DNA of 64,000 bases from Mobula hypostoma. Lineage: Eukaryota. A model generated the notes under the pieces. It searched no databases and was not told the DNA's origin. It saw only the letters and a program-made list of their open reading frames with translations. Shown here piece by piece: positions 1 to 64,000 of the stretch. The stretch covers positions 17,422,001 through 17,486,000 of the forward strand of contig NC_086106.1 of assembly GCF_963921235.1 (NCBI RefSeq), given 5' to 3'. Made by a program: the position numbers and the translations under genes. How positions within the stretch are numbered: position 1 is the stretch's first letter; each line of letters starts with the position of its first letter.

Positions 1-199
1 ATTGATAAACCTGTGCCGAAGTTCGCATCCAAGATTGCTTTTTAAATGGTTCCGAGTCCCAAACCCAGACAGCCCCTTCCCCAACTACCTTGCGGCCGGG
101 CAGGTTTTATATTTCTGGAAGGCAGGTGTAGCTGGATGGTTGGCGAGCGGCAGAAACCCAGGTCCCGGGACAAGTTGCGCCCAGGACGACCTGACAATG

Positions 200-740
200 A
201 GCCGGGGCTTCCGGCCTCCTGCGGACACATATCCCACAATGCGCCGCGCCATCAAGCAACTTTATCTGATCAGCCAGCGCCCTCCGGGTCACGTGACGCC
301 CGACCCGCCGCCCGCACTACGCATGCGCCGTCGATCAAGGCGCCCCCCCCACCCACTCTACATCAAAGGCTCTGCGCCTGCGCGGTGCACACCCCCCCCC
401 CCGATTGTAGGCTCTCACAAGGACGGAGCGGGCGCGAGTCGACCGGCGGAGAACGGGGTGGGAGTCCGTTGGCCGGGGGGGGGCTGGGGAGAAAACACCG
501 ACCAGATGAGCCGCGGGTCGGGAAGCGGCCGCCGCAGCTGCCGGTTGGTTGGCCGAATCGATCGCCCACGTGACCGCGGCCCCCGGCCTCGCGTCGTGAC
601 GTCACGCGACTCCCGCCGCATGGCTCCTGATGGACGGTCGCCTTGGCCAATCGGAGCGCCGGGAGGACTCGGCCCCTTTGTTTGTTCAGCTAATTGGGGC
701 GTGACCTGGACCCCGGGGTCGATTCAGTTATCAATGGGCC
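200..740 (-). promoter_or_regulatory. ZNF-cluster promoter module, unit A (gene lies off the left edge)
   Basis: CpG-rich. The reverse strand carries the same ordered motifs as units C-F: CCAAT, GGTCACGTG, GGCCAAC, GCATGCGTAGT, GTCACGTG, GCTGATCAGATA and a ZNF143-like site (TCCCACAATGCGCCGCG at 232-248 on +). Bases 1-200 align to the intron of unit E (47250-47360). Confidence 0.75.
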
Positions 741-744
741 GTCA

Positions 745-1330
745 AGTTTATTGTCAATTAATGATAATAACCATATAATGTATATAGAAACCAGACAACC
801 AGGGTGTAAAGTACAGCAGTACACATAACGTGATAATTTATAAAGGTGAGGATTAAATCCACAGATGAATCACACATAAATAACTAACTAGATTAAATAT
901 TGTAAAGTTCGGAACAGATTAACCAGTGACAGTTCGAACACGATGTGGCAGGGGGTTCGGAAGCCGAATGGCCCGAGGATACAAACCGTCTCCCACCCTG
1001 ACCGTTCTTGTCTTTATGCATCGGAGTCTCCTGCCCGATGGTAGAAAGTCAAAGAGGAGGCTGGATGGACGGGTGGGATCCTTGTACGCAACGCTGCTGA
1101 TAAATCTCCCTGACGGGTGTTGTACGATCACCTCAGCCGTTCTCACAGTCCTTTGTAGGGACTTCTGGTCCGATGCTCTGCTGCTGCCGTAGCAGCTTTA
1201 TCCGGACCTCTCAGTGGTGCTCCTGCAAAACGCAGTTAAAATGCGGGGGGGGGGGGGGAGCCTTGCTTGCCTCGGTGTTCTCGGAAGTGGAGACGCTGCT
1301 GGCCCTTTTTTTCAGGGAGGTGATATTAAG
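745..1330 (-). mobile_element. LINE 3' fragment (Rex1/Babar-like), degenerate
   Basis: Reverse-strand TTTATTGTC tail plus a 'HPSGR...RCIKTRTVR..DGLYPRAIRL' C-terminal motif (ORF 919..1146). Confidence 0.6.
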
Positions 1331-1374
1331 GGACTAGGTGAAGTCATCGGGGATGTGAGCTTCCAGAAACCTGG

Positions 1375-1552
1375 GGGGAGGGGGGGATCGTTTCTCGCTG
1401 CCGCTTACGCGCGGGAGGGAGGGGAGCTGGGGGGCAGGACTTTGGGGTTCTAACATTCAACTGTCGTTCATTTAGTGGATAGTTGCAAAGAAAAAACATT
1501 TCAGGATGTATATTGTATACATTTCTCTGACATTAAATTGGACCTTTAAACC
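1375..1552 (+). repeat. Dispersed SINE-like repeat (inverted copy at ~60130-60360)
   Basis: GCTTACGCGCGGGAGGG...GATGTATATTGTATACATTTCTCTGACATTAAA recurs in reverse complement at 60130-60300. Confidence 0.65.
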
Positions 1553-1554
1553 TC

Positions 1555-1980
1555 TGAACGGCGCACGTAACACTCTCTACGGAGCAGCCATGTATTCGGG
1601 AGGGGGATGGTTTGTCTGCACCTTCCTGAAGTCCACAATGTCTTCTCCACGTTCAGGCTTAGGTTGTTCTTCTCACACCAATCCACCAGCCGCTCCACTT
1701 CCTCTCTATATTCCGTCTTGTCATCGTTCTTGATGAGGCCAACCACTGTTGTATCATCCATAAACTTGATGACCCAGGTGAGCTGGATCCTGCGCCAGCA
1801 GTGGGATGAACACACATCCTTGGGAAGCGCCAGTGCTCAGCACAATGGAACTAGAGACGTTGCTGCCCACACGGACTGACTGTGGCCTTACTGTTAGGAA
1901 CTGAGGACCCACTCCATCCAGCACAGGCCGTTTCTCATTTCAACATGAACACCCTCTCCATAGTCCTCTTTTGCAGAATA
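1555..1980 (-). mobile_element. Rex1/Babar LINE RT fragment
   Basis: ORF 1546..1815 reads IKFMDDTTVVGLIKNDDKTEYREEVERLVDWCEKNNLSLNVEKT. Confidence 0.8.
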
Positions 1981-2629
1981 TTTTATTGTAACCGATGGCA
2001 ACCGCGACGCCACGAAACACAACAATTCACGACCTCTAACAATGAACGTGAATCTGATCCTGAAGCCCACAGCGTATTCCTTTTCCTGGGCTTGGGGAAG
2101 GCGACCACTGAACCAGCCTCTTCCTTCACACACCTTTCCCCGCCGGCGCTGCCTCTGTCTGGAGCACTCTTGACTTCAATAAGGCTCCACCAACAAGCAC
2201 AACACGCCATGTATGCGGTACACTGGCAGGTTTCCACAGGTGCACTACATCACCTGAGGGGGGGGGGCAAAAATCTGTAAACTCAGTCAGCTCCACCTTC
2301 AGTCACAGTATTCAGGACATCTTCAAGGAACGATGCCTGAAATAGGTGGCGTCCATCATTAACACATTAACAACCCCCATCATTGCCACCATCAGGAAGG
2401 AGGTACAGGAGCCTGAAGGCACACACTCAGCGATTCAGGAACAGCTTCTTCCCCTCTGCCATCTGATTTCTGAATGGATATTGAACCCATGAACACTACC
2501 TCGCTACATTGCATGGTACTGCTCCTGCAAAAACAACATATGGCGGTTATATGTTCTGAACCAGACGGAGGTGATAAGGCCAGGGGAGAACAGAATCAGT
2601 TTGGGGAACAGAGAAAGAGAGGAGGGATC

Positions 2630-3403
2630 CCGGGAGGTTTTTGTGAATGGACAGCGTGTAGGGATCTCCACTATGTCTGAGTGTTTGCCCTGAACGTGCT
2701 TCACCCCGGATCTGCTGCCAGTAAATTCACCACCTCTCCACTCATTCTGTTCTGGGACCCCTGCTTTTGGAGATTTTTTTTTATACAAGGCTTGGATAAG
2801 GAAGGAGAAATGTGGGCTTGTAGCTTTGCAGGTGACACAAGTATTGGTGTTGTGGACGGTGTAGAAGATCGTTGTAGGTCGTTGATAAGATGCAGAGCTG
2901 GGCTGAGAGATGGCAGATGAAGATTAAGACAGAAAAATGCAAAACGATGCGGTGTGCACGGTCGAATCTGAAGACAGAGGACAGGGTTAAACACAGGATC
3001 ATTAGCAGGGAAGCAGCAAAGGGGTCTTGGCTCTACATTCAGAGATCCCCTACAGTTGCCGCGTAAGTTGATCGGCTGACTACGAATAGTGCTTTAGCCT
3101 TCAGTGGTCAGAGGATTTATTTCAAGGTCAGCAATACAGCTCTATAAAACTCCCCTTAGACCATGCTTGGAGTATCTTGGGTATAGCTCCTGCTGCCTCA
3201 TTATAGGAAGGATTAAGAGAGAGGGTGCGAGGTTCATGCTGCTGGGTGTTCTAGGAGACGTGCCACACACATGGTGTGTTGTGTTCGTTGGTGGAGGGTG
3301 ATGTGCTTTGCCTTAGTGAAGTCAAGAGAGTTCCAGACGGAGGCAGCGCCAGTGGGGAAAGGTGTGTGAAAGACCGATACGTTGGGGATATTTAAGAGAC
3401 TCG
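2630..3403 (+). repeat. Duplicated block (old CR1-like remnant), copy 1
   Basis: Near-identical to 11615-12391. Confidence 0.9.
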
Positions 3404-4195
3404 TGTCCAGCAACAAGAAAAGAAAGTTGGAGATCTGTGTGGCAGGGAAGTGTTAGGTTGATCGATGTCAGCTCAACATTGTGAGCTAAAGGGCTTCTGC
3501 TGTTCTAATTTTGGAATAAACAGACTGTATCATTGAAAGAACACTGATTTATTATTTTTTAACCACAGCATTATAATATGGCCCAGATTTTCACCCACTT
3601 CCCACGGCCAACACTGACAAAACACACCACAGATAACGTCCAGGGCTAATCCAATGGCGCCCCCACAACCAACACCTCTCCCACCCTCCGGGTCCCAGAG
3701 TATCCCAGCCCAGAACTTTATCAGTCAGTCCTGTCTCGTCACTGAGAGTCCAGATCCCAACCTGTGACTGCCAGGAGGGGCGTGGGGGCTCTGCAGAGGG
3801 TGCGGATGAAGTTCATCAGGACCCTGGGAGGATTGGAGGGCGTCAGCGAGACCGGCAGGTTGCAAAAACATGGGTTACGTTCTCTGGAACTTCTGGCAGA
3901 AGTGCTTCCAAGCCCCCCCCTCCCCTACCCCGTGCAATCAGCTCAATCAGTTTTATTGCTGGTTCGATAAGGACAATCAACGTCTATCTCTTCTCACTCC
4001 CTCTGACCGTGATATGCTGAGCCCACTTCCCCCTGCCTTCCACAACCACTCCAACACCACCCCCGCACTTCACCTTTCCTCCCTTGCCCCCTCCCTCCAT
4101 CCCACCCTATACTTCCCGTGAAATTTGGAAGGCAGAACATTAGGAAAGCTGTAGGCCCTGACGGTGTCTCTAAGGCACCGTGCACATCAGCCAAT

Positions 4196-4655
4196 AACAT
4201 ACATCAAAGTTGCTGGTGAACGCAGCAGGCCAGGCAGCATCTCTAGGAAGAGGTACAGTTGACGTTTCAGGCCGAGACCCTTCGTCAGGACTAACTGGAG
4301 GAAGAGTGAGTAAGAGATTTGAAAGTGGGAGGGGGAGGGGGAGATCTGAAATGATAGGAGAAGACAGGAGGGGGAGGGATGGAGCCAGGAGCTGGACAGT
4401 TGATTGGCAAAAGGGATATGAGAGGATCATGGGACAGAAGACCCAGGGAGAAAGAAAAGGGGGGGGGGAACCCAGAGGATGGGCAAGGGGTATAGTCAGA
4501 GGGACAGAGGGAGAAAAAGGAGAGTGAGAGAAAGAATGTGTGTATATAAATAAATAACGGATGGGGTACAAGGGGGAGGTGAGGCATTAGCAGAAGTTAG
4601 AGAAGTCAATGTTCATGCCATCAGGTTGGAGGCTACCCAGACAGAATATAAGGTA
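4196..4655 (-). mobile_element. Penelope-like element 3' part (GIY-YIG tail plus pLTR with hammerhead motif)
   Basis: Reverse complement of 60600-61030; flanked by the direct repeat ACATCAGCCA(A/G)TA at 4184 and 4656. Confidence 0.8.
4256..4296 (-). ncRNA. Minimal type-I hammerhead ribozyme motif (one stem-I mismatch)
   Basis: Reverse strand reads AGTTAGTC CTGACGA A GGGT-CTCG-GCCT GAAA CG TC AACTG. Confidence 0.7.
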
Positions 4656-5604
4656 ACATCAGCCAGTACCTGTCTTCACTGAGATATTTAACACCTCCCC
4701 GCAATTATGAAGGCCTCTGGATTGCCTTAAAGTTCCCAAAACTGTTTCAGTTCCCAAGAAAAACAAGATCACCTGGACTTAATGATTGTAGGACAGTTGC
4801 TCTGACTTCAATAGTTATGAAAACCTTTGAATGTTTGATACTGGCCTAAATTACGTCCATTACTGATCCTCTCCCTGACCCACTATAATTTGCTTATGGA
4901 GCAAAGCTCTCAATGGAGGATACAGTTAACTTGTGGCTTCATTATAGTCTTTAACATTTGAACTCCCCAACACCCAAGTTAGGATCTCGTTTGTTGATTC
5001 AACGCTACTGCTCTGGAGTTGCACCACAGTAAACTACCCCAACTAGCCATACCCTAGAGTACCTGTCAGTGGGTTACACACTTCCTGCCAGGAAGCAGGC
5101 ATGAGCCAAAGTTTGTCTCCCTGTCACCGACTAAAGTGCCGAGGAAGACTGAAACATCAAGGTGAATATGGAAGGCGAGGGTTCAGCACCAACTGCCTGG
5201 CGGGACCGCTCTGCTGCCCGAGTAGGATCCTGTGTAGCAGCTCGCTGTGCCTTGAGGGTAGGCCTGCCCGTTCCACCGGCGTCTCTTTCTTTCAATGATG
5301 TCAGAGGAACTTAATGAGGTTCTGTGTTTACCGAGTTGGACTGTGCACTTTCCCAGTTTTGTGTGTGTGTGTGTGTGTGTGGTGGTTTATGGTCATGTTG
5401 TCTTTCTTTTTTTGTGCGGGGGGGACGACGACTGCCGTTTCTGTTTGAACTGACTTCCAAGGTTTTCTATGTTTCTTGGCTATCTGGAGAAGACGAATCT
5501 CAGAGTTGTGTACTGCATACAAGCTTTAATAAATGAACCTTTGAACCTTCAGTACGTAAAGCTGGGCTCCCAATTGTCCAATCCAATGCCTATAAGCATA
5601 ACAT

Positions 5605-6190
5605 AAACTGGAGAAAGTCTGCAGATGCTGGAAATCCAGAGCAACACACATGCAAAATGCTGGAGGAACTCAGCAGGGCAGACAGCGTCTGTGGAGGGAA
5701 ATAAGCAGTGGACAATTCAGGCCGAGACCCTTCTTCAGGACGGAAATGGAAGGGGGATGACGCCAGAATAAAAATGTGGGGGAGGGGAGGGGAGGTAGGT
5801 TAGCTGAAAGGTGACAGGTGAAGCCAGGTGGGCCAGAAAGGTAAAGGGCTGGAGAAGGAGGAGAGGGGACCGTAGGAGAAAGGAGGAGGAGAGAACCGGG
5901 GGGAACTGATGGCAGGCAAAAAGAGGTGAAAGGCCAGAGTGGGGAATAGAAGAGGGGATGGGGAGAGGATTTTTTTTTTAAACCGTAAAGAACAATTGAT
6001 ATTCATGCCTTCAGATGGAATATAAGGTGCAGCTCCTCCACCCCGAGGACAGGTGAAGCACTTTGGCTGTTTGCCAGGATAAGTGCTGGGAGGGAGATGA
6101 GTGGGGAGGAACGAATGGACAAGGAAATCACGGAGGGAGCAATCCCTGCGGAAAGTCGGGGGGAGGGGGGTGGTAAAGATGCATTTCTTT
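5605..6190 (-). mobile_element. Older Penelope-like remnant with degenerate hammerhead (5706-5742)
   Basis: CTGCAGATGCTGGAAATC terminus; CTGAAGA core present but GAAA changed to GAAT. Confidence 0.65.
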
Positions 6191-6194
6191 CATC

Positions 6195-6900
6195 CCACCT
6201 CCCCTCAGTTTATACGAATGACAGTACCTCCACAGACAAATCCATTAAAATCCTAAAGTTTGTGGATGACACAAGTGCAGTTAGTCTCATCTCTAATAAC
6301 GATGTGACCTGTTTCCAAAGGGAGGTAGACTGTTTCATAGCACGATGTGCTCGTAACAACTTGGAGCTGAATGCTAACAAGACAGTGGAAATGAGGATCG
6401 ATTTCCACCGACAATACCCTACCTGCCCCCGCCCCCTTGGAAATGAATGGTCAGACTGCGTCTGTGGCTGAGTCATTCAAATTCCTGGGTCTACCGGTGA
6501 GGTGGGTCAAGCACTTTACACTCATCACCAGGAAAGCCCAGGAGAAATTGCTCTTCCTACACCAGCTTAGGAAACTTAACATCTCAGGGCATATCCTGAT
6601 GAATTTTTACTCATCCAGCATTGAGTGTTGTGACCATCTCTAACCATTCAGTTTCCTGCTGCCTCCACCCTCTCCAAGTCCAGGTTGCAGAGAGTACCCA
6701 CTCATTGAAGAAGATCAGCTACCAATATTAAAAGACCTGTTCATCACCAGAGCGAAGAGCTTGAAAAATTACTGCTGACTCCACCCACCCTAGCAGTCAC
6801 CAAATTGCCATTAGGGAGACTCCACAAGTCCATCACCACTGGCACTACACATCATTTCCAAAGTTTCTTCCCTGTAGCTATCCATTTTCTCAATAAAACT
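6195..6900 (+). mobile_element. Rex1/Babar LINE RT C-terminal remnant
   Basis: LKFVDDTSAVSLISNNDVTCFQREVD...NNLELNANKTVEMRIDF and ESFKFLG motifs. Confidence 0.75.
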
Positions 6901-7264
6901 CACTCAGGTGTAATGCCCTAAATATCCCTTCACAATATCTGTTAAATGGTCTTTCCTTCTCTCCTCGTTCTGTTGAAGATTACTTATAGTCTGTTCATAT
7001 GTTCACATTTATTTAAGTTTGATTATTGGCGTTTGCACACGTGATCGTTATGCTAACTGTTGATTGCTGTTTGCACTATTATCTTGTAAGTCACTGTTGT
7101 CCTGGGCTTTATGCTTGGCACGGAAGCACAACTGACTCTGGGACGTTTCAGATACCGGCAATGGAGACTGTGATTCTGGAGCAGCGGACGACGAAGGGAA
7201 ACCTCAAATTTTCTAAGGTTATCAGAGGCACAGATAGACAATCATCTGCAGGGAGGCCTTCAGA

Positions 7265-8120
7265 GGGTTAGAAGATCATGAGGTACAGATTGAGGGAACT
7301 GCCAGAGTGTTTTTCCCCAGGGTGAAATGTCAGACACGAGAGGGCACGGAGTTAAGGTGGGGGGGGGGGCAAATTCAAACGAGATGTGTGGGGAACGTTT
7401 TTATTTACACAGGGATGGCAGATACTGCAGACAACTTTAAAAGGGATTAGGCACAGCATAACATTGTGGGCCAAAAGGCCAGAGCAGTGCTGTAATCCGT
7501 AACGGCCAGCCATGTTTAAGACCATGAGACATGGGAGACTTGAGATCAAGAGCCGAGAGGTAATGTTGCAGCTATATAGGACCCTGGTCAGACCCCACTC
7601 AGAGTACTGTGCTCAGTTCTGGTCGCCTCACTACAGGAAGGATGTGGAAACCATAGAAAAGGTGCAGAGGAGATTTACAAGGATGTTGCCTGGATTGGGG
7701 AGCATGCCTTATGAAAACAGGCTGAGTGAACTCGGCCTTTTCTCCCTTGGAGCGATGGAGGATGAGAGGTGACCTGATAGAGGTGTATAAGAGGCATTGA
7801 TCGTGTGACTAGCCAGAGGCTTTTTCCCAGGGCTGGAATGGCTAACACGAGGGGGCTTAGTTTTAAGATGCTTGGAAGTAGGTACAGAGGGGATGTCAGA
7901 GGGAAGTTTCTCACACAGAGAGTGGTGGGTGTGTGGAATGCTCTGCCGGTGACGGTGGTGGAGGCGGATACAATAGGGTCTTTTAAGAGACTTAGACAGG
8001 TACATGGAGCTTAGAAAAATGGAGGGCTGTGCAGTTGGGAAATTGTGGGCAGCTTCATGGTTACACGGTCGGTACAATGCTGTGGGCCTGTAATGTGCCG
8101 TAGATTTTCTATGTTCCAAT
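7265..8120 (+). mobile_element. CR1 LINE 3' end(s)
   Basis: KSREVMLQLYRTLVRPHSEYCAQFWSPHYRKDVETIEKVQRRFTRMLPGL. Confidence 0.85.
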
Positions 8121-8870
8121 TAGGCCATTTGGCCCCTCAAGTCTGCTTCAATATTTCATCATGTCTGATCCATTTCCCTCTCAGCCTCAATCTCCCGCCT
8201 TCTCCCCGAATCCCTTCATGCCCTGACCAAACAAGAATCTATCAACCTCTGCTTTAAATACATGGAATGACTTGGCCTCCACGGCCGCCTGTGCCAACGA
8301 ATTCCACAGATTCACCACCCTCTGGCTAAAGAAATCCCTCCTCATCTCCGTTCTAGATGGCTGTCCCTCAGTTCTAAGGCTGTGTCCTCAGGCCCTAGTG
8401 ATTTATCTAGCTGCAGACCTTTCAGTTTCCCAAGCACCTTCTCCCTAGTGACGGCAACTTCACTCACTTCTCCCGCCTGTCCAGCATACTACTTGCGACT
8501 GCCACAGTGAACCGTGATATTCAGTTCCACTGCCATTTCCTTGTCCCCCATTACTACCTCTCCAGGGGTCCGATGTCTACTCTCACCTCGTATACCTGAA
8601 GAAACATTCGGTATCATCTTTAATATTATTGGCTACTTTACTTTCGTATTAACCTTCATAATCACTTTTTCAGTTGCCTTCTTAAAAGCGTCCCAGTCCT
8701 CTCAACTTCCCACTAGCTTTGGCTCTATTATATCCCCTCTCTTTTGCTTTGACTTCTCTTGTCGGCCATGGTTTCCTTTAGAATGTATCTATCCTGCGTC
8801 TTCCGATGGATCCTATCTCCCGATTCCCACAAAGTTCACTTCCAGAGGCACAGTCCAAAGGAGGAACTGA
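8120..8870 (-). mobile_element. Deleted CR1 LINE fragments
   Basis: Similar to segments of the CR1 copies at 14005-16840 and 51400-54960. Confidence 0.65.
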
Positions 8871-9039
8871 CGCGGACCTGCATCATTACCCCCACCCCCC
8901 TCACGATTCTATCAGGGGGGAATAAACTCAATATAATACAGGAGAAAACTCGCAGCTGAGGGGAAGAACAGGGCCACCAGGAAAGCACACAAACTTCTCC
9001 CCCCATCCTGACACACACACAGCACACAACGCCCCCCCA

Positions 9040-9753
9040 CCCCCGACTGTAGAGCACACCCAGCGACGGTGAGTGAGGGGTCTCCTGCAGTCAGGACAGG
9101 CAGAGCACCTCCGTCGCATGAGGGTCCACACTTTGGCCTCTGGAGCTGCGATGATCCGGCCCGCGGAGGGCGGAGGGCTTCTCCCCGGCGTGGTCTGCGC
9201 CCGGTGGTCCTGGAGCCGGGGCAGGAACGGGTCCGTTCGCCGGCGCGGGCACGCCGATGCTCCAGCGGGCTCGAGGGGTGGGCGAAGGCATTGCCTCTCC
9301 GGCACCGACAGCTCCTCGTCGCGAACCCGGGTTCAGGGAGCAGGCGAAGACCCCGCCACGCTCAGAGCCCGGGCCCTGCCTCTCCCCCACACGGTGCACT
9401 GGAGTCTCTGGAGCCGCGAAGACTGGGTGAGGCTCTTCCCACCGAGAGGGCGGGCAAAGGGCTCCTCCCGGTGCGCCTGCGGGTGTGAGAGGCGGGCGAA
9501 GGCCTTACTGCATAGCGTGCCGGGCAACGTACACACCCCTCCGTACACACCCGCTGTGCTCGGAGGCGAAGGCGTCGTCGGGCTCTCCTCCCAGCGGGCA
9601 GGGGGCACCGTCCGTCAGATACCAGCGCTCTCGACTCATTCTGCCAGACCTCGATGCGACTGTGTGTGGCCGGAGCCTTCTCTCTCCTGTCACACTGTTC
9701 GAGCTCTGTGACGCTGACGTGAAGGGAGTCTTTCCCAGCAGAGTGCCTGATAC
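9040..9753 (-). pseudogene. Heavily decayed C2H2 ZNF paralog (unit B)
   Basis: Acceptor TCTGTTCAG|GTATC at 9753 matches units E and F. The N-terminus reads LGGEPDDAFASE with ATG replaced by CTG at 9594. Broken fingers LPGTLCSKAFARLSHPQAHR, GKSLTQSSRLQR and CSACPDC; frameshifts. Confidence 0.8.
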
Positions 9754-9779
9754 CTGAACAGACAAACAGAAAACTTCTT

Positions 9780-10295
9780 CAGTACTGTGCAACAGTCTGA
9801 GGTTAACTACATCTTTTATACGGCCTCCACACGGCCCTGATCTCAACATCATCGAGGCTGTCTGGGATTACCTGGAGAGAGGGCAGCAAGCGAGACCGCC
9901 AAAGTCTGCAGGAGAGCTGTGGCAAGTTCTCCCAGATGCTCGGAACAACCACCGGCCGATTTTCCTATTAAAATGCACACCTTCTATTATTACTGATATA
10001 CTGTTCAGCTTGGTTGATAGTTTAACTCTTATTATACATATTGATATGTTGACTTGATTATTTTAACTTTTTTTTTGTTGTTGATTTTCAATAATAATTA
10101 ATAAAAATTTGAAAATGAAATAAAAACTGCACACCAGTGTACCTCAGAGAACTGATGCAGTTTTAAAAGGCAAAGGCTGGTCACACTAAATACTGGTTTA
10201 ATTTAACTCTTTACTGTTTACTGCTCTTTATAGTGATTTTTTTTTGCTATTCAGAAACTTTTCATTTCATGAACGTTTGAAAGCAGCTTCACTTT
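9780..10295 (+). mobile_element. Tc1-like transposon remnant inside the unit B intron
   Basis: Begins CAGTACTGTGCAA; encodes PPHGPDLNIIEAVWDYLER...KSAGELWQVL (the Tc1 catalytic-E motif). It is itself interrupted at ~9982-10122 by an A-tailed insert flanked by AAAA(C)TGCACACC. Confidence 0.75.
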
Positions 10296-10299
10296 GCAG

Positions 10300-10866
10300 A
10301 AACAGACATCAAAGTTGCTGGTGAACGCAGCAGGCCAGGCAGCATCTGTAGGAAGAGGTACAGTCGACGGTTCAGGCCGAGACCCTTCGTCAGGACTAAC
10401 TGAAGGAAGAGTTAGTAAGAGATTTGAAAGTGGGAGGGAGAGGGGGAGATCCAAAATGATAGGAGAAGACAGGAGGGGGAGGGATGGAGCCAAGAGCTGG
10501 ACAGGTGATAGGCAAAAGGGATATGAGAGGATCATGGGACAGGAGGTCCGGGAGAAAGACAAGGAGGGGGGGAGAAACCCAGAGGATGGGCAAATAGTGA
10601 GAGGGACAGAGGGAGAAAAAGGAGAGAGAGAGAAAGAATGTGTGCATAAAAATGAGTAACAGATGGGGTACGAGGGGGAGGTGGGGCCTTAGCGGAAGTT
10701 AGAGAAGTCGATGTTCATGCCATCAGGTTGGAGGCTACCCAGACGGAATATAAGGTGTTGTTCCTCCAACCTGAGTGTGGCTTCATCTTTAGAGTAGAGG
10801 AGGCCGTGGATAGACATGTCAGAATGGGAATGGGATGTGGAATTAAAATGTGTGGCCACTGGGAGA
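10300..10866 (-). mobile_element. Penelope-like element 3' part; hammerhead motif at 10361-10401 has GAAA changed to GAAC
   Basis: Reverse complement of 60490-61030; flanked by TTTGCAG. Confidence 0.8.
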
Positions 10867-11249
10867 TTTGCAGGATTTTTATTTACATCTGCCTACATTC
10901 ACAGTGATAAACGTTATAGCCTTCCTCCGTAATTGTAGCACATAATTCTATTTTACCACTATGTATGGCATGACCTGTCTGGATGGCTTGACGCCTACAA
11001 TTTTTTAAAAAAGTATTCGAATGGAAATGTTCAGTTATAAATCAAAACTTATAACAAGGTGCCGAGGTTCGAATCAAATTTCACTTTTTAAATTGGTCCC
11101 GAGCCCCAAATCCAATTAATTCTTTCCCATCCCAGCGAATTTCCCTTTTGTCTGCTTCTCAAAGGCACACCAAGCTGAAATGTTAAAGGGGGCAGGGGGC
11201 AAATACAGGCACTGAAATCGAAGTATTCAAGAACACTTGCATCAAGAAT

Positions 11250-11570
11250 ATTCAGCAGAGATCTGGACGTAGCCCCAGGAATTCTGCTCGTCCACAGAAC
11301 ATCCCACAACGCTCGTCACCAGAAGCCAGATTCATTGCTGCCTGGCCTGCTGAGCTCCTCCAGCGTTTTGGGCGTGCTGGTCGGATTTACAGCGTCTGCT
11401 GATTTTCTCTTGCTTGATCAGCCGGCGTCCCCTGGAACCCGTCGAAAGCTGCGCGTGCTCAGACGTCCGGGCCCCAGCTCCACGCTAAATCACCTGCGCG
11501 TTGGACACCACTTGGCCGTTGGTTCCCACGCAACGGCGGGGCAGGGGTCGCAAATGGGATACTTGGAGGG
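11250..11570 (-). promoter_or_regulatory. Degenerate promoter module, unit B, split by a Penelope tail fragment (~11335-11412)
   Basis: TGATCAGCC, CTGCGCGTGCTC, TCCCACAAC and TTGGCC occur in the family order. Bases 10890-11240 align to the introns of D, E and F (e.g. GCCATCCAGACAGGTCATG). Confidence 0.65.
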
Positions 11571-11614
11571 CGGGGCAGGGGTCGCAAATATGGATATTTG
11601 GAGGGCAGGACCCC

Positions 11615-12391
11615 AGGGTTTTTCTGAATGGACAGCATGTAGGGATCTCCACTATGTCTGAGTGGTTGCCCTGAACGTGCTTCACCCCGGATCTGCTGCC
11701 AGTAAATTCACCACCTCTCCACTCATTCTGTTCTGGGACCCCTGCTTTTGGAGATTTTTTTTTATACAAGGCTTGGATAAGGAAGGAGAAATGTGGGCTT
11801 GTAGCTTTGCAGGTGACACACGTGTTGGTGTTGTGGACGGTGTAGAAGATCGTTGTAGGTCGTTGATAAGATGCAGAGCTGGGCTGAGAGATGGCAGATG
11901 AAGATTAAGACAGAAAAATGCAAAGCAATGCGGTGTGCACGGTCGAATCTGAAGACAGAGGACAGGGTTAAACACAGGATCATTAGCAGGGAAGCAGCAA
12001 AGGGGTCTTGGCTCTACATTCAGAGATCCCCTACAGTTGCCGTGTAAGTTGATCGGCTGACTACGAATAGTGCTTTAGCCTTCATTGGTCAGAGGATTTA
12101 TTTCAGGATCAGCAAAGTTGCATTGCAGCTCGATAAAACTCCCCTTAGACCATGCTTGGAGTATCTTGGGTACAGCTCCTGCTGCCTCATTATAGGAAAG
12201 ATTAAGAGAGAGGGTGCGAGGTTCATGCTGCTGGGTGTTCTAGGAGACGTGCCACACACATGGTGTGTTGTGTTCGTTGGTGGAGGGTGATGTGCTTTGC
12301 CTTACTGAAGTCAAGAGAGTTCCAGACGGAGGCAGCGCCAGTGGGGAAAGGTGTGTGAAAGACCGATACGTTGGGGATATTTAAGAGACTC
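11615..12391 (+). repeat. Duplicated block, copy 2
   Basis: Near-identical to 2630-3403. Confidence 0.9.
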
Positions 12392-12469
12392 ATGTGTCTA
12401 CTCCTGCTCCTATTTCTGATGTTAACTCCCGGCGCATGGCTGCTGATCGACAGCCACTTTCGCCAATCA

Positions 12470-12732
12470 GGGCAATGGACAATAGGTGCAGGAGTAGGCC
12501 ATTCGGCCCTTCGAGCCAGCACCACCATTCACTGTGATCATGGCTGATCATCCACAATCAGTATCCAGTTCCTGCCTTATCCCCATAACCTTTGGTTCCG
12601 CTATCTTTATCCATCTCTTTTTTGAAAGCAACCAGAGACTTGGCCTCCACAGCCTTCTGGGGCACAGCATTCCATATATTCACCACTCTCCGGGTGAAAA
12701 AGTTTTTCCTCAACTCCGTTCTAAACAGCCTA
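12470..12732 (-). mobile_element. CR1 LINE 3' tail
   Basis: FRTELRKNFFTRRVVNIWNAVPQKAVEA; an inverted sister copy lies at 57130-57440. Confidence 0.8.
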
Positions 12733-13455
12733 CCACCTGTACGACTCAGCCTATTCCTCTTTTGCACGACTTATCTTCATTCTAAGCGATGGCAATGTCT
12801 GTCTTGCACCGCACGACTGCCCCAAGTAATCAAATTCTTGCCATACAGCATGCCAGTGACGGTAAATCTAACTCTGAAGCTGGCATCAGTCACCTGATTC
12901 AGATGCCTGAACCAGTCACTGTTTTCAGATTCTTTCCACCCTCTCGGTGCTGCCGAAATCTAAAGCGTTTAAATGCATCTCTCCCATCTAAACGAGGCCA
13001 TCGTCCCTCACCCAGGGCTCCATGCCACGTTTTCGCAACTCCCATCGGGCACTGGGTACAGAAGCCTCGAGGCACAAAGCACCAGCTTCAGAAACCGCTA
13101 CTTCCCTTCAATCATCCGGCGACAGAACCAACCACCAACAACTGTACCAGAAAAGTGTGCAGCACACAAGTTTAGATTTTGTTTTGCTCCACAACACCCC
13201 CCCCCCCTCGCCAACCCTTTAGTTTTACAATGGTAAAAAGCTGTTGGAGAGTTTGCACTTGGGAGTACTGTATACAGTTCCAACCTCACAACAAGAACAA
13301 GTTTAAGCTGGAAGATTTACTGGGGCGGGGGGGCTTGGCATCAGAAAGGGTTTGGAGAGTCTGGGACTGTTTTCCCTGGAGTGTCGGGAGGCCGAGTGGG
13401 GTGACCTGGCGGGGATTCATAAACACCAGAGAATGCAGACTCTCGAAACTTTCCG

Positions 13456-13486
<31 letters not shown>

Positions 13487-14004
13487 GCTGGAGGAACACA
13501 GCAGGTCAGGCAGCATCCGGGGTGGGGGGGGGAGGGAAATAAACAGTCGACGTTTCGAGCCAAGAAGCTTCCACGGGGCTAGAAAAGAAAGCGACAGAAG
13601 CCAAAGTGAAATGGCGTGGTCGGGGGGGGGGTTTGGGGAAGGTGAGGGGATGGGCGATGGGTTATGAAGGAGTGAGGCACGACAGTTGGAAGACGTAACG
13701 GACTGGAGGAGGAGGAACCCAAGGGGATCAGACAGCGGACCAGGGAACAAAGGGAAGGAAAGGCCCGAGGCAGGTGATGAGCCCATGAAGAGCTCAGGGG
13801 AGGAGAAGAGAAGGGGTGAGAGGGGTGAAAGTCAGAAGCGGGGGGAAGAGTGGCCCAGGAGTGTGCCAGTGGTCCGTGTGGAGGGATATTCACTACGTCT
13901 GACCACGACTGATGGATCGGGACGGGAGCTGCATTCCCGATATGTTGCCAGTAATTAACTTGCTCTCCGCTAATTCTGTTGCAATTTTTATAATGGACCA
14001 TCTG

Positions 14005-17000
14005 ATATAGGAGCAGAATCAGGCCATTTGGCCCATCGAGTCCATTTCATCATGGCTGTTCCGATATTCCTCTCAGCCCCAGTCTCCTGCTTTCTCCCCG
14101 TATCCCTTCATACCCTGACCAATCATGAATCTACCAACCTCTGCCTTAAATACACCCAACAACCTGGCCTCCAACAGCTGCCTGTGGCAACAAATTCCAC
14201 ACATTCACCACCCTCTGGATAAAGAAATTCCACCTCATCTAAAAGGACTCCCCTCCAATCTGAGGCTGTGTCCTCTGGTTTTCGACTCTCCAATCCTAGG
14301 AAGCATCCTCTCTAAATCCACTATCGAGTCTTTGCAATATTCGATAGGTTTCAATTATGTCACCCCTCGATCTTCAGATTCCAGTGAATAAAATGCCAGA
14401 ATCACTTCCACCAACTTCCTTTGAACCCTCTCCAATGTCAGCACATCCTTTCTAAGATAAGGGGCACAAAACTGCTCACAATACTCCAAGTGAGGCCTCA
14501 CCAGTGCTTTATAAAGCCTCAGCATTACATCCTTGCTTTTATATTCTAGTCCTCTTGAAATTAATGCTAACATTGCATTTGCCTTCCTCACCTCAGACTC
14601 AACCTACAAATTAACCTTCAGGGAATCCTGCACAAGGACTCCCACGTCCCTTTGTGCCTCTGTGCTTTGTATTTTCTCTCCATTTAGAAAAAGTCAACCC
14701 TTTCATTTCTTCTACCAAAGTGCACTTCCCGACACTGTATTCCATCTGACATTTCTTTGATCATTCTCCTAATCTGTCGAAATCCTTCTGTAGCCTCTCT
14801 ACTTCCTCAAAACTACCTGCCCCTCCACCTATTGTCATATTGTCTGCAAACTTTGCAACAAAACCATCAATTCCATCCTCCAAATCATTGATATATAATG
14901 TAAAAAGAACCAGTCCCAACACAGACCCCCGTGGAACACCAGCAGTCACCTGCAGCCAAACAGAAGAGGCTCCCTTTATTCCCACTCTTTACCTCCTGCC
15001 AATCAGCCACTTTATCCATGCTAGTGTCTTTCCTGTAACACCAATGGGCTCTTACCTTGTTAAGCAGCCTCATGTGCGGCACCTTGTCAAAGGCCTTCTG
15101 AAAATCCAAGTACACAAACTCAACTGATTCTCCTTTGTCTATGCTGCTTGTTATTTCTTCAAAGAATCCAACAGATTTGTCAGGCAAGATTTTCCCTTGA
15201 GAAGACCATGCTGACTTTGGCCTATTTTATCAGGTGACTCCAAGTACCCTGAGACCTCATCCTTAATAATCGACTCCAATGTCTTCCCAACCACGGAGGT
15301 CAGACCAACTGGCCTATCATTTCCTTCTTCAGCCTCTTTCCCTTCTTAAATAGCAATTCTTCCAGTCCTCCGGAACCATACAAGAAGCGTGAAAGATCAT
15401 CACTAATGCATCCATAATCTCTTCAGCCTGCTCTCTCAGGACCCTGGGCTGTAGACCATGTGGTCTAGGTGCCTTACCTACCTTCAGACCCTTCAGTTTA
15501 CACAGAAACTTCTCCCAAGAAATGACAACTTCACACACTTCTGCCCCCCGACACCTTTGAACTTCTGGTATTCTGCTGATGTCTTCCCCAGTGAAATCTG
15601 ATGCAAAAATACTTATTCAGTTGGTCCGTCATTTCCTTGTCCCCCATTACTACCTCTCCAGCATCATTTTCCAGCGGTCCAATATATATTCTTGTCTCTT
15701 TTCACTTTATGTAACCAAAGAAACTTTTGCTGGCCTCTTTATTATTAGCTAGCTTATCTTCATTTTCCATCTGTTCCTTCTTTATGACTTTTTAGTTGCC
15801 TTCTGTTGGTTTTTAGAAGCTTCCCAATAATTTTTGCTCAATTATACACCCCATCTCTTTGGCTTTGACTTCTCTTGTCAGCCATGGTTGTGTCATCTTG
15901 CCTTTAGAATACTTCTTCCTCTTTGGGATGTATCTATCCTGCACCTTCTGAATTGTCTCCAGAATTTCCAGCCACAGCTGCTCTGCCATCATCCCTGCCA
16001 GTGTTCTTTTCCAATCAATTCTGGCCAGCTGCTCTCTCATGCCTCTGTAATTCCCGTTACCCTATTGTAATACTGATAAAACTGGCTTGAGCTTCTCCTC
16101 CTCAAACTGTAGGGTGAATTCCATCATATTATGATCACTGGTCCCTGAAGATCTTTTACCTTCAGCTCTCTAATCAACTCCAGTTCATTGCACAACACCT
16201 AATCCAGAATAGCTGGTCCCCTAGCAGGCTCAACCAAGAGTTGATCTCAAAATCCATCTTGTAGGCACTGCAGAAATTTCCCCTCTTGAGATCCGGTACT
16301 AACCCAACTTTCCAAATCTACCTACATATTGAAATTCCCCATGACCATCAAAACATTGCATTTTCCATCTCATATCTTTACTAGTTGGGGGTCTGTATAC
16401 AATTCTTGTCGGGGTCTTTTTACCCTTGCAGATCCTTAGTCTATCCACAACGATTCAACACCTTCTGACCCTATGTCACCTCTTTCTAATGATTTGCTTT
16501 CTTCTTGTTTTTAAAAAACCAACAGAGCCACCCCACCCCCCTCTGCCTACTTGCCTACCCTTTTGATACAATGTGTATCCTGTCCTTCTGATACAACATG
16601 TATCCTGTCCTTTTGATACAACGTGTATCCTTGGATATCAAGCTCCCAGCTATGATCTCCTTTCAGCCATGATTCAGTGATGCCCACAATGTCACACCGG
16701 CCGACCTGTAACTATGCCTACGTTTATCTACCTTATTCCATAAACTGCACACATTCAAATACACTTTCAGTCCTGTATTCACCCATTTCAATGTTGTCCA
16801 CCTTTTACACTGCAACTCATTCCAACTTTGCCCTGTCACCAGCCTCTCCTTGCGACAAGTTGCCCTGAAATAGTGGGCAAGCCCACGGCTTGAGGCCCAG
16901 TCCTTGCTACAAACGAGGCCACGTGGCGACCCAACCACCTGTTGCACCACCAAACGTGGTTGGCGTTTGTAAACCAACCACCTTATCCTCAGCACTATAA

Positions 17001-17780
17001 CCCTGGTTCTCACCACCACCACCCCCCCAGCCAAATTTGTTTGAACCCTCCCCAACAACTCTAGCAATGCCACCCGCAATGGTTCAGGCGTAACCCGCCC
17101 CCTTTTTTTTAATATACAGGTCACACCTTCCGCAGAAGAGGTCCCAATGATCCGCAAGTCTGCACCAATTCCTCAGCCACATGTCCACCTGCCAAATCAT
17201 TCTGTTCTTACTGACGTGTGATGCAGGCAGCAACCCAGAGATTACTAACCTAGTGGACAAAAGTTCAGGGGTAACATGGGGGGAACTTCTTTACTCAGGG
17301 AGTGGTGGCTGTGTGGAACGAGCTTCCAGCAGAAGTGGTTGAAGCAGGTTCGATGTTGTCGTTTAAAGTTAAATTGGACGGCTATATGGACAGGAAAGGA
17401 ATGGAGGGTTATGGGCTGAGTGCAGGTCGGTGGGACTAGGTGAGAGTAAGAGTTCAGCACGGACTAGAAGGGCCGAGATGGCCTGTTTCCGTGCTGTAAT
17501 TGTTATATGGTTATATAGTGTTCCTGCTTTTCAACTTTCTTCCAAAGCTCCCCAAGATCTCTCTTCGGAACCTGCTCACCTTTCCCGCCTATGTCGGTGC
17601 ACCAATTTACCTGGCTGTTCACCCTCCCCTTTGAATACCATGGCCCCAATCCAAGACATCCCTGTGTCTGGCACCTGGGCAGCATACCACCCAGGTGTCC
17701 CTGTCGCACCCACAGATGGGGCTACCCAACTCCTTTCCCTCTCCTGACAGTCACCCGTTCACCCGCCTGTTTGCAACCCA
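14005..17780 (-). mobile_element. Long degenerate CR1 LINE (APE endonuclease plus RT) with nested insertions
   Basis: YLDFQKAFDKVPH, GVPRGSVLG, AKFADN, LYKALVRPHLEYC and an APE start (LNVCSLWNKVD). A + strand CR1 tail is inserted at 17250-17520. Confidence 0.85.
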
Positions 17781-19029
17781 GGGGTGATGACCCCAAAACA
17801 TGACTTGGACGGGGAAGAGGAAATGCGGGTAGCCGACACAAATACTGGTGCTTCTGTGAACAGCAGAGAAGTTTGTAGCGGATGCAACAGGGCATCGATA
17901 GGACACGGAGCTGGGCTGGGAGGTGGCGGATGGAGTTCAGACCAGGTATTTCCGGTAAGATGGCAGTGCATGTGGACGTAGCAGTCTCTCAGGGGGGCCA
18001 ACCAAAGGTGATTTTTTCCCCCCTTTGTTAAATGACTTTTTAATGATTGAAAGGTGGTACTGGACTCCAAGAACTTTGGGGCCTGCCAGTCTACCCCATC
18101 GGCGAGCTACTCATGGGTCGGAGGAGCTGGATTGGGTGCTGGAGGAACCGCCACAGGAAGGCATCCGAGTTAGTGTGTGCAGTGGAACCGTGGGGAAGTG
18201 TCTCGGACAGTTCTCTCGCGGTCGCAAGACCCCGTTGGTCAGTGATAATACAAGATACCGCAGGCCTGCTAACCGCGTTTGGTGGTGCGACAGGCGGCTG
18301 GGTCGCCGCGTGGCCTCGTCTGTAGCACGGACTGGGCCTCAAGCCGTGGGCTTGCCTACTATTGCGGTCCAGGAGCGGGGACCGCTGGAGGTGGCGTGGC
18401 ACGGCGTCCATGCTCGGGTCGGTGGCTGGCCTCTCCCGTCTTTGCTGCCCTCCAGTGTTCGATCAGTGGAACGACAAGCTGGCTGGCAGTGTGCACACCG
18501 CATGGTCAATCTGCACGACGTGTCGCTCTGGGACTTGAGAGTATGGGGGGGGTATTTTGCGTGACTGTTTTACTTTGCTTGCTACCTTGATTCATGTGCT
18601 GTCTATATTTTGCACCTTTGCCCCAGCGGTACACTGTTTCGTTTGGCTGTATTCATGTATGGTTGAATGATAATTAAACTTGGATTTGATTTGGACATTA
18701 GAGAGGCAGAAGGGATTAGGCGAGGGCACAACAATGCGGACGGAAGGGTCTGTGCTCCTGCTACTTTCTGTAACCTGTGCCTTCCTCACGTTTACCGGGA
18801 TCCCGCCTCCTTCCTCCCACAAAGTTGACTAACGGCCGGCCGGGGCACATATCCGTGATATGTGCAGTCTTCCCCCCGCCCTATTTTACACCACACCCTC
18901 CTCGGGTTTTATTCTCAGCCATTACGCCGCGGGGGTGTGCGGCCTACCCCTGTGGAATGCGGGGGAAACACAGCCTAGCAGCCGAGAGGAAATCCCGAGG
19001 AAACTCCACACCCTCGCCCGAATGATGAC

Positions 19030-19300
19030 CCTACCTTCTGGTGGGCCAAGGGTTGGGAGGACCGAGTGAAGACCTTCTCCCGCAGTCGGGACAGCCAAAA
19101 CTCCTCTAACCCGTGCGGGTCTGCCGGTGGCTCTGGAGCGGTGACCATCCCAAGGAAGCCCCTTACCGCGATGGTGGAAGGCGATGGCTTTCTCCCTGAC
19201 GTGGCCGCCCGGTGGGGCAGGAGCCGGGAGGAGTTGAAGGCCGTGCCGCAGTCGGGGCATGCGAAGCTTCGGGGCCGCTGGTTGAGGTGGGTGTGTGGTG
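19030..19300 (-). pseudogene. Decayed extra zinc fingers downstream of the unit C stop
   Basis: Out-of-frame SFACPDCGTAFNSSRLLPHR, SFGCPDCG and KVFTRSSQPLAHQK. Confidence 0.75.
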
Positions 19301-19302
19301 CG

Positions 19303-20679
19303 TCAGCAGGTACAAGGAGCGGGAGAGGGCGTCTCCTCGGCGTGAACCCGCTGGTGCGTCCGCAGGTTGTTGGAGCGGGCGAAGGCCTTGCCGCAGTTGG
19401 AGCAGGTGTAGCGCCTCTCCCCCGTGTGGGTCCGCTGGTGGGTCTGCAGCTGCGAGGACTGGGTGAAGCACTTGCCGCAGACGGGGCAGGCGAAGGGCTT
19501 CTCCCCGGTGTGGATCCGCCGGTGCGCCTGCAGGTGCGAGGAGTGGGTGAAGGCCTTGCCGCAGTCGGGGCAGGCGAAGGGCCGCTCGCCGGTGTGGGTG
19601 CGCCGGTGCACCACCAGGTGCGAGGCGTAGATGAAGGTCTTGGCGCACTCGGAGCAGGAGAAGGGCCGCTTGCCGGTGTGGATGCGCCGGTGCGCCAGCA
19701 GGTTCGAGGTGTGCGCAAAAGCCTTGTCACACTCGGGGCAGGCGAACCTCTTCACCCTGGTGTGCACCCGGCGGTGGGCCTGCAGGTTGGAGTACCGGGC
19801 GAAGGCCTTCCCGCAGACGGCGCAGGAGAAGGGCCTCTCCCCGGCGTGGATCACATGGTGCTGCTTCAGGTTCAGGGGGCTCTTGAAGGCCTTGCCGCAG
19901 TCGGGGCAGGGGAAGGGCCGCTCCTCGGTGTGGACCTGCCGGTGCTGCAATAAGATGGAAGCCCTGCTAAACCTCTTCCCGCAGTCGGGGCAGGCGTAGG
20001 GCCTCTCCCCCGTGTGGATCCGCCGATGGGCCCTGAGTTGCGACAACCGGGCGAAGTCCTTCCCACATACGGGGCAGACGAAGGGCTTCTCCCCAGTGTG
20101 GACCCTCTGGTGCTCCAGCAAGTCAGAGGACCTGAAGAAGGCCTTTCCGCAGTCGGGGCATGAGAAGGGCCGCTCGGCGGTGTGGGTGCGCCGGTGCCTG
20201 TGCAGGTGCGACGAGTGGCCGAAGGTCTTGTCGCATTCGGGGCAGGAGAAGGGCCGCTCGCCGGTGTGGGTGCGTCGGTGCCTTTGCAGCTGCGAGGAGT
20301 GGCTGAAGGCTTTACCGCAGTCAATGCAGGAGAAGGGCGGCTCGCCGGTATGGGTGCGCCGGTGCGCCTGCAGGAGCGAGCAGTTTGCGAAGACCTTGCC
20401 GCAGTCGGTGCATATGAAGCTTCTCTCGCCGGTGTGGATCCGCTGGTGCCGCGATCGCTGCGAGCCGCTCTTGAAAGCCTTACCGCAGTCGGCGCATATG
20501 AAGGGCCGTGCGTCGGTGTGGACCAGCCAGTGGCGGCGCAGCTTGGACTGGTTAGCGAACGCCTTCCCGCATAGCGTGCAGGGCAACTGGCCCTCCCGGG
20601 CAGGTGCGATCCACTGTACAGCCTCGCCGCCCTCGAAGGCAGGTCTGACTACAGGGACGTCGTCAGGCTTTTCTCCCAT
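19303..20679 (-). CDS. C2H2 zinc-finger protein, 458 aa, 15 tandem fingers, no KRAB/BTB/SCAN (unit C)
   Basis: 15 x CxxC-x12-HxxxH with TGERPF-type linkers; 33-aa leader; in-frame upstream stop. Confidence 0.93.
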   Translation of the reverse strand: MGEKPDDVPVVRPAFEGGEAVQWIAPAREGQLPCTLCGKAFANQSKLRRHWLVHTDARPFICADCGKAFKSGSQRSRHQRIHTGERSFICTDCGKVFANCSLLQAHRRTHTGEPPFSCIDCGKAFSHSSQLQRHRRTHTGERPFSCPECDKTFGHSSHLHRHRRTHTAERPFSCPDCGKAFFRSSDLLEHQRVHTGEKPFVCPVCGKDFARLSQLRAHRRIHTGERPYACPDCGKRFSRASILLQHRQVHTEERPFPCPDCGKAFKSPLNLKQHHVIHAGERPFSCAVCGKAFARYSNLQAHRRVHTRVKRFACPECDKAFAHTSNLLAHRRIHTGKRPFSCSECAKTFIYASHLVVHRRTHTGERPFACPDCGKAFTHSSHLQAHRRIHTGEKPFACPVCGKCFTQSSQLQTHQRTHTGERRYTCSNCGKAFARSNNLRTHQRVHAEETPSPAPCTC

Positions 20680-20839
20680 CAGGCGGTGGCCGCTGTCAAG
20701 TCACTCTGCAAGATCTCAGTGTGAGTGTTTGGCTTCAACTCTCTCTGTCCCAACGCTGGTGTGGCGATGGTCGTACAAAGGGAGTCTATCTCAGCAAAAT
20801 CCCAGATAGCCAAAAGGACAAACAGCGCAGGCTGTGACG

Positions 20840-21290
20840 AAAAGTTTGGGTTTCTGCAGCAGGCGGATGGCGGATTCTCATCCCACAAGTCATCGGGGCA
20901 TGAGAAACCGCTCTATCTGATCAGCCAGCGCCCTCCGAGCCACGTAACGTAGGTTGATCCGATGCCACTGCGCATGCTCGGCTGTCTGGGCGCACGTCCG
21001 CCCGAGGTCGCCCGCTCCGGCGCGTGCTCGGCCGACGGCACTCGGGTGCAGGCAGCCGCCCCCGGCGGCGGGGCGGGATCGCGGGAGAATCCGGTGCGAA
21101 GCGCCGAGCAGCTGGGCCGCGGCACTGGGAAATAGGCGCCGCCGCTGCCCGTTGGCCCGAGCGGCCGCCCACGTGACCCGAGCGCCCGTCCCACCCCCGT
21201 GACGTCTCCATAGCTCCTGATTGGCAGCTTGCCGTCTGCCCAATGGGGTGGCCGAGGGGGCGTAACCAGGACCGAGGGGACCCATTGCCG
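20840..21290 (-). promoter_or_regulatory. Promoter module, unit C
   Basis: Reverse strand carries CCAATCAG, ACGTCAC, GGTCACGTG, GGCCAACGGGC, GAGCATGCGCAGT, GCTGATCAGATAGAGC, TTGTGGGA and CCGCCATC. Confidence 0.78.
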
Positions 21291-21384
21291 AGATACGGTG
21301 AAAGTGGGCTTTAAAATCATTACCCGCGGCACTGAGGGCATGAGGGTCGATTAGAACCCTGTTTGAACCTGGGGGCATATTCTT

Positions 21385-24280
21385 CAGAATCAGGTTTAAC
21401 ATCACCGGCATATATCGTGAGATCTGTTAACTTTCAGCAGCAGCCCAATAATAATACAGAAAGAATAGTTCGATTACAGCAAGAATATAAATGTATATTA
21501 AATAGATTAAAACAGTGCAAAAACAGAGATAATATGTACTTTTTTTTAAAGTAAGGTATTATCATGGACTCCACGTCCATTTAAGAATCGGATGGCAGAG
21601 GGGAAGAAGCTATTTCTGAATCGCTGAGTGTGTGCCTTCAGGCTCCTGTACCTCCTTCCTGACCGTGAGAAGAGGGCATGTCCTGGGTGATGGGGGTCCT
21701 TAATGATATAACAGTGAGAAGAGGGCATGTCCTGGGTGGTGGGGGTCCTTAATGATGGACGCCGCCTTCCTAAGTCACCGCTCCTTGAAGATGTCTTGGA
21801 TACTATGGAGGCTGGTACTGTCGTGCTTTCTCGTTTCTCACAAACGACAAGGAGATGCACAAAATTCTTTAAGAAGTTTTAAACTCAAATTTGCAAATCA
21901 AAGCTGAGACAGTCAGTGAACTAGTCGCCGATTGTCCGCCGATCTTTGTACATCGCATTTTTATAGCAATTCTCCTATCTAGCTACATTATCATATCCAA
22001 TCGGCCTGTGATTACATATCATCAATATATCCGCTCTTGACTTTCCACTATTGTTTTACTCCCCAACTTAATTACGTCCTAGTTTACATTTTTAGAGCAT
22101 ATGTCTTCTCATCCCTAACCACAGTTATTTCTTAATTAGTCTTGCATCGACATACTGCCACAAATTTCATCAAGTTACCCGCCACCGTTATCTTTCTACT
22201 TGATTTCGTTCTAGTTCTCTCATGAATTAATAGTGAACAGGTCAAAAGTCATGGCTGCATAGTGAATACCTTCTAATGAGCTAACAGTGGTTACATAGTA
22301 AATACTGTAATACTGTAGAAAATACAATGTATGCACTTACATTTTCCAATAGTACCCATGATGGAGCTGACTAATTTTACCACTTTCTGTAGCTTCTTTT
22401 GGTCCTGTGTAGTAGCCACCACCCTCCCCGCCCTTTCCCGTACCAGACCATGATGCAGCCAGTCAGAATGTTCTCAACAGCACATTGGTATACATTTTCG
22501 AGTGTTTTAGGTGACAAACCAAATCTCTTCAAACTCCTAATGATAATCGATATGCTGGGACCAGGTCAGATCCTCAGAGATCTTGACACCCAGGAACTTG
22601 AAACTGCTCCCTCTCTCCACCTCTGAACTCTCTATGAGAACAGGTATGTGTTCTTTTGTCTTACCCTTCCTGAAGTCCACAATCAGCTTTTCCATCTTAC
22701 TGATGTTGAGTGAAAGGTTGTTGCTGTGACAACACTCCACTAGTTGGCAAATCTCGCTCCTGTACGCCCCCTCACCTCCATCTGAGATTCCACCAATAAT
22801 GGTTTATCATCAGCAAATTTATAGATGGTGTTTGAGCTATGCCCAGCCACACAGTCATGGGTATACAGAGAGTAGAGCAGTAGGCTAAGCACGCACCCCT
22901 GAGGTGCACCAGTGTTAATTGTCAGCGAGGAGGAGATATTGTCATCAATAACACAGACTGTGGTCTTCCAGTTAGGAAGTCGAGAATCAATTGCAGAGGG
23001 AGGTACAGAGGCCCAGCTTCTGTAGCTTATCATCAAGATTGTGGTAACGATGGTGTTGAATGCTGAGTTATAGTTGATGAACAGCATCCTGACAAAGGTG
23101 TTTGTGTTGTCCAGGTGGTCTCAGGCCGTGTGAAGAGCCATTAAGATTGCATCTGCCGTTGACCTATTGTGGCGATAGGCAAATTGCAGTGAGTCCAGAT
23201 CCTGGCTGAGGCAGGAGTTAGTCTAGTCATGACCAACCTCTCAAAGCATTTCATCACTGTCGATGTGAGTACTACTGGGCGATAGTCATTAAGGCAGCTC
23301 ACATGACTCTTCTTAGTCACTGGTATAATTGATGCCTTTTTGAAGCAAGTGGCAGTGAGAAGTTGAAAATGTCCTTGAATACTCCCGCCAGATGGTTGGC
23401 ACAAGATTTCAGAGCCTTACCAGCCTTATCAGGGCCTGCCACCTTGCAAATGTTCACCCTCCTGAAAGACAGTCTGACATCAGTCTCTGAGACAGAGATC
23501 ACAGGGTCACTGGGTGCAGCAGGGATCTTCACAGCTGTAGTTATATTCTCCCTTTCAAATCAGGCATAGAAGGCGTTGAGCTCATTTGGTAGTGAAGCAT
23601 CACTGCTATTCATGCTATTGGGTTTCACTTTGTTGGAAGTAATGTCTTGCCAACCCAGCCAGAATAGACGTGCATTCGATGTTGCCTCCAACCTTGTTCA
23701 GAATTCTCTCTTCACCCTTGAAATAGACCTCTGCAAGTCATACCTGGTTTTTTTGTACAGACCTGGGTCGGGAGACTTAAATACCACAAATCCAGCCTTC
23801 AGCAGATGATGCACCTCCTGGTTCATCCGTGGCTTTTGGTTTGGGAATGTACAGTAAGTCTTTGTAGGCACACACTCATCCAGACAGGTTTTAATGAAGT
23901 TGGTGACAACTGTGGCATACTCATCCAGATTCAAATATGAATCCCTGAATACGGTCCAGACCACCGATTCAAAGCAGTCCTGTAAGCACTCCTGTATTTC
24001 CCTGGTCCATACCTTCTTGGTCCTCACTACTGGTGCTGCAGTCTTCAGTCTCTGCCTATATTCAGGGAGTAGAAGTTCAGCCAGGTGATCAGACTTCCCA
24101 AAGTGTGGTTGTGGAATAGCACGGTAGGCATTCTTGATGGTGGTGTAACAGTGGTCCAGTGTGTTGTTTCCTCCGGTACTATAGATGATTTGTTGATGGT
24201 AATTATTTAGAGACTCTTTCAAGCTGGCCTGGTTAAAATCCCCCAAAATGATGGTGAAGGCGTCAGGGTGTGCCATTTCG
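21385..24280 (-). mobile_element. Rex1/Babar LINE (EN plus RT plus 3' tail), degenerate
   Basis: HPDAFTIILGDFNQA..LDHCYT..GKSDH; [23 protein letters not shown]; GAPQGCVLS...YKFADD; CAGAATCAG tail. Confidence 0.88.
21819..22351. mobile_element. Probable solo LTR inserted in the Rex1 copy
   Basis: 533-bp AT-rich insert starting TGT and ending ..AATA, flanked by a 4-bp duplication GTAC (21815 and 22352); the host sequence rejoins across it. Confidence 0.55.
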
Positions 24281-25069
24281 TGCTTCGATCCTGTGCAGTA
24301 GCTCTCCCCCTCCCCCTCCCCCCACCCACCCTCACCGGACAGTGATGCGGCCAGTCAGACTGCTCTCCACGGTACAGTTGTAGAAGTTTTGGAGTGTTTT
24401 GGTTGACAAACCAAATCTCCTCAAACTCCAAACTCAAACTCCGCTGTCTTGCCTTGTTTATAGCTGCATCGATATGCTAGGTCCAGATTAGACCCGCAGA
24501 GGTGTCGACACCCAGGACCTTGAAACTGCTCACTCTCTCTAATTCTGATCCCTCTATGAGGATCGGTTTGTGTTCCCTTGTCCTTCCCTTTGAGCTTGCG
24601 GGCTTTTGTAGCTTCTGCCTGATGGGAGGGAGGAGGGAGCAGGGAATTTCCAGTGGGTGGGGTATTTCTTTATGCTGGGTGTGGCCGTGATGGAGCAGGC
24701 TGTGTCCACAACCTTTCAACTCCTGTGTGTTGGGATTGTGTAAGGAGGCAGAGGTGCTGCCATACATCCCATAGACATTTGTCATGGAATTTGGTGGGGT
24801 GACAAACGCCGTTAAGCTTGTTGCTGTCAGGGATCAGGACAACACCCTGGATCATCATCTCAACGAGGCAAAAGTGTTGCGTGTTGGACTAAGGAAGGAG
24901 AAGGGTGAACACAAATCCATCCTCGCCATGGAACAGGGTTGGAGGTGGTCGACAGCTTGACGTAGCTTGTCACCTACATCACCAGCAGACTCTCCTGGTC
25001 TCCTCATGATCCTGCAGTTGATTGGCAGACGGCATTCCGATCAGCCTGCTAAGGAGGCTCCAATGGACA

Positions 25070-25345
25070 TACGAGGGGTGATTGATAAGTTTGTGGCCTA
25101 AGGCAGAAGGAGTCAATTTTAGAAAACCCAGCACATTTATTTTTCAACATAGTCCCCTCCTACATGTACACACTTAGTCCAGCGGTCGTGGAGCATACGG
25201 ATCCCTTCTTTGTAGAAGTGGTCCACAGCAGGGATGATTGATAAGTTTGTGGTCTAAGGTAGAAGGGGATGAGTTATACAGCTCTCATTATATGCATGTG
25301 CAGTTCAACTCTTTGAGTGAAAATGCAGAAAGTTTGAAGTTAATA
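25070..25345 (+). mobile_element. Mariner-like non-autonomous element (partial)
   Basis: Starts TACGAGGGGTGATTGATAAGTTTGTGG (mariner-type terminus); this block recurs as a direct repeat at ~25230. Confidence 0.55.
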
Positions 25346-25357
25346 ACCCATATCATG

Positions 25358-25530
25358 GGACAATTTACAATGATCAACTAGCCCACCAATCCTTAGACTG
25401 TGGGAGGACCCGCGGGAAGCCGACGCGGTCACAGGGAGAACGTGCAAACTCCTTATAGGCAGCGATGGGAATTGAACCCCGGTCGCCTGTACTGTAAACC
25501 ATTGTGCTGACCGCTACACTACCGTGCCAC
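25358..25530 (-). mobile_element. tRNA-derived V-SINE (HE1-like)
   Basis: Reverse strand has A box GGTAGTGTAGCGG, B box GGTTCAATTCC and V-domain GGAGTTTGCACGTTCTCCC. Confidence 0.7.
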
Positions 25531-25572
25531 AGTTATTTATATATATTATATAGTAATATGTATATATTAGTA

Positions 25573-25860
25573 TCATGAGACCATGGATTTGTGCCTTGGA
25601 AGGTTTCCAGGGCGCAGGCCAGGACAAGGTTGTATGGAAGACCGGCAGTTGCCCATGCTGCAAGTCTCCCCTCTCCATGCCACCGATGTTGTCCAAGGGA
25701 AGGGCACTAGGACCCATACAGCTTGGCACCAGTGTCGTCGCAGAGCAATGTGTGGTTAAGTGCCTTGCTCAAGGACACAACACGCTGCCTCGGCTGGGGC
25801 TCGAACTCACGACCTTCAGATCACTAGACCGATGCCTTAACCACTTGACCACGCACCACG
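25573..25860 (-). mobile_element. tRNA-derived SINE with CORE-like domain
   Basis: Reverse strand has A box TGGTCAAGTGG, B box GAGTTCGAGCC and GTGTCCTTGAGCAAGGCACTTAAC; sister copies at 54010 and 58000. Confidence 0.8.
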
Positions 25861-25954
25861 GTTATAACTTAGATAAATATTTATGACTTGCACTATATTG
25901 CCACCCTAAACAACAACTTCCATGACACATAAACGATGAACATGATTTTGTTAC

Positions 25955-26175
25955 AAACAACATACATCAAAGTTGCTGGTGAACGCAGCAGGCCAAGCAG
26001 CATCTGTAGGAAGAGGTGCAGTTGACGTTTCAGGCCTGAGTTAGTCCTGACGAAGGGTCTCGGCCTGAAACGTCGACTGCACCTCTTCCTACAGATGCTG
26101 CTTGGCCTGCTGCGTTCACCAGCAACTTTTATGTATGTTGCTTGAATTTCCAGCATCTGCAGAATTCCTGTTGTT
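25955..26175 (+). mobile_element. 221-bp fold-back Penelope-derived mini-element
   Basis: An inverted partial pLTR joined to a forward pLTR end; flanked by the 16-bp direct repeat AACATGATTTTGTTAC (25939 and 26176). Confidence 0.85.
26041..26079 (+). ncRNA. Minimal type-I hammerhead ribozyme, intact core
   Basis: TAGTC CTGACGA A GGGT-CTCG-GCCT GAAA CG TC GACTG: stem I TAGTC/GACTG, stem II with a tetraloop, palindromic ACGT stem III, GUC cleavage triplet. Confidence 0.8.
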
Positions 26176-26509
26176 AACATGATTTTGTTACTGGGATCCA
26201 CATAATCCATAGCATATTCACTTTCTTAGGCATCCGCAAGACTATCAGCCTCCAGGAACTGATCACCTCTTTTACTTCCCTCATTGTCCAACTACCACCC
26301 TCTTGATGCAAAAAGGCAAAGTCCATCATCTGAGTTCCCCCACTAATGGGGCCCTACCATGATTTCGCGACAATTTTCGGGCAGTAGGTACGGAAGCCTG
26401 CGGTCCCTTTCCCCTGGGTTCAGGAGCAGCTATTTCTCTTCAGTCATGAGGTTATTAAACCATCCAGTGATCCCTCGTCACCACCTCAGTAGAGCAACAG
26501 TGTGGTCTC

Positions 26510-28580
26510 TTCAAAGTTCAAAGTACATTTATTGTTCAAAGTAATTTATTATTCAAAGTTCAAAGTATATTTATTGTTCAAAGTTCGAATTAAATTTATT
26601 ATTAAAGTACATAAATGTCACCACATACAACCCTGAGGGTCATTTACTTGTGGGCATACTCAATAAATCCATACTAGAATAATAACCATAGTTAATGAAA
26701 GACCGCACTAACTTGCTCGTTCAACAACTCACCAAAAGACCACAAACTGTGCCAGTACAAGAAGAAAGAAAGAAATAATAATAATACATAAATAAGCAAT
26801 AAGTATCGAGAACATGGGATGAGGAGTCTTTGAAAGCGAGTCTGTAGGTTGTGGGAACAGTCCAGTGATGGTGCGAGTGAAATTATTCCCTCTGTTTCAA
26901 GAGCCTGATGTTTGAGGGATAGTTACTGTTCCTGAACCTGCTGGTGTGGGTCCTGAGGCTCCTGTTGGGGTGTTGGGGGTGGGTTCTCCGATGATGGATG
27001 CTACTTTCCTGCAACAGCACTCTGGTGTAGATGTGCTGAACGGTGGCGAGGCCTTTACCCGTGATGGGCTGGGCTGCATCCATTACATTTTGTGGGATTT
27101 GATGCAACCAGTCCATGCACCCCTCACTGCACATCTATGGAAGTTTGTCAAGTTTTAGATGTCATGCCAAGTCTTTGCAGACTCCTAAGGAAGTAGAGGT
27201 GCTACTGTGCTTTCTTCATAATTCCACTTAAGTGCTGGGCCCAGGACAGGTCCCCTGAAATAATAGCACCACCTCTCCGCCTCATCCTCCAATGAGGACT
27301 GGCGCATGGACCCCTCTGGTTTCCTCCTCCTGAAGTTAATAGGCAGCTCCGTGGTCTTGTTGAAATTCCCTTCGAAATGCTGGCTCGTCACCGCCTTTGA
27401 TTCGGCCTACAACAGCGGAGTCATCAGCAAACCCACGTATGGCATTGGAGCTGTGCGTAGCCTCACAGTCATAGTTATAAAGCGAGTCGAGCAGGGGGCC
27501 AAGCACACAGCCCTGTGGTGCGCCTGTGCTGGTGGAGACCATGGGGGAGACGTTGTTGCCAATCCCAACTGAATGTGTTCCGCAAGAGAGGAAATCCAGG
27601 ATACAGTTGCACAGGGAGGTATTGAGGCCAAGGTCTGGATGCTTATTGATTAGTTTCGAGGGGATGATGGTACTAAATGCTGAGCTGTAGTCGATAAAGA
27701 GCATCCTTTCTGTCCAGATGTTCCAGGGTTGACTGAAGAGCCAATGAGATTGTATCTGTTGTTGCACCAGTAGGCATATTGGAGCAGATTTAAGTTGCTT
27801 CTCAGGTAGAGCTGATATGCTTCATCTCCAATCTCTCAAAACAATTCATCACAGTGGATATGGACGATATACATTGAGGCAAAAGTTACCTCATTCTTCT
27901 GGGTCCCTCAGACTGCTGAAGCGGGAGGTTAAAGATCTCGGTGAACACTCCAGCCAGCCCATCAGCACAGGTCTTCAGTGCTTGGCCAGGTTCCCCATCT
28001 GGGCCGGACGCTCTCCTTGGGTTCACCCTGCCGGAGGCCGCTGTCACATCGGCCTCCGGGACCGGAATCGCAGCATCATCGGGGGCTGTGGGAGTCCGTG
28101 ATGGTTTCTCCATGTTCTCACGGTCAGAGTGAACTTAGAAGGCATTGAGCTCACCTGGAAGCAAAACCCCCTTGTCACCTATGTTGCTTATTTTCATTTT
28201 GTAAGAGGTGATATTCAAGTTCTGTCACAACCGTGGAGCATCCTTCATTGATTCAGGTTTAGTCCAGAGCTGCCACTTTGCCCGTGTGCTGGCTTTCTGA
28301 AGGTTGTCCCTGGACCCCCTGTAACTTTCACAGTCACCAGACTTGAATGCCTCTGATCTGGCCCTTAGAAAATTCTGGATCTCGTGCTCATCCAGGGCTT
28401 CTAGCTGGGGAAGACTCTGAATGATTTTGTGGGGACACACTTGTCTACAACTGTTTTTATAAAGTCTGTGACAACCCTGGTGTATGCTTTCAGATCCACA
28501 GATGAGTCCTTGAACACATCGACCCAGAGGAGACCAGCTGCTGTTCCTCTGCCTCTGTGATCAGCCTTTTGTCATCCAAA
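26510..28580 (-). mobile_element. Rex1/Babar LINE, degenerate
   Basis: LFIDYSSAFSTIIPSKL, GAPQGCVLGP, FADD and VNPRRASGPDG; repeated TTCAAAG tail. Confidence 0.82.
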
Positions 28581-28856
28581 GTTTCGTGTTGGGGCAAGTG
28601 AAGTTACTCATTCTGGTTCAAGGGCCTGATGGTTGAAGGGTAATAACTGTTCTTCAGCCTGGAGGTGTAGGACCTGAGGCTCCTGTACCTCCTCCCTGAT
28701 GGCAGAAGTGAGAAAAGAGCATGACGTGGATGGTGGGGGTCTTGATGACTTTGACATGAACTGAACAGGTGGAGCAGAAACGATGGAGCTGGTTATTACC
28801 CTGTGGTCCACACCATTGACACGCCCGCGACGGCTTGGTCACAGATGGTGGTGAGC

Positions 28857-30115
28857 ATAGTTCCCTCTAAGCTGAGCGTGTGTGCGCACACACGTTTTTC
28901 ACCCAGCGCACAAAGGAAATTAATGTGCACACAAAAGGTTAGTTACCTAAAATAATGTAGTAGTTAATAATTATACTTACTGAATATAATCTTTTAGCTA
29001 ACTGCTTCTGTTAACTAGTTAGTCAGTTTTTCAAATACCATAATGCACGTCACTAATTTACGTCACCTCACCGTTCCTGTTCCGGTTTGTACAGCTGCAT
29101 CACGACGGCAGCCATCTTTGGCGGACAGTGTTCATATCGTAAAGTTTACAAAGATCTGTTTCAAATCCTGTAGATAGCTTACTAAGTTTTTATTGAAAAG
29201 AACATTGATTCACTATGTCGAATTCAAAAGAAGCGAAGGGCGTGAAGCGCAAAAGAACTGCAAATTTGTTTAAAGTTGAATGGCTTAACAAAATAGTAGA
29301 AACTGCTACACCGAAAGCTCGTGAGGTCATGAACGTTCAGCTACGAGAAATACTTATGTACGATTCGGAAACTGGAGTTATCTGTTTATATTGATGTGAT
29401 GCGAAAGTTGCTGGAGAATTTGCTAGAGGAAAGAAGTGGGATGATATTTGGAAACTTGACTTTTTTGAAGCGTCATTTGGCAAGTAAATCGCATTTGGAC
29501 GGTGTACGAAAGCTCAGGCAATAGAACCCGTCATTACCCGTTACAGGAGTGCTACACATGTTACGGTTGAGTGCAGATGAGCGAGAGCAAAAACAATCAA
29601 ACCCAGAGGAGATCGAAGCTGAGGTACAAGAATGGTCAGCTTTTGATTTCTTCGCAAATGCAGATTGTGACTCCACTTTTGGCGATGAACCAGGTTAATG
29701 CCTTATACCTAAAATATCATGATTTTCTAACTGAAAATATTGTAATAGACAGTTTAATGATTTCAGATTTTCTGTGCAAGAAAAAATTAAATCCAAACCG
29801 ATTTCAAACTTTGCTCAAGTGGTGGCACTTGTACTTCAAAATGAGCAGTTTTGTGACCTTGCACAGTTGATGGACATTGGGGGAACATTTCTTGCGTCTA
29901 GTGCGGACTGTAAGCGAGGTTTTAGCCTAATGAATCAACTCAAAAACAAGCTGAGAAACCGTTTAGGTGAATGTCATTTGGATATGTTAATGAGAATCAA
30001 AAACTATCAATGGGATGGAAGTTCTATTAGTCTAGATAGAGTTTACAAAGAATGGGTAAATGCCAAAGACAGGAGAGAGAAAAAATAACTGAGTGACTTA
30101 AATATGATAAAAATT
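28857..30115 (+). mobile_element. Internally deleted hAT-family DNA transposon
   Basis: 5' terminus CATAGTTCCCTCTAAGCTG. A broken ORF from the ATG at 29215 (FKVEWL...ICLY*C...RHLASKSH) is followed by hAT C-terminal-like ASSADCKRGFSLMNQLKNKLRNRL (29774..30088). Confidence 0.75.
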
Positions 30116-30116
30116 A

Positions 30117-30588
30117 AAATCTCCAACCTGATGGCATGAACATTGACTTCTTTAACTTCCATTAATGCCCCTCCTCCCCTTCGTATCCCATCCCTTATTT
30201 GCTTGTTTACTTATTTATTTATTTATTATCATTATTATGACTTTCTTCTTTCCCTTTTTTTCTCTCCTTTTTCTCCCTCTGTGCCTCTCACTATACCCCT
30301 TGCCTATCCTCTGGGTTCCCCCTCCCCCTTTTCCTTCTCCCTGGGCCTCCTGTCCCATGATCCTCTCACATCCCTTTTGCCAATCACCTGTCCAGCTCCC
30401 GGCTCCATCCCTCCCCCTCCTGTCTTCTCCTATCATTTTGGATCTCCCCCTCCCCCTCCCACTTTCAAATCTCTTACTAGCTCTTCCTTCAGTTAGTCCT
30501 GAAGAAGGGTCTCGGCTCGAAACATCTTCCCTCTTCCCAGAGATGCTGCCTGGCCTGCTGCGTTCACCAGCAAATTTGATGTGTGTAT
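30117..30588 (+). mobile_element. Penelope-like 3' part with damaged hammerhead (30491-30526)
   Basis: LQPDGMNIDF coding end followed by pLTR; CTGAAGA...GAAACATC present, but the 3' arm of stem I is deleted. Confidence 0.78.
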
Positions 30589-30839
30589 TATTGATGCTTG
30601 TGTCCTTGTATTCCTTGTATAACCAAGGAATTAATACTTTACCAGAATGGGGAATGCGGGGAGATCTGATTGGTAGGTAGAAGGTGGAAAGAGCTAATAG
30701 CTTCCAACTTCTGGCCGACCTGTTGTGGGTCCATGAAGAAGACACGCCAATGCCTCTACTTTCTTGGAAGCTCAAGGAGATTAGACACATCACAGGCTTG
30801 GCACCACCCAGTACACGGCAGCCCACTTGATTGGTACCC

Positions 30840-31245
30840 CTTCCACAAGCATCCAATCCCCCCACCATCGACCAACAGTTGTAGCAGTGTGTACTGTCTA
30901 CAAGATGCACTGCAACAACACACCAAAGTTCCTAAGGCAGCACCTTCCAGACCCACGACCACTACCATCTAGAAGGACGAGAACAGTAGATACATGGGAA
31001 CACCACCTCATGGAAATCCCCCTCCAAGTCACTCACCATCCTGACTTGGAGGCATATCACCGTTCCTTCACTGTTGCTGGGTCAGAATCATGGAATTCCC
31101 TCTCTAACAGCGCTGTGAATGTACCTACACCTCAGGGACTGCAGCGGTTCAAGAAGGCAGCTCATCCCCATCTTCTCAAGAGCAATTAGGAATGGGCAAT
31201 AAATGCTGGCGTAGCTGGCAATGCCCACATCCCGTAAATGAATAA
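30840..31245 (+). mobile_element. LINE (CR1/L2-like) 3' end
   Basis: HRPTVVAVCTVYKMHC...SFTVAGSESWNSL...LQRFKKAAH, ending in an AATGAATAAA tail. Confidence 0.6.
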
Positions 31246-31734
31246 ATTTTAAAACACTTGAAACTTCTCTAACGAACTTCTACAGACGTGCTCTTGACAA
31301 ATTGCGTCTCGGTCCAGTCTGCCAATCATAACACAGGAACAGAAGTTAGTGGGCACAGTCTGCCCAATCCTAGGCTCATCCAGTGTAATGAAAGGCCCCT
31401 CCCACCAGGACATTCTCTTGTTCCCCCCCTCCAATCTCTCCCATCGGAATAAATGTACCACTAACCTTCTCCTCTGCTATTATAAGACTAATGGTTCCGT
31501 AGTTTAACACAATGGACTCTTGACCTCACTATCCACCATGTTATGACTTTGCAGCTTAGTCCGGCAAAGGACTTTCTTTATGAATCCTGTATTCTGTTAT
31601 CGCTGTTCAACTGTCCCACCTCAAAGCACAGTGTAATGACCTAATCCGTCTGAACAGTGCGCAAGCTCACCTCGGTCCTCGTGACAGTAATAAACCGATT
31701 CCAATACTGATTCAATAACTGGGTTCTTCAGTGT

Positions 31735-32500
31735 ATAATACTCAGAAATGCTGGAGGAACTCAGTAGGCAGCATCGATGGAAATGAACAAACAGTCGACG
31801 TTTCGGGCCGAGACTCGTACGGCCAGATCTGGGAACAGCTTCTTTCCAACTGTGATAAGACTGCTGAACGGATCCTGACCCGGATCTGGGCCGTACCCTC
31901 CAAATATCCGGACCTGCCTCTCGGTTTTTTTTTTGCACTACCTTACTTCCCTTTCTCTATTTTCTATTTATGATTTATAATTTAAATTTTTAATATTTAC
32001 TATCGATTTGTACTCCAGGGAGCGGGAAGAGCAGAATCAAATATCGCTGTGATGATTGTACGTTCTAGTATCAATTAGCGACAATAAAGTATAAAGCATA
32101 AAGACCCTTCTTCAGGACGGGAAAGGAGGGGAGGAAAGACACCAAAATAAAACGGGGGGGGGGAGAAAGGTGATAGGTGAAGCCAAAAGGGTGGGAAAGG
32201 TATGGGACTGGAGAAGAAGGAATCTGATCGGAGAAGAGAGAGGACTATGGAAGGAGATGAAGGAGGAGAGGCACCAGGGGGAGGTGATAGGCAATTAAGG
32301 AGAAGAGGTCTGAGGCCAGAGTGGGGAATGAAAGAAGAGGGAAGTGGGGGGGGGGGAGAGAAAAAATTACTGGAGGGGGAGATTGCCATTCATGCCAGGC
32401 CCAGAGGGAATATGAGGTGTTGCTCCTGCACGCTGAGAGTGGCCTCATCATGGCACGGGAGGAGGCCATGGATCGTCATGTCGGGATGGGAATTAAGGTG
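31735..32500 (-). mobile_element. Penelope-like remnant whose hammerhead is split by a ~285-bp insertion (31816-32101)
   Basis: CAGTCGACGTTTCGGGCCGAGAC | insert | AGACCCTTCTTCAGGAC. Confidence 0.7.
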
Positions 32501-34194
32501 GTTGGTCTGACTTTCAGTTTAAGGTGGCGCTGGTGAAGCTCGCTGACCACTTGCTGCCAACAAACAAAGCAAAGAAAACAACTAAATACTTTGTCACTTC
32601 ATGAATTACACTTTTCCTGCTGAACGATCACTGCAAACAATTGACTGTAGCTTGATGGAGTTGAGCTTTTGAATCGATCGGACAAACTGGCACTTTTGTG
32701 TGTGAACTGGGGTCGTGAAGCTGGAGGGTGGTGAGGCGAGGCGAGGCGAGGGAACGGGGAATGAGCTGGTGCTTGTCCATTGCTGGAGCGGATTTGGAGG
32801 CGATTCAATGCGGCAGAGTCAAGCCCGAGACTGAGAGGAGGAAAGACCCGAGGTCTGATTGATTTAGGCACCGAGCCGAATTGGAAAGGTCAGGTACAGG
32901 CCGAATCGAGGCGGCAGATCTCGGGCCAGGAGAGTATTGAAGTGGCAGGGCCCAGGTACGAGAGCGAGGAACGGCCAGAATTCGGACGATTTAAATGCCA
33001 GGCCAGATTGGAAAGATCAGGGTGTCGGGCCTGGTGGCGAGGGATGGACCGGTTCCGTGAGGTTCACTTGTCTCTGCGCTGAACTGACACTGTGGCCTGC
33101 AACTCACAGACTTCAGTGAACCCTCGCTCTGTTTGCTATTTGCTTACTTTTATTGGTTCCACGATTTCTTTTCTCTCCGCACGTTGGGTGTCCGACAGGC
33201 TTCTCTCGTCTTAATGGGTTCTACTGGGTTTCTCTGTCTTGTGGCTGTCAGTAAGCAGACAAATCTCAAGGTTGTACAAAGTATACACACTTTGTTAATA
33301 AATGCTCCTTGAACTTTGAACTCAGCAAAGAATCAGAATCAGGCTTACTATCTCCGGCGGACGTCGTGAAATTTGTTAACTTTGTGGCAGCAGTACAATG
33401 CAAAACACAGCATTTATATTTTTGATTCTTTTTTCTTTTAATTCGGTTCTTTCAGGCTTCTTGCTTTGTAAGCAAGCAAGTCTCAAGTTTGTATAATTTA
33501 TATATATATATATCAAATAAATTAATCAAATAGTGCAAGAAAAGGAATAAAACAGTAGTGAGGTAGTGTTCACGGGTTCAATCCCCATTCAGAAATAGGA
33601 CGTCAGTTTTTCAGTCTTGGTCTGTCTTGTGTTTCTGTGATATCATTCTGGAGGAACAATGTATCATTTCGTAACGCATGCATTACTAAATGACAATAAA
33701 AGAGGACTGCGTGTCCTCATAATCTAATCTAAGAGACTGTCCCAGAGTCGCTGAGTGTGTGCCTTCAGGCTTCTGTACCTCCTTCCTGATGGTGACAGTG
33801 AGAAGAGGGCATGTCCTGGGTGGTGGGGGTCCTTAATGATGGACGCCGCATTCCTGAGACACCACTGTTTGAAGATGTTCTGGATTCTACGGAGGCTGGG
33901 CTGAAGCTGGCCTCCCCCCACCCCCCAACACCTTATCAATATCAATGTCGAGGAGGCTGCACCGGGAGCACCGGATACGACAGACGACCTCCGACAGATT
34001 CGCAGGTGAAGTCTGGCCTCAGTCTGGGGCTCTGAATGGAGGTGAATGGGCAGGTGCAGCGACCAGGGGGATTAGTGGGGAGGGTCGGCTGGGAGAGGGA
34101 CTGAGGGAATGAGGGAGAGGGAGAGATGCACAAAGCGGAGAGTGGGGAACGAGTGAAGATGCGTTCGTTGGGAGGATCCTTTTGAAGATGGCCG

Positions 34195-34700
34195 ACCCAT
34201 CAATCATCGGGGCTTGGTTACGCCCCTCGGCCGTCCCATTAGTTGGAGGACAAACAAAGGGCTGAGTCCTCCAGCGACTCACAGTGGTCAATTCCACTGT
34301 CAATCATGAGCCGCGCTCACGTCAGGATGCGGGGCGGGCGCAGTGGTCACGTGGGAAACCGGTTTGGCCAACGGGCGGCTGCGGCGCCCGCTCCCGGTTG
34401 CGCGGTCGGTGATTCTCCCCGCCCCTCCACCGGTACCCATTGCCAGTTCCCGCCGGTTGTTGTTGTGGGTGTTTTGCAGCCGGCGGTGCCCACCGCGTCG
34501 GTGCCAGGGCGAGCTGGCCCCGTACAGTAGAGCATGCGCAGTGTGTTCGGTAGGTCCTAAATCGCGTGGGGCGGAGGGCGCTGCTGATTAGATAGAGCTG
34601 TTTTTAGCGCGTGGGGGTTTGTGGGAAAAGTGATGGCCATCCTCAGTCAGCGGAAGAGCTAAACCCACGGTTGTCAGGATTTCTGCGGATTAAATTTTGC
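34195..34700 (+). promoter_or_regulatory. Promoter module, unit D
   Basis: GGGGCGGGCG, GGTCACGTG, GGCCAACGGGC, GAGCATGCGCAGT, candidate donor CG|GTAGGT (34550), GCTGATTAGATAGAGC and TTGTGGGAAAA. Confidence 0.78.
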
Positions 34701-34744
34701 TAACTTCTCGAGTAGTTTAATTTGAGATCATTAAGTTATTTTAG

Positions 34745-35464
34745 CAATTTAAAGTGGTCCATAGGGCCCTCTTGACGTTGTCTCGCTTTTATTTGAATAT
34801 ATCTCCTTATTGTGATAAATGTAATGATGAAGCTTCACTCATTCATATGTTTTGGACATGTCGGAGTCTTGGCAAATATTGGAAAGAAGTATTTCAAACC
34901 TTCTCGGTACTTTTAAAAGTAAATTTTAAGCCTAATCCTTTGACCACTTTATTCAGTATTGTTGGAGGAAAGGATACTATTTTGGAGAAATCTGATTTGT
35001 ACATTTTGGATTTTATTTCTCTTGTGGCTAGGAGGGCACTCTTGCTTAAATAGAAAGATGTGGTGTTCAATGGCTGCGGGATGTGATGGCATGTTTAAAT
35101 TTAGAGAAGATTCGGTATTCAATTTCTGAATCTAATCAAGACTTTCAAACATTGTGGGGACTTTTTTTGAACTACTTTCAAAACCTTTGATTTGCCATTA
35201 AAGCACAGATGGTGGCTAATAATATACTTTTTTTCCCCCTTTTTCTTCTTTACCAATCAGCTTCAGTCTTGGTAGTGGATTAGATTTTTTCCCCATATAA
35301 TAAATTTACGGTATTTCAATATTATGAATTAATCAATTTGTATGAATACAGTATAGAGTAAGGAGTTTGTATGTGCGATTCAGTATAATGTATTTGATAT
35401 ATTTCTTTTTTCTTGAACTCTGTATTCTATGTAGAAAATTAATAAAAATATTGAAAAAAAAGAA
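34745..35464 (+). mobile_element. 5'-truncated L1 LINE in the unit D 5'-UTR intron
   Basis: CDKC...HMFWTC zinc knuckle of the L1 ORF2 end; AATAAA plus an A-tail; 12-bp TSD AAGTTATTTTAG (34733 and 35465). Confidence 0.85.
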
Positions 35465-35789
35465 AAGTTATTTTAGTGTCTCTGTTAAATCTCTCATCCA
35501 TTTTAACTGTCGCAGCCATTGAGCAGAGGGCATATATATAGTATTCATTGGCCTTCAAGGAAGCTGGGCAGGAAAATAACTCCATGGTTTTGGGAGTTGG
35601 ACCCCTTTATAAAGTGATGTTAGGTGTGACCTCTACACAGTGGTTCAGATTCCTCTGAAATTAATGTAAAAGAGTGTGTATGCATGCCATCCAGATAGAT
35701 CATATCATACCTAATGTGGTAAAACAGATTTTTGAACTACAGTTTCAGAGGAAGGCTATAACATTTATTGCTGTGAACCTATCGTTTAG

Positions 35790-35813
35790 AAATCTCTTTT
35801 TGTTTTGTTTCAG
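35790..35813 (+). other. Splice acceptor for the unit D coding exon
   Basis: Polypyrimidine tract plus TTTCAG, homologous to the acceptors at 47520, 63449 and 9754. Confidence 0.65.
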
Positions 35814-35965
35814 CTATCTGGAATTGTATGTCCCTCTCCACAGCAGCAAATTGCGGAGCTTAAGTAGTTCGACGAGGCAGAGAAAGTTAATGAGAAGTAT
35901 TCGCACCAGGCTGTTGCAGAGTGAGGTGAGAGTGCCAGGGTTTAACTGACAGTGCCCATTGCAGG

Positions 35966-36976
35966 ATGGAAGGAAAGCCCAGTGACATCCCTGTGGAGGC
36001 ACCTGCTTCCGAGGGTGGTGAGGGCGTGCGGAGCAGCAGACGTGACCTGGAGGGCCTGTTGTCCTGCGCGCTGTGCGGGAAGGTGTTTGCCTACCAGTCC
36101 TTGCTGCGCCGGCACCTGCAAGCCCACACTGAGAACCGGCCCTTCAGCTGCGAGGTCTGCAGCAAGACCTACAAGAGCGACCAAGACCTCTCGCAGCACC
36201 GGCGGATCCACACCAGGGAGAGGAGCGCCAGGTGCCCCGAGTGCGGCAAGGCCTTCGTCCGCTTCTCGCACTTGGAGGCGCACCTGCGCACCCACACCGG
36301 CGAGCGGCCCTTCTCCTGCCCCGACTGCGGCAAGGCCTTCCAGCAGTCCTCGAACCTGCAGAGGCACCAACGCACCCACACCCGCGAGCGACCGTTCTCC
36401 TGCCCCGACTGCGGCAAGGCCTTCCACCAGTCCTCGAACCTGCAGAGGCACCGGCGCAAACACAGCTGCCAGCAGCCCTTCTCCTGCCCCGACTGCGGCA
36501 AGGCCTTTGGCCGCTACTCGCACCTACAGGGGCACCGGTGCGCCCACACCTGCGAGCGGCCCTTCTCCTGCCCCGACTGTGGCAAGGCCTTCGTCCAGTC
36601 TGCCCACCTCGTGGAGCACCGGAGAGTTCACACCGGGGAGAAGCCCTTCGTCTGCCCGGTCTGTGGGAAGTGCTTCGCCCGGTCGTCACAGCTCCACGTC
36701 CACCGGCGGACCCACACGGGGGAGAGGCCCTACGCCTGCCCTGACTGCGGGAAGAGGTTCAGCACGACTTCAATCTTGCTGAAACACCGGCAGGTCCACA
36801 GCGAGGAGCGGCCCTTCCCCTGCCCCGACTGCGGCAAGGCCTTCAAGAGCCCCGTGCACCTGAAGCAGCACCACGTGATCCACGCCGGGGAGAGACCCTT
36901 CTCCTGCACCGTCTGCGGGAGGTGCTTCACTTGGTCGTGGCAACTGCGGAACCACCGGCGGACGCACGCGGAGTAG
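35966..36976 (+). CDS. C2H2 zinc-finger protein, 336 aa, 11 fingers (unit D)
   Basis: Intact ORF with 11 C2H2 repeats; AGGATGG start context; in-frame upstream stop. Confidence 0.93.
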   Translation: MEGKPSDIPVEAPASEGGEGVRSSRRDLEGLLSCALCGKVFAYQSLLRRHLQAHTENRPFSCEVCSKTYKSDQDLSQHRRIHTRERSARCPECGKAFVRFSHLEAHLRTHTGERPFSCPDCGKAFQQSSNLQRHQRTHTRERPFSCPDCGKAFHQSSNLQRHRRKHSCQQPFSCPDCGKAFGRYSHLQGHRCAHTCERPFSCPDCGKAFVQSAHLVEHRRVHTGEKPFVCPVCGKCFARSSQLHVHRRTHTGERPYACPDCGKRFSTTSILLKHRQVHSEERPFPCPDCGKAFKSPVHLKQHHVIHAGERPFSCTVCGRCFTWSWQLRNHRRTHAE

Positions 36977-37120
36977 AGAAGCTACACGTGTCCCGGCGGG
37001 GGAGGTGGGGGTGGGGACTTCACTTGGTCCTGCCATCTCCTGCCACGGCAGTCGACTCACCCTGCCATCCTTCCCTCGGGCACTGTCTGTATCCATGTGG
37101 GAGTGTGCCTGTGTGTCTGT

Positions 37121-37122
<2 letters not shown>

Positions 37123-37175
<53 letters not shown>
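37123..37175 (+). repeat. (TG)n microsatellite
   Basis: Uninterrupted GT run of about 50 bp. Confidence 0.95.
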
Positions 37176-37176
<1 letters not shown>

Positions 37177-37304
37177 TGTCCCCGCAGACCTGTGGGTTTC
37201 CTCCTGGTTGCTCTAGTTTTCTCCAGCATTCCACAGAGGTAAATCATTCCCCCAGTGTGTCGGATATGTTGTGTATTTAACATCTCAGTAGCATTTGATC
37301 GAGG

Positions 37305-37790
37305 CCTCGTTGACCTGGTATTGCATCCTCGCTGTCTAGATACGCAAAGGCTGGGCAGTACCATATGGAGAGTGAGCTGTTGTCCATGTAGTAAGCTCCC
37401 CCCCCCCCACGCATCTGATGAATCTAAAGGCAGAGACCGATACAGTTTGGCACCAGCGGCGTCGCAGGAGTTGCCAGTCGGCATTGAACTCAACGTGGGA
37501 CTGCCTCAGGGACTCCAGCTCTGGATTTTTCCCTCGGGGTTCACCCCTGAGGCCTTCCCCATGAGTGGGTATAACCGCAAGGCAGCAGAGGTTTGAGATC
37601 AGAGTTTTCCTTCTCCTAGATGAGCTGCCAACCACGACTGACGAGCCCCATCTACCGAAGTGACTGGTGTTAGGAGCTAGTAACTCACCTTTGCTCCTTC
37701 TCCTGTCAGTAGAAACCGTTCCGCTGGGCTTGGTGGCTAAGCCACACGTGAAGGCCGGGAGCTGGACTATTTGAGGTGGACGCCATTGGG
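37305..37790 (-). mobile_element. Probable RTE-clade 5'-region-derived repeat
   Basis: CCTTCTCCTAGATGAGCTGCC motif resembles RTE 5' regions; absent from the equivalent position in unit E. Confidence 0.4.
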
Positions 37791-37799
37791 AGTATTTGA

Positions 37800-38000
37800 T
37801 AGGTGGTGGGATATTTGCTTGATTAAGAATTCTCTGTTTAAATAATTCATTACGGTTCCTATGTGAAAGTAAGTGAATTGGATACATCATGTTGCTGCCA
37901 AGTGACACCTGTGCCCTCACTTAAAGTAAAATGTGACTTTAGACTCGGCTTCCCGACTCCGTCTCTTTCTTCCAGTTAGATTTTCGTTTTGGAGTTTGGG
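37800..38000 (+). mobile_element. LTR remnant shared with 50582-50795
   Basis: Alignable to 50600-50790 (e.g. TTAGAC.CGGCTTCCCG.CTCCGTCTCTTTCTT). Confidence 0.6.
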
Positions 38001-38424
38001 AAGAAGTCAGTGTAGGGCAAGAATCTGGGGTTGGGGGAGACGAACGCGACGTGACGCGGCTGAAAGTTAGTTTCTCGAGGCAGCCGTGTGTGTCTGGCAG
38101 CGAGGAGAGTGAGGTGGGATCCGTATTGATGCGTTTGGTGGTCACGCGGTATTGTGCCAATGTACAATCTCTCCTGCCGACGCTATGTCCGTATCCCTCT
38201 GTTCCACGCGTATTCATGGTGCCCGTCTGAGGACATCTTTAACCTCTCCTGACTCCTGACACTCAGTGTTAAAAAAACATCAAAACTTTTCCCTGCGCAT
38301 CTCCTTCGGACTTATCCCCTCTCACCGAAACTCCGCAGCCCCGCACTCAGACATTCTCATCCTGTGAAAACTGAAACACCGGCTGTCTAGATCTCTCATA
38401 ATCTCATAACCTTCTATCAGGTCT

Positions 38425-39150
38425 GAAACACAAGAGATTCTGCAGATGTTGAAACCCAGAGCAACACACACAAAATGCTGCAGGAGCTGTGCAGGTCGGG
38501 CAGCTTCTATGGAAAATGTTTCAACGCTTCAGGCCGAGAACTTCCTTCAGGGCTGAAACGGAGTAAAATACTGCGGGGAGGGCAAGGTGATAGTTCAGGA
38601 AAGGTGAAGGGCTGGAGGAGGAGGATTCTGGTGGGGGAGGAGAGTGGACTATGGGAGAAAGGGAGGAAAGAGAGGCTCTAAGGGAGGAGATGGGCAGGAG
38701 GGATAAGACGCCGGAGTGGGGAATGGAAGGAGGAGGGCAAAAAAAAAAGACCGGAAACAAATTAATACTGGTGCCATCAGGTTGGAGGCTACCAAGGCGG
38801 AATATGAGGTGTTGCTCTCCGACCTGAGGGTGGCTTCGTCCTGGCAGAGGTGAGGCCGTGGACCAACATGTCAGAACGGGAACGGGGATGAGAATTACAG
38901 TGGCTGTAATTTCTGTTTTGGCGGGTGGAGCAGAGGTGCTTGACAAAGCAGCCCCCCCCCCCACCCCCAGTTTACTTCAGGGCTCACCAGTGCAGAGGAG
39001 GGCAGATCAGGAGCACTGGACACAATAGACAACCCCAGCTGATTCGCAGGTGAAGTGTTGCCTCGCCTGGAAGGACCGTCAGGGGTCCCTGAATGGAGGA
39101 GAGGGAGGATCATTTCTCCTGGTTGTGGGGATACGACCCAGGGGTCTCCC
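38425..39150 (-). mobile_element. Old Penelope-like remnant
   Basis: EQHLIFRLGSLQPDG on the minus strand; decayed hammerhead at ~38520-38552. Confidence 0.7.
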
Positions 39151-39384
39151 CTCGGTCTCTGCGGCTCCGGAGAAAGCAACACATTTGTCCACCGTCAAGC
39201 AGTATCCTGGTGAACTTCTACAAAACCCCTACAACCTCCATGTCCAGGGTAAAAAAACTACAATCCCTGGAGTGTTTTCTCAATGTTCGTTATTAAAAAG
39301 TTAAGTAAGTCACGCAAAAATGTAGAGAGGTAGTGTTCACGAGTTCAATGTTCATTCAGAAACCTCTCAACCACTTTGCTCAGC

Positions 39385-40222
39385 AGAGAAAATCTCTAAA
39401 TCACTCAACCTTCCCTCAATGAAAATCTCTAAATCACTCAACCTTCCCTCAATGAAAATCTCTAAATCACTCAACCTTCCCTCAGAGAAAATCTCTAAAT
39501 CACTCAACCTTCCCTCAGAGAAAATCACTATATTACTCAAATTTCCCTCAGGGAAAAGCCTTAAATCACTCATCATTCCTTCTTTTGCAATCTTTTTATT
39601 AATTTCATAGAATGAAAACATAACAAAGCAAAAATACTAGTAGGAGATACATTGTTACATTTAAAATAAGTAATTGTAAAACCAAATAGTAAAAATTAAC
39701 AAAGCTCTCAATCGTGCAGAATAATAATGAATAATACAAAGCAAAAAAAAAACTGAAGAAAAATCATGAAAAAGAAAAGAAAAAGAAAAAAAAACAAACC
39801 CCATCCCCCCAAAAAACTAAACTAAACAGAATTAGTCAACTAAACTAAAAGACTTGGGCAATACTAACAACATGAAAATGGGAAAGAAGAAAACCTTAGT
39901 GTCGACGACTCCATTCCTCTCAACCAACAGTACAGAGAAATAAAACAAGTTTGGAAATGGTCAAATTACATCAGATGAAAATGCTGAATGAACGGCCTCC
40001 AAGTTTTTTCAAATCTAATGGAAGGATCATAAACCACACTTCTGATTTTTTCCAAATTCAAACACACCATAGTTTGTGAAAACCAATGGAACACCGTAGG
40101 AGGGTTAATCTCTTTCCAATTCAGCAAAATTGATCTTCTAATCACTCATCATTTCTTCAGAGAAAATCCCTAAATCACTCAACATTTCCTCAGAGAAAAT
40201 CCCTGAATCACTCAACCTTTTT
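39385..40222. repeat. 33-bp minisatellite (about 9 units) interrupted by an L1
   Basis: Unit AGAGAAAATCTCTAAATCACTCAACCTTCCCTC, about 6 copies at 39385-39577 and about 3 at 40140-40222. Confidence 0.9.
39578..40139 (-). mobile_element. L1-like 3' fragment
   Basis: T-rich end on the left; 14-bp TSD AATCACTCATCATT (39564 and 40140). Confidence 0.7.
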
Positions 40223-40224
40223 TC

Positions 40225-40720
40225 ATTAGTCATGCTGTCTAATCCAAGCAGCATGCTGGTGAATCTCCTCTGCTCTCTCTAATATTTACATATCCTTCCC
40301 ATAATGAGGTGAGCAGAAGTGAACACAATACACTCAGTGTGGTCAAACTGGACATTTATGGAGCTACAACATACTTTGTGGCTCCTCAGTTCCTCAACTA
40401 GTGACCTGCACACCATGCACCCTGCTAACATTTCGCTGCAACTTTGAGGCATCTATGGACATGGTCCCCAAGATCACTCTGTATCTGCACGCTGCTAAGA
40501 ATCCTGGCATTAACCCTGTACCCGCCCTTAAATATTCCAAAATGTTTCACCTGACACTTTTCCAGATCAAACTGCATTTGCCACTTCTCAGCCCACTTCT
40601 GCAACCTGTCAATGTCCCATTGGAACATATGATAACCTTCGTGTTACCAACAAACTTACCAACTCACCCTTCCACTTCCTTATCCAAGTCATTTATAAAA
40701 ATCACAATCAGGTCCTAGAG
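40225..40720 (-). mobile_element. CR1 RT fragment
   Basis: DIDRLQKWAEKWQMQFDLEKCQVKHFG. Confidence 0.8.
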
Positions 40721-40788
40721 CAGAGTTATTGGGGAGAGTTAATTACTGACAACAAATCCAGGGAGAACCTACCTCCACATGTTCACAA

Positions 40789-41131
40789 CACACTCCGGAG
40801 GTCAGACTTGGTGAAGTTTCCTGCACACCCTCTGATCACACACTCACTGGGTCAGACAGACTGAAACTCCCTCCACGTTGTTCCATCACACACTCCCAGG
40901 GTCAGACACAGAGTGAAACTCCCTCCACACCATCCCATCACACACTCCCAGGGTCAGACAGACTGAAACTCCCTCCACACTGTCCCATCACACACTCCCA
41001 GGGTCAGACACAGAGTGAAACTCCCTCCACCCCATCCCATCACACACTCCCGGGGTCAGACACAGAGTGAAACTCCCTCCACATCGTCCCATCACACACT
41101 CCCGGGGTCAGACACAGAGTGAAGCTCCCTG
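40789..41131. repeat. ~52-bp tandem repeat, about 7 units
   Basis: Unit CACACTCCCAGGGTCAGACACAGAGTGAAACTCCCTCCACACCATCCCATCA. Confidence 0.9.
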
Positions 41132-41259
41132 ATCTGTGTATTCGAGGTACTAAACTCTAGGTGAAAATTTTACTCACATATTCCCCCCCAAATCCTCCTA
41201 TGCATCCCTACCTTAAATATATGACCCCCCCCCATACAGTCTACCCAGTCTCTGCGTAT

Positions 41260-41960
41260 GACTCAGAGACACAAAGCTGTTGACGTGTCAGAGAAGCTGA
41301 GCTTTGCTTTTGTTGGATTCACTCCGCAGGTCAGGCAGCATCTACGGAGAAAGATAAACAGCCGATGTTTCGTGCTGAAACCCTTCATCGGGACGGGAAA
41401 GGAAAGAGGCAGAATGTGGGGAAGGGGGAGGTTGTATGTTGGTGGGTGGAGAGGGAATGATGTGAGAAATTGGGAGGTAATCGACGGAAGAGGTGAAGGA
41501 CAAGAGAAGAAGGAATGATTGGAATCGACAGTGGAGAACGGCGGGAACCTGAGGGAGGCAATGGACATGTCATGAGGGTGGGGGAGAAGTGTAGGGGTGA
41601 GAGGGCCACCAGCATGCTAAAATAACACATCCTCCCTCAGTGCCATTCAGACCCCCAAGTACGCTGTGAGAGGGAGACATCATTTCACCTGCGAAACTCT
41701 CAGGATTATCCACCGTGCTCCCGGTGAGCCGCCTCTGCATCGGTGAGACCTGACGAAGGTTAGGGAGCAGCTTCAGTGTGTCTGTTGAAAATCCGGGATT
41801 TTCCGGTGGGCACCCATTCCAATTCAACTTCCCACTCCCATACAAAGTTCTCTCTCCACATCCTCTTACAATGCCACGATGAAGCCAATCTCAGGTTGGA
41901 GGTCAACACCTCTTACTCCATCTGGGTAGCCTCCAACCTGATGGTATGAACATCAATAGC
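41260..41960. mobile_element. Old Penelope-like remnants in both orientations
   Basis: Minus-strand pLTR at 41260-41610; plus-strand GIY-YIG remnant at 41620-41957 ending LGSLQPDGMNI. Confidence 0.65.
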
Positions 41961-41961
41961 T

Positions 41962-42352
41962 GTTACTTGCTGCCCGTATGCCGCTGGTGTTTAGGGCAGC
42001 AATGAGAAGGTCCTCCATCTCTGACGGCTTTCAGGACTTCCTTCGTTGCGTCAGTAGCTTCCTTTGTCAGTCCTGCAAGTCCCGGGTGGAGACTCTGGAA
42101 TACTGTCTCACTCAGATGTAGAAGGATTCTTCATTGATGTTTCCTTAACAATTTTGTTTGACCGGTCAGGATTGTTAGCCCTGAGCCTGGAGAACCACCC
42201 TTAGTCTGTACTCTACCCTTTGACCTGTTTGGCATGGGCGACCCTACCTAGAGCCAAAGCAAAAGGCCCTGACTCCAGCCAACATAGCACTTAGGGCCAT
42301 TGAAGCAGGCAAGCCTCCAAACCCTACGACAAGCTAGTGGTCTACTTGGATG
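41962..42352 (-). mobile_element. Probable internally deleted RTE element
   Basis: Reverse strand TTGTCGTAGG...GGTAGGGTCGCCCATGCCAAACAGGTCAAAGG resembles RTE 5' UTRs. Confidence 0.45.
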
Positions 42353-42699
42353 ATCTATATCTCTAACTTCTCGTAATTTCTTCCCCACCCTAAACAGCTA
42401 TATTTCTTTCTCTTTCACCCCCCACCTCACATTTTCCATTCCCCAGAAGGTTACTCGCTCACCCTCTTCTCACCTCGTCTCCATCCTCATGACCATCGTC
42501 CATGATAGCACTGGTGACATATAGCAACGTTTTGCAGGCCGCACACAAAACTTCTAGATAAACCGCTTCTGAACTACTATCACTGCAATGTTCAGCCTGT
42601 ATTTTCCTTTTAAGTAATGTATTTTTAAATCAGCATAACAAAATAGTGATCTTACAATCTTCTTAAGGACTTGGTGGTCTTAACTCTCAAGATGCAGGT

Positions 42700-43410
42700 A
42701 CAGCACCTTTAAGCAGACAAAGGTACATCGACATGCTGGAAGTGAGGGAGGAGGAGTAAAGCTTCCTTTACCCGGTATTTTGTCAGCAAATGTACTGTGC
42801 AGTCTCTGGAGAACAAGACTGAGGACTTTGGGGCAAGATTGCTGTATCAGAGCGAAATAAGGGATTGCTGCATCCTCTGTTTCATGGAGACGTGGCTGAC
42901 CTCATATTTTCCAGATAGCGTCACTAAGACCCTAAGGCTTCTCAATACACCAGATAAACCAGACTGTTGACTTGAAGAGACAAAAGATAGCAGTCAGGGT
43001 TTATGATTAACACTTACCAAAAGCATTCTCCAAAATCCTGACCACAGTTTGCATACCAAAGGGCATGCACTCAAGGGATAGATTACAGCAAACAGCCTGC
43101 CCTGGCACCTTCCAAATTATTGCTGGGGACTTCAATCAGGCTTGCTTGAATAAATCTCCAGCCAATCATCTTCAACATATCGCCTGCAGTACCAGGGGCC
43201 CCAAAACACTCGACCACTGCTGTACAACCAGGAAATCTGATCTTCCATCTGTCCTCCCCCGACCCGCACACGGGCAGAGGTTAAAGATCAAAAGGCTCTG
43301 AAAGTAGATGCAATGAGGAGGTGGTCACGGGAGGCAGGGAATTGGCTGCACGACTGCTTCCAGTCAGTGAACTGGGCCACATTTAAGAACTTGTCAGTGG
43401 ATCTGAATGA
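42700..43410 (+). mobile_element. Rex1/Babar endonuclease remnant
   Basis: CFMETWL, IIAGDFNQACL, TRGPKTLDHC and LHDCFQSVNW. Confidence 0.75.
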
Positions 43411-43981
43411 AAATCGCAGAAAGTCTCTCTTTGTTTTTGTTCATCTCTGCCACGTCTCCCCTCTGTCTCCTCCTCTCCAGGGAAAACAGTTCCAGCTCTT
43501 CCTCCCTCTCCCTCGCAGGGAAAGCCCTCCATTCCCAGCAACATCCTCGGGGATTTTTTCCTGTATCCTCCAGCTTAATCACGTGCTCAGAATCAGAATC
43601 AGGTTTATTATCACTGGCGTGTGTCGTGAACTTTGTTAACTTAGCAGCAGCAGTTCAATGCAATACATAATATAGAAGTAAAAAATAAAATGATAATAAT
43701 AAAGTAAATCAATTATAGTATCTGTGAATTGAAAAGATAAAAATCATGCAAAAACAGAAATAATATATATTAAAAAGTGATGTAGTGTTCATGGGTTCAA
43801 TGTCCATTTAGGAGTCGGATGGCAGAGGGGAAGAAGCTGTTCCTGAATCGCTGAGTGTGTGCCTTCAGGCTTCTGTACCTCCTACCTGATGGTAACATGA
43901 GAAAAGGACAGTGATGCAGCATGTCAGAATGCTCTCCACAGTACAACTATAGAAGTTTTTGAGTGTATTTTTTGACAATGA

Positions 43982-44245
43982 CCAGGCCGGTGGCGTAGTG
44001 GCATCAGCGCTGGACTGCGGGGCGGGAGGTCCTGGGTTCGAATCCAGCCAGATCCCCTGCATGCCTTTCATCCGTGCTGGGTTACGAGCTGGTGATCTCT
44101 TTGGAAAAAAAACTCACCCAGCATAAGGCAATGGCAAACCACTGCTGTATCTTGCCTCGTACGCGATTTCCCACTACATCAGAGTGGCGTGGGAGGAAAT
44201 TTTTCACTAACCGGAGAAATTCCAGATGCAATGTACCTTTCCTTT
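43982..44245 (+). mobile_element. tRNA-derived SINE
   Basis: A box TGGCGTAGTGG, B box GGTTCGAATCC, internal GGCAATGGCAAACCAC. Confidence 0.72.
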
Positions 44246-44674
44246 TTTGACAGTCCTTCCAATGGCTTGAGATGAGAACTGCACACAGTACTGCAATTGC
44301 AGCCTCACCCACGTCTTTTACAGTTGTAGAGCTCAGAGAAATTGGGAGTGGGGGGGGGCAAAAGTGTACGCAACATTCCCCCCTCCCCGGTGACCACCTT
44401 CACGTGTGGCTGCTTCAGGCTGTGTGTGAATCCAAATTACAGTAACGTCACAGGCATTGAAAAACTTACCTGCAGCAGCATCACCAGCATCTAACAGCAG
44501 ACATGCAGCGTTCACAAGGAAAACAGACTAAACTTGTTTTTTTTACAAGAAAGAATTCAATTAGCATAAAAAAATTAAAGTCCATTGTAATGCAAAGTGG
44601 ACACAGTGTTACTGTAACACACATAAAAGTTGCTGGTGAACACAGCAGGCAGGCAGCATCTCTAGGAAGAGGTA

Positions 44675-44715
44675 CAGTCGACGTTTCGGGCCCAGACCCT
44701 TCGTCAGGACTAACT
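44675..44715 (-). ncRNA. Minimal type-I hammerhead ribozyme, intact core
   Basis: Reverse strand reads AGTTAGTC CTGACGA A GGGT-CTGG-GCCC GAAA CG TC GACTG. Confidence 0.8.
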
Positions 44716-44750
44716 GAAAGAAGAGCTAGTAAGAGACTTGAAAGTTGGAG

Positions 44751-44790
44751 ATAGTCCTGACGAAGGGTCTCGGCCCGAAACATCAACTGT
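44751..44790 (+). ncRNA. Hammerhead motif with CpG-decayed stems I and III
   Basis: TAGTC CTGACGA A GGGT-CTCG-GCCC GAAA CA TC AACTG. Confidence 0.6.
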
Positions 44791-45111
44791 ACCTCTTCCT
44801 AGAGATGCTGCCTGGCCTGCTACGTTCACCAGCAGCTTTGATGTGTGTAGCTTGAATTTCCAGCATCTGCAGAATTCCTCGTGTTTGGGCCTATTGCCGG
44901 CCTCAGCTTTCTAACACACAGCATGACCTTTCCAAAGGGTCAGAGTTGTTTGTAGCAAAGTTAAACCTCTAACAAATGCTCAGCTCCTTGTTGTGAACAA
45001 GATCCAGTCTTCAATTCTTGATGTAAATTGTAAACAGTAATTAGTTTTAAGTTAAAAGCACAGCTTTGCAAACATCGAAAATAGCTGCAGGAGTAGGCCA
45101 TTTGGCCCTTC

Positions 45112-45627
45112 ATTAGTCATAGTCATACTTTATTGATCCCGGGGGAAATTGGTTTTCGCTACAGTTGCACCATAAATAATAAATAGTAATAAAACCATAA
45201 ATAGTTAAATAGTAATATGTAAATAGTGCCAGGAAATAAGTCCAGGACCAGACTATTGGCTCAGGGTGTCTGACCCTCCAAGGGAGGAGTTGTCAAGTTT
45301 GATGGCCACAGGCAGGAATGACTTCCTATGACGCTCTGTGCTGCATCTCGGTGGAATGAGTCTCTGGCTGAATGTACTCCTGTGCCCAACCAGTCCATTA
45401 TGTAGTGGATTGGAGACATTGTCCAAGATGGCATGCAACTTGGACAGCATCCTCTTTTCAGACACCACCGTCAGAGAGTCCAGTTCCATCCCCACAACAT
45501 CACTGGCCTTACGGATGAGTTTGTTGATTTTGTTGGTATCTGCTACCCTCAGCCTGCTGCCCCAGCACACAACAGCAAACATGATTGCACTGGCCACCAC
45601 AGACTCGTAGAACATCCTCAGCATCAT
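45112..45627 (-). mobile_element. Rex1/Babar-like LINE 3' end
   Basis: MFYESVVASAIMFAVVCWG...NPLH...RKSFLPVAIKL, ending in a GACTAT-type tail. Confidence 0.8.
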
Positions 45628-45950
45628 TCAGTACGATCATGGCTGATCATCCAACTCAGAACCCTGCACCTGCCTTCTCTCCATACCCCCGATCCCTTTA
45701 GCCACAAGGGCCATATCTAACTCCCTCTTAAATATAGCCAATGTACTGGCCTCAACTGTTTCCTGTGGCAGAGAATTGCACAGATTGCACAGAAGAAACA
45801 ACAGTGTTACAGAGCATAGTGGGAGGGGACGACTAGCTGCTGAGAGATGTGATTTGCAATGTGAAGTCACCATCAGCACCAAAGGGCCTGTTTTTTGTGC
45901 TGTACTTTGCTACGCCTCCAATCTATGAGCATAACAAATTTGCAGGTGCA

Positions 45951-46649
45951 GGAGGAGGTAAATGGGCAGGCGCTTGCCCCGGAGGGGGATTAGTGGGAAA
46001 GGACAAATGAGGAGGGAAGCAGAGGGGGGCGTTGAGCTGCAAACGCCCTGGGTAGGGAGGAGGTAAATGGGCAGGCGCTTGCCCCGGAGGGGGATAGTGG
46101 GAAAGGACGAATGAGGAGGGAAGCAGAGGGGGGCGTTGAGCTGCAAATGCCCCGGGTAGGGAGGAGGTAAATGGGCAGGCGCTTGCCCCGGAGGGGGATA
46201 GTGGGAAAGGACGAATGAGGAGGGAAGCAGAGGGGGGCGTTGAGCTGCAAATGCCCCGGGTAGGGAGGAGGTAAATGGGCAGGCGCTTGCCCCGGAGGGG
46301 GATAGTGGGAAAGGACGAATGAGGAGGGAAGCAGAGGGGGGCGTTGAGCTGCAAACGCCCCGGGTAGGGAGGAGGTAAATGGGCAGGCGCTTGCCCCGGA
46401 GGGGGATAGTGGGAAAGGACAAATGAGGAGGGAAGCAGAGGGGGGCGTTGAGCTGCAAACGCCCCGGGTAGGGAGGAGGTAAATGGGCAGGCGCTTGCCC
46501 CGGAGGGGGATAGTGGGAAAGGACAAATGAGGAGGGAAGCAGAGGGGGGCGTTGAGCTGCAAACGCCCCGGGTAGGGAGGAGGTAAATGGGCAGGCGCTT
46601 GCCCCGGAGGGGGATAGTGGGAAAGGACGAATGAGGAGGGAAGCAGAGG
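45951..46649. repeat. 104-bp G-rich tandem repeat, 6.7 units
   Basis: GGAGGAGGTAAATGG recurs at 45951, 46056, 46160, 46264, 46368, 46472 and 46576. Confidence 0.95.
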
Positions 46650-46664
46650 TACGGTGCTCGGATC

Positions 46665-47170
46665 CTTCTGAAGATGGCGGAGTGATACCGCCCACCGGCT
46701 CATTGACAAACTGAGGGCTGAGTCCTCCCGGTGCCCGGATTGGCGAAAACCACTGTCAATCATAAACGGGGTATCGAACGTCACAATGTGGGGCGGGCTT
46801 TGTGGTCACGTGAACGATCGGGTCGGCCAACGGGCGGCGGCGGCGCCTGGCTCACGGTTACGCGGCCCATCACCTCTTCGGTGGGTGTTTTCGCACGGAT
46901 TCCCTCCACCAGTCCCCGTTGCCGATGCCCGGCCGCCGTCTACATAGGCGCCGGGGGTTGTTTATAATGGAGCGGGGAGTCGGGGAGCTGTACAGTAGAG
47001 CATGCGCAGTGCGTTCGGCAGCTCTTAAGTCACGTGGTGTGCAGGATTTTGGCTGATCAGATAGAGCTATTTATGGCGCGTGGGGCATTGTGGGAAAAGT
47101 GTCCGCCATTCTCGTTCTGCGGAAAATTGAAACGCAAATCGTCAAGATTTCTGCAGATTAAACTTTGATT
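46665..47170 (+). promoter_or_regulatory. Promoter module, unit E
   Basis: AAGATGGCGG, GATTGG, ACGTCAC, GGGGCGGGC, GGTCACGTG, GAGCATGCGCAGT, GTCACGTG, GCTGATCAGATAGAGC, GCATTGTGGGAA (47085) and CCGCCATT. Confidence 0.8.
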
Positions 47171-47674
47171 TCAGATCCTAACGTAATCTTACCGCCTGCA
47201 TTTACTTCCTCACCCATTTTTAATATTGTAGCCTTTGAGGAGAGTACAGAAATATAAAATCGCTGGACTTCAAGCAAGCTGGGTGAAAAAAGCAATTAGT
47301 TTTTGGTTGCAGAGTTTTGGGAGTTGGAACCAAGTGATAGTAGGTGCGACCTTTGGCACAATGATTCAGATTCTAACAAAATATGTGTAAAAGATTTTGT
47401 ATGCAATCCATGCCATACTTAATGTGGTAAAACAGTATTTTGAATTACAGTTATGGAGAAAGGTTGTAAAGTGTACTGCCTTGAACCTGTCTTTGATAAG
47501 TCTTCTGTTTGCATTTTCAGGTATCACTGACTCGCTTTGTATGACCTTCTCCAGACCAGTGTCACATAACTTAAGTAATGCTATGGATTATTGAAAGTTA
47601 AGCGACATATTCACACCAGGATCTTGCAGAGTGACTTGGAGTATCAGGATCTGTCTGACAGTGTATATCGAGCG

Positions 47675-48586
47675 ATGGAAGGAAAGCCCCATGACATCCC
47701 TGTGGACACACTGGCCTCCGTGGATGTGCAGAAGAGCAGTCGGGAGGGCCTGTTGTCCTGTACACTGTGCGGGAAGGTGTTTGCCTACCAGTCCGTCCTG
47801 CGCCGCCACTTGCAAGGCCACAGTGATGACCGGCCCTTTAGGTGTGAAGAGTGTGGCAAGGCCTACAAGAGTGGCCAGGACCTCCTGCAGCACCAGCGGA
47901 TGCACAACAGGGAGAAGAGCGTCACCTGCCCCGAGTGCAGCAAGGTCTTCATCCGCTTCTCGCACTTGGAGGCGCACCTGCGCACCCACACCGGCGAGCG
48001 GCCCTTCTCCTGCCCTGACTGCGGCAAAGCCTTCCAGCAGTCCTCGAACCTGCAGAGGCACCAGCGCACCCACACCTGCGAGCGGCCCTTCTCCTGCCCC
48101 GACTGCGGCAAGGCCTTCCACCAGTCCTCGAACCTGCAGAGGCACCGGCGCAACCACAGTTGCCTGCGGCCCTTCTCCTGCCCCGACTGCGGCAAGGCCT
48201 TCGTCCAGTCTGCCCAACTAGCGGAGCACCAGAGGGTTCACACTGGAGAGAAGCCCTTCACCTGCCCCGTGTGTAGGAAGAGTTTTGCCCGGTCATCAGA
48301 GCTCCACGTCCACCGGCGGACCCACACGGGGGAGAGGCCCTACGCCTGCCCCGACTGCGGGAAGAGGTTCAGCACGACTTCAATCTTGCTGAAACACCGG
48401 CAGGTCCACAGCGAGGAGCGGCCCTTCCCCTGCCCCGACTGCGGCAAGGCCTTCAAGAGCCCCGTGCACCTGAAGCAGCACCACGTGATCCACACCGGGG
48501 AGAGGCCCTTCTCCTGCCCCGTCTGCGGGAGGTGCTTCACTTGGTCGTGGCAACTGCAGAACCACCGGCAGACGCACGTGGAGTAG
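47675..48586 (+). CDS. C2H2 zinc-finger protein, 303 aa, 10 fingers (unit E)
   Basis: The ATG at 47675 (GCGATGG) is homologous to the C, D and F starts; acceptor TTTTCAG at 47520. Confidence 0.92.
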   Translation: MEGKPHDIPVDTLASVDVQKSSREGLLSCTLCGKVFAYQSVLRRHLQGHSDDRPFRCEECGKAYKSGQDLLQHQRMHNREKSVTCPECSKVFIRFSHLEAHLRTHTGERPFSCPDCGKAFQQSSNLQRHQRTHTCERPFSCPDCGKAFHQSSNLQRHRRNHSCLRPFSCPDCGKAFVQSAQLAEHQRVHTGEKPFTCPVCRKSFARSSELHVHRRTHTGERPYACPDCGKRFSTTSILLKHRQVHSEERPFPCPDCGKAFKSPVHLKQHHVIHTGERPFSCPVCGRCFTWSWQLQNHRQTHVE

Positions 48587-49227
48587 AGAAGCTACACGTG
48601 TCCCGGCGGGGGGGTGGTGGGAGCTTCACTTGTTCCTGCCATCTCCTTCACAGCAGCAGACGCGCCCTGACAAGTAGGGGGAGCGTGGTCTGCCTATGGG
48701 GTGCGTCTGCTTCCACCCCTCCCTCGGGCGCCACCTATACTGTATCTGTGAGTGTGTTTTTTGTGTCTCTCTGTGGAGATTGCGTGCTCTCCCTGCAACC
48801 CTGTGGAATTCCCACAGCTGCTCCAGTTTCCTCCCATGTCCCACAGAGAAAAGTTGCTCCCGAGTGCGTCAGTTATTTCACATATTTTATATCTCAGTAG
48901 TATTTGAGCATTACTGCAAATATATCATTTGATTGACCATTCCTTGTTGGTTTACGGGTAGTTTTTAAAAATACCTGCATTCACATGCCACGACCTTCCC
49001 ACGTGATCTGTGTGCACCTTGAGGGGTCAAAGAGCTTCAGGAAAGTTGCGAGCATTCGGCTTTTGCAAGTAGAAAGAACCAGAATCTACTCTGCGCGCAT
49101 TGAGGTTATTGCATGAACTTCAAGGGGGAGACAAAAAGCTGCTTGTAAAAGTAGATGCAAAGACCGAAGCCCAGCTGGGTGAATGGAAGGCCAGAAAGAA
49201 AGGAGAAATTAAAACAGCGGATCCATC

Positions 49228-49900
49228 AGATTAGATTATGAGAACACTCAGTCCTCTTTTATTGTCATTTAGAAATGCATGTGTGCATTAAGAAATGATA
49301 CAATGTTCCTCCAGTGATATCACAGAAAACAGGACAGACCAAAGACTTAACACTAACAAAACCACATAGTTATAACGTATAGTTACAGCAGTGCAAAGCA
49401 ATACCATAATTTGATAAAGAACAGACCATAGGCACTGTTAAAAAAAAAGTCTCAAAGTCCCGAGTCGATCGAGTCCCTGATAGCAGGCGGCAAAAGGGAG
49501 AAACTCCCTGCCATAAACCTCCAGGCACTGTCAACTTGCCAATGCCTTGGAAGCAGCCGACCCCAGCTGACCCTGAGTCCATCTGTCCGAAAACTCTGAG
49601 CTTCCGAGCAGCCTCTCCGATACAGCCTCCCGAGCGCCATCCTCTGCCGAGCATCTTCGACCTCTCCCCGGCCGCTGAAACACTCAAAGCCGAGGATTTC
49701 GGGGCCTTCAGCTCCGGAGATTCCGGTTACCACACAGTAGCAGAGCAGACATTTCAGAAGTTTTCCAGATGTACCGCTGTGCTTTCACGTCCGTCTCCAT
49801 CAAATCAGGATTGTGCACGGTCCCCAACTTGACAGATAACAGATATTCATCACCGAAGTGGCTCCATGCACTGTCGTTACACCACCATCTCTCCCTCCTC
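49228..49900 (-). repeat. Dispersed non-autonomous retro-repeat
   Basis: The tail AGATTAGATTATGAG..CAGTCCTCTTTTATTGTC is the reverse complement of 33620-33730. Confidence 0.55.
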
Positions 49901-50795
49901 CCGGGAGAATGTTGTGAATGAGGAAACCAAGAGGAGAGATCAGAGTGTAAAGGGAGCAATAGAAAGAACAATAAAAGAATACTCCAGTTACTTAATTCAC
50001 CTTCCCAAGGTGAAATTGCACAAACTAGAAAGGAGAAAAAGGAAAAGAAAGAGGGGATGACAAATGGAAGAGGATAAACGAGAGTGAATTTCTTGGGAAA
50101 TTAGCAAATTCAGGGACGTTCACAAACTGGAGGAAAAAGTAAGAAGGGGAGAAACAGAATGACCAAAGTTGAAAAGGAGAGAAGAGACAGAGTGAGTGAG
50201 AAAGAGAAGGAAGGAAGGAAGGTAACGGGCAGGATAAAGAGAGAAAAAAGTAGCTCTGACCGGGAGAGAAGTGAGGATTGAAGTAGATCCGGTGAGAAAA
50301 GGAGAAGAAACATGTTCGAAGGTTTCCGAGTCAGCTGCTACAGCCATCACAGCGGAGGCCGCAGGACCTGAAATTGTTTTACAGCCACAAGTCTCACCTG
50401 TCAAGGTGACCGCCCCCCGCCACCCCGGTCAGGAAAGACGTTATCCCACAAGAGTAAGAAACCCCCCACAGTGATTAAACCTTTTAAGTATGAAAGGAAC
50501 TATTTAAAAATTGACTCTGCTGTGGATACCTGTGTCGTTGAGATCCGTTCTATGTTGAGTTTATAGCTAAGCAGGGAGGAGTGTTGTGTATTTAGTATTT
50601 GAGTGATGTTGTAAGTATATTGTTTGATTAAGCATTCTTTGTTTAAATAACTCATTAAAAATGAATGAATTGCGTGCATCGTGTCACTGCCAAGGGACGT
50701 GCGGGCGCCTCACTGAAAGTAAAACCTGACGTTAGACCCGGCTTCCCGGCTCCGTCTCTTTCTTGCAATTAGATTTATGTTTGGGAGTTTCAAAA
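49900..50795 (+). mobile_element. Gypsy-like LTR retrotransposon remnant (pol end, PPT, LTR)
   Basis: ERRYPTRVRNPPQ*LNL integrase-terminal motif; purine tract AAGCAGGGAGGAG followed by TGTTGTG at 50582. Confidence 0.6.
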
Positions 50796-51399
50796 GATGT
50801 CGGTTCAGGGCCAGAGTCTGTGGTTGGGGAGTTGAAGAGGATGTGATGCCAGGGTATTGTCCGTATCCCTCCGTTCCCTGCCTAAGACACCCAAGGTTGT
50901 CTTCAACTCCTCTATTGTATCTTCCATCAACATCACCATCGAGACACCTGCCAGTTTGTTAAAAAAAAATTCAAAACCTTTCCCCTTACATCTCATTCGA
51001 ACTTATCCCCTCTCCCCTTAACTCCGTGGCCTCTCGTACTAAACACTTTCATCCTGTGACAAAGAAACATACTGGCTGTCTATATCTCTCATAATCTTAT
51101 AAACTTCTATCAGGTCTTAAACACAAGAGATTCCGCAGATGCTGGAAATCCAGAACGACACACAAAATGCTGGAGGAACTCAGCGGGCCAGGCAGCATCT
51201 GTGGAGATCAATAAACAGTCGACGTTCCGGGCCGAGACCCCTCATCAGGACTGGAAAAGAAGGGGAGGACGCTGGAGTAAAAAGGTGGGGGGAGGGGATG
51301 GAGGACAAACTAGATTCAGGAAGGTGATAGGTGACGAGAGGTGGGTGGAAGGGTCGAGGGGCTGGAGGAGGAATCTGATAGGACAGGAGAGTGGACCGT

Positions 51400-54300
51400 A
51401 AGATATAGGAGCAGTATGAGGCCATTCAGCCCATTGAGTCTGCTCCGCCATTCCATCGTGGCTGATCCTGGATCCCCACACCCTTGCCTTCTCATCGTCT
51501 CCCTTGATGACCAATCAAGAAACGATCAACTTCGGCCTTAAATATATCCACGGATTTAGCCTCCACTGCAGTCTGTGGCAGAGCATTCCACAGATTTACT
51601 ACCCTTTGGCTAAAAGAATTCCTCTGCCCCTGAATTTTGAGGCTGTGCCCTCTTGTTCTGGATACCCCCACCATAGGGAACATCCTCTCCACATCCACCC
51701 TATCTAGTCCTTTCAACATTCAGTAGGTTTCAATGAGATCCACCCTCGTTCTTCTGAAACCAAGCCCAAAGCTGCCAAACACTCCTCGTGTTAACCGCTT
51801 CGTTCCTGGAATCATCCTCGTGAACCTCCTCTGGACTCTCCAATGACAACACATCCTTTCTGAGATTTGGAGCACAAAACTGTTGACAGTACTCTAGTGC
51901 AGCCTGAACAGTGTCTTGTAAAGCCTCACCACCATCACCTCCTTGCTTTTATATTCTATTCCCCTCGAAATAAACGCCAACATTACATTTGCCTTCTTTA
52001 CCACACATGCATCCTATAAATTAACCTTCTGGAAGTCTTGCATGAGGACTCCTAAGTCCCTCTGCACCTCTGATGTTTGAACCTTCTCCTTATTTAGATA
52101 ATAGTCCGCACTATTGTTCCTTTTACCAAAATGCATCATCATACATTTCCCAGCCCTGTATTCCATCTGCCACTTTTTTGCCCATTCTTACAATTTGTCT
52201 TTCGTCCTGCTGCAGTCGCGTCACTTCCTCAGCACCACCTACCCCTTCACCTATCTTTGTATCATCCACAAACTTTGCTACAAAGCCATAAATTCCATTA
52301 ACTAAATCATTGACAAACAATGTGAAAAGCAGTGTTCCCAATACTGACCCGTGAGGAACCCCGCTAGTCACTGAAAGCCAAACAGAAAAGGCCCCCTTTA
52401 TTCCCACTCGCTGCCTCCTGCCTGTCAGCTATTCCTCTATCCATGCCTGTATCTTTCCTGTAACACTGTAGGATTTTGTGGCAGCTTATCAAACACCTTC
52501 TGAACATCCAAGTAAGTGACATCCACTGCCTCTCCTTTTGTCCACCTGCTTGTTACTTCCTCGAAGTAATAGATTTGTCAGGCACAATTTTCCTTTACAT
52601 AAACCATGCCGACTTTGACTCATTTTGTCATTAGTCTCCAAGTACCTCGAAACCTCGTCCTTAATAATAGACTCCAACACTTTCACAACCATTGAGGTTG
52701 GGCTAACTGGCTTACAATTTCCTTTCTTTTGCCTTCCTCCCTTCTTAAAGAATGGAGTGACATTTGCAACCTCCCAGTATCTCAGGACCTTGCCAGAATC
52801 AAGTGATTCTTGAAGGATCATGACCAATGCGTCCATTATCTCTTCGGTAATCTCTCTCAGGACACTGGAATGTAGTCCATCTGGATCAGGTGACTCACCC
52901 ATCTTAGGACCTTTGAGATTGCCCTCACACTTTTCCCTTTGTAATAGCACTCCTGCTCTCTGACACTCACGGACCTCTGGCACACTGCTGGTGTCTTCCA
53001 CAGTGAAGACTGATGTAAAGTACCCATTATGATCCTCTACTATTTCTTTTTCCCCCATTACTACCTCACCAGCATTATTTTTCTGTGATCCTATATCAAC
53101 TCTCGCCTCCCTTTTACTCTTTATATAACTGAAAAAACTCTTCATATCCTGCTTTATATCATTGGCTAGTTTGCCCTCATATTTCATCTTTTCCCTTATA
53201 GTTTTTTTAGTTGCCTTTTGTTGGATTTTAAAAACTTCCCAATCATCAAACATCTCATTCACTTTTGCTACCTTATGTGCCCTTTCCTTGGCTTTTCTGC
53301 AGTCCTTAACTTCCTTTTTCAGTCCCAGTTGCCTTCCCCTGCCATTTGAGAACTTCTTCCTCTGTGGGACATATCTATCCTGCATCTTGTGAACTATTCC
53401 CAGAAACTTCAGCCACCTCTGCTCTGCCGTCATCCCTGCCAGTATCCTCCTCCAATCCACCTGGGCAAGCTCCTCTCTCACCCCTCTGTAATTCCCTTTA
53501 TTCCATTGCAATACCAATACACGTGAGTTATGCTTCTCCCTCTCAAACTGCAGTATGAATTCAATCATATTATGATCACTGCCTCCTAAGGGTTCCTCTA
53601 CATTAAGCTCCCTAATAACATCTGGGTTATTACACAACACCCAGTCTAAGGTAGCCTTTCCCCTAGTAGGCTTGAGCATAAACTACTCTAAAAAGCCATC
53701 TCATGGGCACTCGACAATTTCCTATCTTACGATCTGACACCAACCTGATATTTCCAATGCTCTTGCATACTGAACTCCCCAATTACAATTGTGTCATTAC
53801 CCTTATTACATGCCTTTTCCAGCTCCCTTTGCAATCTCAACCCCACACCTAGGCTGCTATTTGGAGGCCTAAATATGCATAATGCTTTTATTACCCTTGC
53901 AGTTTCTTAACTCTACCCATAAAGATTGGACATTCTCTGATCCTAGAACCACACCACTGCCTATGCCTTCCTGCCTGTCCTTTCAATACAAAGTATATCC
54001 TTTGATCTTTGTTGGTGCACGGCCAAGTGGTTAAGGTGTTTGTCTAGTGATTTGAAGGTCACTAGTTCGAGCCTTGGCTGAGGCAGCGTGTTGTGTTCTT
54101 GAGCAAGGCACTTAACCACACATTGCTCTGTGACGACACTGGTGCCAAGCTGTATGGGTCCTCATGCCCTTCCCTTGGACAACATCGGTGGCATGGAGAG
54201 GGGAGACTTGCAGAATGGGCAACTGCCGGTCTTCCACACAACCTTGCCCAGGCCTGCGCCCTGGAAACCTTCCAAGGCGCAAATCCATGGTCTCACGAGA

Positions 54301-54960
54301 CTAACGGATGCCTATAAAATATCCTTTGATGTTAAGCTCCCAAATATGGCCTTCTTTCAGCCACGACTCAGTGATGCCCACAACGTTATACTGACCAATC
54401 TGTAATTGCACCACAAGTTCATCCACCTTATTCCGAATGCTACGCACATTTAAACACAGCAGCTTCAGTCCTGCATTCTTTGCTCTGTCTGCATTTGTAA
54501 GCAATCATGGGCTTGTCCTTCCATACGTTCATGTTACACCCATCCTCTATTTGTGACCCTGCTGGCTCATCTTCAGCTCTATCATACTGGTCCCCATCCC
54601 CCTGCCATATTAGTTTAAACCACTCCCAACAGCTCTAATAAATCAGTCCTCAAGAATATTGGGCCCCCTTGGGTTCAAGTGTAAACCGTCCCTTTTGTAA
54701 AGGTCACACCTGCCCTGGAAGAGGTCCCAATTATCCAGAAATCTGAATCCCTGCCCCCTGCTCCAATCCCTCAGCTACGCACTTATCCTCCACCTCATTC
54801 TATTCCCGTACTCATTGTCACGCAATCCCGAGATTACGGCCCTTGAAATCCTGCTTCTCAGCTTCCTACCTAGCTCCCTGTGTTCTGTTTTCAGGACCTC
54901 CTCCCTTTTTCTTCCTATGTCGTTGGTACCGGTATGTACTATGACTTCTGGCTGCTCACC
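51400..54960 (-). mobile_element. CR1 LINE, most of ORF2, degenerate
   Basis: 396-aa ORF 52489..53679 (ATLDWVLCN, GGSDHNMIEF, VANVTPFFKKG); GVPHGSVLG, KFVDDTKIG and the APE start LNVRSIRNKVDEL. Confidence 0.9.
54010..54315 (+). mobile_element. tRNA-derived CORE-like SINE inserted in the CR1
   Basis: GGCCAAGTGG / AGTTCGAGCC boxes; same family as 25573-25860. Confidence 0.8.
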
Positions 54961-56084
54961 ATGGGAGAAAGGGAAGAAGGAGGGGCCTCTGGAGGAGGTG
55001 ACAGGCAGGCGAAGAGGTCAGAGGTCAGAGTGGGGAATAGAAGAAGACGGATGGGGGAGGGGAGAAAAGAAAAATATGAAAGTGACCAGAAGGAGAAATC
55101 AAGGTTCATTTATTATCAAAGCACGTTTACTATATATGAGCTTGAGATTAGTTTCCTTACAGGCAGCCACAAAACAAAGAAACACATTATTACCCATTTT
55201 AAAGAAGTCTGTCAGAGACCCAAAGTGCAGAAGTTGTGACAGTGAGTTCACAGCTACAAAGCCAGGCGTCACTGCAGCGGCCCTGGGGGCCCGGTAGTTT
55301 CAGGCGCAGAAGCCAGTAAGCCTCACGGAGCAGCGAGCTGAACCAGCCGTCCCTCGCCTCGCCTCCCGGGGTTAAATCGTACAAACCTCAGGTCGTTCCT
55401 GGCTCTCAGAATCCCTCTGCCTCATCTCGGTTCTGCCGCTGTGACTCGCCTCCAGCAGTGGCCAAACATGGGCTCATTCCTGGCTCTCGGGCCTGGGCCT
55501 CGCTGCCTCGATTCGGCCTGTACCCACCGCGCAGCAACCATCGTGACTTCGGTTCACGTGGCAATGATGGCAGGTCGTAGGGGAGGTTCAGAAGCTCAAC
55601 TCCGAAAGGACGGTAACTGGCTGTTTATTGCAGTGATTGTTTTCCAGAAAAAAAAGTGTGATTAATAAATTCGCAGTTTTCTTCGTTCTGTTTACTACCA
55701 AGCGAGTAGTCACTGGGCTTCACCAGGGCCATCTTAAATCAGCGCTCACGCCATCGGGTTGGAGGCTACCCAGACGGAAGATGAGGTGCTGCTCCTCCAC
55801 CCTGAGGGTGGCCTCATCCTGTCAGAAGAGGAGGCCGTGGACTGACAGGCTGGAATGGGAATGTGAGAGGAATTAAAATGTTTCACCACTGGGATATTCC
55901 TCTTTTGGTGGATGGAGCAGAGGTGTTTGACAAAGTGGCCCCCCAACATAGAGGCGACGGCTGGGGAGCACCGGACCGAATAGACGACCCCAACTGATTC
56001 ACAGGCAAAGTGTTGCCCCGAACGGAAGTGAATGGATGGGTGTGTCATCTCTCTGGCTTGTGGGATATATATTTGTTTATTGTT

Positions 56085-56312
56085 ATTTTATTTATTGAGA
56101 TACAGTTTGGAATGGGCCCTTCCAGCCCTCCGGGACGTCCTGTCCAGCAATCCCCCCGATTTAATCCTGGCCTCATCACGGGACAATCTACAACGACGAA
56201 TGAGTCTACCGATCAGAGCTTCGCTGGATGGTGGGAGGAAACCAGAGCACCTGGAGGAAACCCACGCGGTCACCCGGGAGAACGTACAAACTCCGGTGGC
56301 GGGAACTGAACC
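56085..56312 (-). mobile_element. V-SINE fragment
   Basis: Reverse strand GGAGTTTGTACGTTCTCCC...GTGGGTTTCCTCCAGGTGCTCTGGTTTCCTCCCAC. Confidence 0.7.
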
Positions 56313-57129
56313 CGCGTCTCCCCTTGGCCTCAGCCACTCCAGGAGAAGGCAGCACATTTGTCCGGTCGCACGTGCCTTCAAATCCAGGCTGCATCCTGGT
56401 GAACCACTTCAGCACCCCCGACAAGCCCCCTACACCCTCCTCGTAGAGGGTGAAAAGAACTGCAGTCCGAGGTTTCGGATATGAACTCCAGGACTGGCTG
56501 ATACGTTCCGGGCTGGGATACTCTGGGACCCGGAGGGTGGGAGAGGTGTTAGTGGTGGGAGGGGCTGTGGAGATAGCCTCGGACAGTGGCGTTTTGTAAA
56601 TGTTAGATACAGGAGGAGGCGGAATTCTGGGTCGTATTTTAATGCTGTTGCAAAAATGAACAACTTTCTTTCAAATACAGTCTGCTTATTACAACTTGTT
56701 CATCAACAACTCGTTGGTACGTTATTTTAGTTTATAAGAGTTGTACTTGCATTTGGACGTCCTTTGTAGTTTGCAAATCATTTGTAATTCAGAACTGTTT
56801 TATAAATCAGAAATCCTCTGTGACTATTAAATGCTTTTTGTCTAAATTTAAAAGTGTATAATGAGAAGTAAAATAAACTCTGGTTAAACTACTTCATTAG
56901 CTGGAAGTATCTTCCTCGTTGGTAGGGAGGGGGATCCCAGCACTCGAGCAGTGGGTATTGGCAGCTGGACGAGACAGGCAAGTAAGCTTGTCCTTCTGAA
57001 AGCAGTATCGTCTCCCTATAGCGAGGGCACCCTTGGGTGTCTATATCAGGCTTAAAACCTTTTGAGTTTAGGACTAGGTGAAAGGGAATCCAACAGCATC
57101 ACACGAGAACAAAGCAGCACCACCAGGAC

Positions 57130-57440
57130 CACTGATGGGTGAGTCCAGAACCAGAGGCCACAGTTTAAGAATTAGGGGTAGGCCATTTAGAACGGAGTTG
57201 AGGAAAAACTTTTTCACCCAGAGAGTGGTGGATGTATGGAATGCTCTGCCCCAGAAGGCTGTGGAGGCCAAGTCTCTGGATGCTCTCAAGAAAGAGCTCT
57301 TAAAGATAGTGGAATCAAAGGTTATGGGGAGAAGGCAGGAACTGGATGGATACTGATTGTGGATGATCAGCCATTATCACAGTGAATGGTGGTGCTGGCT
57401 CGAAGGGCCGAATGGCCTACTCCTGCACCTATTGTCTGTT
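57130..57440 (+). mobile_element. CR1 3' tail
   Basis: SRTRGHSLRIRGRPFRTELRKNFFTQRVV. Confidence 0.82.
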
Positions 57441-57999
57441 GAAAAGGGATATGAATGAAGGGATTGGTTCCGGAGTCTTTCCACCGCCCCAGGAAGTGAC
57501 GGACTTTTTGATCACGGCATCAAAGTCTGGTTTCTTGTCACTGACATATGATTTGTGGCAGCAGTACAGTACAAGACATCAACGTCACCCCAGGTGACGA
57601 TAAAATGAAATGAACAGTGCCACAGCAGAGCAGAGTTGCTGCGTGGGTGGGCCGCTCAGAAATGTGAGCCGATGGTAGTAACGAGAAAAGGGCACGTCCC
57701 GGATGGTGAGACTCATCAGCAGGGGAGGCTGCTGGTGACGCGGGCGCCGGTGCCAACCATCTCCACTGGCGAGGACGCGGCTGCGTTCACCCTCTCCCTC
57801 CCTCAGTCCAGGACTCAGCTCTCGCATCCCGCTCGGGTTCGGGGCCACATGACATGAAGAAGCCACTGGTTCTAGTTATGCTCTTTCTTTAAAGAAATAG
57901 TGAGCAATTTATGCTTCGTTTCCATTTCTTCTGAACGCTGTCTTTATGCTGCAAGTAAGATTTTCACTGCCCCTGTGTGCACATAAATTAAATTAAATT

Positions 58000-58310
58000 A
58001 AAGGCATCCATTAGTCTTGCGAGACCATGGATCTGCACCTGGAAAGTCTTCACTCTCCAGGGCGCAGGCCTGGGCAAGGATGTATGGAAGACCAGCAGTT
58101 GCCCATGCTGCAAGTCTCCCCTCTCCGTGACACCAATGTTGTCCAAGGGAAGGGCATTAGGACCCATACAGCTTGGCACCAGTGTCATCGCAGAGCAATG
58201 TGTGGTTAAGTGCCTTGCTCAAGGACACATCACGCTGCCTCGGCTGGGGCTTGAACTCACGACCTTCAGGTCACTAGTCCAATGCCTTAACCACCTGGCC
58301 ACGTGCCCAC
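58000..58310 (-). mobile_element. tRNA-derived CORE-like SINE
   Basis: Same family as 25573-25860. Confidence 0.8.
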
Positions 58311-58464
58311 ACAGACTTGTGATTATGACAGCAAACCCAACTTTGTTCGAAGTAAATTTATTATCAAAGTACCATATCTACCGTGAGATCTTTTTTCTAG
58401 TGGGAATTCTCAGAAAATACAAAGAAAAACACAACAGAATTAATGAAAAACCACGCAAACAACC

Positions 58465-59492
58465 TGTCACGACCACGGATTTGGCAGTGCAGCAGATACG
58501 GCAAATGCGCTCCGTGTCAGCGAATTATAATTTCATTGTGATAGTATTTAACTCCATTCATCCCGTCGTAGTATTTGTCGAGACTTGGACATGAACCCAG
58601 GACACAGCAATGCTTCGCTGCCTATCTTGTATTTTGCCTTGACTGACAAACTGGACGGTCGAGTCAACTGACTCTGAAGACTAACGGTATTGGTTTTATA
58701 ACCACATAACAATTACAGCACGGAAACAGGCCATCTCGGCCCTTCTGGTCCGCGCCGAATGCTTACTCTCACCTAGACCCACCGACCTGCACTCAGCCCA
58801 TAAACCTCCATTCCTTTCCTGTCCATATATCTGTCCAATTTAACTTTAAATGACAACATCAAACCTGCCTCAGCCACTTCTGCTGGAAGCTCGTTCCACA
58901 CAGCTACCACTCTCTGAGTAAAGAAGTTCCCCCCCATGTTACCCCTAAACTTTTGCCCTAACTCTCAACTCATGTCCCCTTGTTTGAATCTCCCCCACTC
59001 TCAATGGAAAAAGCCTATGTCAACTCTATCAATCCCCCTCATAATTTTAAATACCTCTATCAAGTCCCCACTCAACCTTCTACGTTCTAAAGAATAAAGA
59101 CCCAACTTGTTCAACCTTTCTCTGTAACTTAGGTGATGAAACCCAGGTAACATTCTAGTAAATCTTCTCTGTACTCTCTCTATTTTGTTGACATCTTTCC
59201 TATAATTCAGTGACCAGAACTGTACACAGTGCTCCAAATTTGGCCTCACCAATGCCTTGTACAATTTCAACATTACATCCTTTATTCTGATAAGAATTTT
59301 ATTCTTAGTTGTTCTTTTCAGCTGCGGTGTAGGCTTCCTTTTCCATTTGTGAGCTTTAGTTAACGGCCCTGTTTAGCCTCGCGTTTATTGTTTATTTTTC
59401 CCTTTAACACTGTTTGTATTAAAGTCTGTGAATTATCGACCTGTTTCGGTGTCTCTCACTCCGCACTTGGGCCGTACCCGAACCTGGTGACA
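58465..59492. mobile_element. Solo LTR split by a CR1 insertion
   Basis: TGTCAC...GTGACA termini with a 5-bp TSD CAACC (58460 and 59493). Confidence 0.75.
58698..59280 (-). mobile_element. CR1 3' end
   Basis: LYKALVRPNLEHCVQFWS...RVQRRFTRMLPG. Confidence 0.85.
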
Positions 59493-60364
59493 CAACCAAA
59501 GTGCGAAAGAAGGCAAATAAAAAAAAAGTCAATCAATAAACAGTGTTAGGAATTTTGTGGAATCAATAAAAGTGAGTCCGTAGCTTGTGGAACCAGTTCA
59601 GAGCTGCGGTGAGTGAAATCACGCACTCTGGTTCAATAGCCTGATGCTCTCTGCTCCTGAGGTCTGCCGGTGCGGGTCCCGAGGCCCCCGTACTTCCTGC
59701 CAGACAGCAGAGAGCGTGGCCTGGATGCTGGGACCCTTGCTGACTTTGAGGAATGAACTCAGCAGACAGAGCTGTATCCGTGAAGCTGCCTAACCTCCCC
59801 CCCGCACCCCCCACACCGTCGACACGCTCGCCACTGACGACACGGTGGCCCAGTCAGCGTACAGGAGCAAGTTGGGACGTTAGGTAGAGCGAAGCCTCAA
59901 CTCCAACCACTCACTGTGCCAGTAAACTTCAGAATGGGCAGGTTGGGAGACCTGAGCTGATCAGCCGGCCGGAGTGTTCACTGAGATCTGTAACCTCTCA
60001 CTTCGGCAGTCTGAGCTACCCACCTGCTTCAATCACACCACTGCCCAAGGAGCCCATGGTGACTATCGTCCGGTAGCACTTACATCCACTGAAATGAAGT
60101 GGTCTGAGAGGTTCAATACAATCATCCCCTCAAAGGTACATTTAATGTCAGAGAAATGTATACAATATACATCCTGAAATGCTTTTTCTTCCCAACCATC
60201 CCTGAAAACAGAGGAGTGCCCCCAAAGAATGAATGACAGTTAAATGTTAGAGCCCCCAAAGCCCATCCCCCCGCTCCCCTCCCTCCCGCGCGTAAGCAAC
60301 GATTTCCCCCCTCCCCCCACCCGCCACCGAGCACCCAAGCGTGAGCAAAGCAACGGCAAAGACA

Positions 60365-61067
60365 AAGTCGCCTGGGGTGATATACTGCGTCCGGTGCTCC
60401 CGATGTGGCCTTTTATATATCGACGAGACCCGACGCAGACTGGGAGACCGCTTTGCTGAACACCTACGCTCTGTCCGCCAGAGAAAGCAGGATCTCCCAG
60501 TGGCCACACATTTTAATTCCACGTCCCATTCCCATTCTGACATGTCTATCCACGGCCTCCTCTACTGTAAAGATGAAGCCACACTCGGGTTGGAGGAACA
60601 ATACCTTATATTCCATCTGGGTAGCCTCCAACCTGATGGCATGAACATTGACTTCTCTAACTTCCGCTAATGCCCCACCTCCCCTTGGTACCCCATCCGT
60701 TATTTATTTATTTATCCCCCCCCTCTCCTTTTTCTCCCTTTGTCCCTCTCACTATACCCCTTGCCCATCCTCTGGGTTCCCCCCTCCCACTTTTCTTTCT
60801 TCCTGGGCCTCCTGATGATCCTCTCACATCCCTTTTGCCAATCACCTGTCCAGCTCTTGGCTCCATCCCTCCCCCTCCTGTCTTTCGTATCATTTTGGAT
60901 CTCCCCCTCCCCCTCCCACTTTCAAATCTCTTACTGAACTCTTCCTTTAGTTAGTCCCGAAACGCCGACTGTACCTCTTCCTAGAGATGCTGCCTGGCCT
61001 GCTGCGTTCACCAGCGTTTTGTGTGTGTTGCTTGAAATTCCTGCATCTGCAGGTTTCCTCGTGTTTG
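60365..61067 (+). mobile_element. Penelope-like element: GIY-YIG endonuclease C-terminus plus pLTR
   Basis: GVIYCVRCSRCGLLYIDETRRRLGDRFAEH...HFN...EQYLIFHLGSLQPDGMN (to 60670); the hammerhead core is deleted at ~60957. Confidence 0.88.
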
Positions 61068-61224
61068 AGCAAAGCCACACACTTGTAGTACTCCAAAGAC
61101 TACTTGTTCACCCGGCATTGGACATGCCACAGGCTCGCTCTCTCCCTAATAGGGGAGAAAGAGATGTCTCCGTTTCACAGCGAGACGGAGACATAACAAA
61201 CAACACTCTGGTTTATCAATAAGC

Positions 61225-62235
61225 TTATTGACATCAAAGTTATCAATAAGCTTCAAGACTTTGGCTTCAATACCTCCCTGTGTAACGGGATCCTCTATTT
61301 CCTCAGTCAGTTGGGATTGGCAACAACATCTCCACGATCTCCATCAGCACAGGCGCACCACCGGGCTGTGTGCTTGGCCCCCCCGCTCGACTCGCTTTGC
61401 ACTTATGACCAATCAGGAGGGAGAAAATCTGGCTGAGCGGTGTCACAACAACAACCTCATTGGAGCCAGTCCTCATCGGAGGATCAGAGGTGGGGAAGGT
61501 CAGCAACTTTAAAATCCTCGGTGTTCTCATTTCGGAGCACCTGTCCTGGGTCAAGCACGTTAGTACAATTACGAAGAAATCATGGCAGCACCTCTAGTTC
61601 CTGAGAAGCTTGCAAAAAAAAATAAATAAATAAATCAGCTTGACATCTAAAACTTTGACAAACTTTTTTGGATGGAGAGTATATTGACTATTTGCATCAG
61701 AGCCTGGTATAGAAACACTAATGCCCTTGAACGGAAAATCTTACAAAAAGTAGTGAATATCGTCCAGTCCATTATGGGTAGAGCCCTTCCCAGCATTGAA
61801 CACACCTACACAGTGTGTTGTTGCAGGAAGGCAGCACCCATCATTAGGAACTCTCAGCACCCAGGACACGCTCTCTCCTCCCAGCTGCCATCAGGAGCAA
61901 GGTACAGGAGCCTCGGGACTCACACCCCCAGGTTCAGGGATAGTTATTACCCCACAACCATCAGGCTCTTGAATCAGAGGGGATAATTTCACTCGACTGT
62001 TCCCACAACCTATGGAGTCAGTTTTAAGGGCTGTTTATCTCACGTACTCAATACTTATTGTTTGTTTATTTGTATTTACACAGTTTATTGTCTATCGCAC
62101 ATTGGCTGTTTGTCCGTCCTTTTGCAGTGGGTGCAGTCCTATTGTGTTTCTTGCATTTACCGAGTACAGCCGCAAGAAAACGGTTTGTATCTGGTGATAC
62201 GTACGTAGTTTGATAATGAATGTACTTTGCACTTT
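61225..62235 (+). mobile_element. Rex1/Babar LINE 3' remnant
   Basis: ESILTICIRAWY...HPGHALSSQLPSGARYRSL...RFRDSYYP. Confidence 0.78.
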
Positions 62236-62484
62236 GGTCTAAACCACTGAATGGTTGCGTAGCTCACAAGTTGGACTATCGACCTCGCTATCTACCTCGT
62301 TATGACCTTGCACCGCATTGTCTCCCTGTGGCGCAGTTTTCTGCTCTTGTTGCCCTTGCTTCTGTTCCACAGTGCGCTGTGCAATGATTTATAAACTGCA
62401 TGCGAGTTAAACCTGCATCGCGGTACACGTAACAACCGATACTGGGTCCTTTGATGTACGACCAGCGCCGGCAACTTGCCCAGC

Positions 62485-63050
62485 CGACCCATGAATCAAC
62501 GGGCCCCGGGTACGCCCCTCGGCCGTCCAATTAATTGGACGACAAACAGAAAGCTGAGCCCGGCCTGTGCTCGGGATTGGTGAAGCGCACTGTCAATCAG
62601 GGGCTACGCGCAGGGAGTTCCGAAGCGTCACAGTGAGGGGCGGGCGCGGTGATCACGTGGGGTGTCGATTCGGCCAACGGGCTGCGGCGGCGCCTGCTTC
62701 CCGGTTGTGCGGCCCATCTGGTCCGGATTTTCCCACGGATTCCCCCCGCCCCGCGCCCGTCCCCGTTGGCGATTCCCGCCCCGCCGCTGTGTGGGAGCCC
62801 GCAGCCGGGGCCTGTCCACCGCGCAGGTTCCGGGGCGGGTGGTTTACACTGGAGCGAGGGGGGTGGGGGCCCGTACACCCGAGCATGCGCACTGCCCTCG
62901 GTAAGTCTCCTTGCGGTGCGGAGCTCGCTGTCTGGTCACATAGAGCTGTTTGTGGCCCGCTGGGCATTGTGGGAAAAGTGTCCGCCATCCTTTTGTAGCA
63001 GAGCAAGACAATCCATGTCCGGCAGTATTTCTGCTGATTAAACTTTACCT
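62485..63050 (+). promoter_or_regulatory. Promoter module, unit F
   Basis: CCAATTAATTGG, GATTGG, GCGTCAC, GGGGCGGGCG, ATCACGTG, GAGCATGCGCACT, donor CG|GTAAGT (62901), GCATTGTGGGAA (62964) and CCGCCATC. Confidence 0.8.
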
Positions 63051-63617
63051 ACTTGTCCTGAGTAGTTTGATTTCAAGTCTGTTTAGCGCCTGTATTTACT
63101 CCCACCTCCTTTAATATTCCAGACTATTATGCCTTTGAGCAGAGGACAGATATAAATTTGTCCTCTGCTCAAAGAAAGCTGGGGGAAAAGAAAACTTATA
63201 TGGCTTTGAGACGCGGAACCATATATAACGTGATAGGGGACGCGATCTTCGGCACAGTGGTACAAGTTTTGATTTATTACTGTCACTTCTACTGAAATAT
63301 GTGAAAAAGGTTTTGTGTGTGTGCCATCCAGACAGATCATGCTGTACACGAGGTGTTAAAACAGAATTGTGTATTGCAATTTCAGAGAAAAACTGTAAAA
63401 TTTACTTCCGAGAACCTATAATTGAGAAGCCTTCTGTTTGTCCTTTCAGGTATCACCGACTCTGCTGAGAAAGATTGTTTTGTATGAGATCTCCACAGCA
63501 GCTCGCAGAGCATAAGTGGGGCATCAGAGCAGAGAAAGTTAAGAGCAAACATTCACACCAAGATCCTTCAGAGTGACGTGGGAGTGCCGGGATTTGACTG
63601 ACAGTGGCCACCACACG

Positions 63618-64000
63618 ATGGAAGAATTGCCCAACGACATTCTAGTGGACATACCTGCATCTGAGGAGGATGGAAGTGTGCAAATGACCAGGCCCGCCAG
63701 GGAGGGCCCGTTGCCCTGCACGCTGTGCGGGAAGGTGTTCGCCTACCAGTCCACGCTGCGGCGCCACTGGCTGGCCCACAGTGAGATCCGGCCCTTCATC
63801 TGCGACGTCTGCGGCAAGGCCTACAAGAGCAGCCAGGACCGCTCGCGGCACCGGCGGATCCACACCGGGGAGAGGATCGTCACCTGCCCCGAGTGCGGTA
63901 AGGCCTTCACCCACTTCTCGCACCTGCAGGCCCACCTGCGCACCCACACCGGCGAGCGGCCCTTCTCCTGCCCGGAGTGCGGCAAGGCCTTCGGCCACTC
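63618..64000 (+). CDS. C2H2 zinc-finger protein, 5' part (unit F, runs off the window)
   Basis: Hand translation gives MEELPNDILVDIPASEEDG...CTLCGKVFAYQSTLRRHWLAH...CDVC...CPEC...CPEC with no stop; acceptor TTTCAG at 63449. Not in the ORF track because it has no stop. Confidence 0.9.
   Translation, partial: MEELPNDILVDIPASEEDGSVQMTRPAREGPLPCTLCGKVFAYQSTLRRHWLAHSEIRPFICDVCGKAYKSSQDRSRHRRIHTGERIVTCPECGKAFTHFSHLQAHLRTHTGERPFSCPECGKAFGH

Follow-up and report, generated by a model that had tools for sequence, protein, structure and literature searches.

The 64-kb stretch of DNA analysed here, hereafter the window, in all probability (about 80%) holds part of a lineage-specific family of Krüppel-type poly-zinc-finger genes of a cartilaginous fish, whose "naked" proteins carry no effector domain. 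In each unit, a promoter and a non-coding exon 1 would be followed, after one intron, by the only coding exon, which encodes roughly 30 leader residues and then solely 10–15 canonical C2H2 fingers with TGEKP-type linkers. Such proteins most likely bind DNA sequence-specifically and read long targets. Without an effector domain, they could influence regulation only by occupying DNA or through what the fingers themselves contact. The cluster appears to have grown and decayed through tandem duplication and inversion, whole fingers being added or lost and arrays being truncated by stop codons, with further turnover by pseudogenisation (unit B), intron loss (C) and partial gene conversion between neighbours (D and E).

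The cluster is at least partly transcribed, and as a lineage-specific expansion it is ordinary and of a familiar type. We infer that the proteins bind DNA and work in the nucleus, and likewise what they would target; by analogy, repeats are plausible targets.

A cluster of six zinc-finger units

Six paralogous units, A to F, lie in both orientations among decayed LINE fragments (Table 1). A motif scan, blastn and open reading frames bear out the arrangement proposed in the first-pass annotation: C, D and E are complete, F is open to the edge, B is a pseudogene and A is represented by its promoter only. Scanned in six frames with a regular expression, the window yielded 39 intact C-x2-C-x12-H-x3-H fingers, with 15 at 19342–20580 (−), 11 at 36065–36967 (+), 10 at 47759–48577 (+) and 3 in unit F at 63717–63947 (+), where the array continues to the window edge. 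Their 84-nt period and conserved seven-residue, TGEKP-like H/C links mark them as Krüppel-type C2H2 fingers, and Pfam assigned the cluster proteins to C2H2-type families only (zf-C2H2 and zf-H2C2_2, E down to 1e-116). The earlier description of a leader of about 30 residues followed by 10–15 fingers fits all three complete genes, with 15 fingers in C, 11 in D (336 aa) and 10 in E (303 aa). Likewise, the residues it gave for C, D, E and F at positions −1/2/3/6 of finger 1 (NSKR, YSLR, YSVR and YSTR) and for the finger 2 helix (SGSQRSR, SDQDLSQ, SGQDLLQ and SSQDRSR) match exactly.

Table 1. Features of the zinc-finger cluster and neighbouring repeats, in window positions
Feature	Position	Strand	Details and basis
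Unit A	11–685	−	Homologue of family promoter, first exon and intron start; blastn to upstream regions of D and F, alignment
Unit B, pseudogene	9008–11558	−	No ATG, Cys/His ligands lost, frameshifts
B, promoter homologue	11149–11558	−	
B, intron homologue	10898–11136	−	
B, acceptor and 5'UTR homologue	9729–9778	−	
B, decayed fingers	9008–9548	−	
Other reverse-transcriptase fragments	14888–15226, 22743–23120, 27339–27821		Pfam RVT_1
Decayed fingers past C stop codon	19014–19295	−	Out of frame; tblastn of C against window; ORF 18975–19730
Gene C, CDS	19303–20679	−	458 aa: 33-aa leader, 15 fingers, 13-aa tail; ORF, regex, Pfam
Gene C, 5' region	20680–21227	−	Promoter and first-exon homologue 20865–21227, fused to finger-exon 5'UTR
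Gene D, exon 1, non-coding	34333–34548	+	Contigs of runs X1–X4, 0 mismatches
Gene D, intron 1	34549–35812	+	1264 nt, GT..AG; joint in all four runs
Gene D, exon 2	35813–37105	+	5'UTR 35813–35965, CDS 35966–36976; contigs; 37105 is no mapped 3' end
Gene E	46705–48586	+	Promoter and first-exon homologue 46705–47167; predicted acceptor 47520/47521; CDS 47675–48586
Decayed LINE	52126–53682	−	Endonuclease end and reverse-transcriptase pieces; Pfam RVT_1
Gene F	62483–64000	+	Promoter and first-exon homologue 62483–63073; predicted acceptor 63449/63450; ATG 63618; three fingers to edge

The units share their 5' ends. Promoter and exon 1 blocks are 65–73% identical between paralogues, compared with about 54% deeper in the intron (blastn, alignment). 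This family promoter is CpG-rich, has no obvious TATA box, and contains CCAAT-like, ACGTCA, GGGCGG, CACGTG and GCATGCGC blocks. The finger exon of unit A would sit past the left window edge. Fingers of the pseudogene B carry a 5-aa deletion and gave weak tblastn matches, at 26–51% identity. A strong donor-like site follows position 62899 in F, while the site in E that matches the D donor reads GC, not GT.

Gene C departs from the common plan. Most of its intron, about 400 nt, is gone, the donor has changed from GT to GA and the acceptor from AG to GG. This makes C in effect a single-exon gene, probably with an unspliced transcript. The decayed fingers behind its stop codon appear to be the remnant of a longer array. 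Of the 31-mers sampled from 19250–21250, 90% occur in runs X4 and X1, both of which also contain spliced D mRNA, and these shared 31-mers indicate that C is probably transcribed.

Spliced RNA of gene D

Gene D provides an RNA-verified model, with a non-coding exon 1 followed by a single coding exon. Contigs of all four runs (X1–X4) join 34548 to 35813 across a GT..AG intron, with 0 mismatches and exactly at the predicted acceptor, and depth is zero in the intron bins 34579–34775 and 35564–35760. The spliced joint and the empty bins point to an RNA origin of the four runs. The exon 1 start in Table 1 is the furthest 5' contig end, and the true transcription start may lie upstream. Exon 1 contains short uORFs only, and the intron holds a LINE-derived ORF fragment at 34745–35050. 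The contigs also include an isoform that skips the entire CDS.

Because exon 1 is joined at the acceptor and in-frame stops (four within the 5'UTR) precede the ATG, no upstream effector exon is spliced onto D. An effector exon of this kind is thus ruled out by RNA for D; for E and F it is ruled out by sequence only, through the conserved acceptor and the in-frame stops. The first-pass annotation had placed in-frame stops between acceptor and ATG in C as well. That part of the claim requires amendment: it stands for D, E and F, whereas in C the acceptor is mutated and the stops simply lie upstream of the ATG. A CAG directly before the D ATG was considered as an alternative acceptor and rejected, being absent from C, E and F and unseen in the contigs.

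No KRAB match and a finger-like leader

Pfam found no KRAB domain (PF01352) in the cluster proteins. A KRAB HMM built from 50 KRAB boxes, which recovered 219 of 389 tetrapod ZNFs in a control, likewise returned nothing from 2022 six-frame pieces of the window (best E 1.2). These two results, and the D contigs in which the finger exon directly follows a non-coding exon 1, uphold the earlier description of the cluster as KRAB-less. The lack of KRAB and the LINE fragments of the window are both in keeping with a cartilaginous fish.

The leader of about 30 residues looks like a decayed finger rather than an effector domain. It scores as a decayed finger, and its dN/dS of 0.70–0.85 (C/D, C/E and D/E) is near-neutral and the highest of any partition apart from the contact residues. 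A protein search with region 1–40 returned 3 candidates, none of which scored, although the method requires exact five-residue words and its result says little. A profile of the leader and fingers 1–2, run against 1.84 billion representatives, mostly retrieved giant poly-ZNF proteins, and its best stretches all began at profile position 10 or later, so this search is uninformative on the leader. That the leader is indicated to be a dead finger and not a domain is a useful result in itself.

Selection and turnover

Purifying selection acts on the finger scaffold. In C, D and E together, no zinc ligand is missing from any of the 36 fingers and the frames stay open. Across the three pairs (C/D, C/E and D/E), dN/dS is 0.37–0.45 at non-contact finger and linker codons; it is 0.23–0.39 on the scaffold and 0.42–0.57 overall; with four paralogues and gene conversion among them, all such dN/dS contrasts are rough. 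Contact residues behave differently in old and young pairs. Between C and either D or E, contact dN is about three times that of other codons (Fisher p 2e-5 and 2e-6), yet contact dN/dS is 1.1–1.4 and, with four sequences only, does not differ from 1 (p 0.35–0.42). Between D and E the contacts are conserved (dN 0.037 vs dS 0.20; dN/dS 0.23), and the finger 2 helices of this pair differ at the non-contact positions 1 and 5. Fingers 9–10 are nearly invariant in C, D and E. The variability of contact residues stressed in the first-pass annotation therefore holds as an excess in the old pairs C/D and C/E, but it does not rise above the synonymous rate and does not extend to D/E.

Synonymous divergence between D and E is strongly uneven, with dS of about 0.04 for fingers 9–11, the final three, vs about 0.42 in the leader and fingers 1–2. 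DNA identity follows a similar course, at 94.5% in fingers 4–11, 68% in the 5'UTR and 76% in the post-stop flank. This mosaic suggests gene conversion alongside birth-and-death. The birth-and-death model proposed earlier fits the tandem duplicates, their pairwise dS of 0.20–0.48, the one pseudogene and the arrays of 10, 11 and 15 fingers, but not its expectation of little homogenisation, given the mosaic dS of D/E.

Full-length searches with D and C gave generic poly-ZNF similarity only, at 54% identity or less, and no orthologue. Strict one-to-one orthologues would have spoken against the first-pass reading, and among annotated proteins none exceeds about 54% identity. Runs of other organisms do contain almost identical copies of C and D, and the two genes are therefore not private to this species.

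Alternative readings

What the finger-only proteins do can be read in several ways. They might be regulatory or architectural DNA-binding factors with conserved, non-transposon targets, the cluster being a duplicated transcription-factor locus. We regard this as possible but doubtful. Purifying selection on the scaffold and on the D/E contacts speaks for it, as do the two nearly invariant fingers, the housekeeping-like set of promoter motifs and the 31-mers common to runs of several other organisms, which suggest that orthologues are retained in close relatives. Yet annotated vertebrate proteomes hold no orthologue above the identity limit given above, contacts of C change at about the neutral rate against D or E, and one pseudogene among six units together with variable finger number amounts to a rapid turnover atypical of conserved transcription factors. 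That same turnover among tandem paralogues, the threefold contact rate and the failure to find distant orthologues would suit an arms race with transposons, in which the cluster would be a cartilaginous-fish analogue of KRAB-ZNF and FiNZ-ZNF genes, silencing lineage-specific elements through a KRAB-independent co-repressor. Its wider setting is favourable too: cartilaginous fishes have no KRAB gene families (PMC8455134), across metazoans the number of ZNFs correlates with that of retroelements, and in zebrafish LTR elements are repressed by the KRAB-less FiNZ family (PMC10547256). Still, we think an arms race rather unlikely here. Contact dN/dS is not significantly above 1, the D/E contacts and fingers 9–10 are kept, other organisms' runs contain copies of C and D that are nearly identical, and the leader, dead-finger-like and without conservation or word-sharing relatives, offers no visible co-repressor interface.

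A narrower proposal of the same kind, which we consider unlikely, is that the family is a cartilaginous-fish counterpart of the KZFPs that silences young retroelements although its proteins have no dedicated effector domain. They would do so sterically, by occupying their sites, or via a co-repressor that contacts the fingers or the short ME-KP-D-PV stretch with which the leader begins. If true, vertebrates would have evolved ZNF-based transposon control independently a third time. At the other extreme, the units could be largely functionless products of segmental duplication, transcribed from a strong promoter and drifting into pseudogenes. The dead unit B, the missing intron and splice sites of C, the non-GT donor position of E, the CDS-skipping isoform of D and the near-neutral leader are what such drift would leave. 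We nevertheless hold it to be very unlikely, since the frames of C, D and E are open and 36 of 36 fingers are intact despite dS of 0.2–0.4, with overall dN/dS of 0.42–0.57 and lower values on the scaffold.

Relation to known systems

KRAB-ZNF proteins recruit TRIM28/KAP1, and H3K9me3 is deposited. The KZFPs of tetrapods, lungfish and coelacanth resemble the present family: they form tandem clusters, encode TGEKP-linked fingers on one large exon, gain and lose fingers, include pseudogenes and change faster at contact residues between older paralogues. They differ in carrying the KRAB A box on one or more upstream exons; here there is no KRAB exon, exon 1 does not code for protein, translation begins about 30 residues ahead of finger 1, and TRIM28 recruitment cannot be assumed. 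Proteins of the OZF/ZNF146 type consist almost wholly of Krüppel-type fingers and are encoded by conserved single genes. Our proteins are similarly near-pure finger proteins, but they come from a multi-copy, fast-turnover cluster with a common promoter and leader exon.

A parallel in form is FiNZ-ZNF, which is reported only from cyprinids and has an N-terminal sequence of about 28 aa that is highly conserved across members (Wells et al. 2023; PMC10547256). Both are KRAB-less, lineage-specific poly-ZNF expansions whose proteins start with a short, acidic segment of about 28–30 aa. However, FiNZ is conserved by that paper's description, whereas in our proteins conservation is lowest in the leader, which resembles a decayed finger. 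Moreover, transposon repression has been shown for FiNZ, whereas the present cluster is known from its sequence and RNA contigs. Lineage-specific poly-ZNF expansions are common across animals (PMC10547256), and as it stands the cluster is one more of them. In cartilaginous fishes, which have no KRAB-ZNF system and a large retroelement load, an expressed, fast-turnover, finger-only family is nonetheless a reasonable candidate for the transcriptional control of these elements.

Repeats around the units

Transposon debris surrounds the units, as the first-pass annotation had said, but it is decayed and amounts to four RVT_1 fragments and one weak GIY-YIG match. The four RVT_1 fragments have Pfam E values of 4.5e-7 to 1.2e-3, two of them barely over the Pfam cut-off. 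Rfam at gathering thresholds gave no match in the whole window. Within the window, 13994–16348 is similar to 51392–53789.

Classification of the cluster

Poly-zinc-finger expansions are frequent across animals and correlate with retroelements (PMC10547256). Among them, the cyprinid FiNZ family, which represses LTR elements, carries a highly conserved 28-aa N-terminal sequence (PMC10547256, Wells et al. 2023), and the KRAB box is among the domains of gene families missing from cartilaginous fishes (whale shark genome, PMC8455134). The ray cluster resembles Krueppel-type clusters in anatomy and turnover. It differs from KRAB-ZNF genes, which are defined by KRAB, in having none, and from FiNZ-ZNF genes, which are defined by their conserved N-terminal sequence, in lacking a conserved N-terminal domain. 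A non-exhaustive literature search found no description of this ray family. We conclude that the cluster is best classed as a lineage-specific, effector-less poly-zinc-finger expansion, a known kind.

A six-frame regular-expression scan of the window found 39 intact C-x2-C-x12-H-x3-H fingers at four sites, corresponding to genes C, D and E and the truncated gene F. Self-comparison of the window (tblastn, blastn) and a six-way alignment defined two further units, A and B, the latter a pseudogene that lacks an ATG, is missing several zinc ligands and contains a deletion and frameshifts. Together with Pfam, these analyses confirmed the first-pass annotation of six paralogous units amid transposable-element debris, and the residues it quoted for fingers 1 and 2 proved exact in the scan and codon alignment. 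In the C, D, E and F proteins, Pfam recognized C2H2-type families only. A leader of 28–33 residues precedes the first cysteine and is followed by fingers and linkers alone, apart from an extra 13-aa tail in the gene C protein.

Zinc-finger units and promoter homologues, in window coordinates
Feature	Position	Strand	Details
Unit A	11-685	-	promoter, first exon and intron start only; body expected left of window
Unit B finger remnants	9008-9548	-	intron and acceptor homologues between remnants and promoter
Unit B promoter homologue	11149-11558	-	blastn/tblastn, six-way alignment
Gene C fingers	19342-20580	-	15 fingers; ORF 19303-20679, 458 aa
Gene C promoter and first-exon homologue	20865-21227	-	blastn
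Gene D fingers	36065-36967	+	11 fingers; ORF 35966-36976, 336 aa
Gene E fingers	47759-48577	+	10 fingers; ATG 47675, stop 48586, 303 aa
Gene F fingers	63717-63947	+	3 fingers; ATG 63618, open to window edge

Transcription, splicing and the absence of KRAB

Genes D, E and F have a common polypyrimidine-AG acceptor 152–168 nt 5' of the ATG, with 2–4 in-frame stops separating the two. Four public sequencing runs from one study (X1–X4) contain about one third of the 31-mers of 34100-37100. When their contigs were mapped on 33200-39100, all four runs showed the joint 34548->35813, which removes a 1264-nt segment bounded by GT..AG; these contigs span 34333-34548 and 35813-36287 with no mismatches, and two bins of the intron have zero depth. 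Because the GT..AG joint is seen and the intron bins are empty, these runs hold RNA-derived sequence. Gene D is thus transcribed and spliced precisely at the predicted acceptor. Its spliced 5'UTR (34333-35965) contains three upstream ATGs, short uORFs of 11–21 codons and main-frame stops, so that no N-terminal fusion is possible through this splice.

We also searched for KRAB directly, using a profile of 50 KRAB boxes from fetched tetrapod proteins that recovers 219 of 389 fetched proteins. None of the 2022 pieces from the six-frame translation of the window matched it (best E 1.2). With the profile blank, Pfam reporting C2H2 families alone and D exon 1 non-coding in the RNA contigs, the description of the cluster as KRAB-less is supported: it is demonstrated for D and, for the remaining units, well supported.

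An alternative D joint, 35925->37340 (+), occurs in X1 and X3 contigs and skips the entire coding sequence, from a 5'UTR donor 41 nt ahead of the ATG to an acceptor ~360 nt past the stop. This donor is strong in D, absent from C and E, and merely possible in F. The shorter side of these contigs is only 28 nt, and the joined form has no visible long ORF.

Gene C has a different 5' structure. Its promoter and first-exon homologue lies only ~40 nt from the exon 2 5'UTR homologue (~440 nt in F), GA occupies the position of D's donor GT, and the acceptor AG has changed to GG. Both splice signals and ~400 nt of intron are gone (20826-20961, minus strand), and the 5'UTR still includes the conserved intronic promoter-proximal blocks. 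The intron was lost through genomic deletion, not retroposition. X4 and X1, the runs with empty D introns, hold 90% of sampled 31-mers of 19250-21250; the simplest reading of these shared 31-mers is that gene C is transcribed as a single unspliced exon. In-frame stops argue against a spliced upstream effector domain in D, E and F, where they follow the acceptor (with RNA for D); in C they lie upstream of the ATG. At the position of D's donor, E has GC in place of GT and F has a strong GTAAGT.

Promoter blocks common to all six units include CCAAT-like, ACGTCA, GGGCGG, CACGTG and GCATGCGC motifs, and more lie immediately 3' of D's donor, among them an invariant TTGTGGGA followed by CCGCCATC. 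Mean pairwise identity is 65–73% across conserved blocks versus ~54% deeper in the intron. At 34549-34660 (+) and its homologues in A–F, TTGTGGGA then CCGCCATC, and GGAGGGCGCTGGCTGATCAGATAGAGC, are kept in all six units; they sit just past the D exon 1 donor, hence are intronic in D, and could serve as downstream promoter elements or as an alternative first exon. We take TTGTGGGA and CCGCCATC to look like ZNF143 and YY1 sites, as a lead only.

Evolution of the fingers and leader

To compare rates, we made a codon alignment of C, D, E and F and computed Nei-Gojobori rates per partition. Contact-residue dN (positions -1, 2, 3 and 6) was 0.44 for C/D and 0.49 for C/E, against 0.15 and 0.16 for other finger and linker residues and pooled dS of 0.36 and 0.39. 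This contact excess is significant (Fisher p 2e-5 and 2e-6), but contact nonsynonymous change does not exceed the synonymous level (p 0.42 and 0.35), implying contacts that were freed from constraint, or are mildly diversifying, between old paralogues. Between D and E, contacts are if anything better preserved than other residues (dN 0.037 versus 0.068; pooled dS 0.20). The excess change at contacts that was anticipated is accordingly confined to the two comparisons with C.

Finger-by-finger analysis found fingers 9 and 10 near-invariant across C, D and E. Between D and E, dS drops from ~0.42 in the leader and fingers 1–2 to ~0.04 in fingers 9–11, and DNA identity is 94.5% in fingers 4–11, 84% in the leader and fingers 1–3, 68% in the 5'UTR and 76% immediately 3' of the stop. 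Such mosaic divergence suggests that the 3' half has undergone gene conversion or unequal exchange, and evolution has thus not been purely birth-and-death. Finger number changes in whole 84-nt units: one D finger is missing from C and E, gene C has five additional fingers at its 3' end, and tblastn detected decayed out-of-frame fingers past the C stop (19014-19295). Turnover of genes and fingers, as first proposed, is borne out by pseudogene B and these gains and losses, with probable gene conversion as an added process.

The leader is the fastest-evolving partition after the contact residues in C/D, C/E and D/E (dN 0.37–0.50, dN/dS 0.70–0.85), and has no word-sharing relatives among 5.8 billion proteins. 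The leader starts with M-GEKP in C and with M-EGKP in D and E, which corresponds in position to the TGEKP link between fingers. Scored with a position matrix from 35 in-array finger units, all four leaders do best in one common register that aligns Met with the T of this link; the fractions from fixed-register shuffles were 0.0006, 0.009, 0.04 and 0.02, effectively one observation since the leaders are homologous. On these sequence grounds we read the leader as a probable decayed finger rather than an effector domain, which makes a dedicated co-repressor interface less likely. For the proposed transposable-element surveillance through another co-repressor, there is some evidence against.

Relatives in other organisms

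Full-length searches with D and C returned generic poly-zinc-finger proteins only, at ≤54% identity, and many were KRAB-bearing tetrapod genes. An orthologue of at least 70% identity within the allowed length range would have headed both match lists; the strict vertebrate-wide 1:1 orthologues named in the first-pass annotation as its refutation were not found. Runs from other organisms contain 25–39% (organisms coded B, H and I) or 6–14% of C 31-mers and 5–14% of D 31-mers, implying that some of the other organisms sampled, presumably close relatives, have near-identical copies. The family is thus restricted to a lineage, yet not private to one species.

Repeats and intergenic sequence

An Rfam search at gathering thresholds was negative across the entire window, 25939-26191 included. 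Intergenic DNA contains four decayed RVT_1 fragments (Pfam, E 4.5e-7 to 1.2e-3), an endonuclease/RT ORF at 52492-53682 and, by self-comparison, several dispersed 260–470-bp repeats. Directly 5' of the E promoter homologue, 45951-46649 comprises 6.7 copies of a 104-bp unit at 98% identity, and the long ORFs within it are repeat artefacts. Upstream of A and B, 2636-3406 and 11617-12395 match over 770 bp at 96.8% identity in the same orientation, either as a young repeat or as the trace of a recent segmental duplication including both units. A GIY-YIG-like motif, as in Penelope-like retroelements, occurs in ORF pieces at 55749-56087 (-) and 60296-60667 (+), the second with a weak Pfam match (E 0.024). 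Flanking D, the stretches 33594-33987, 37534-37730 and 38322-38715 reach a summed contig depth of up to 57,700 in the RNA-derived runs, with many loose ends; they are abundant transcribed dispersed repeats.
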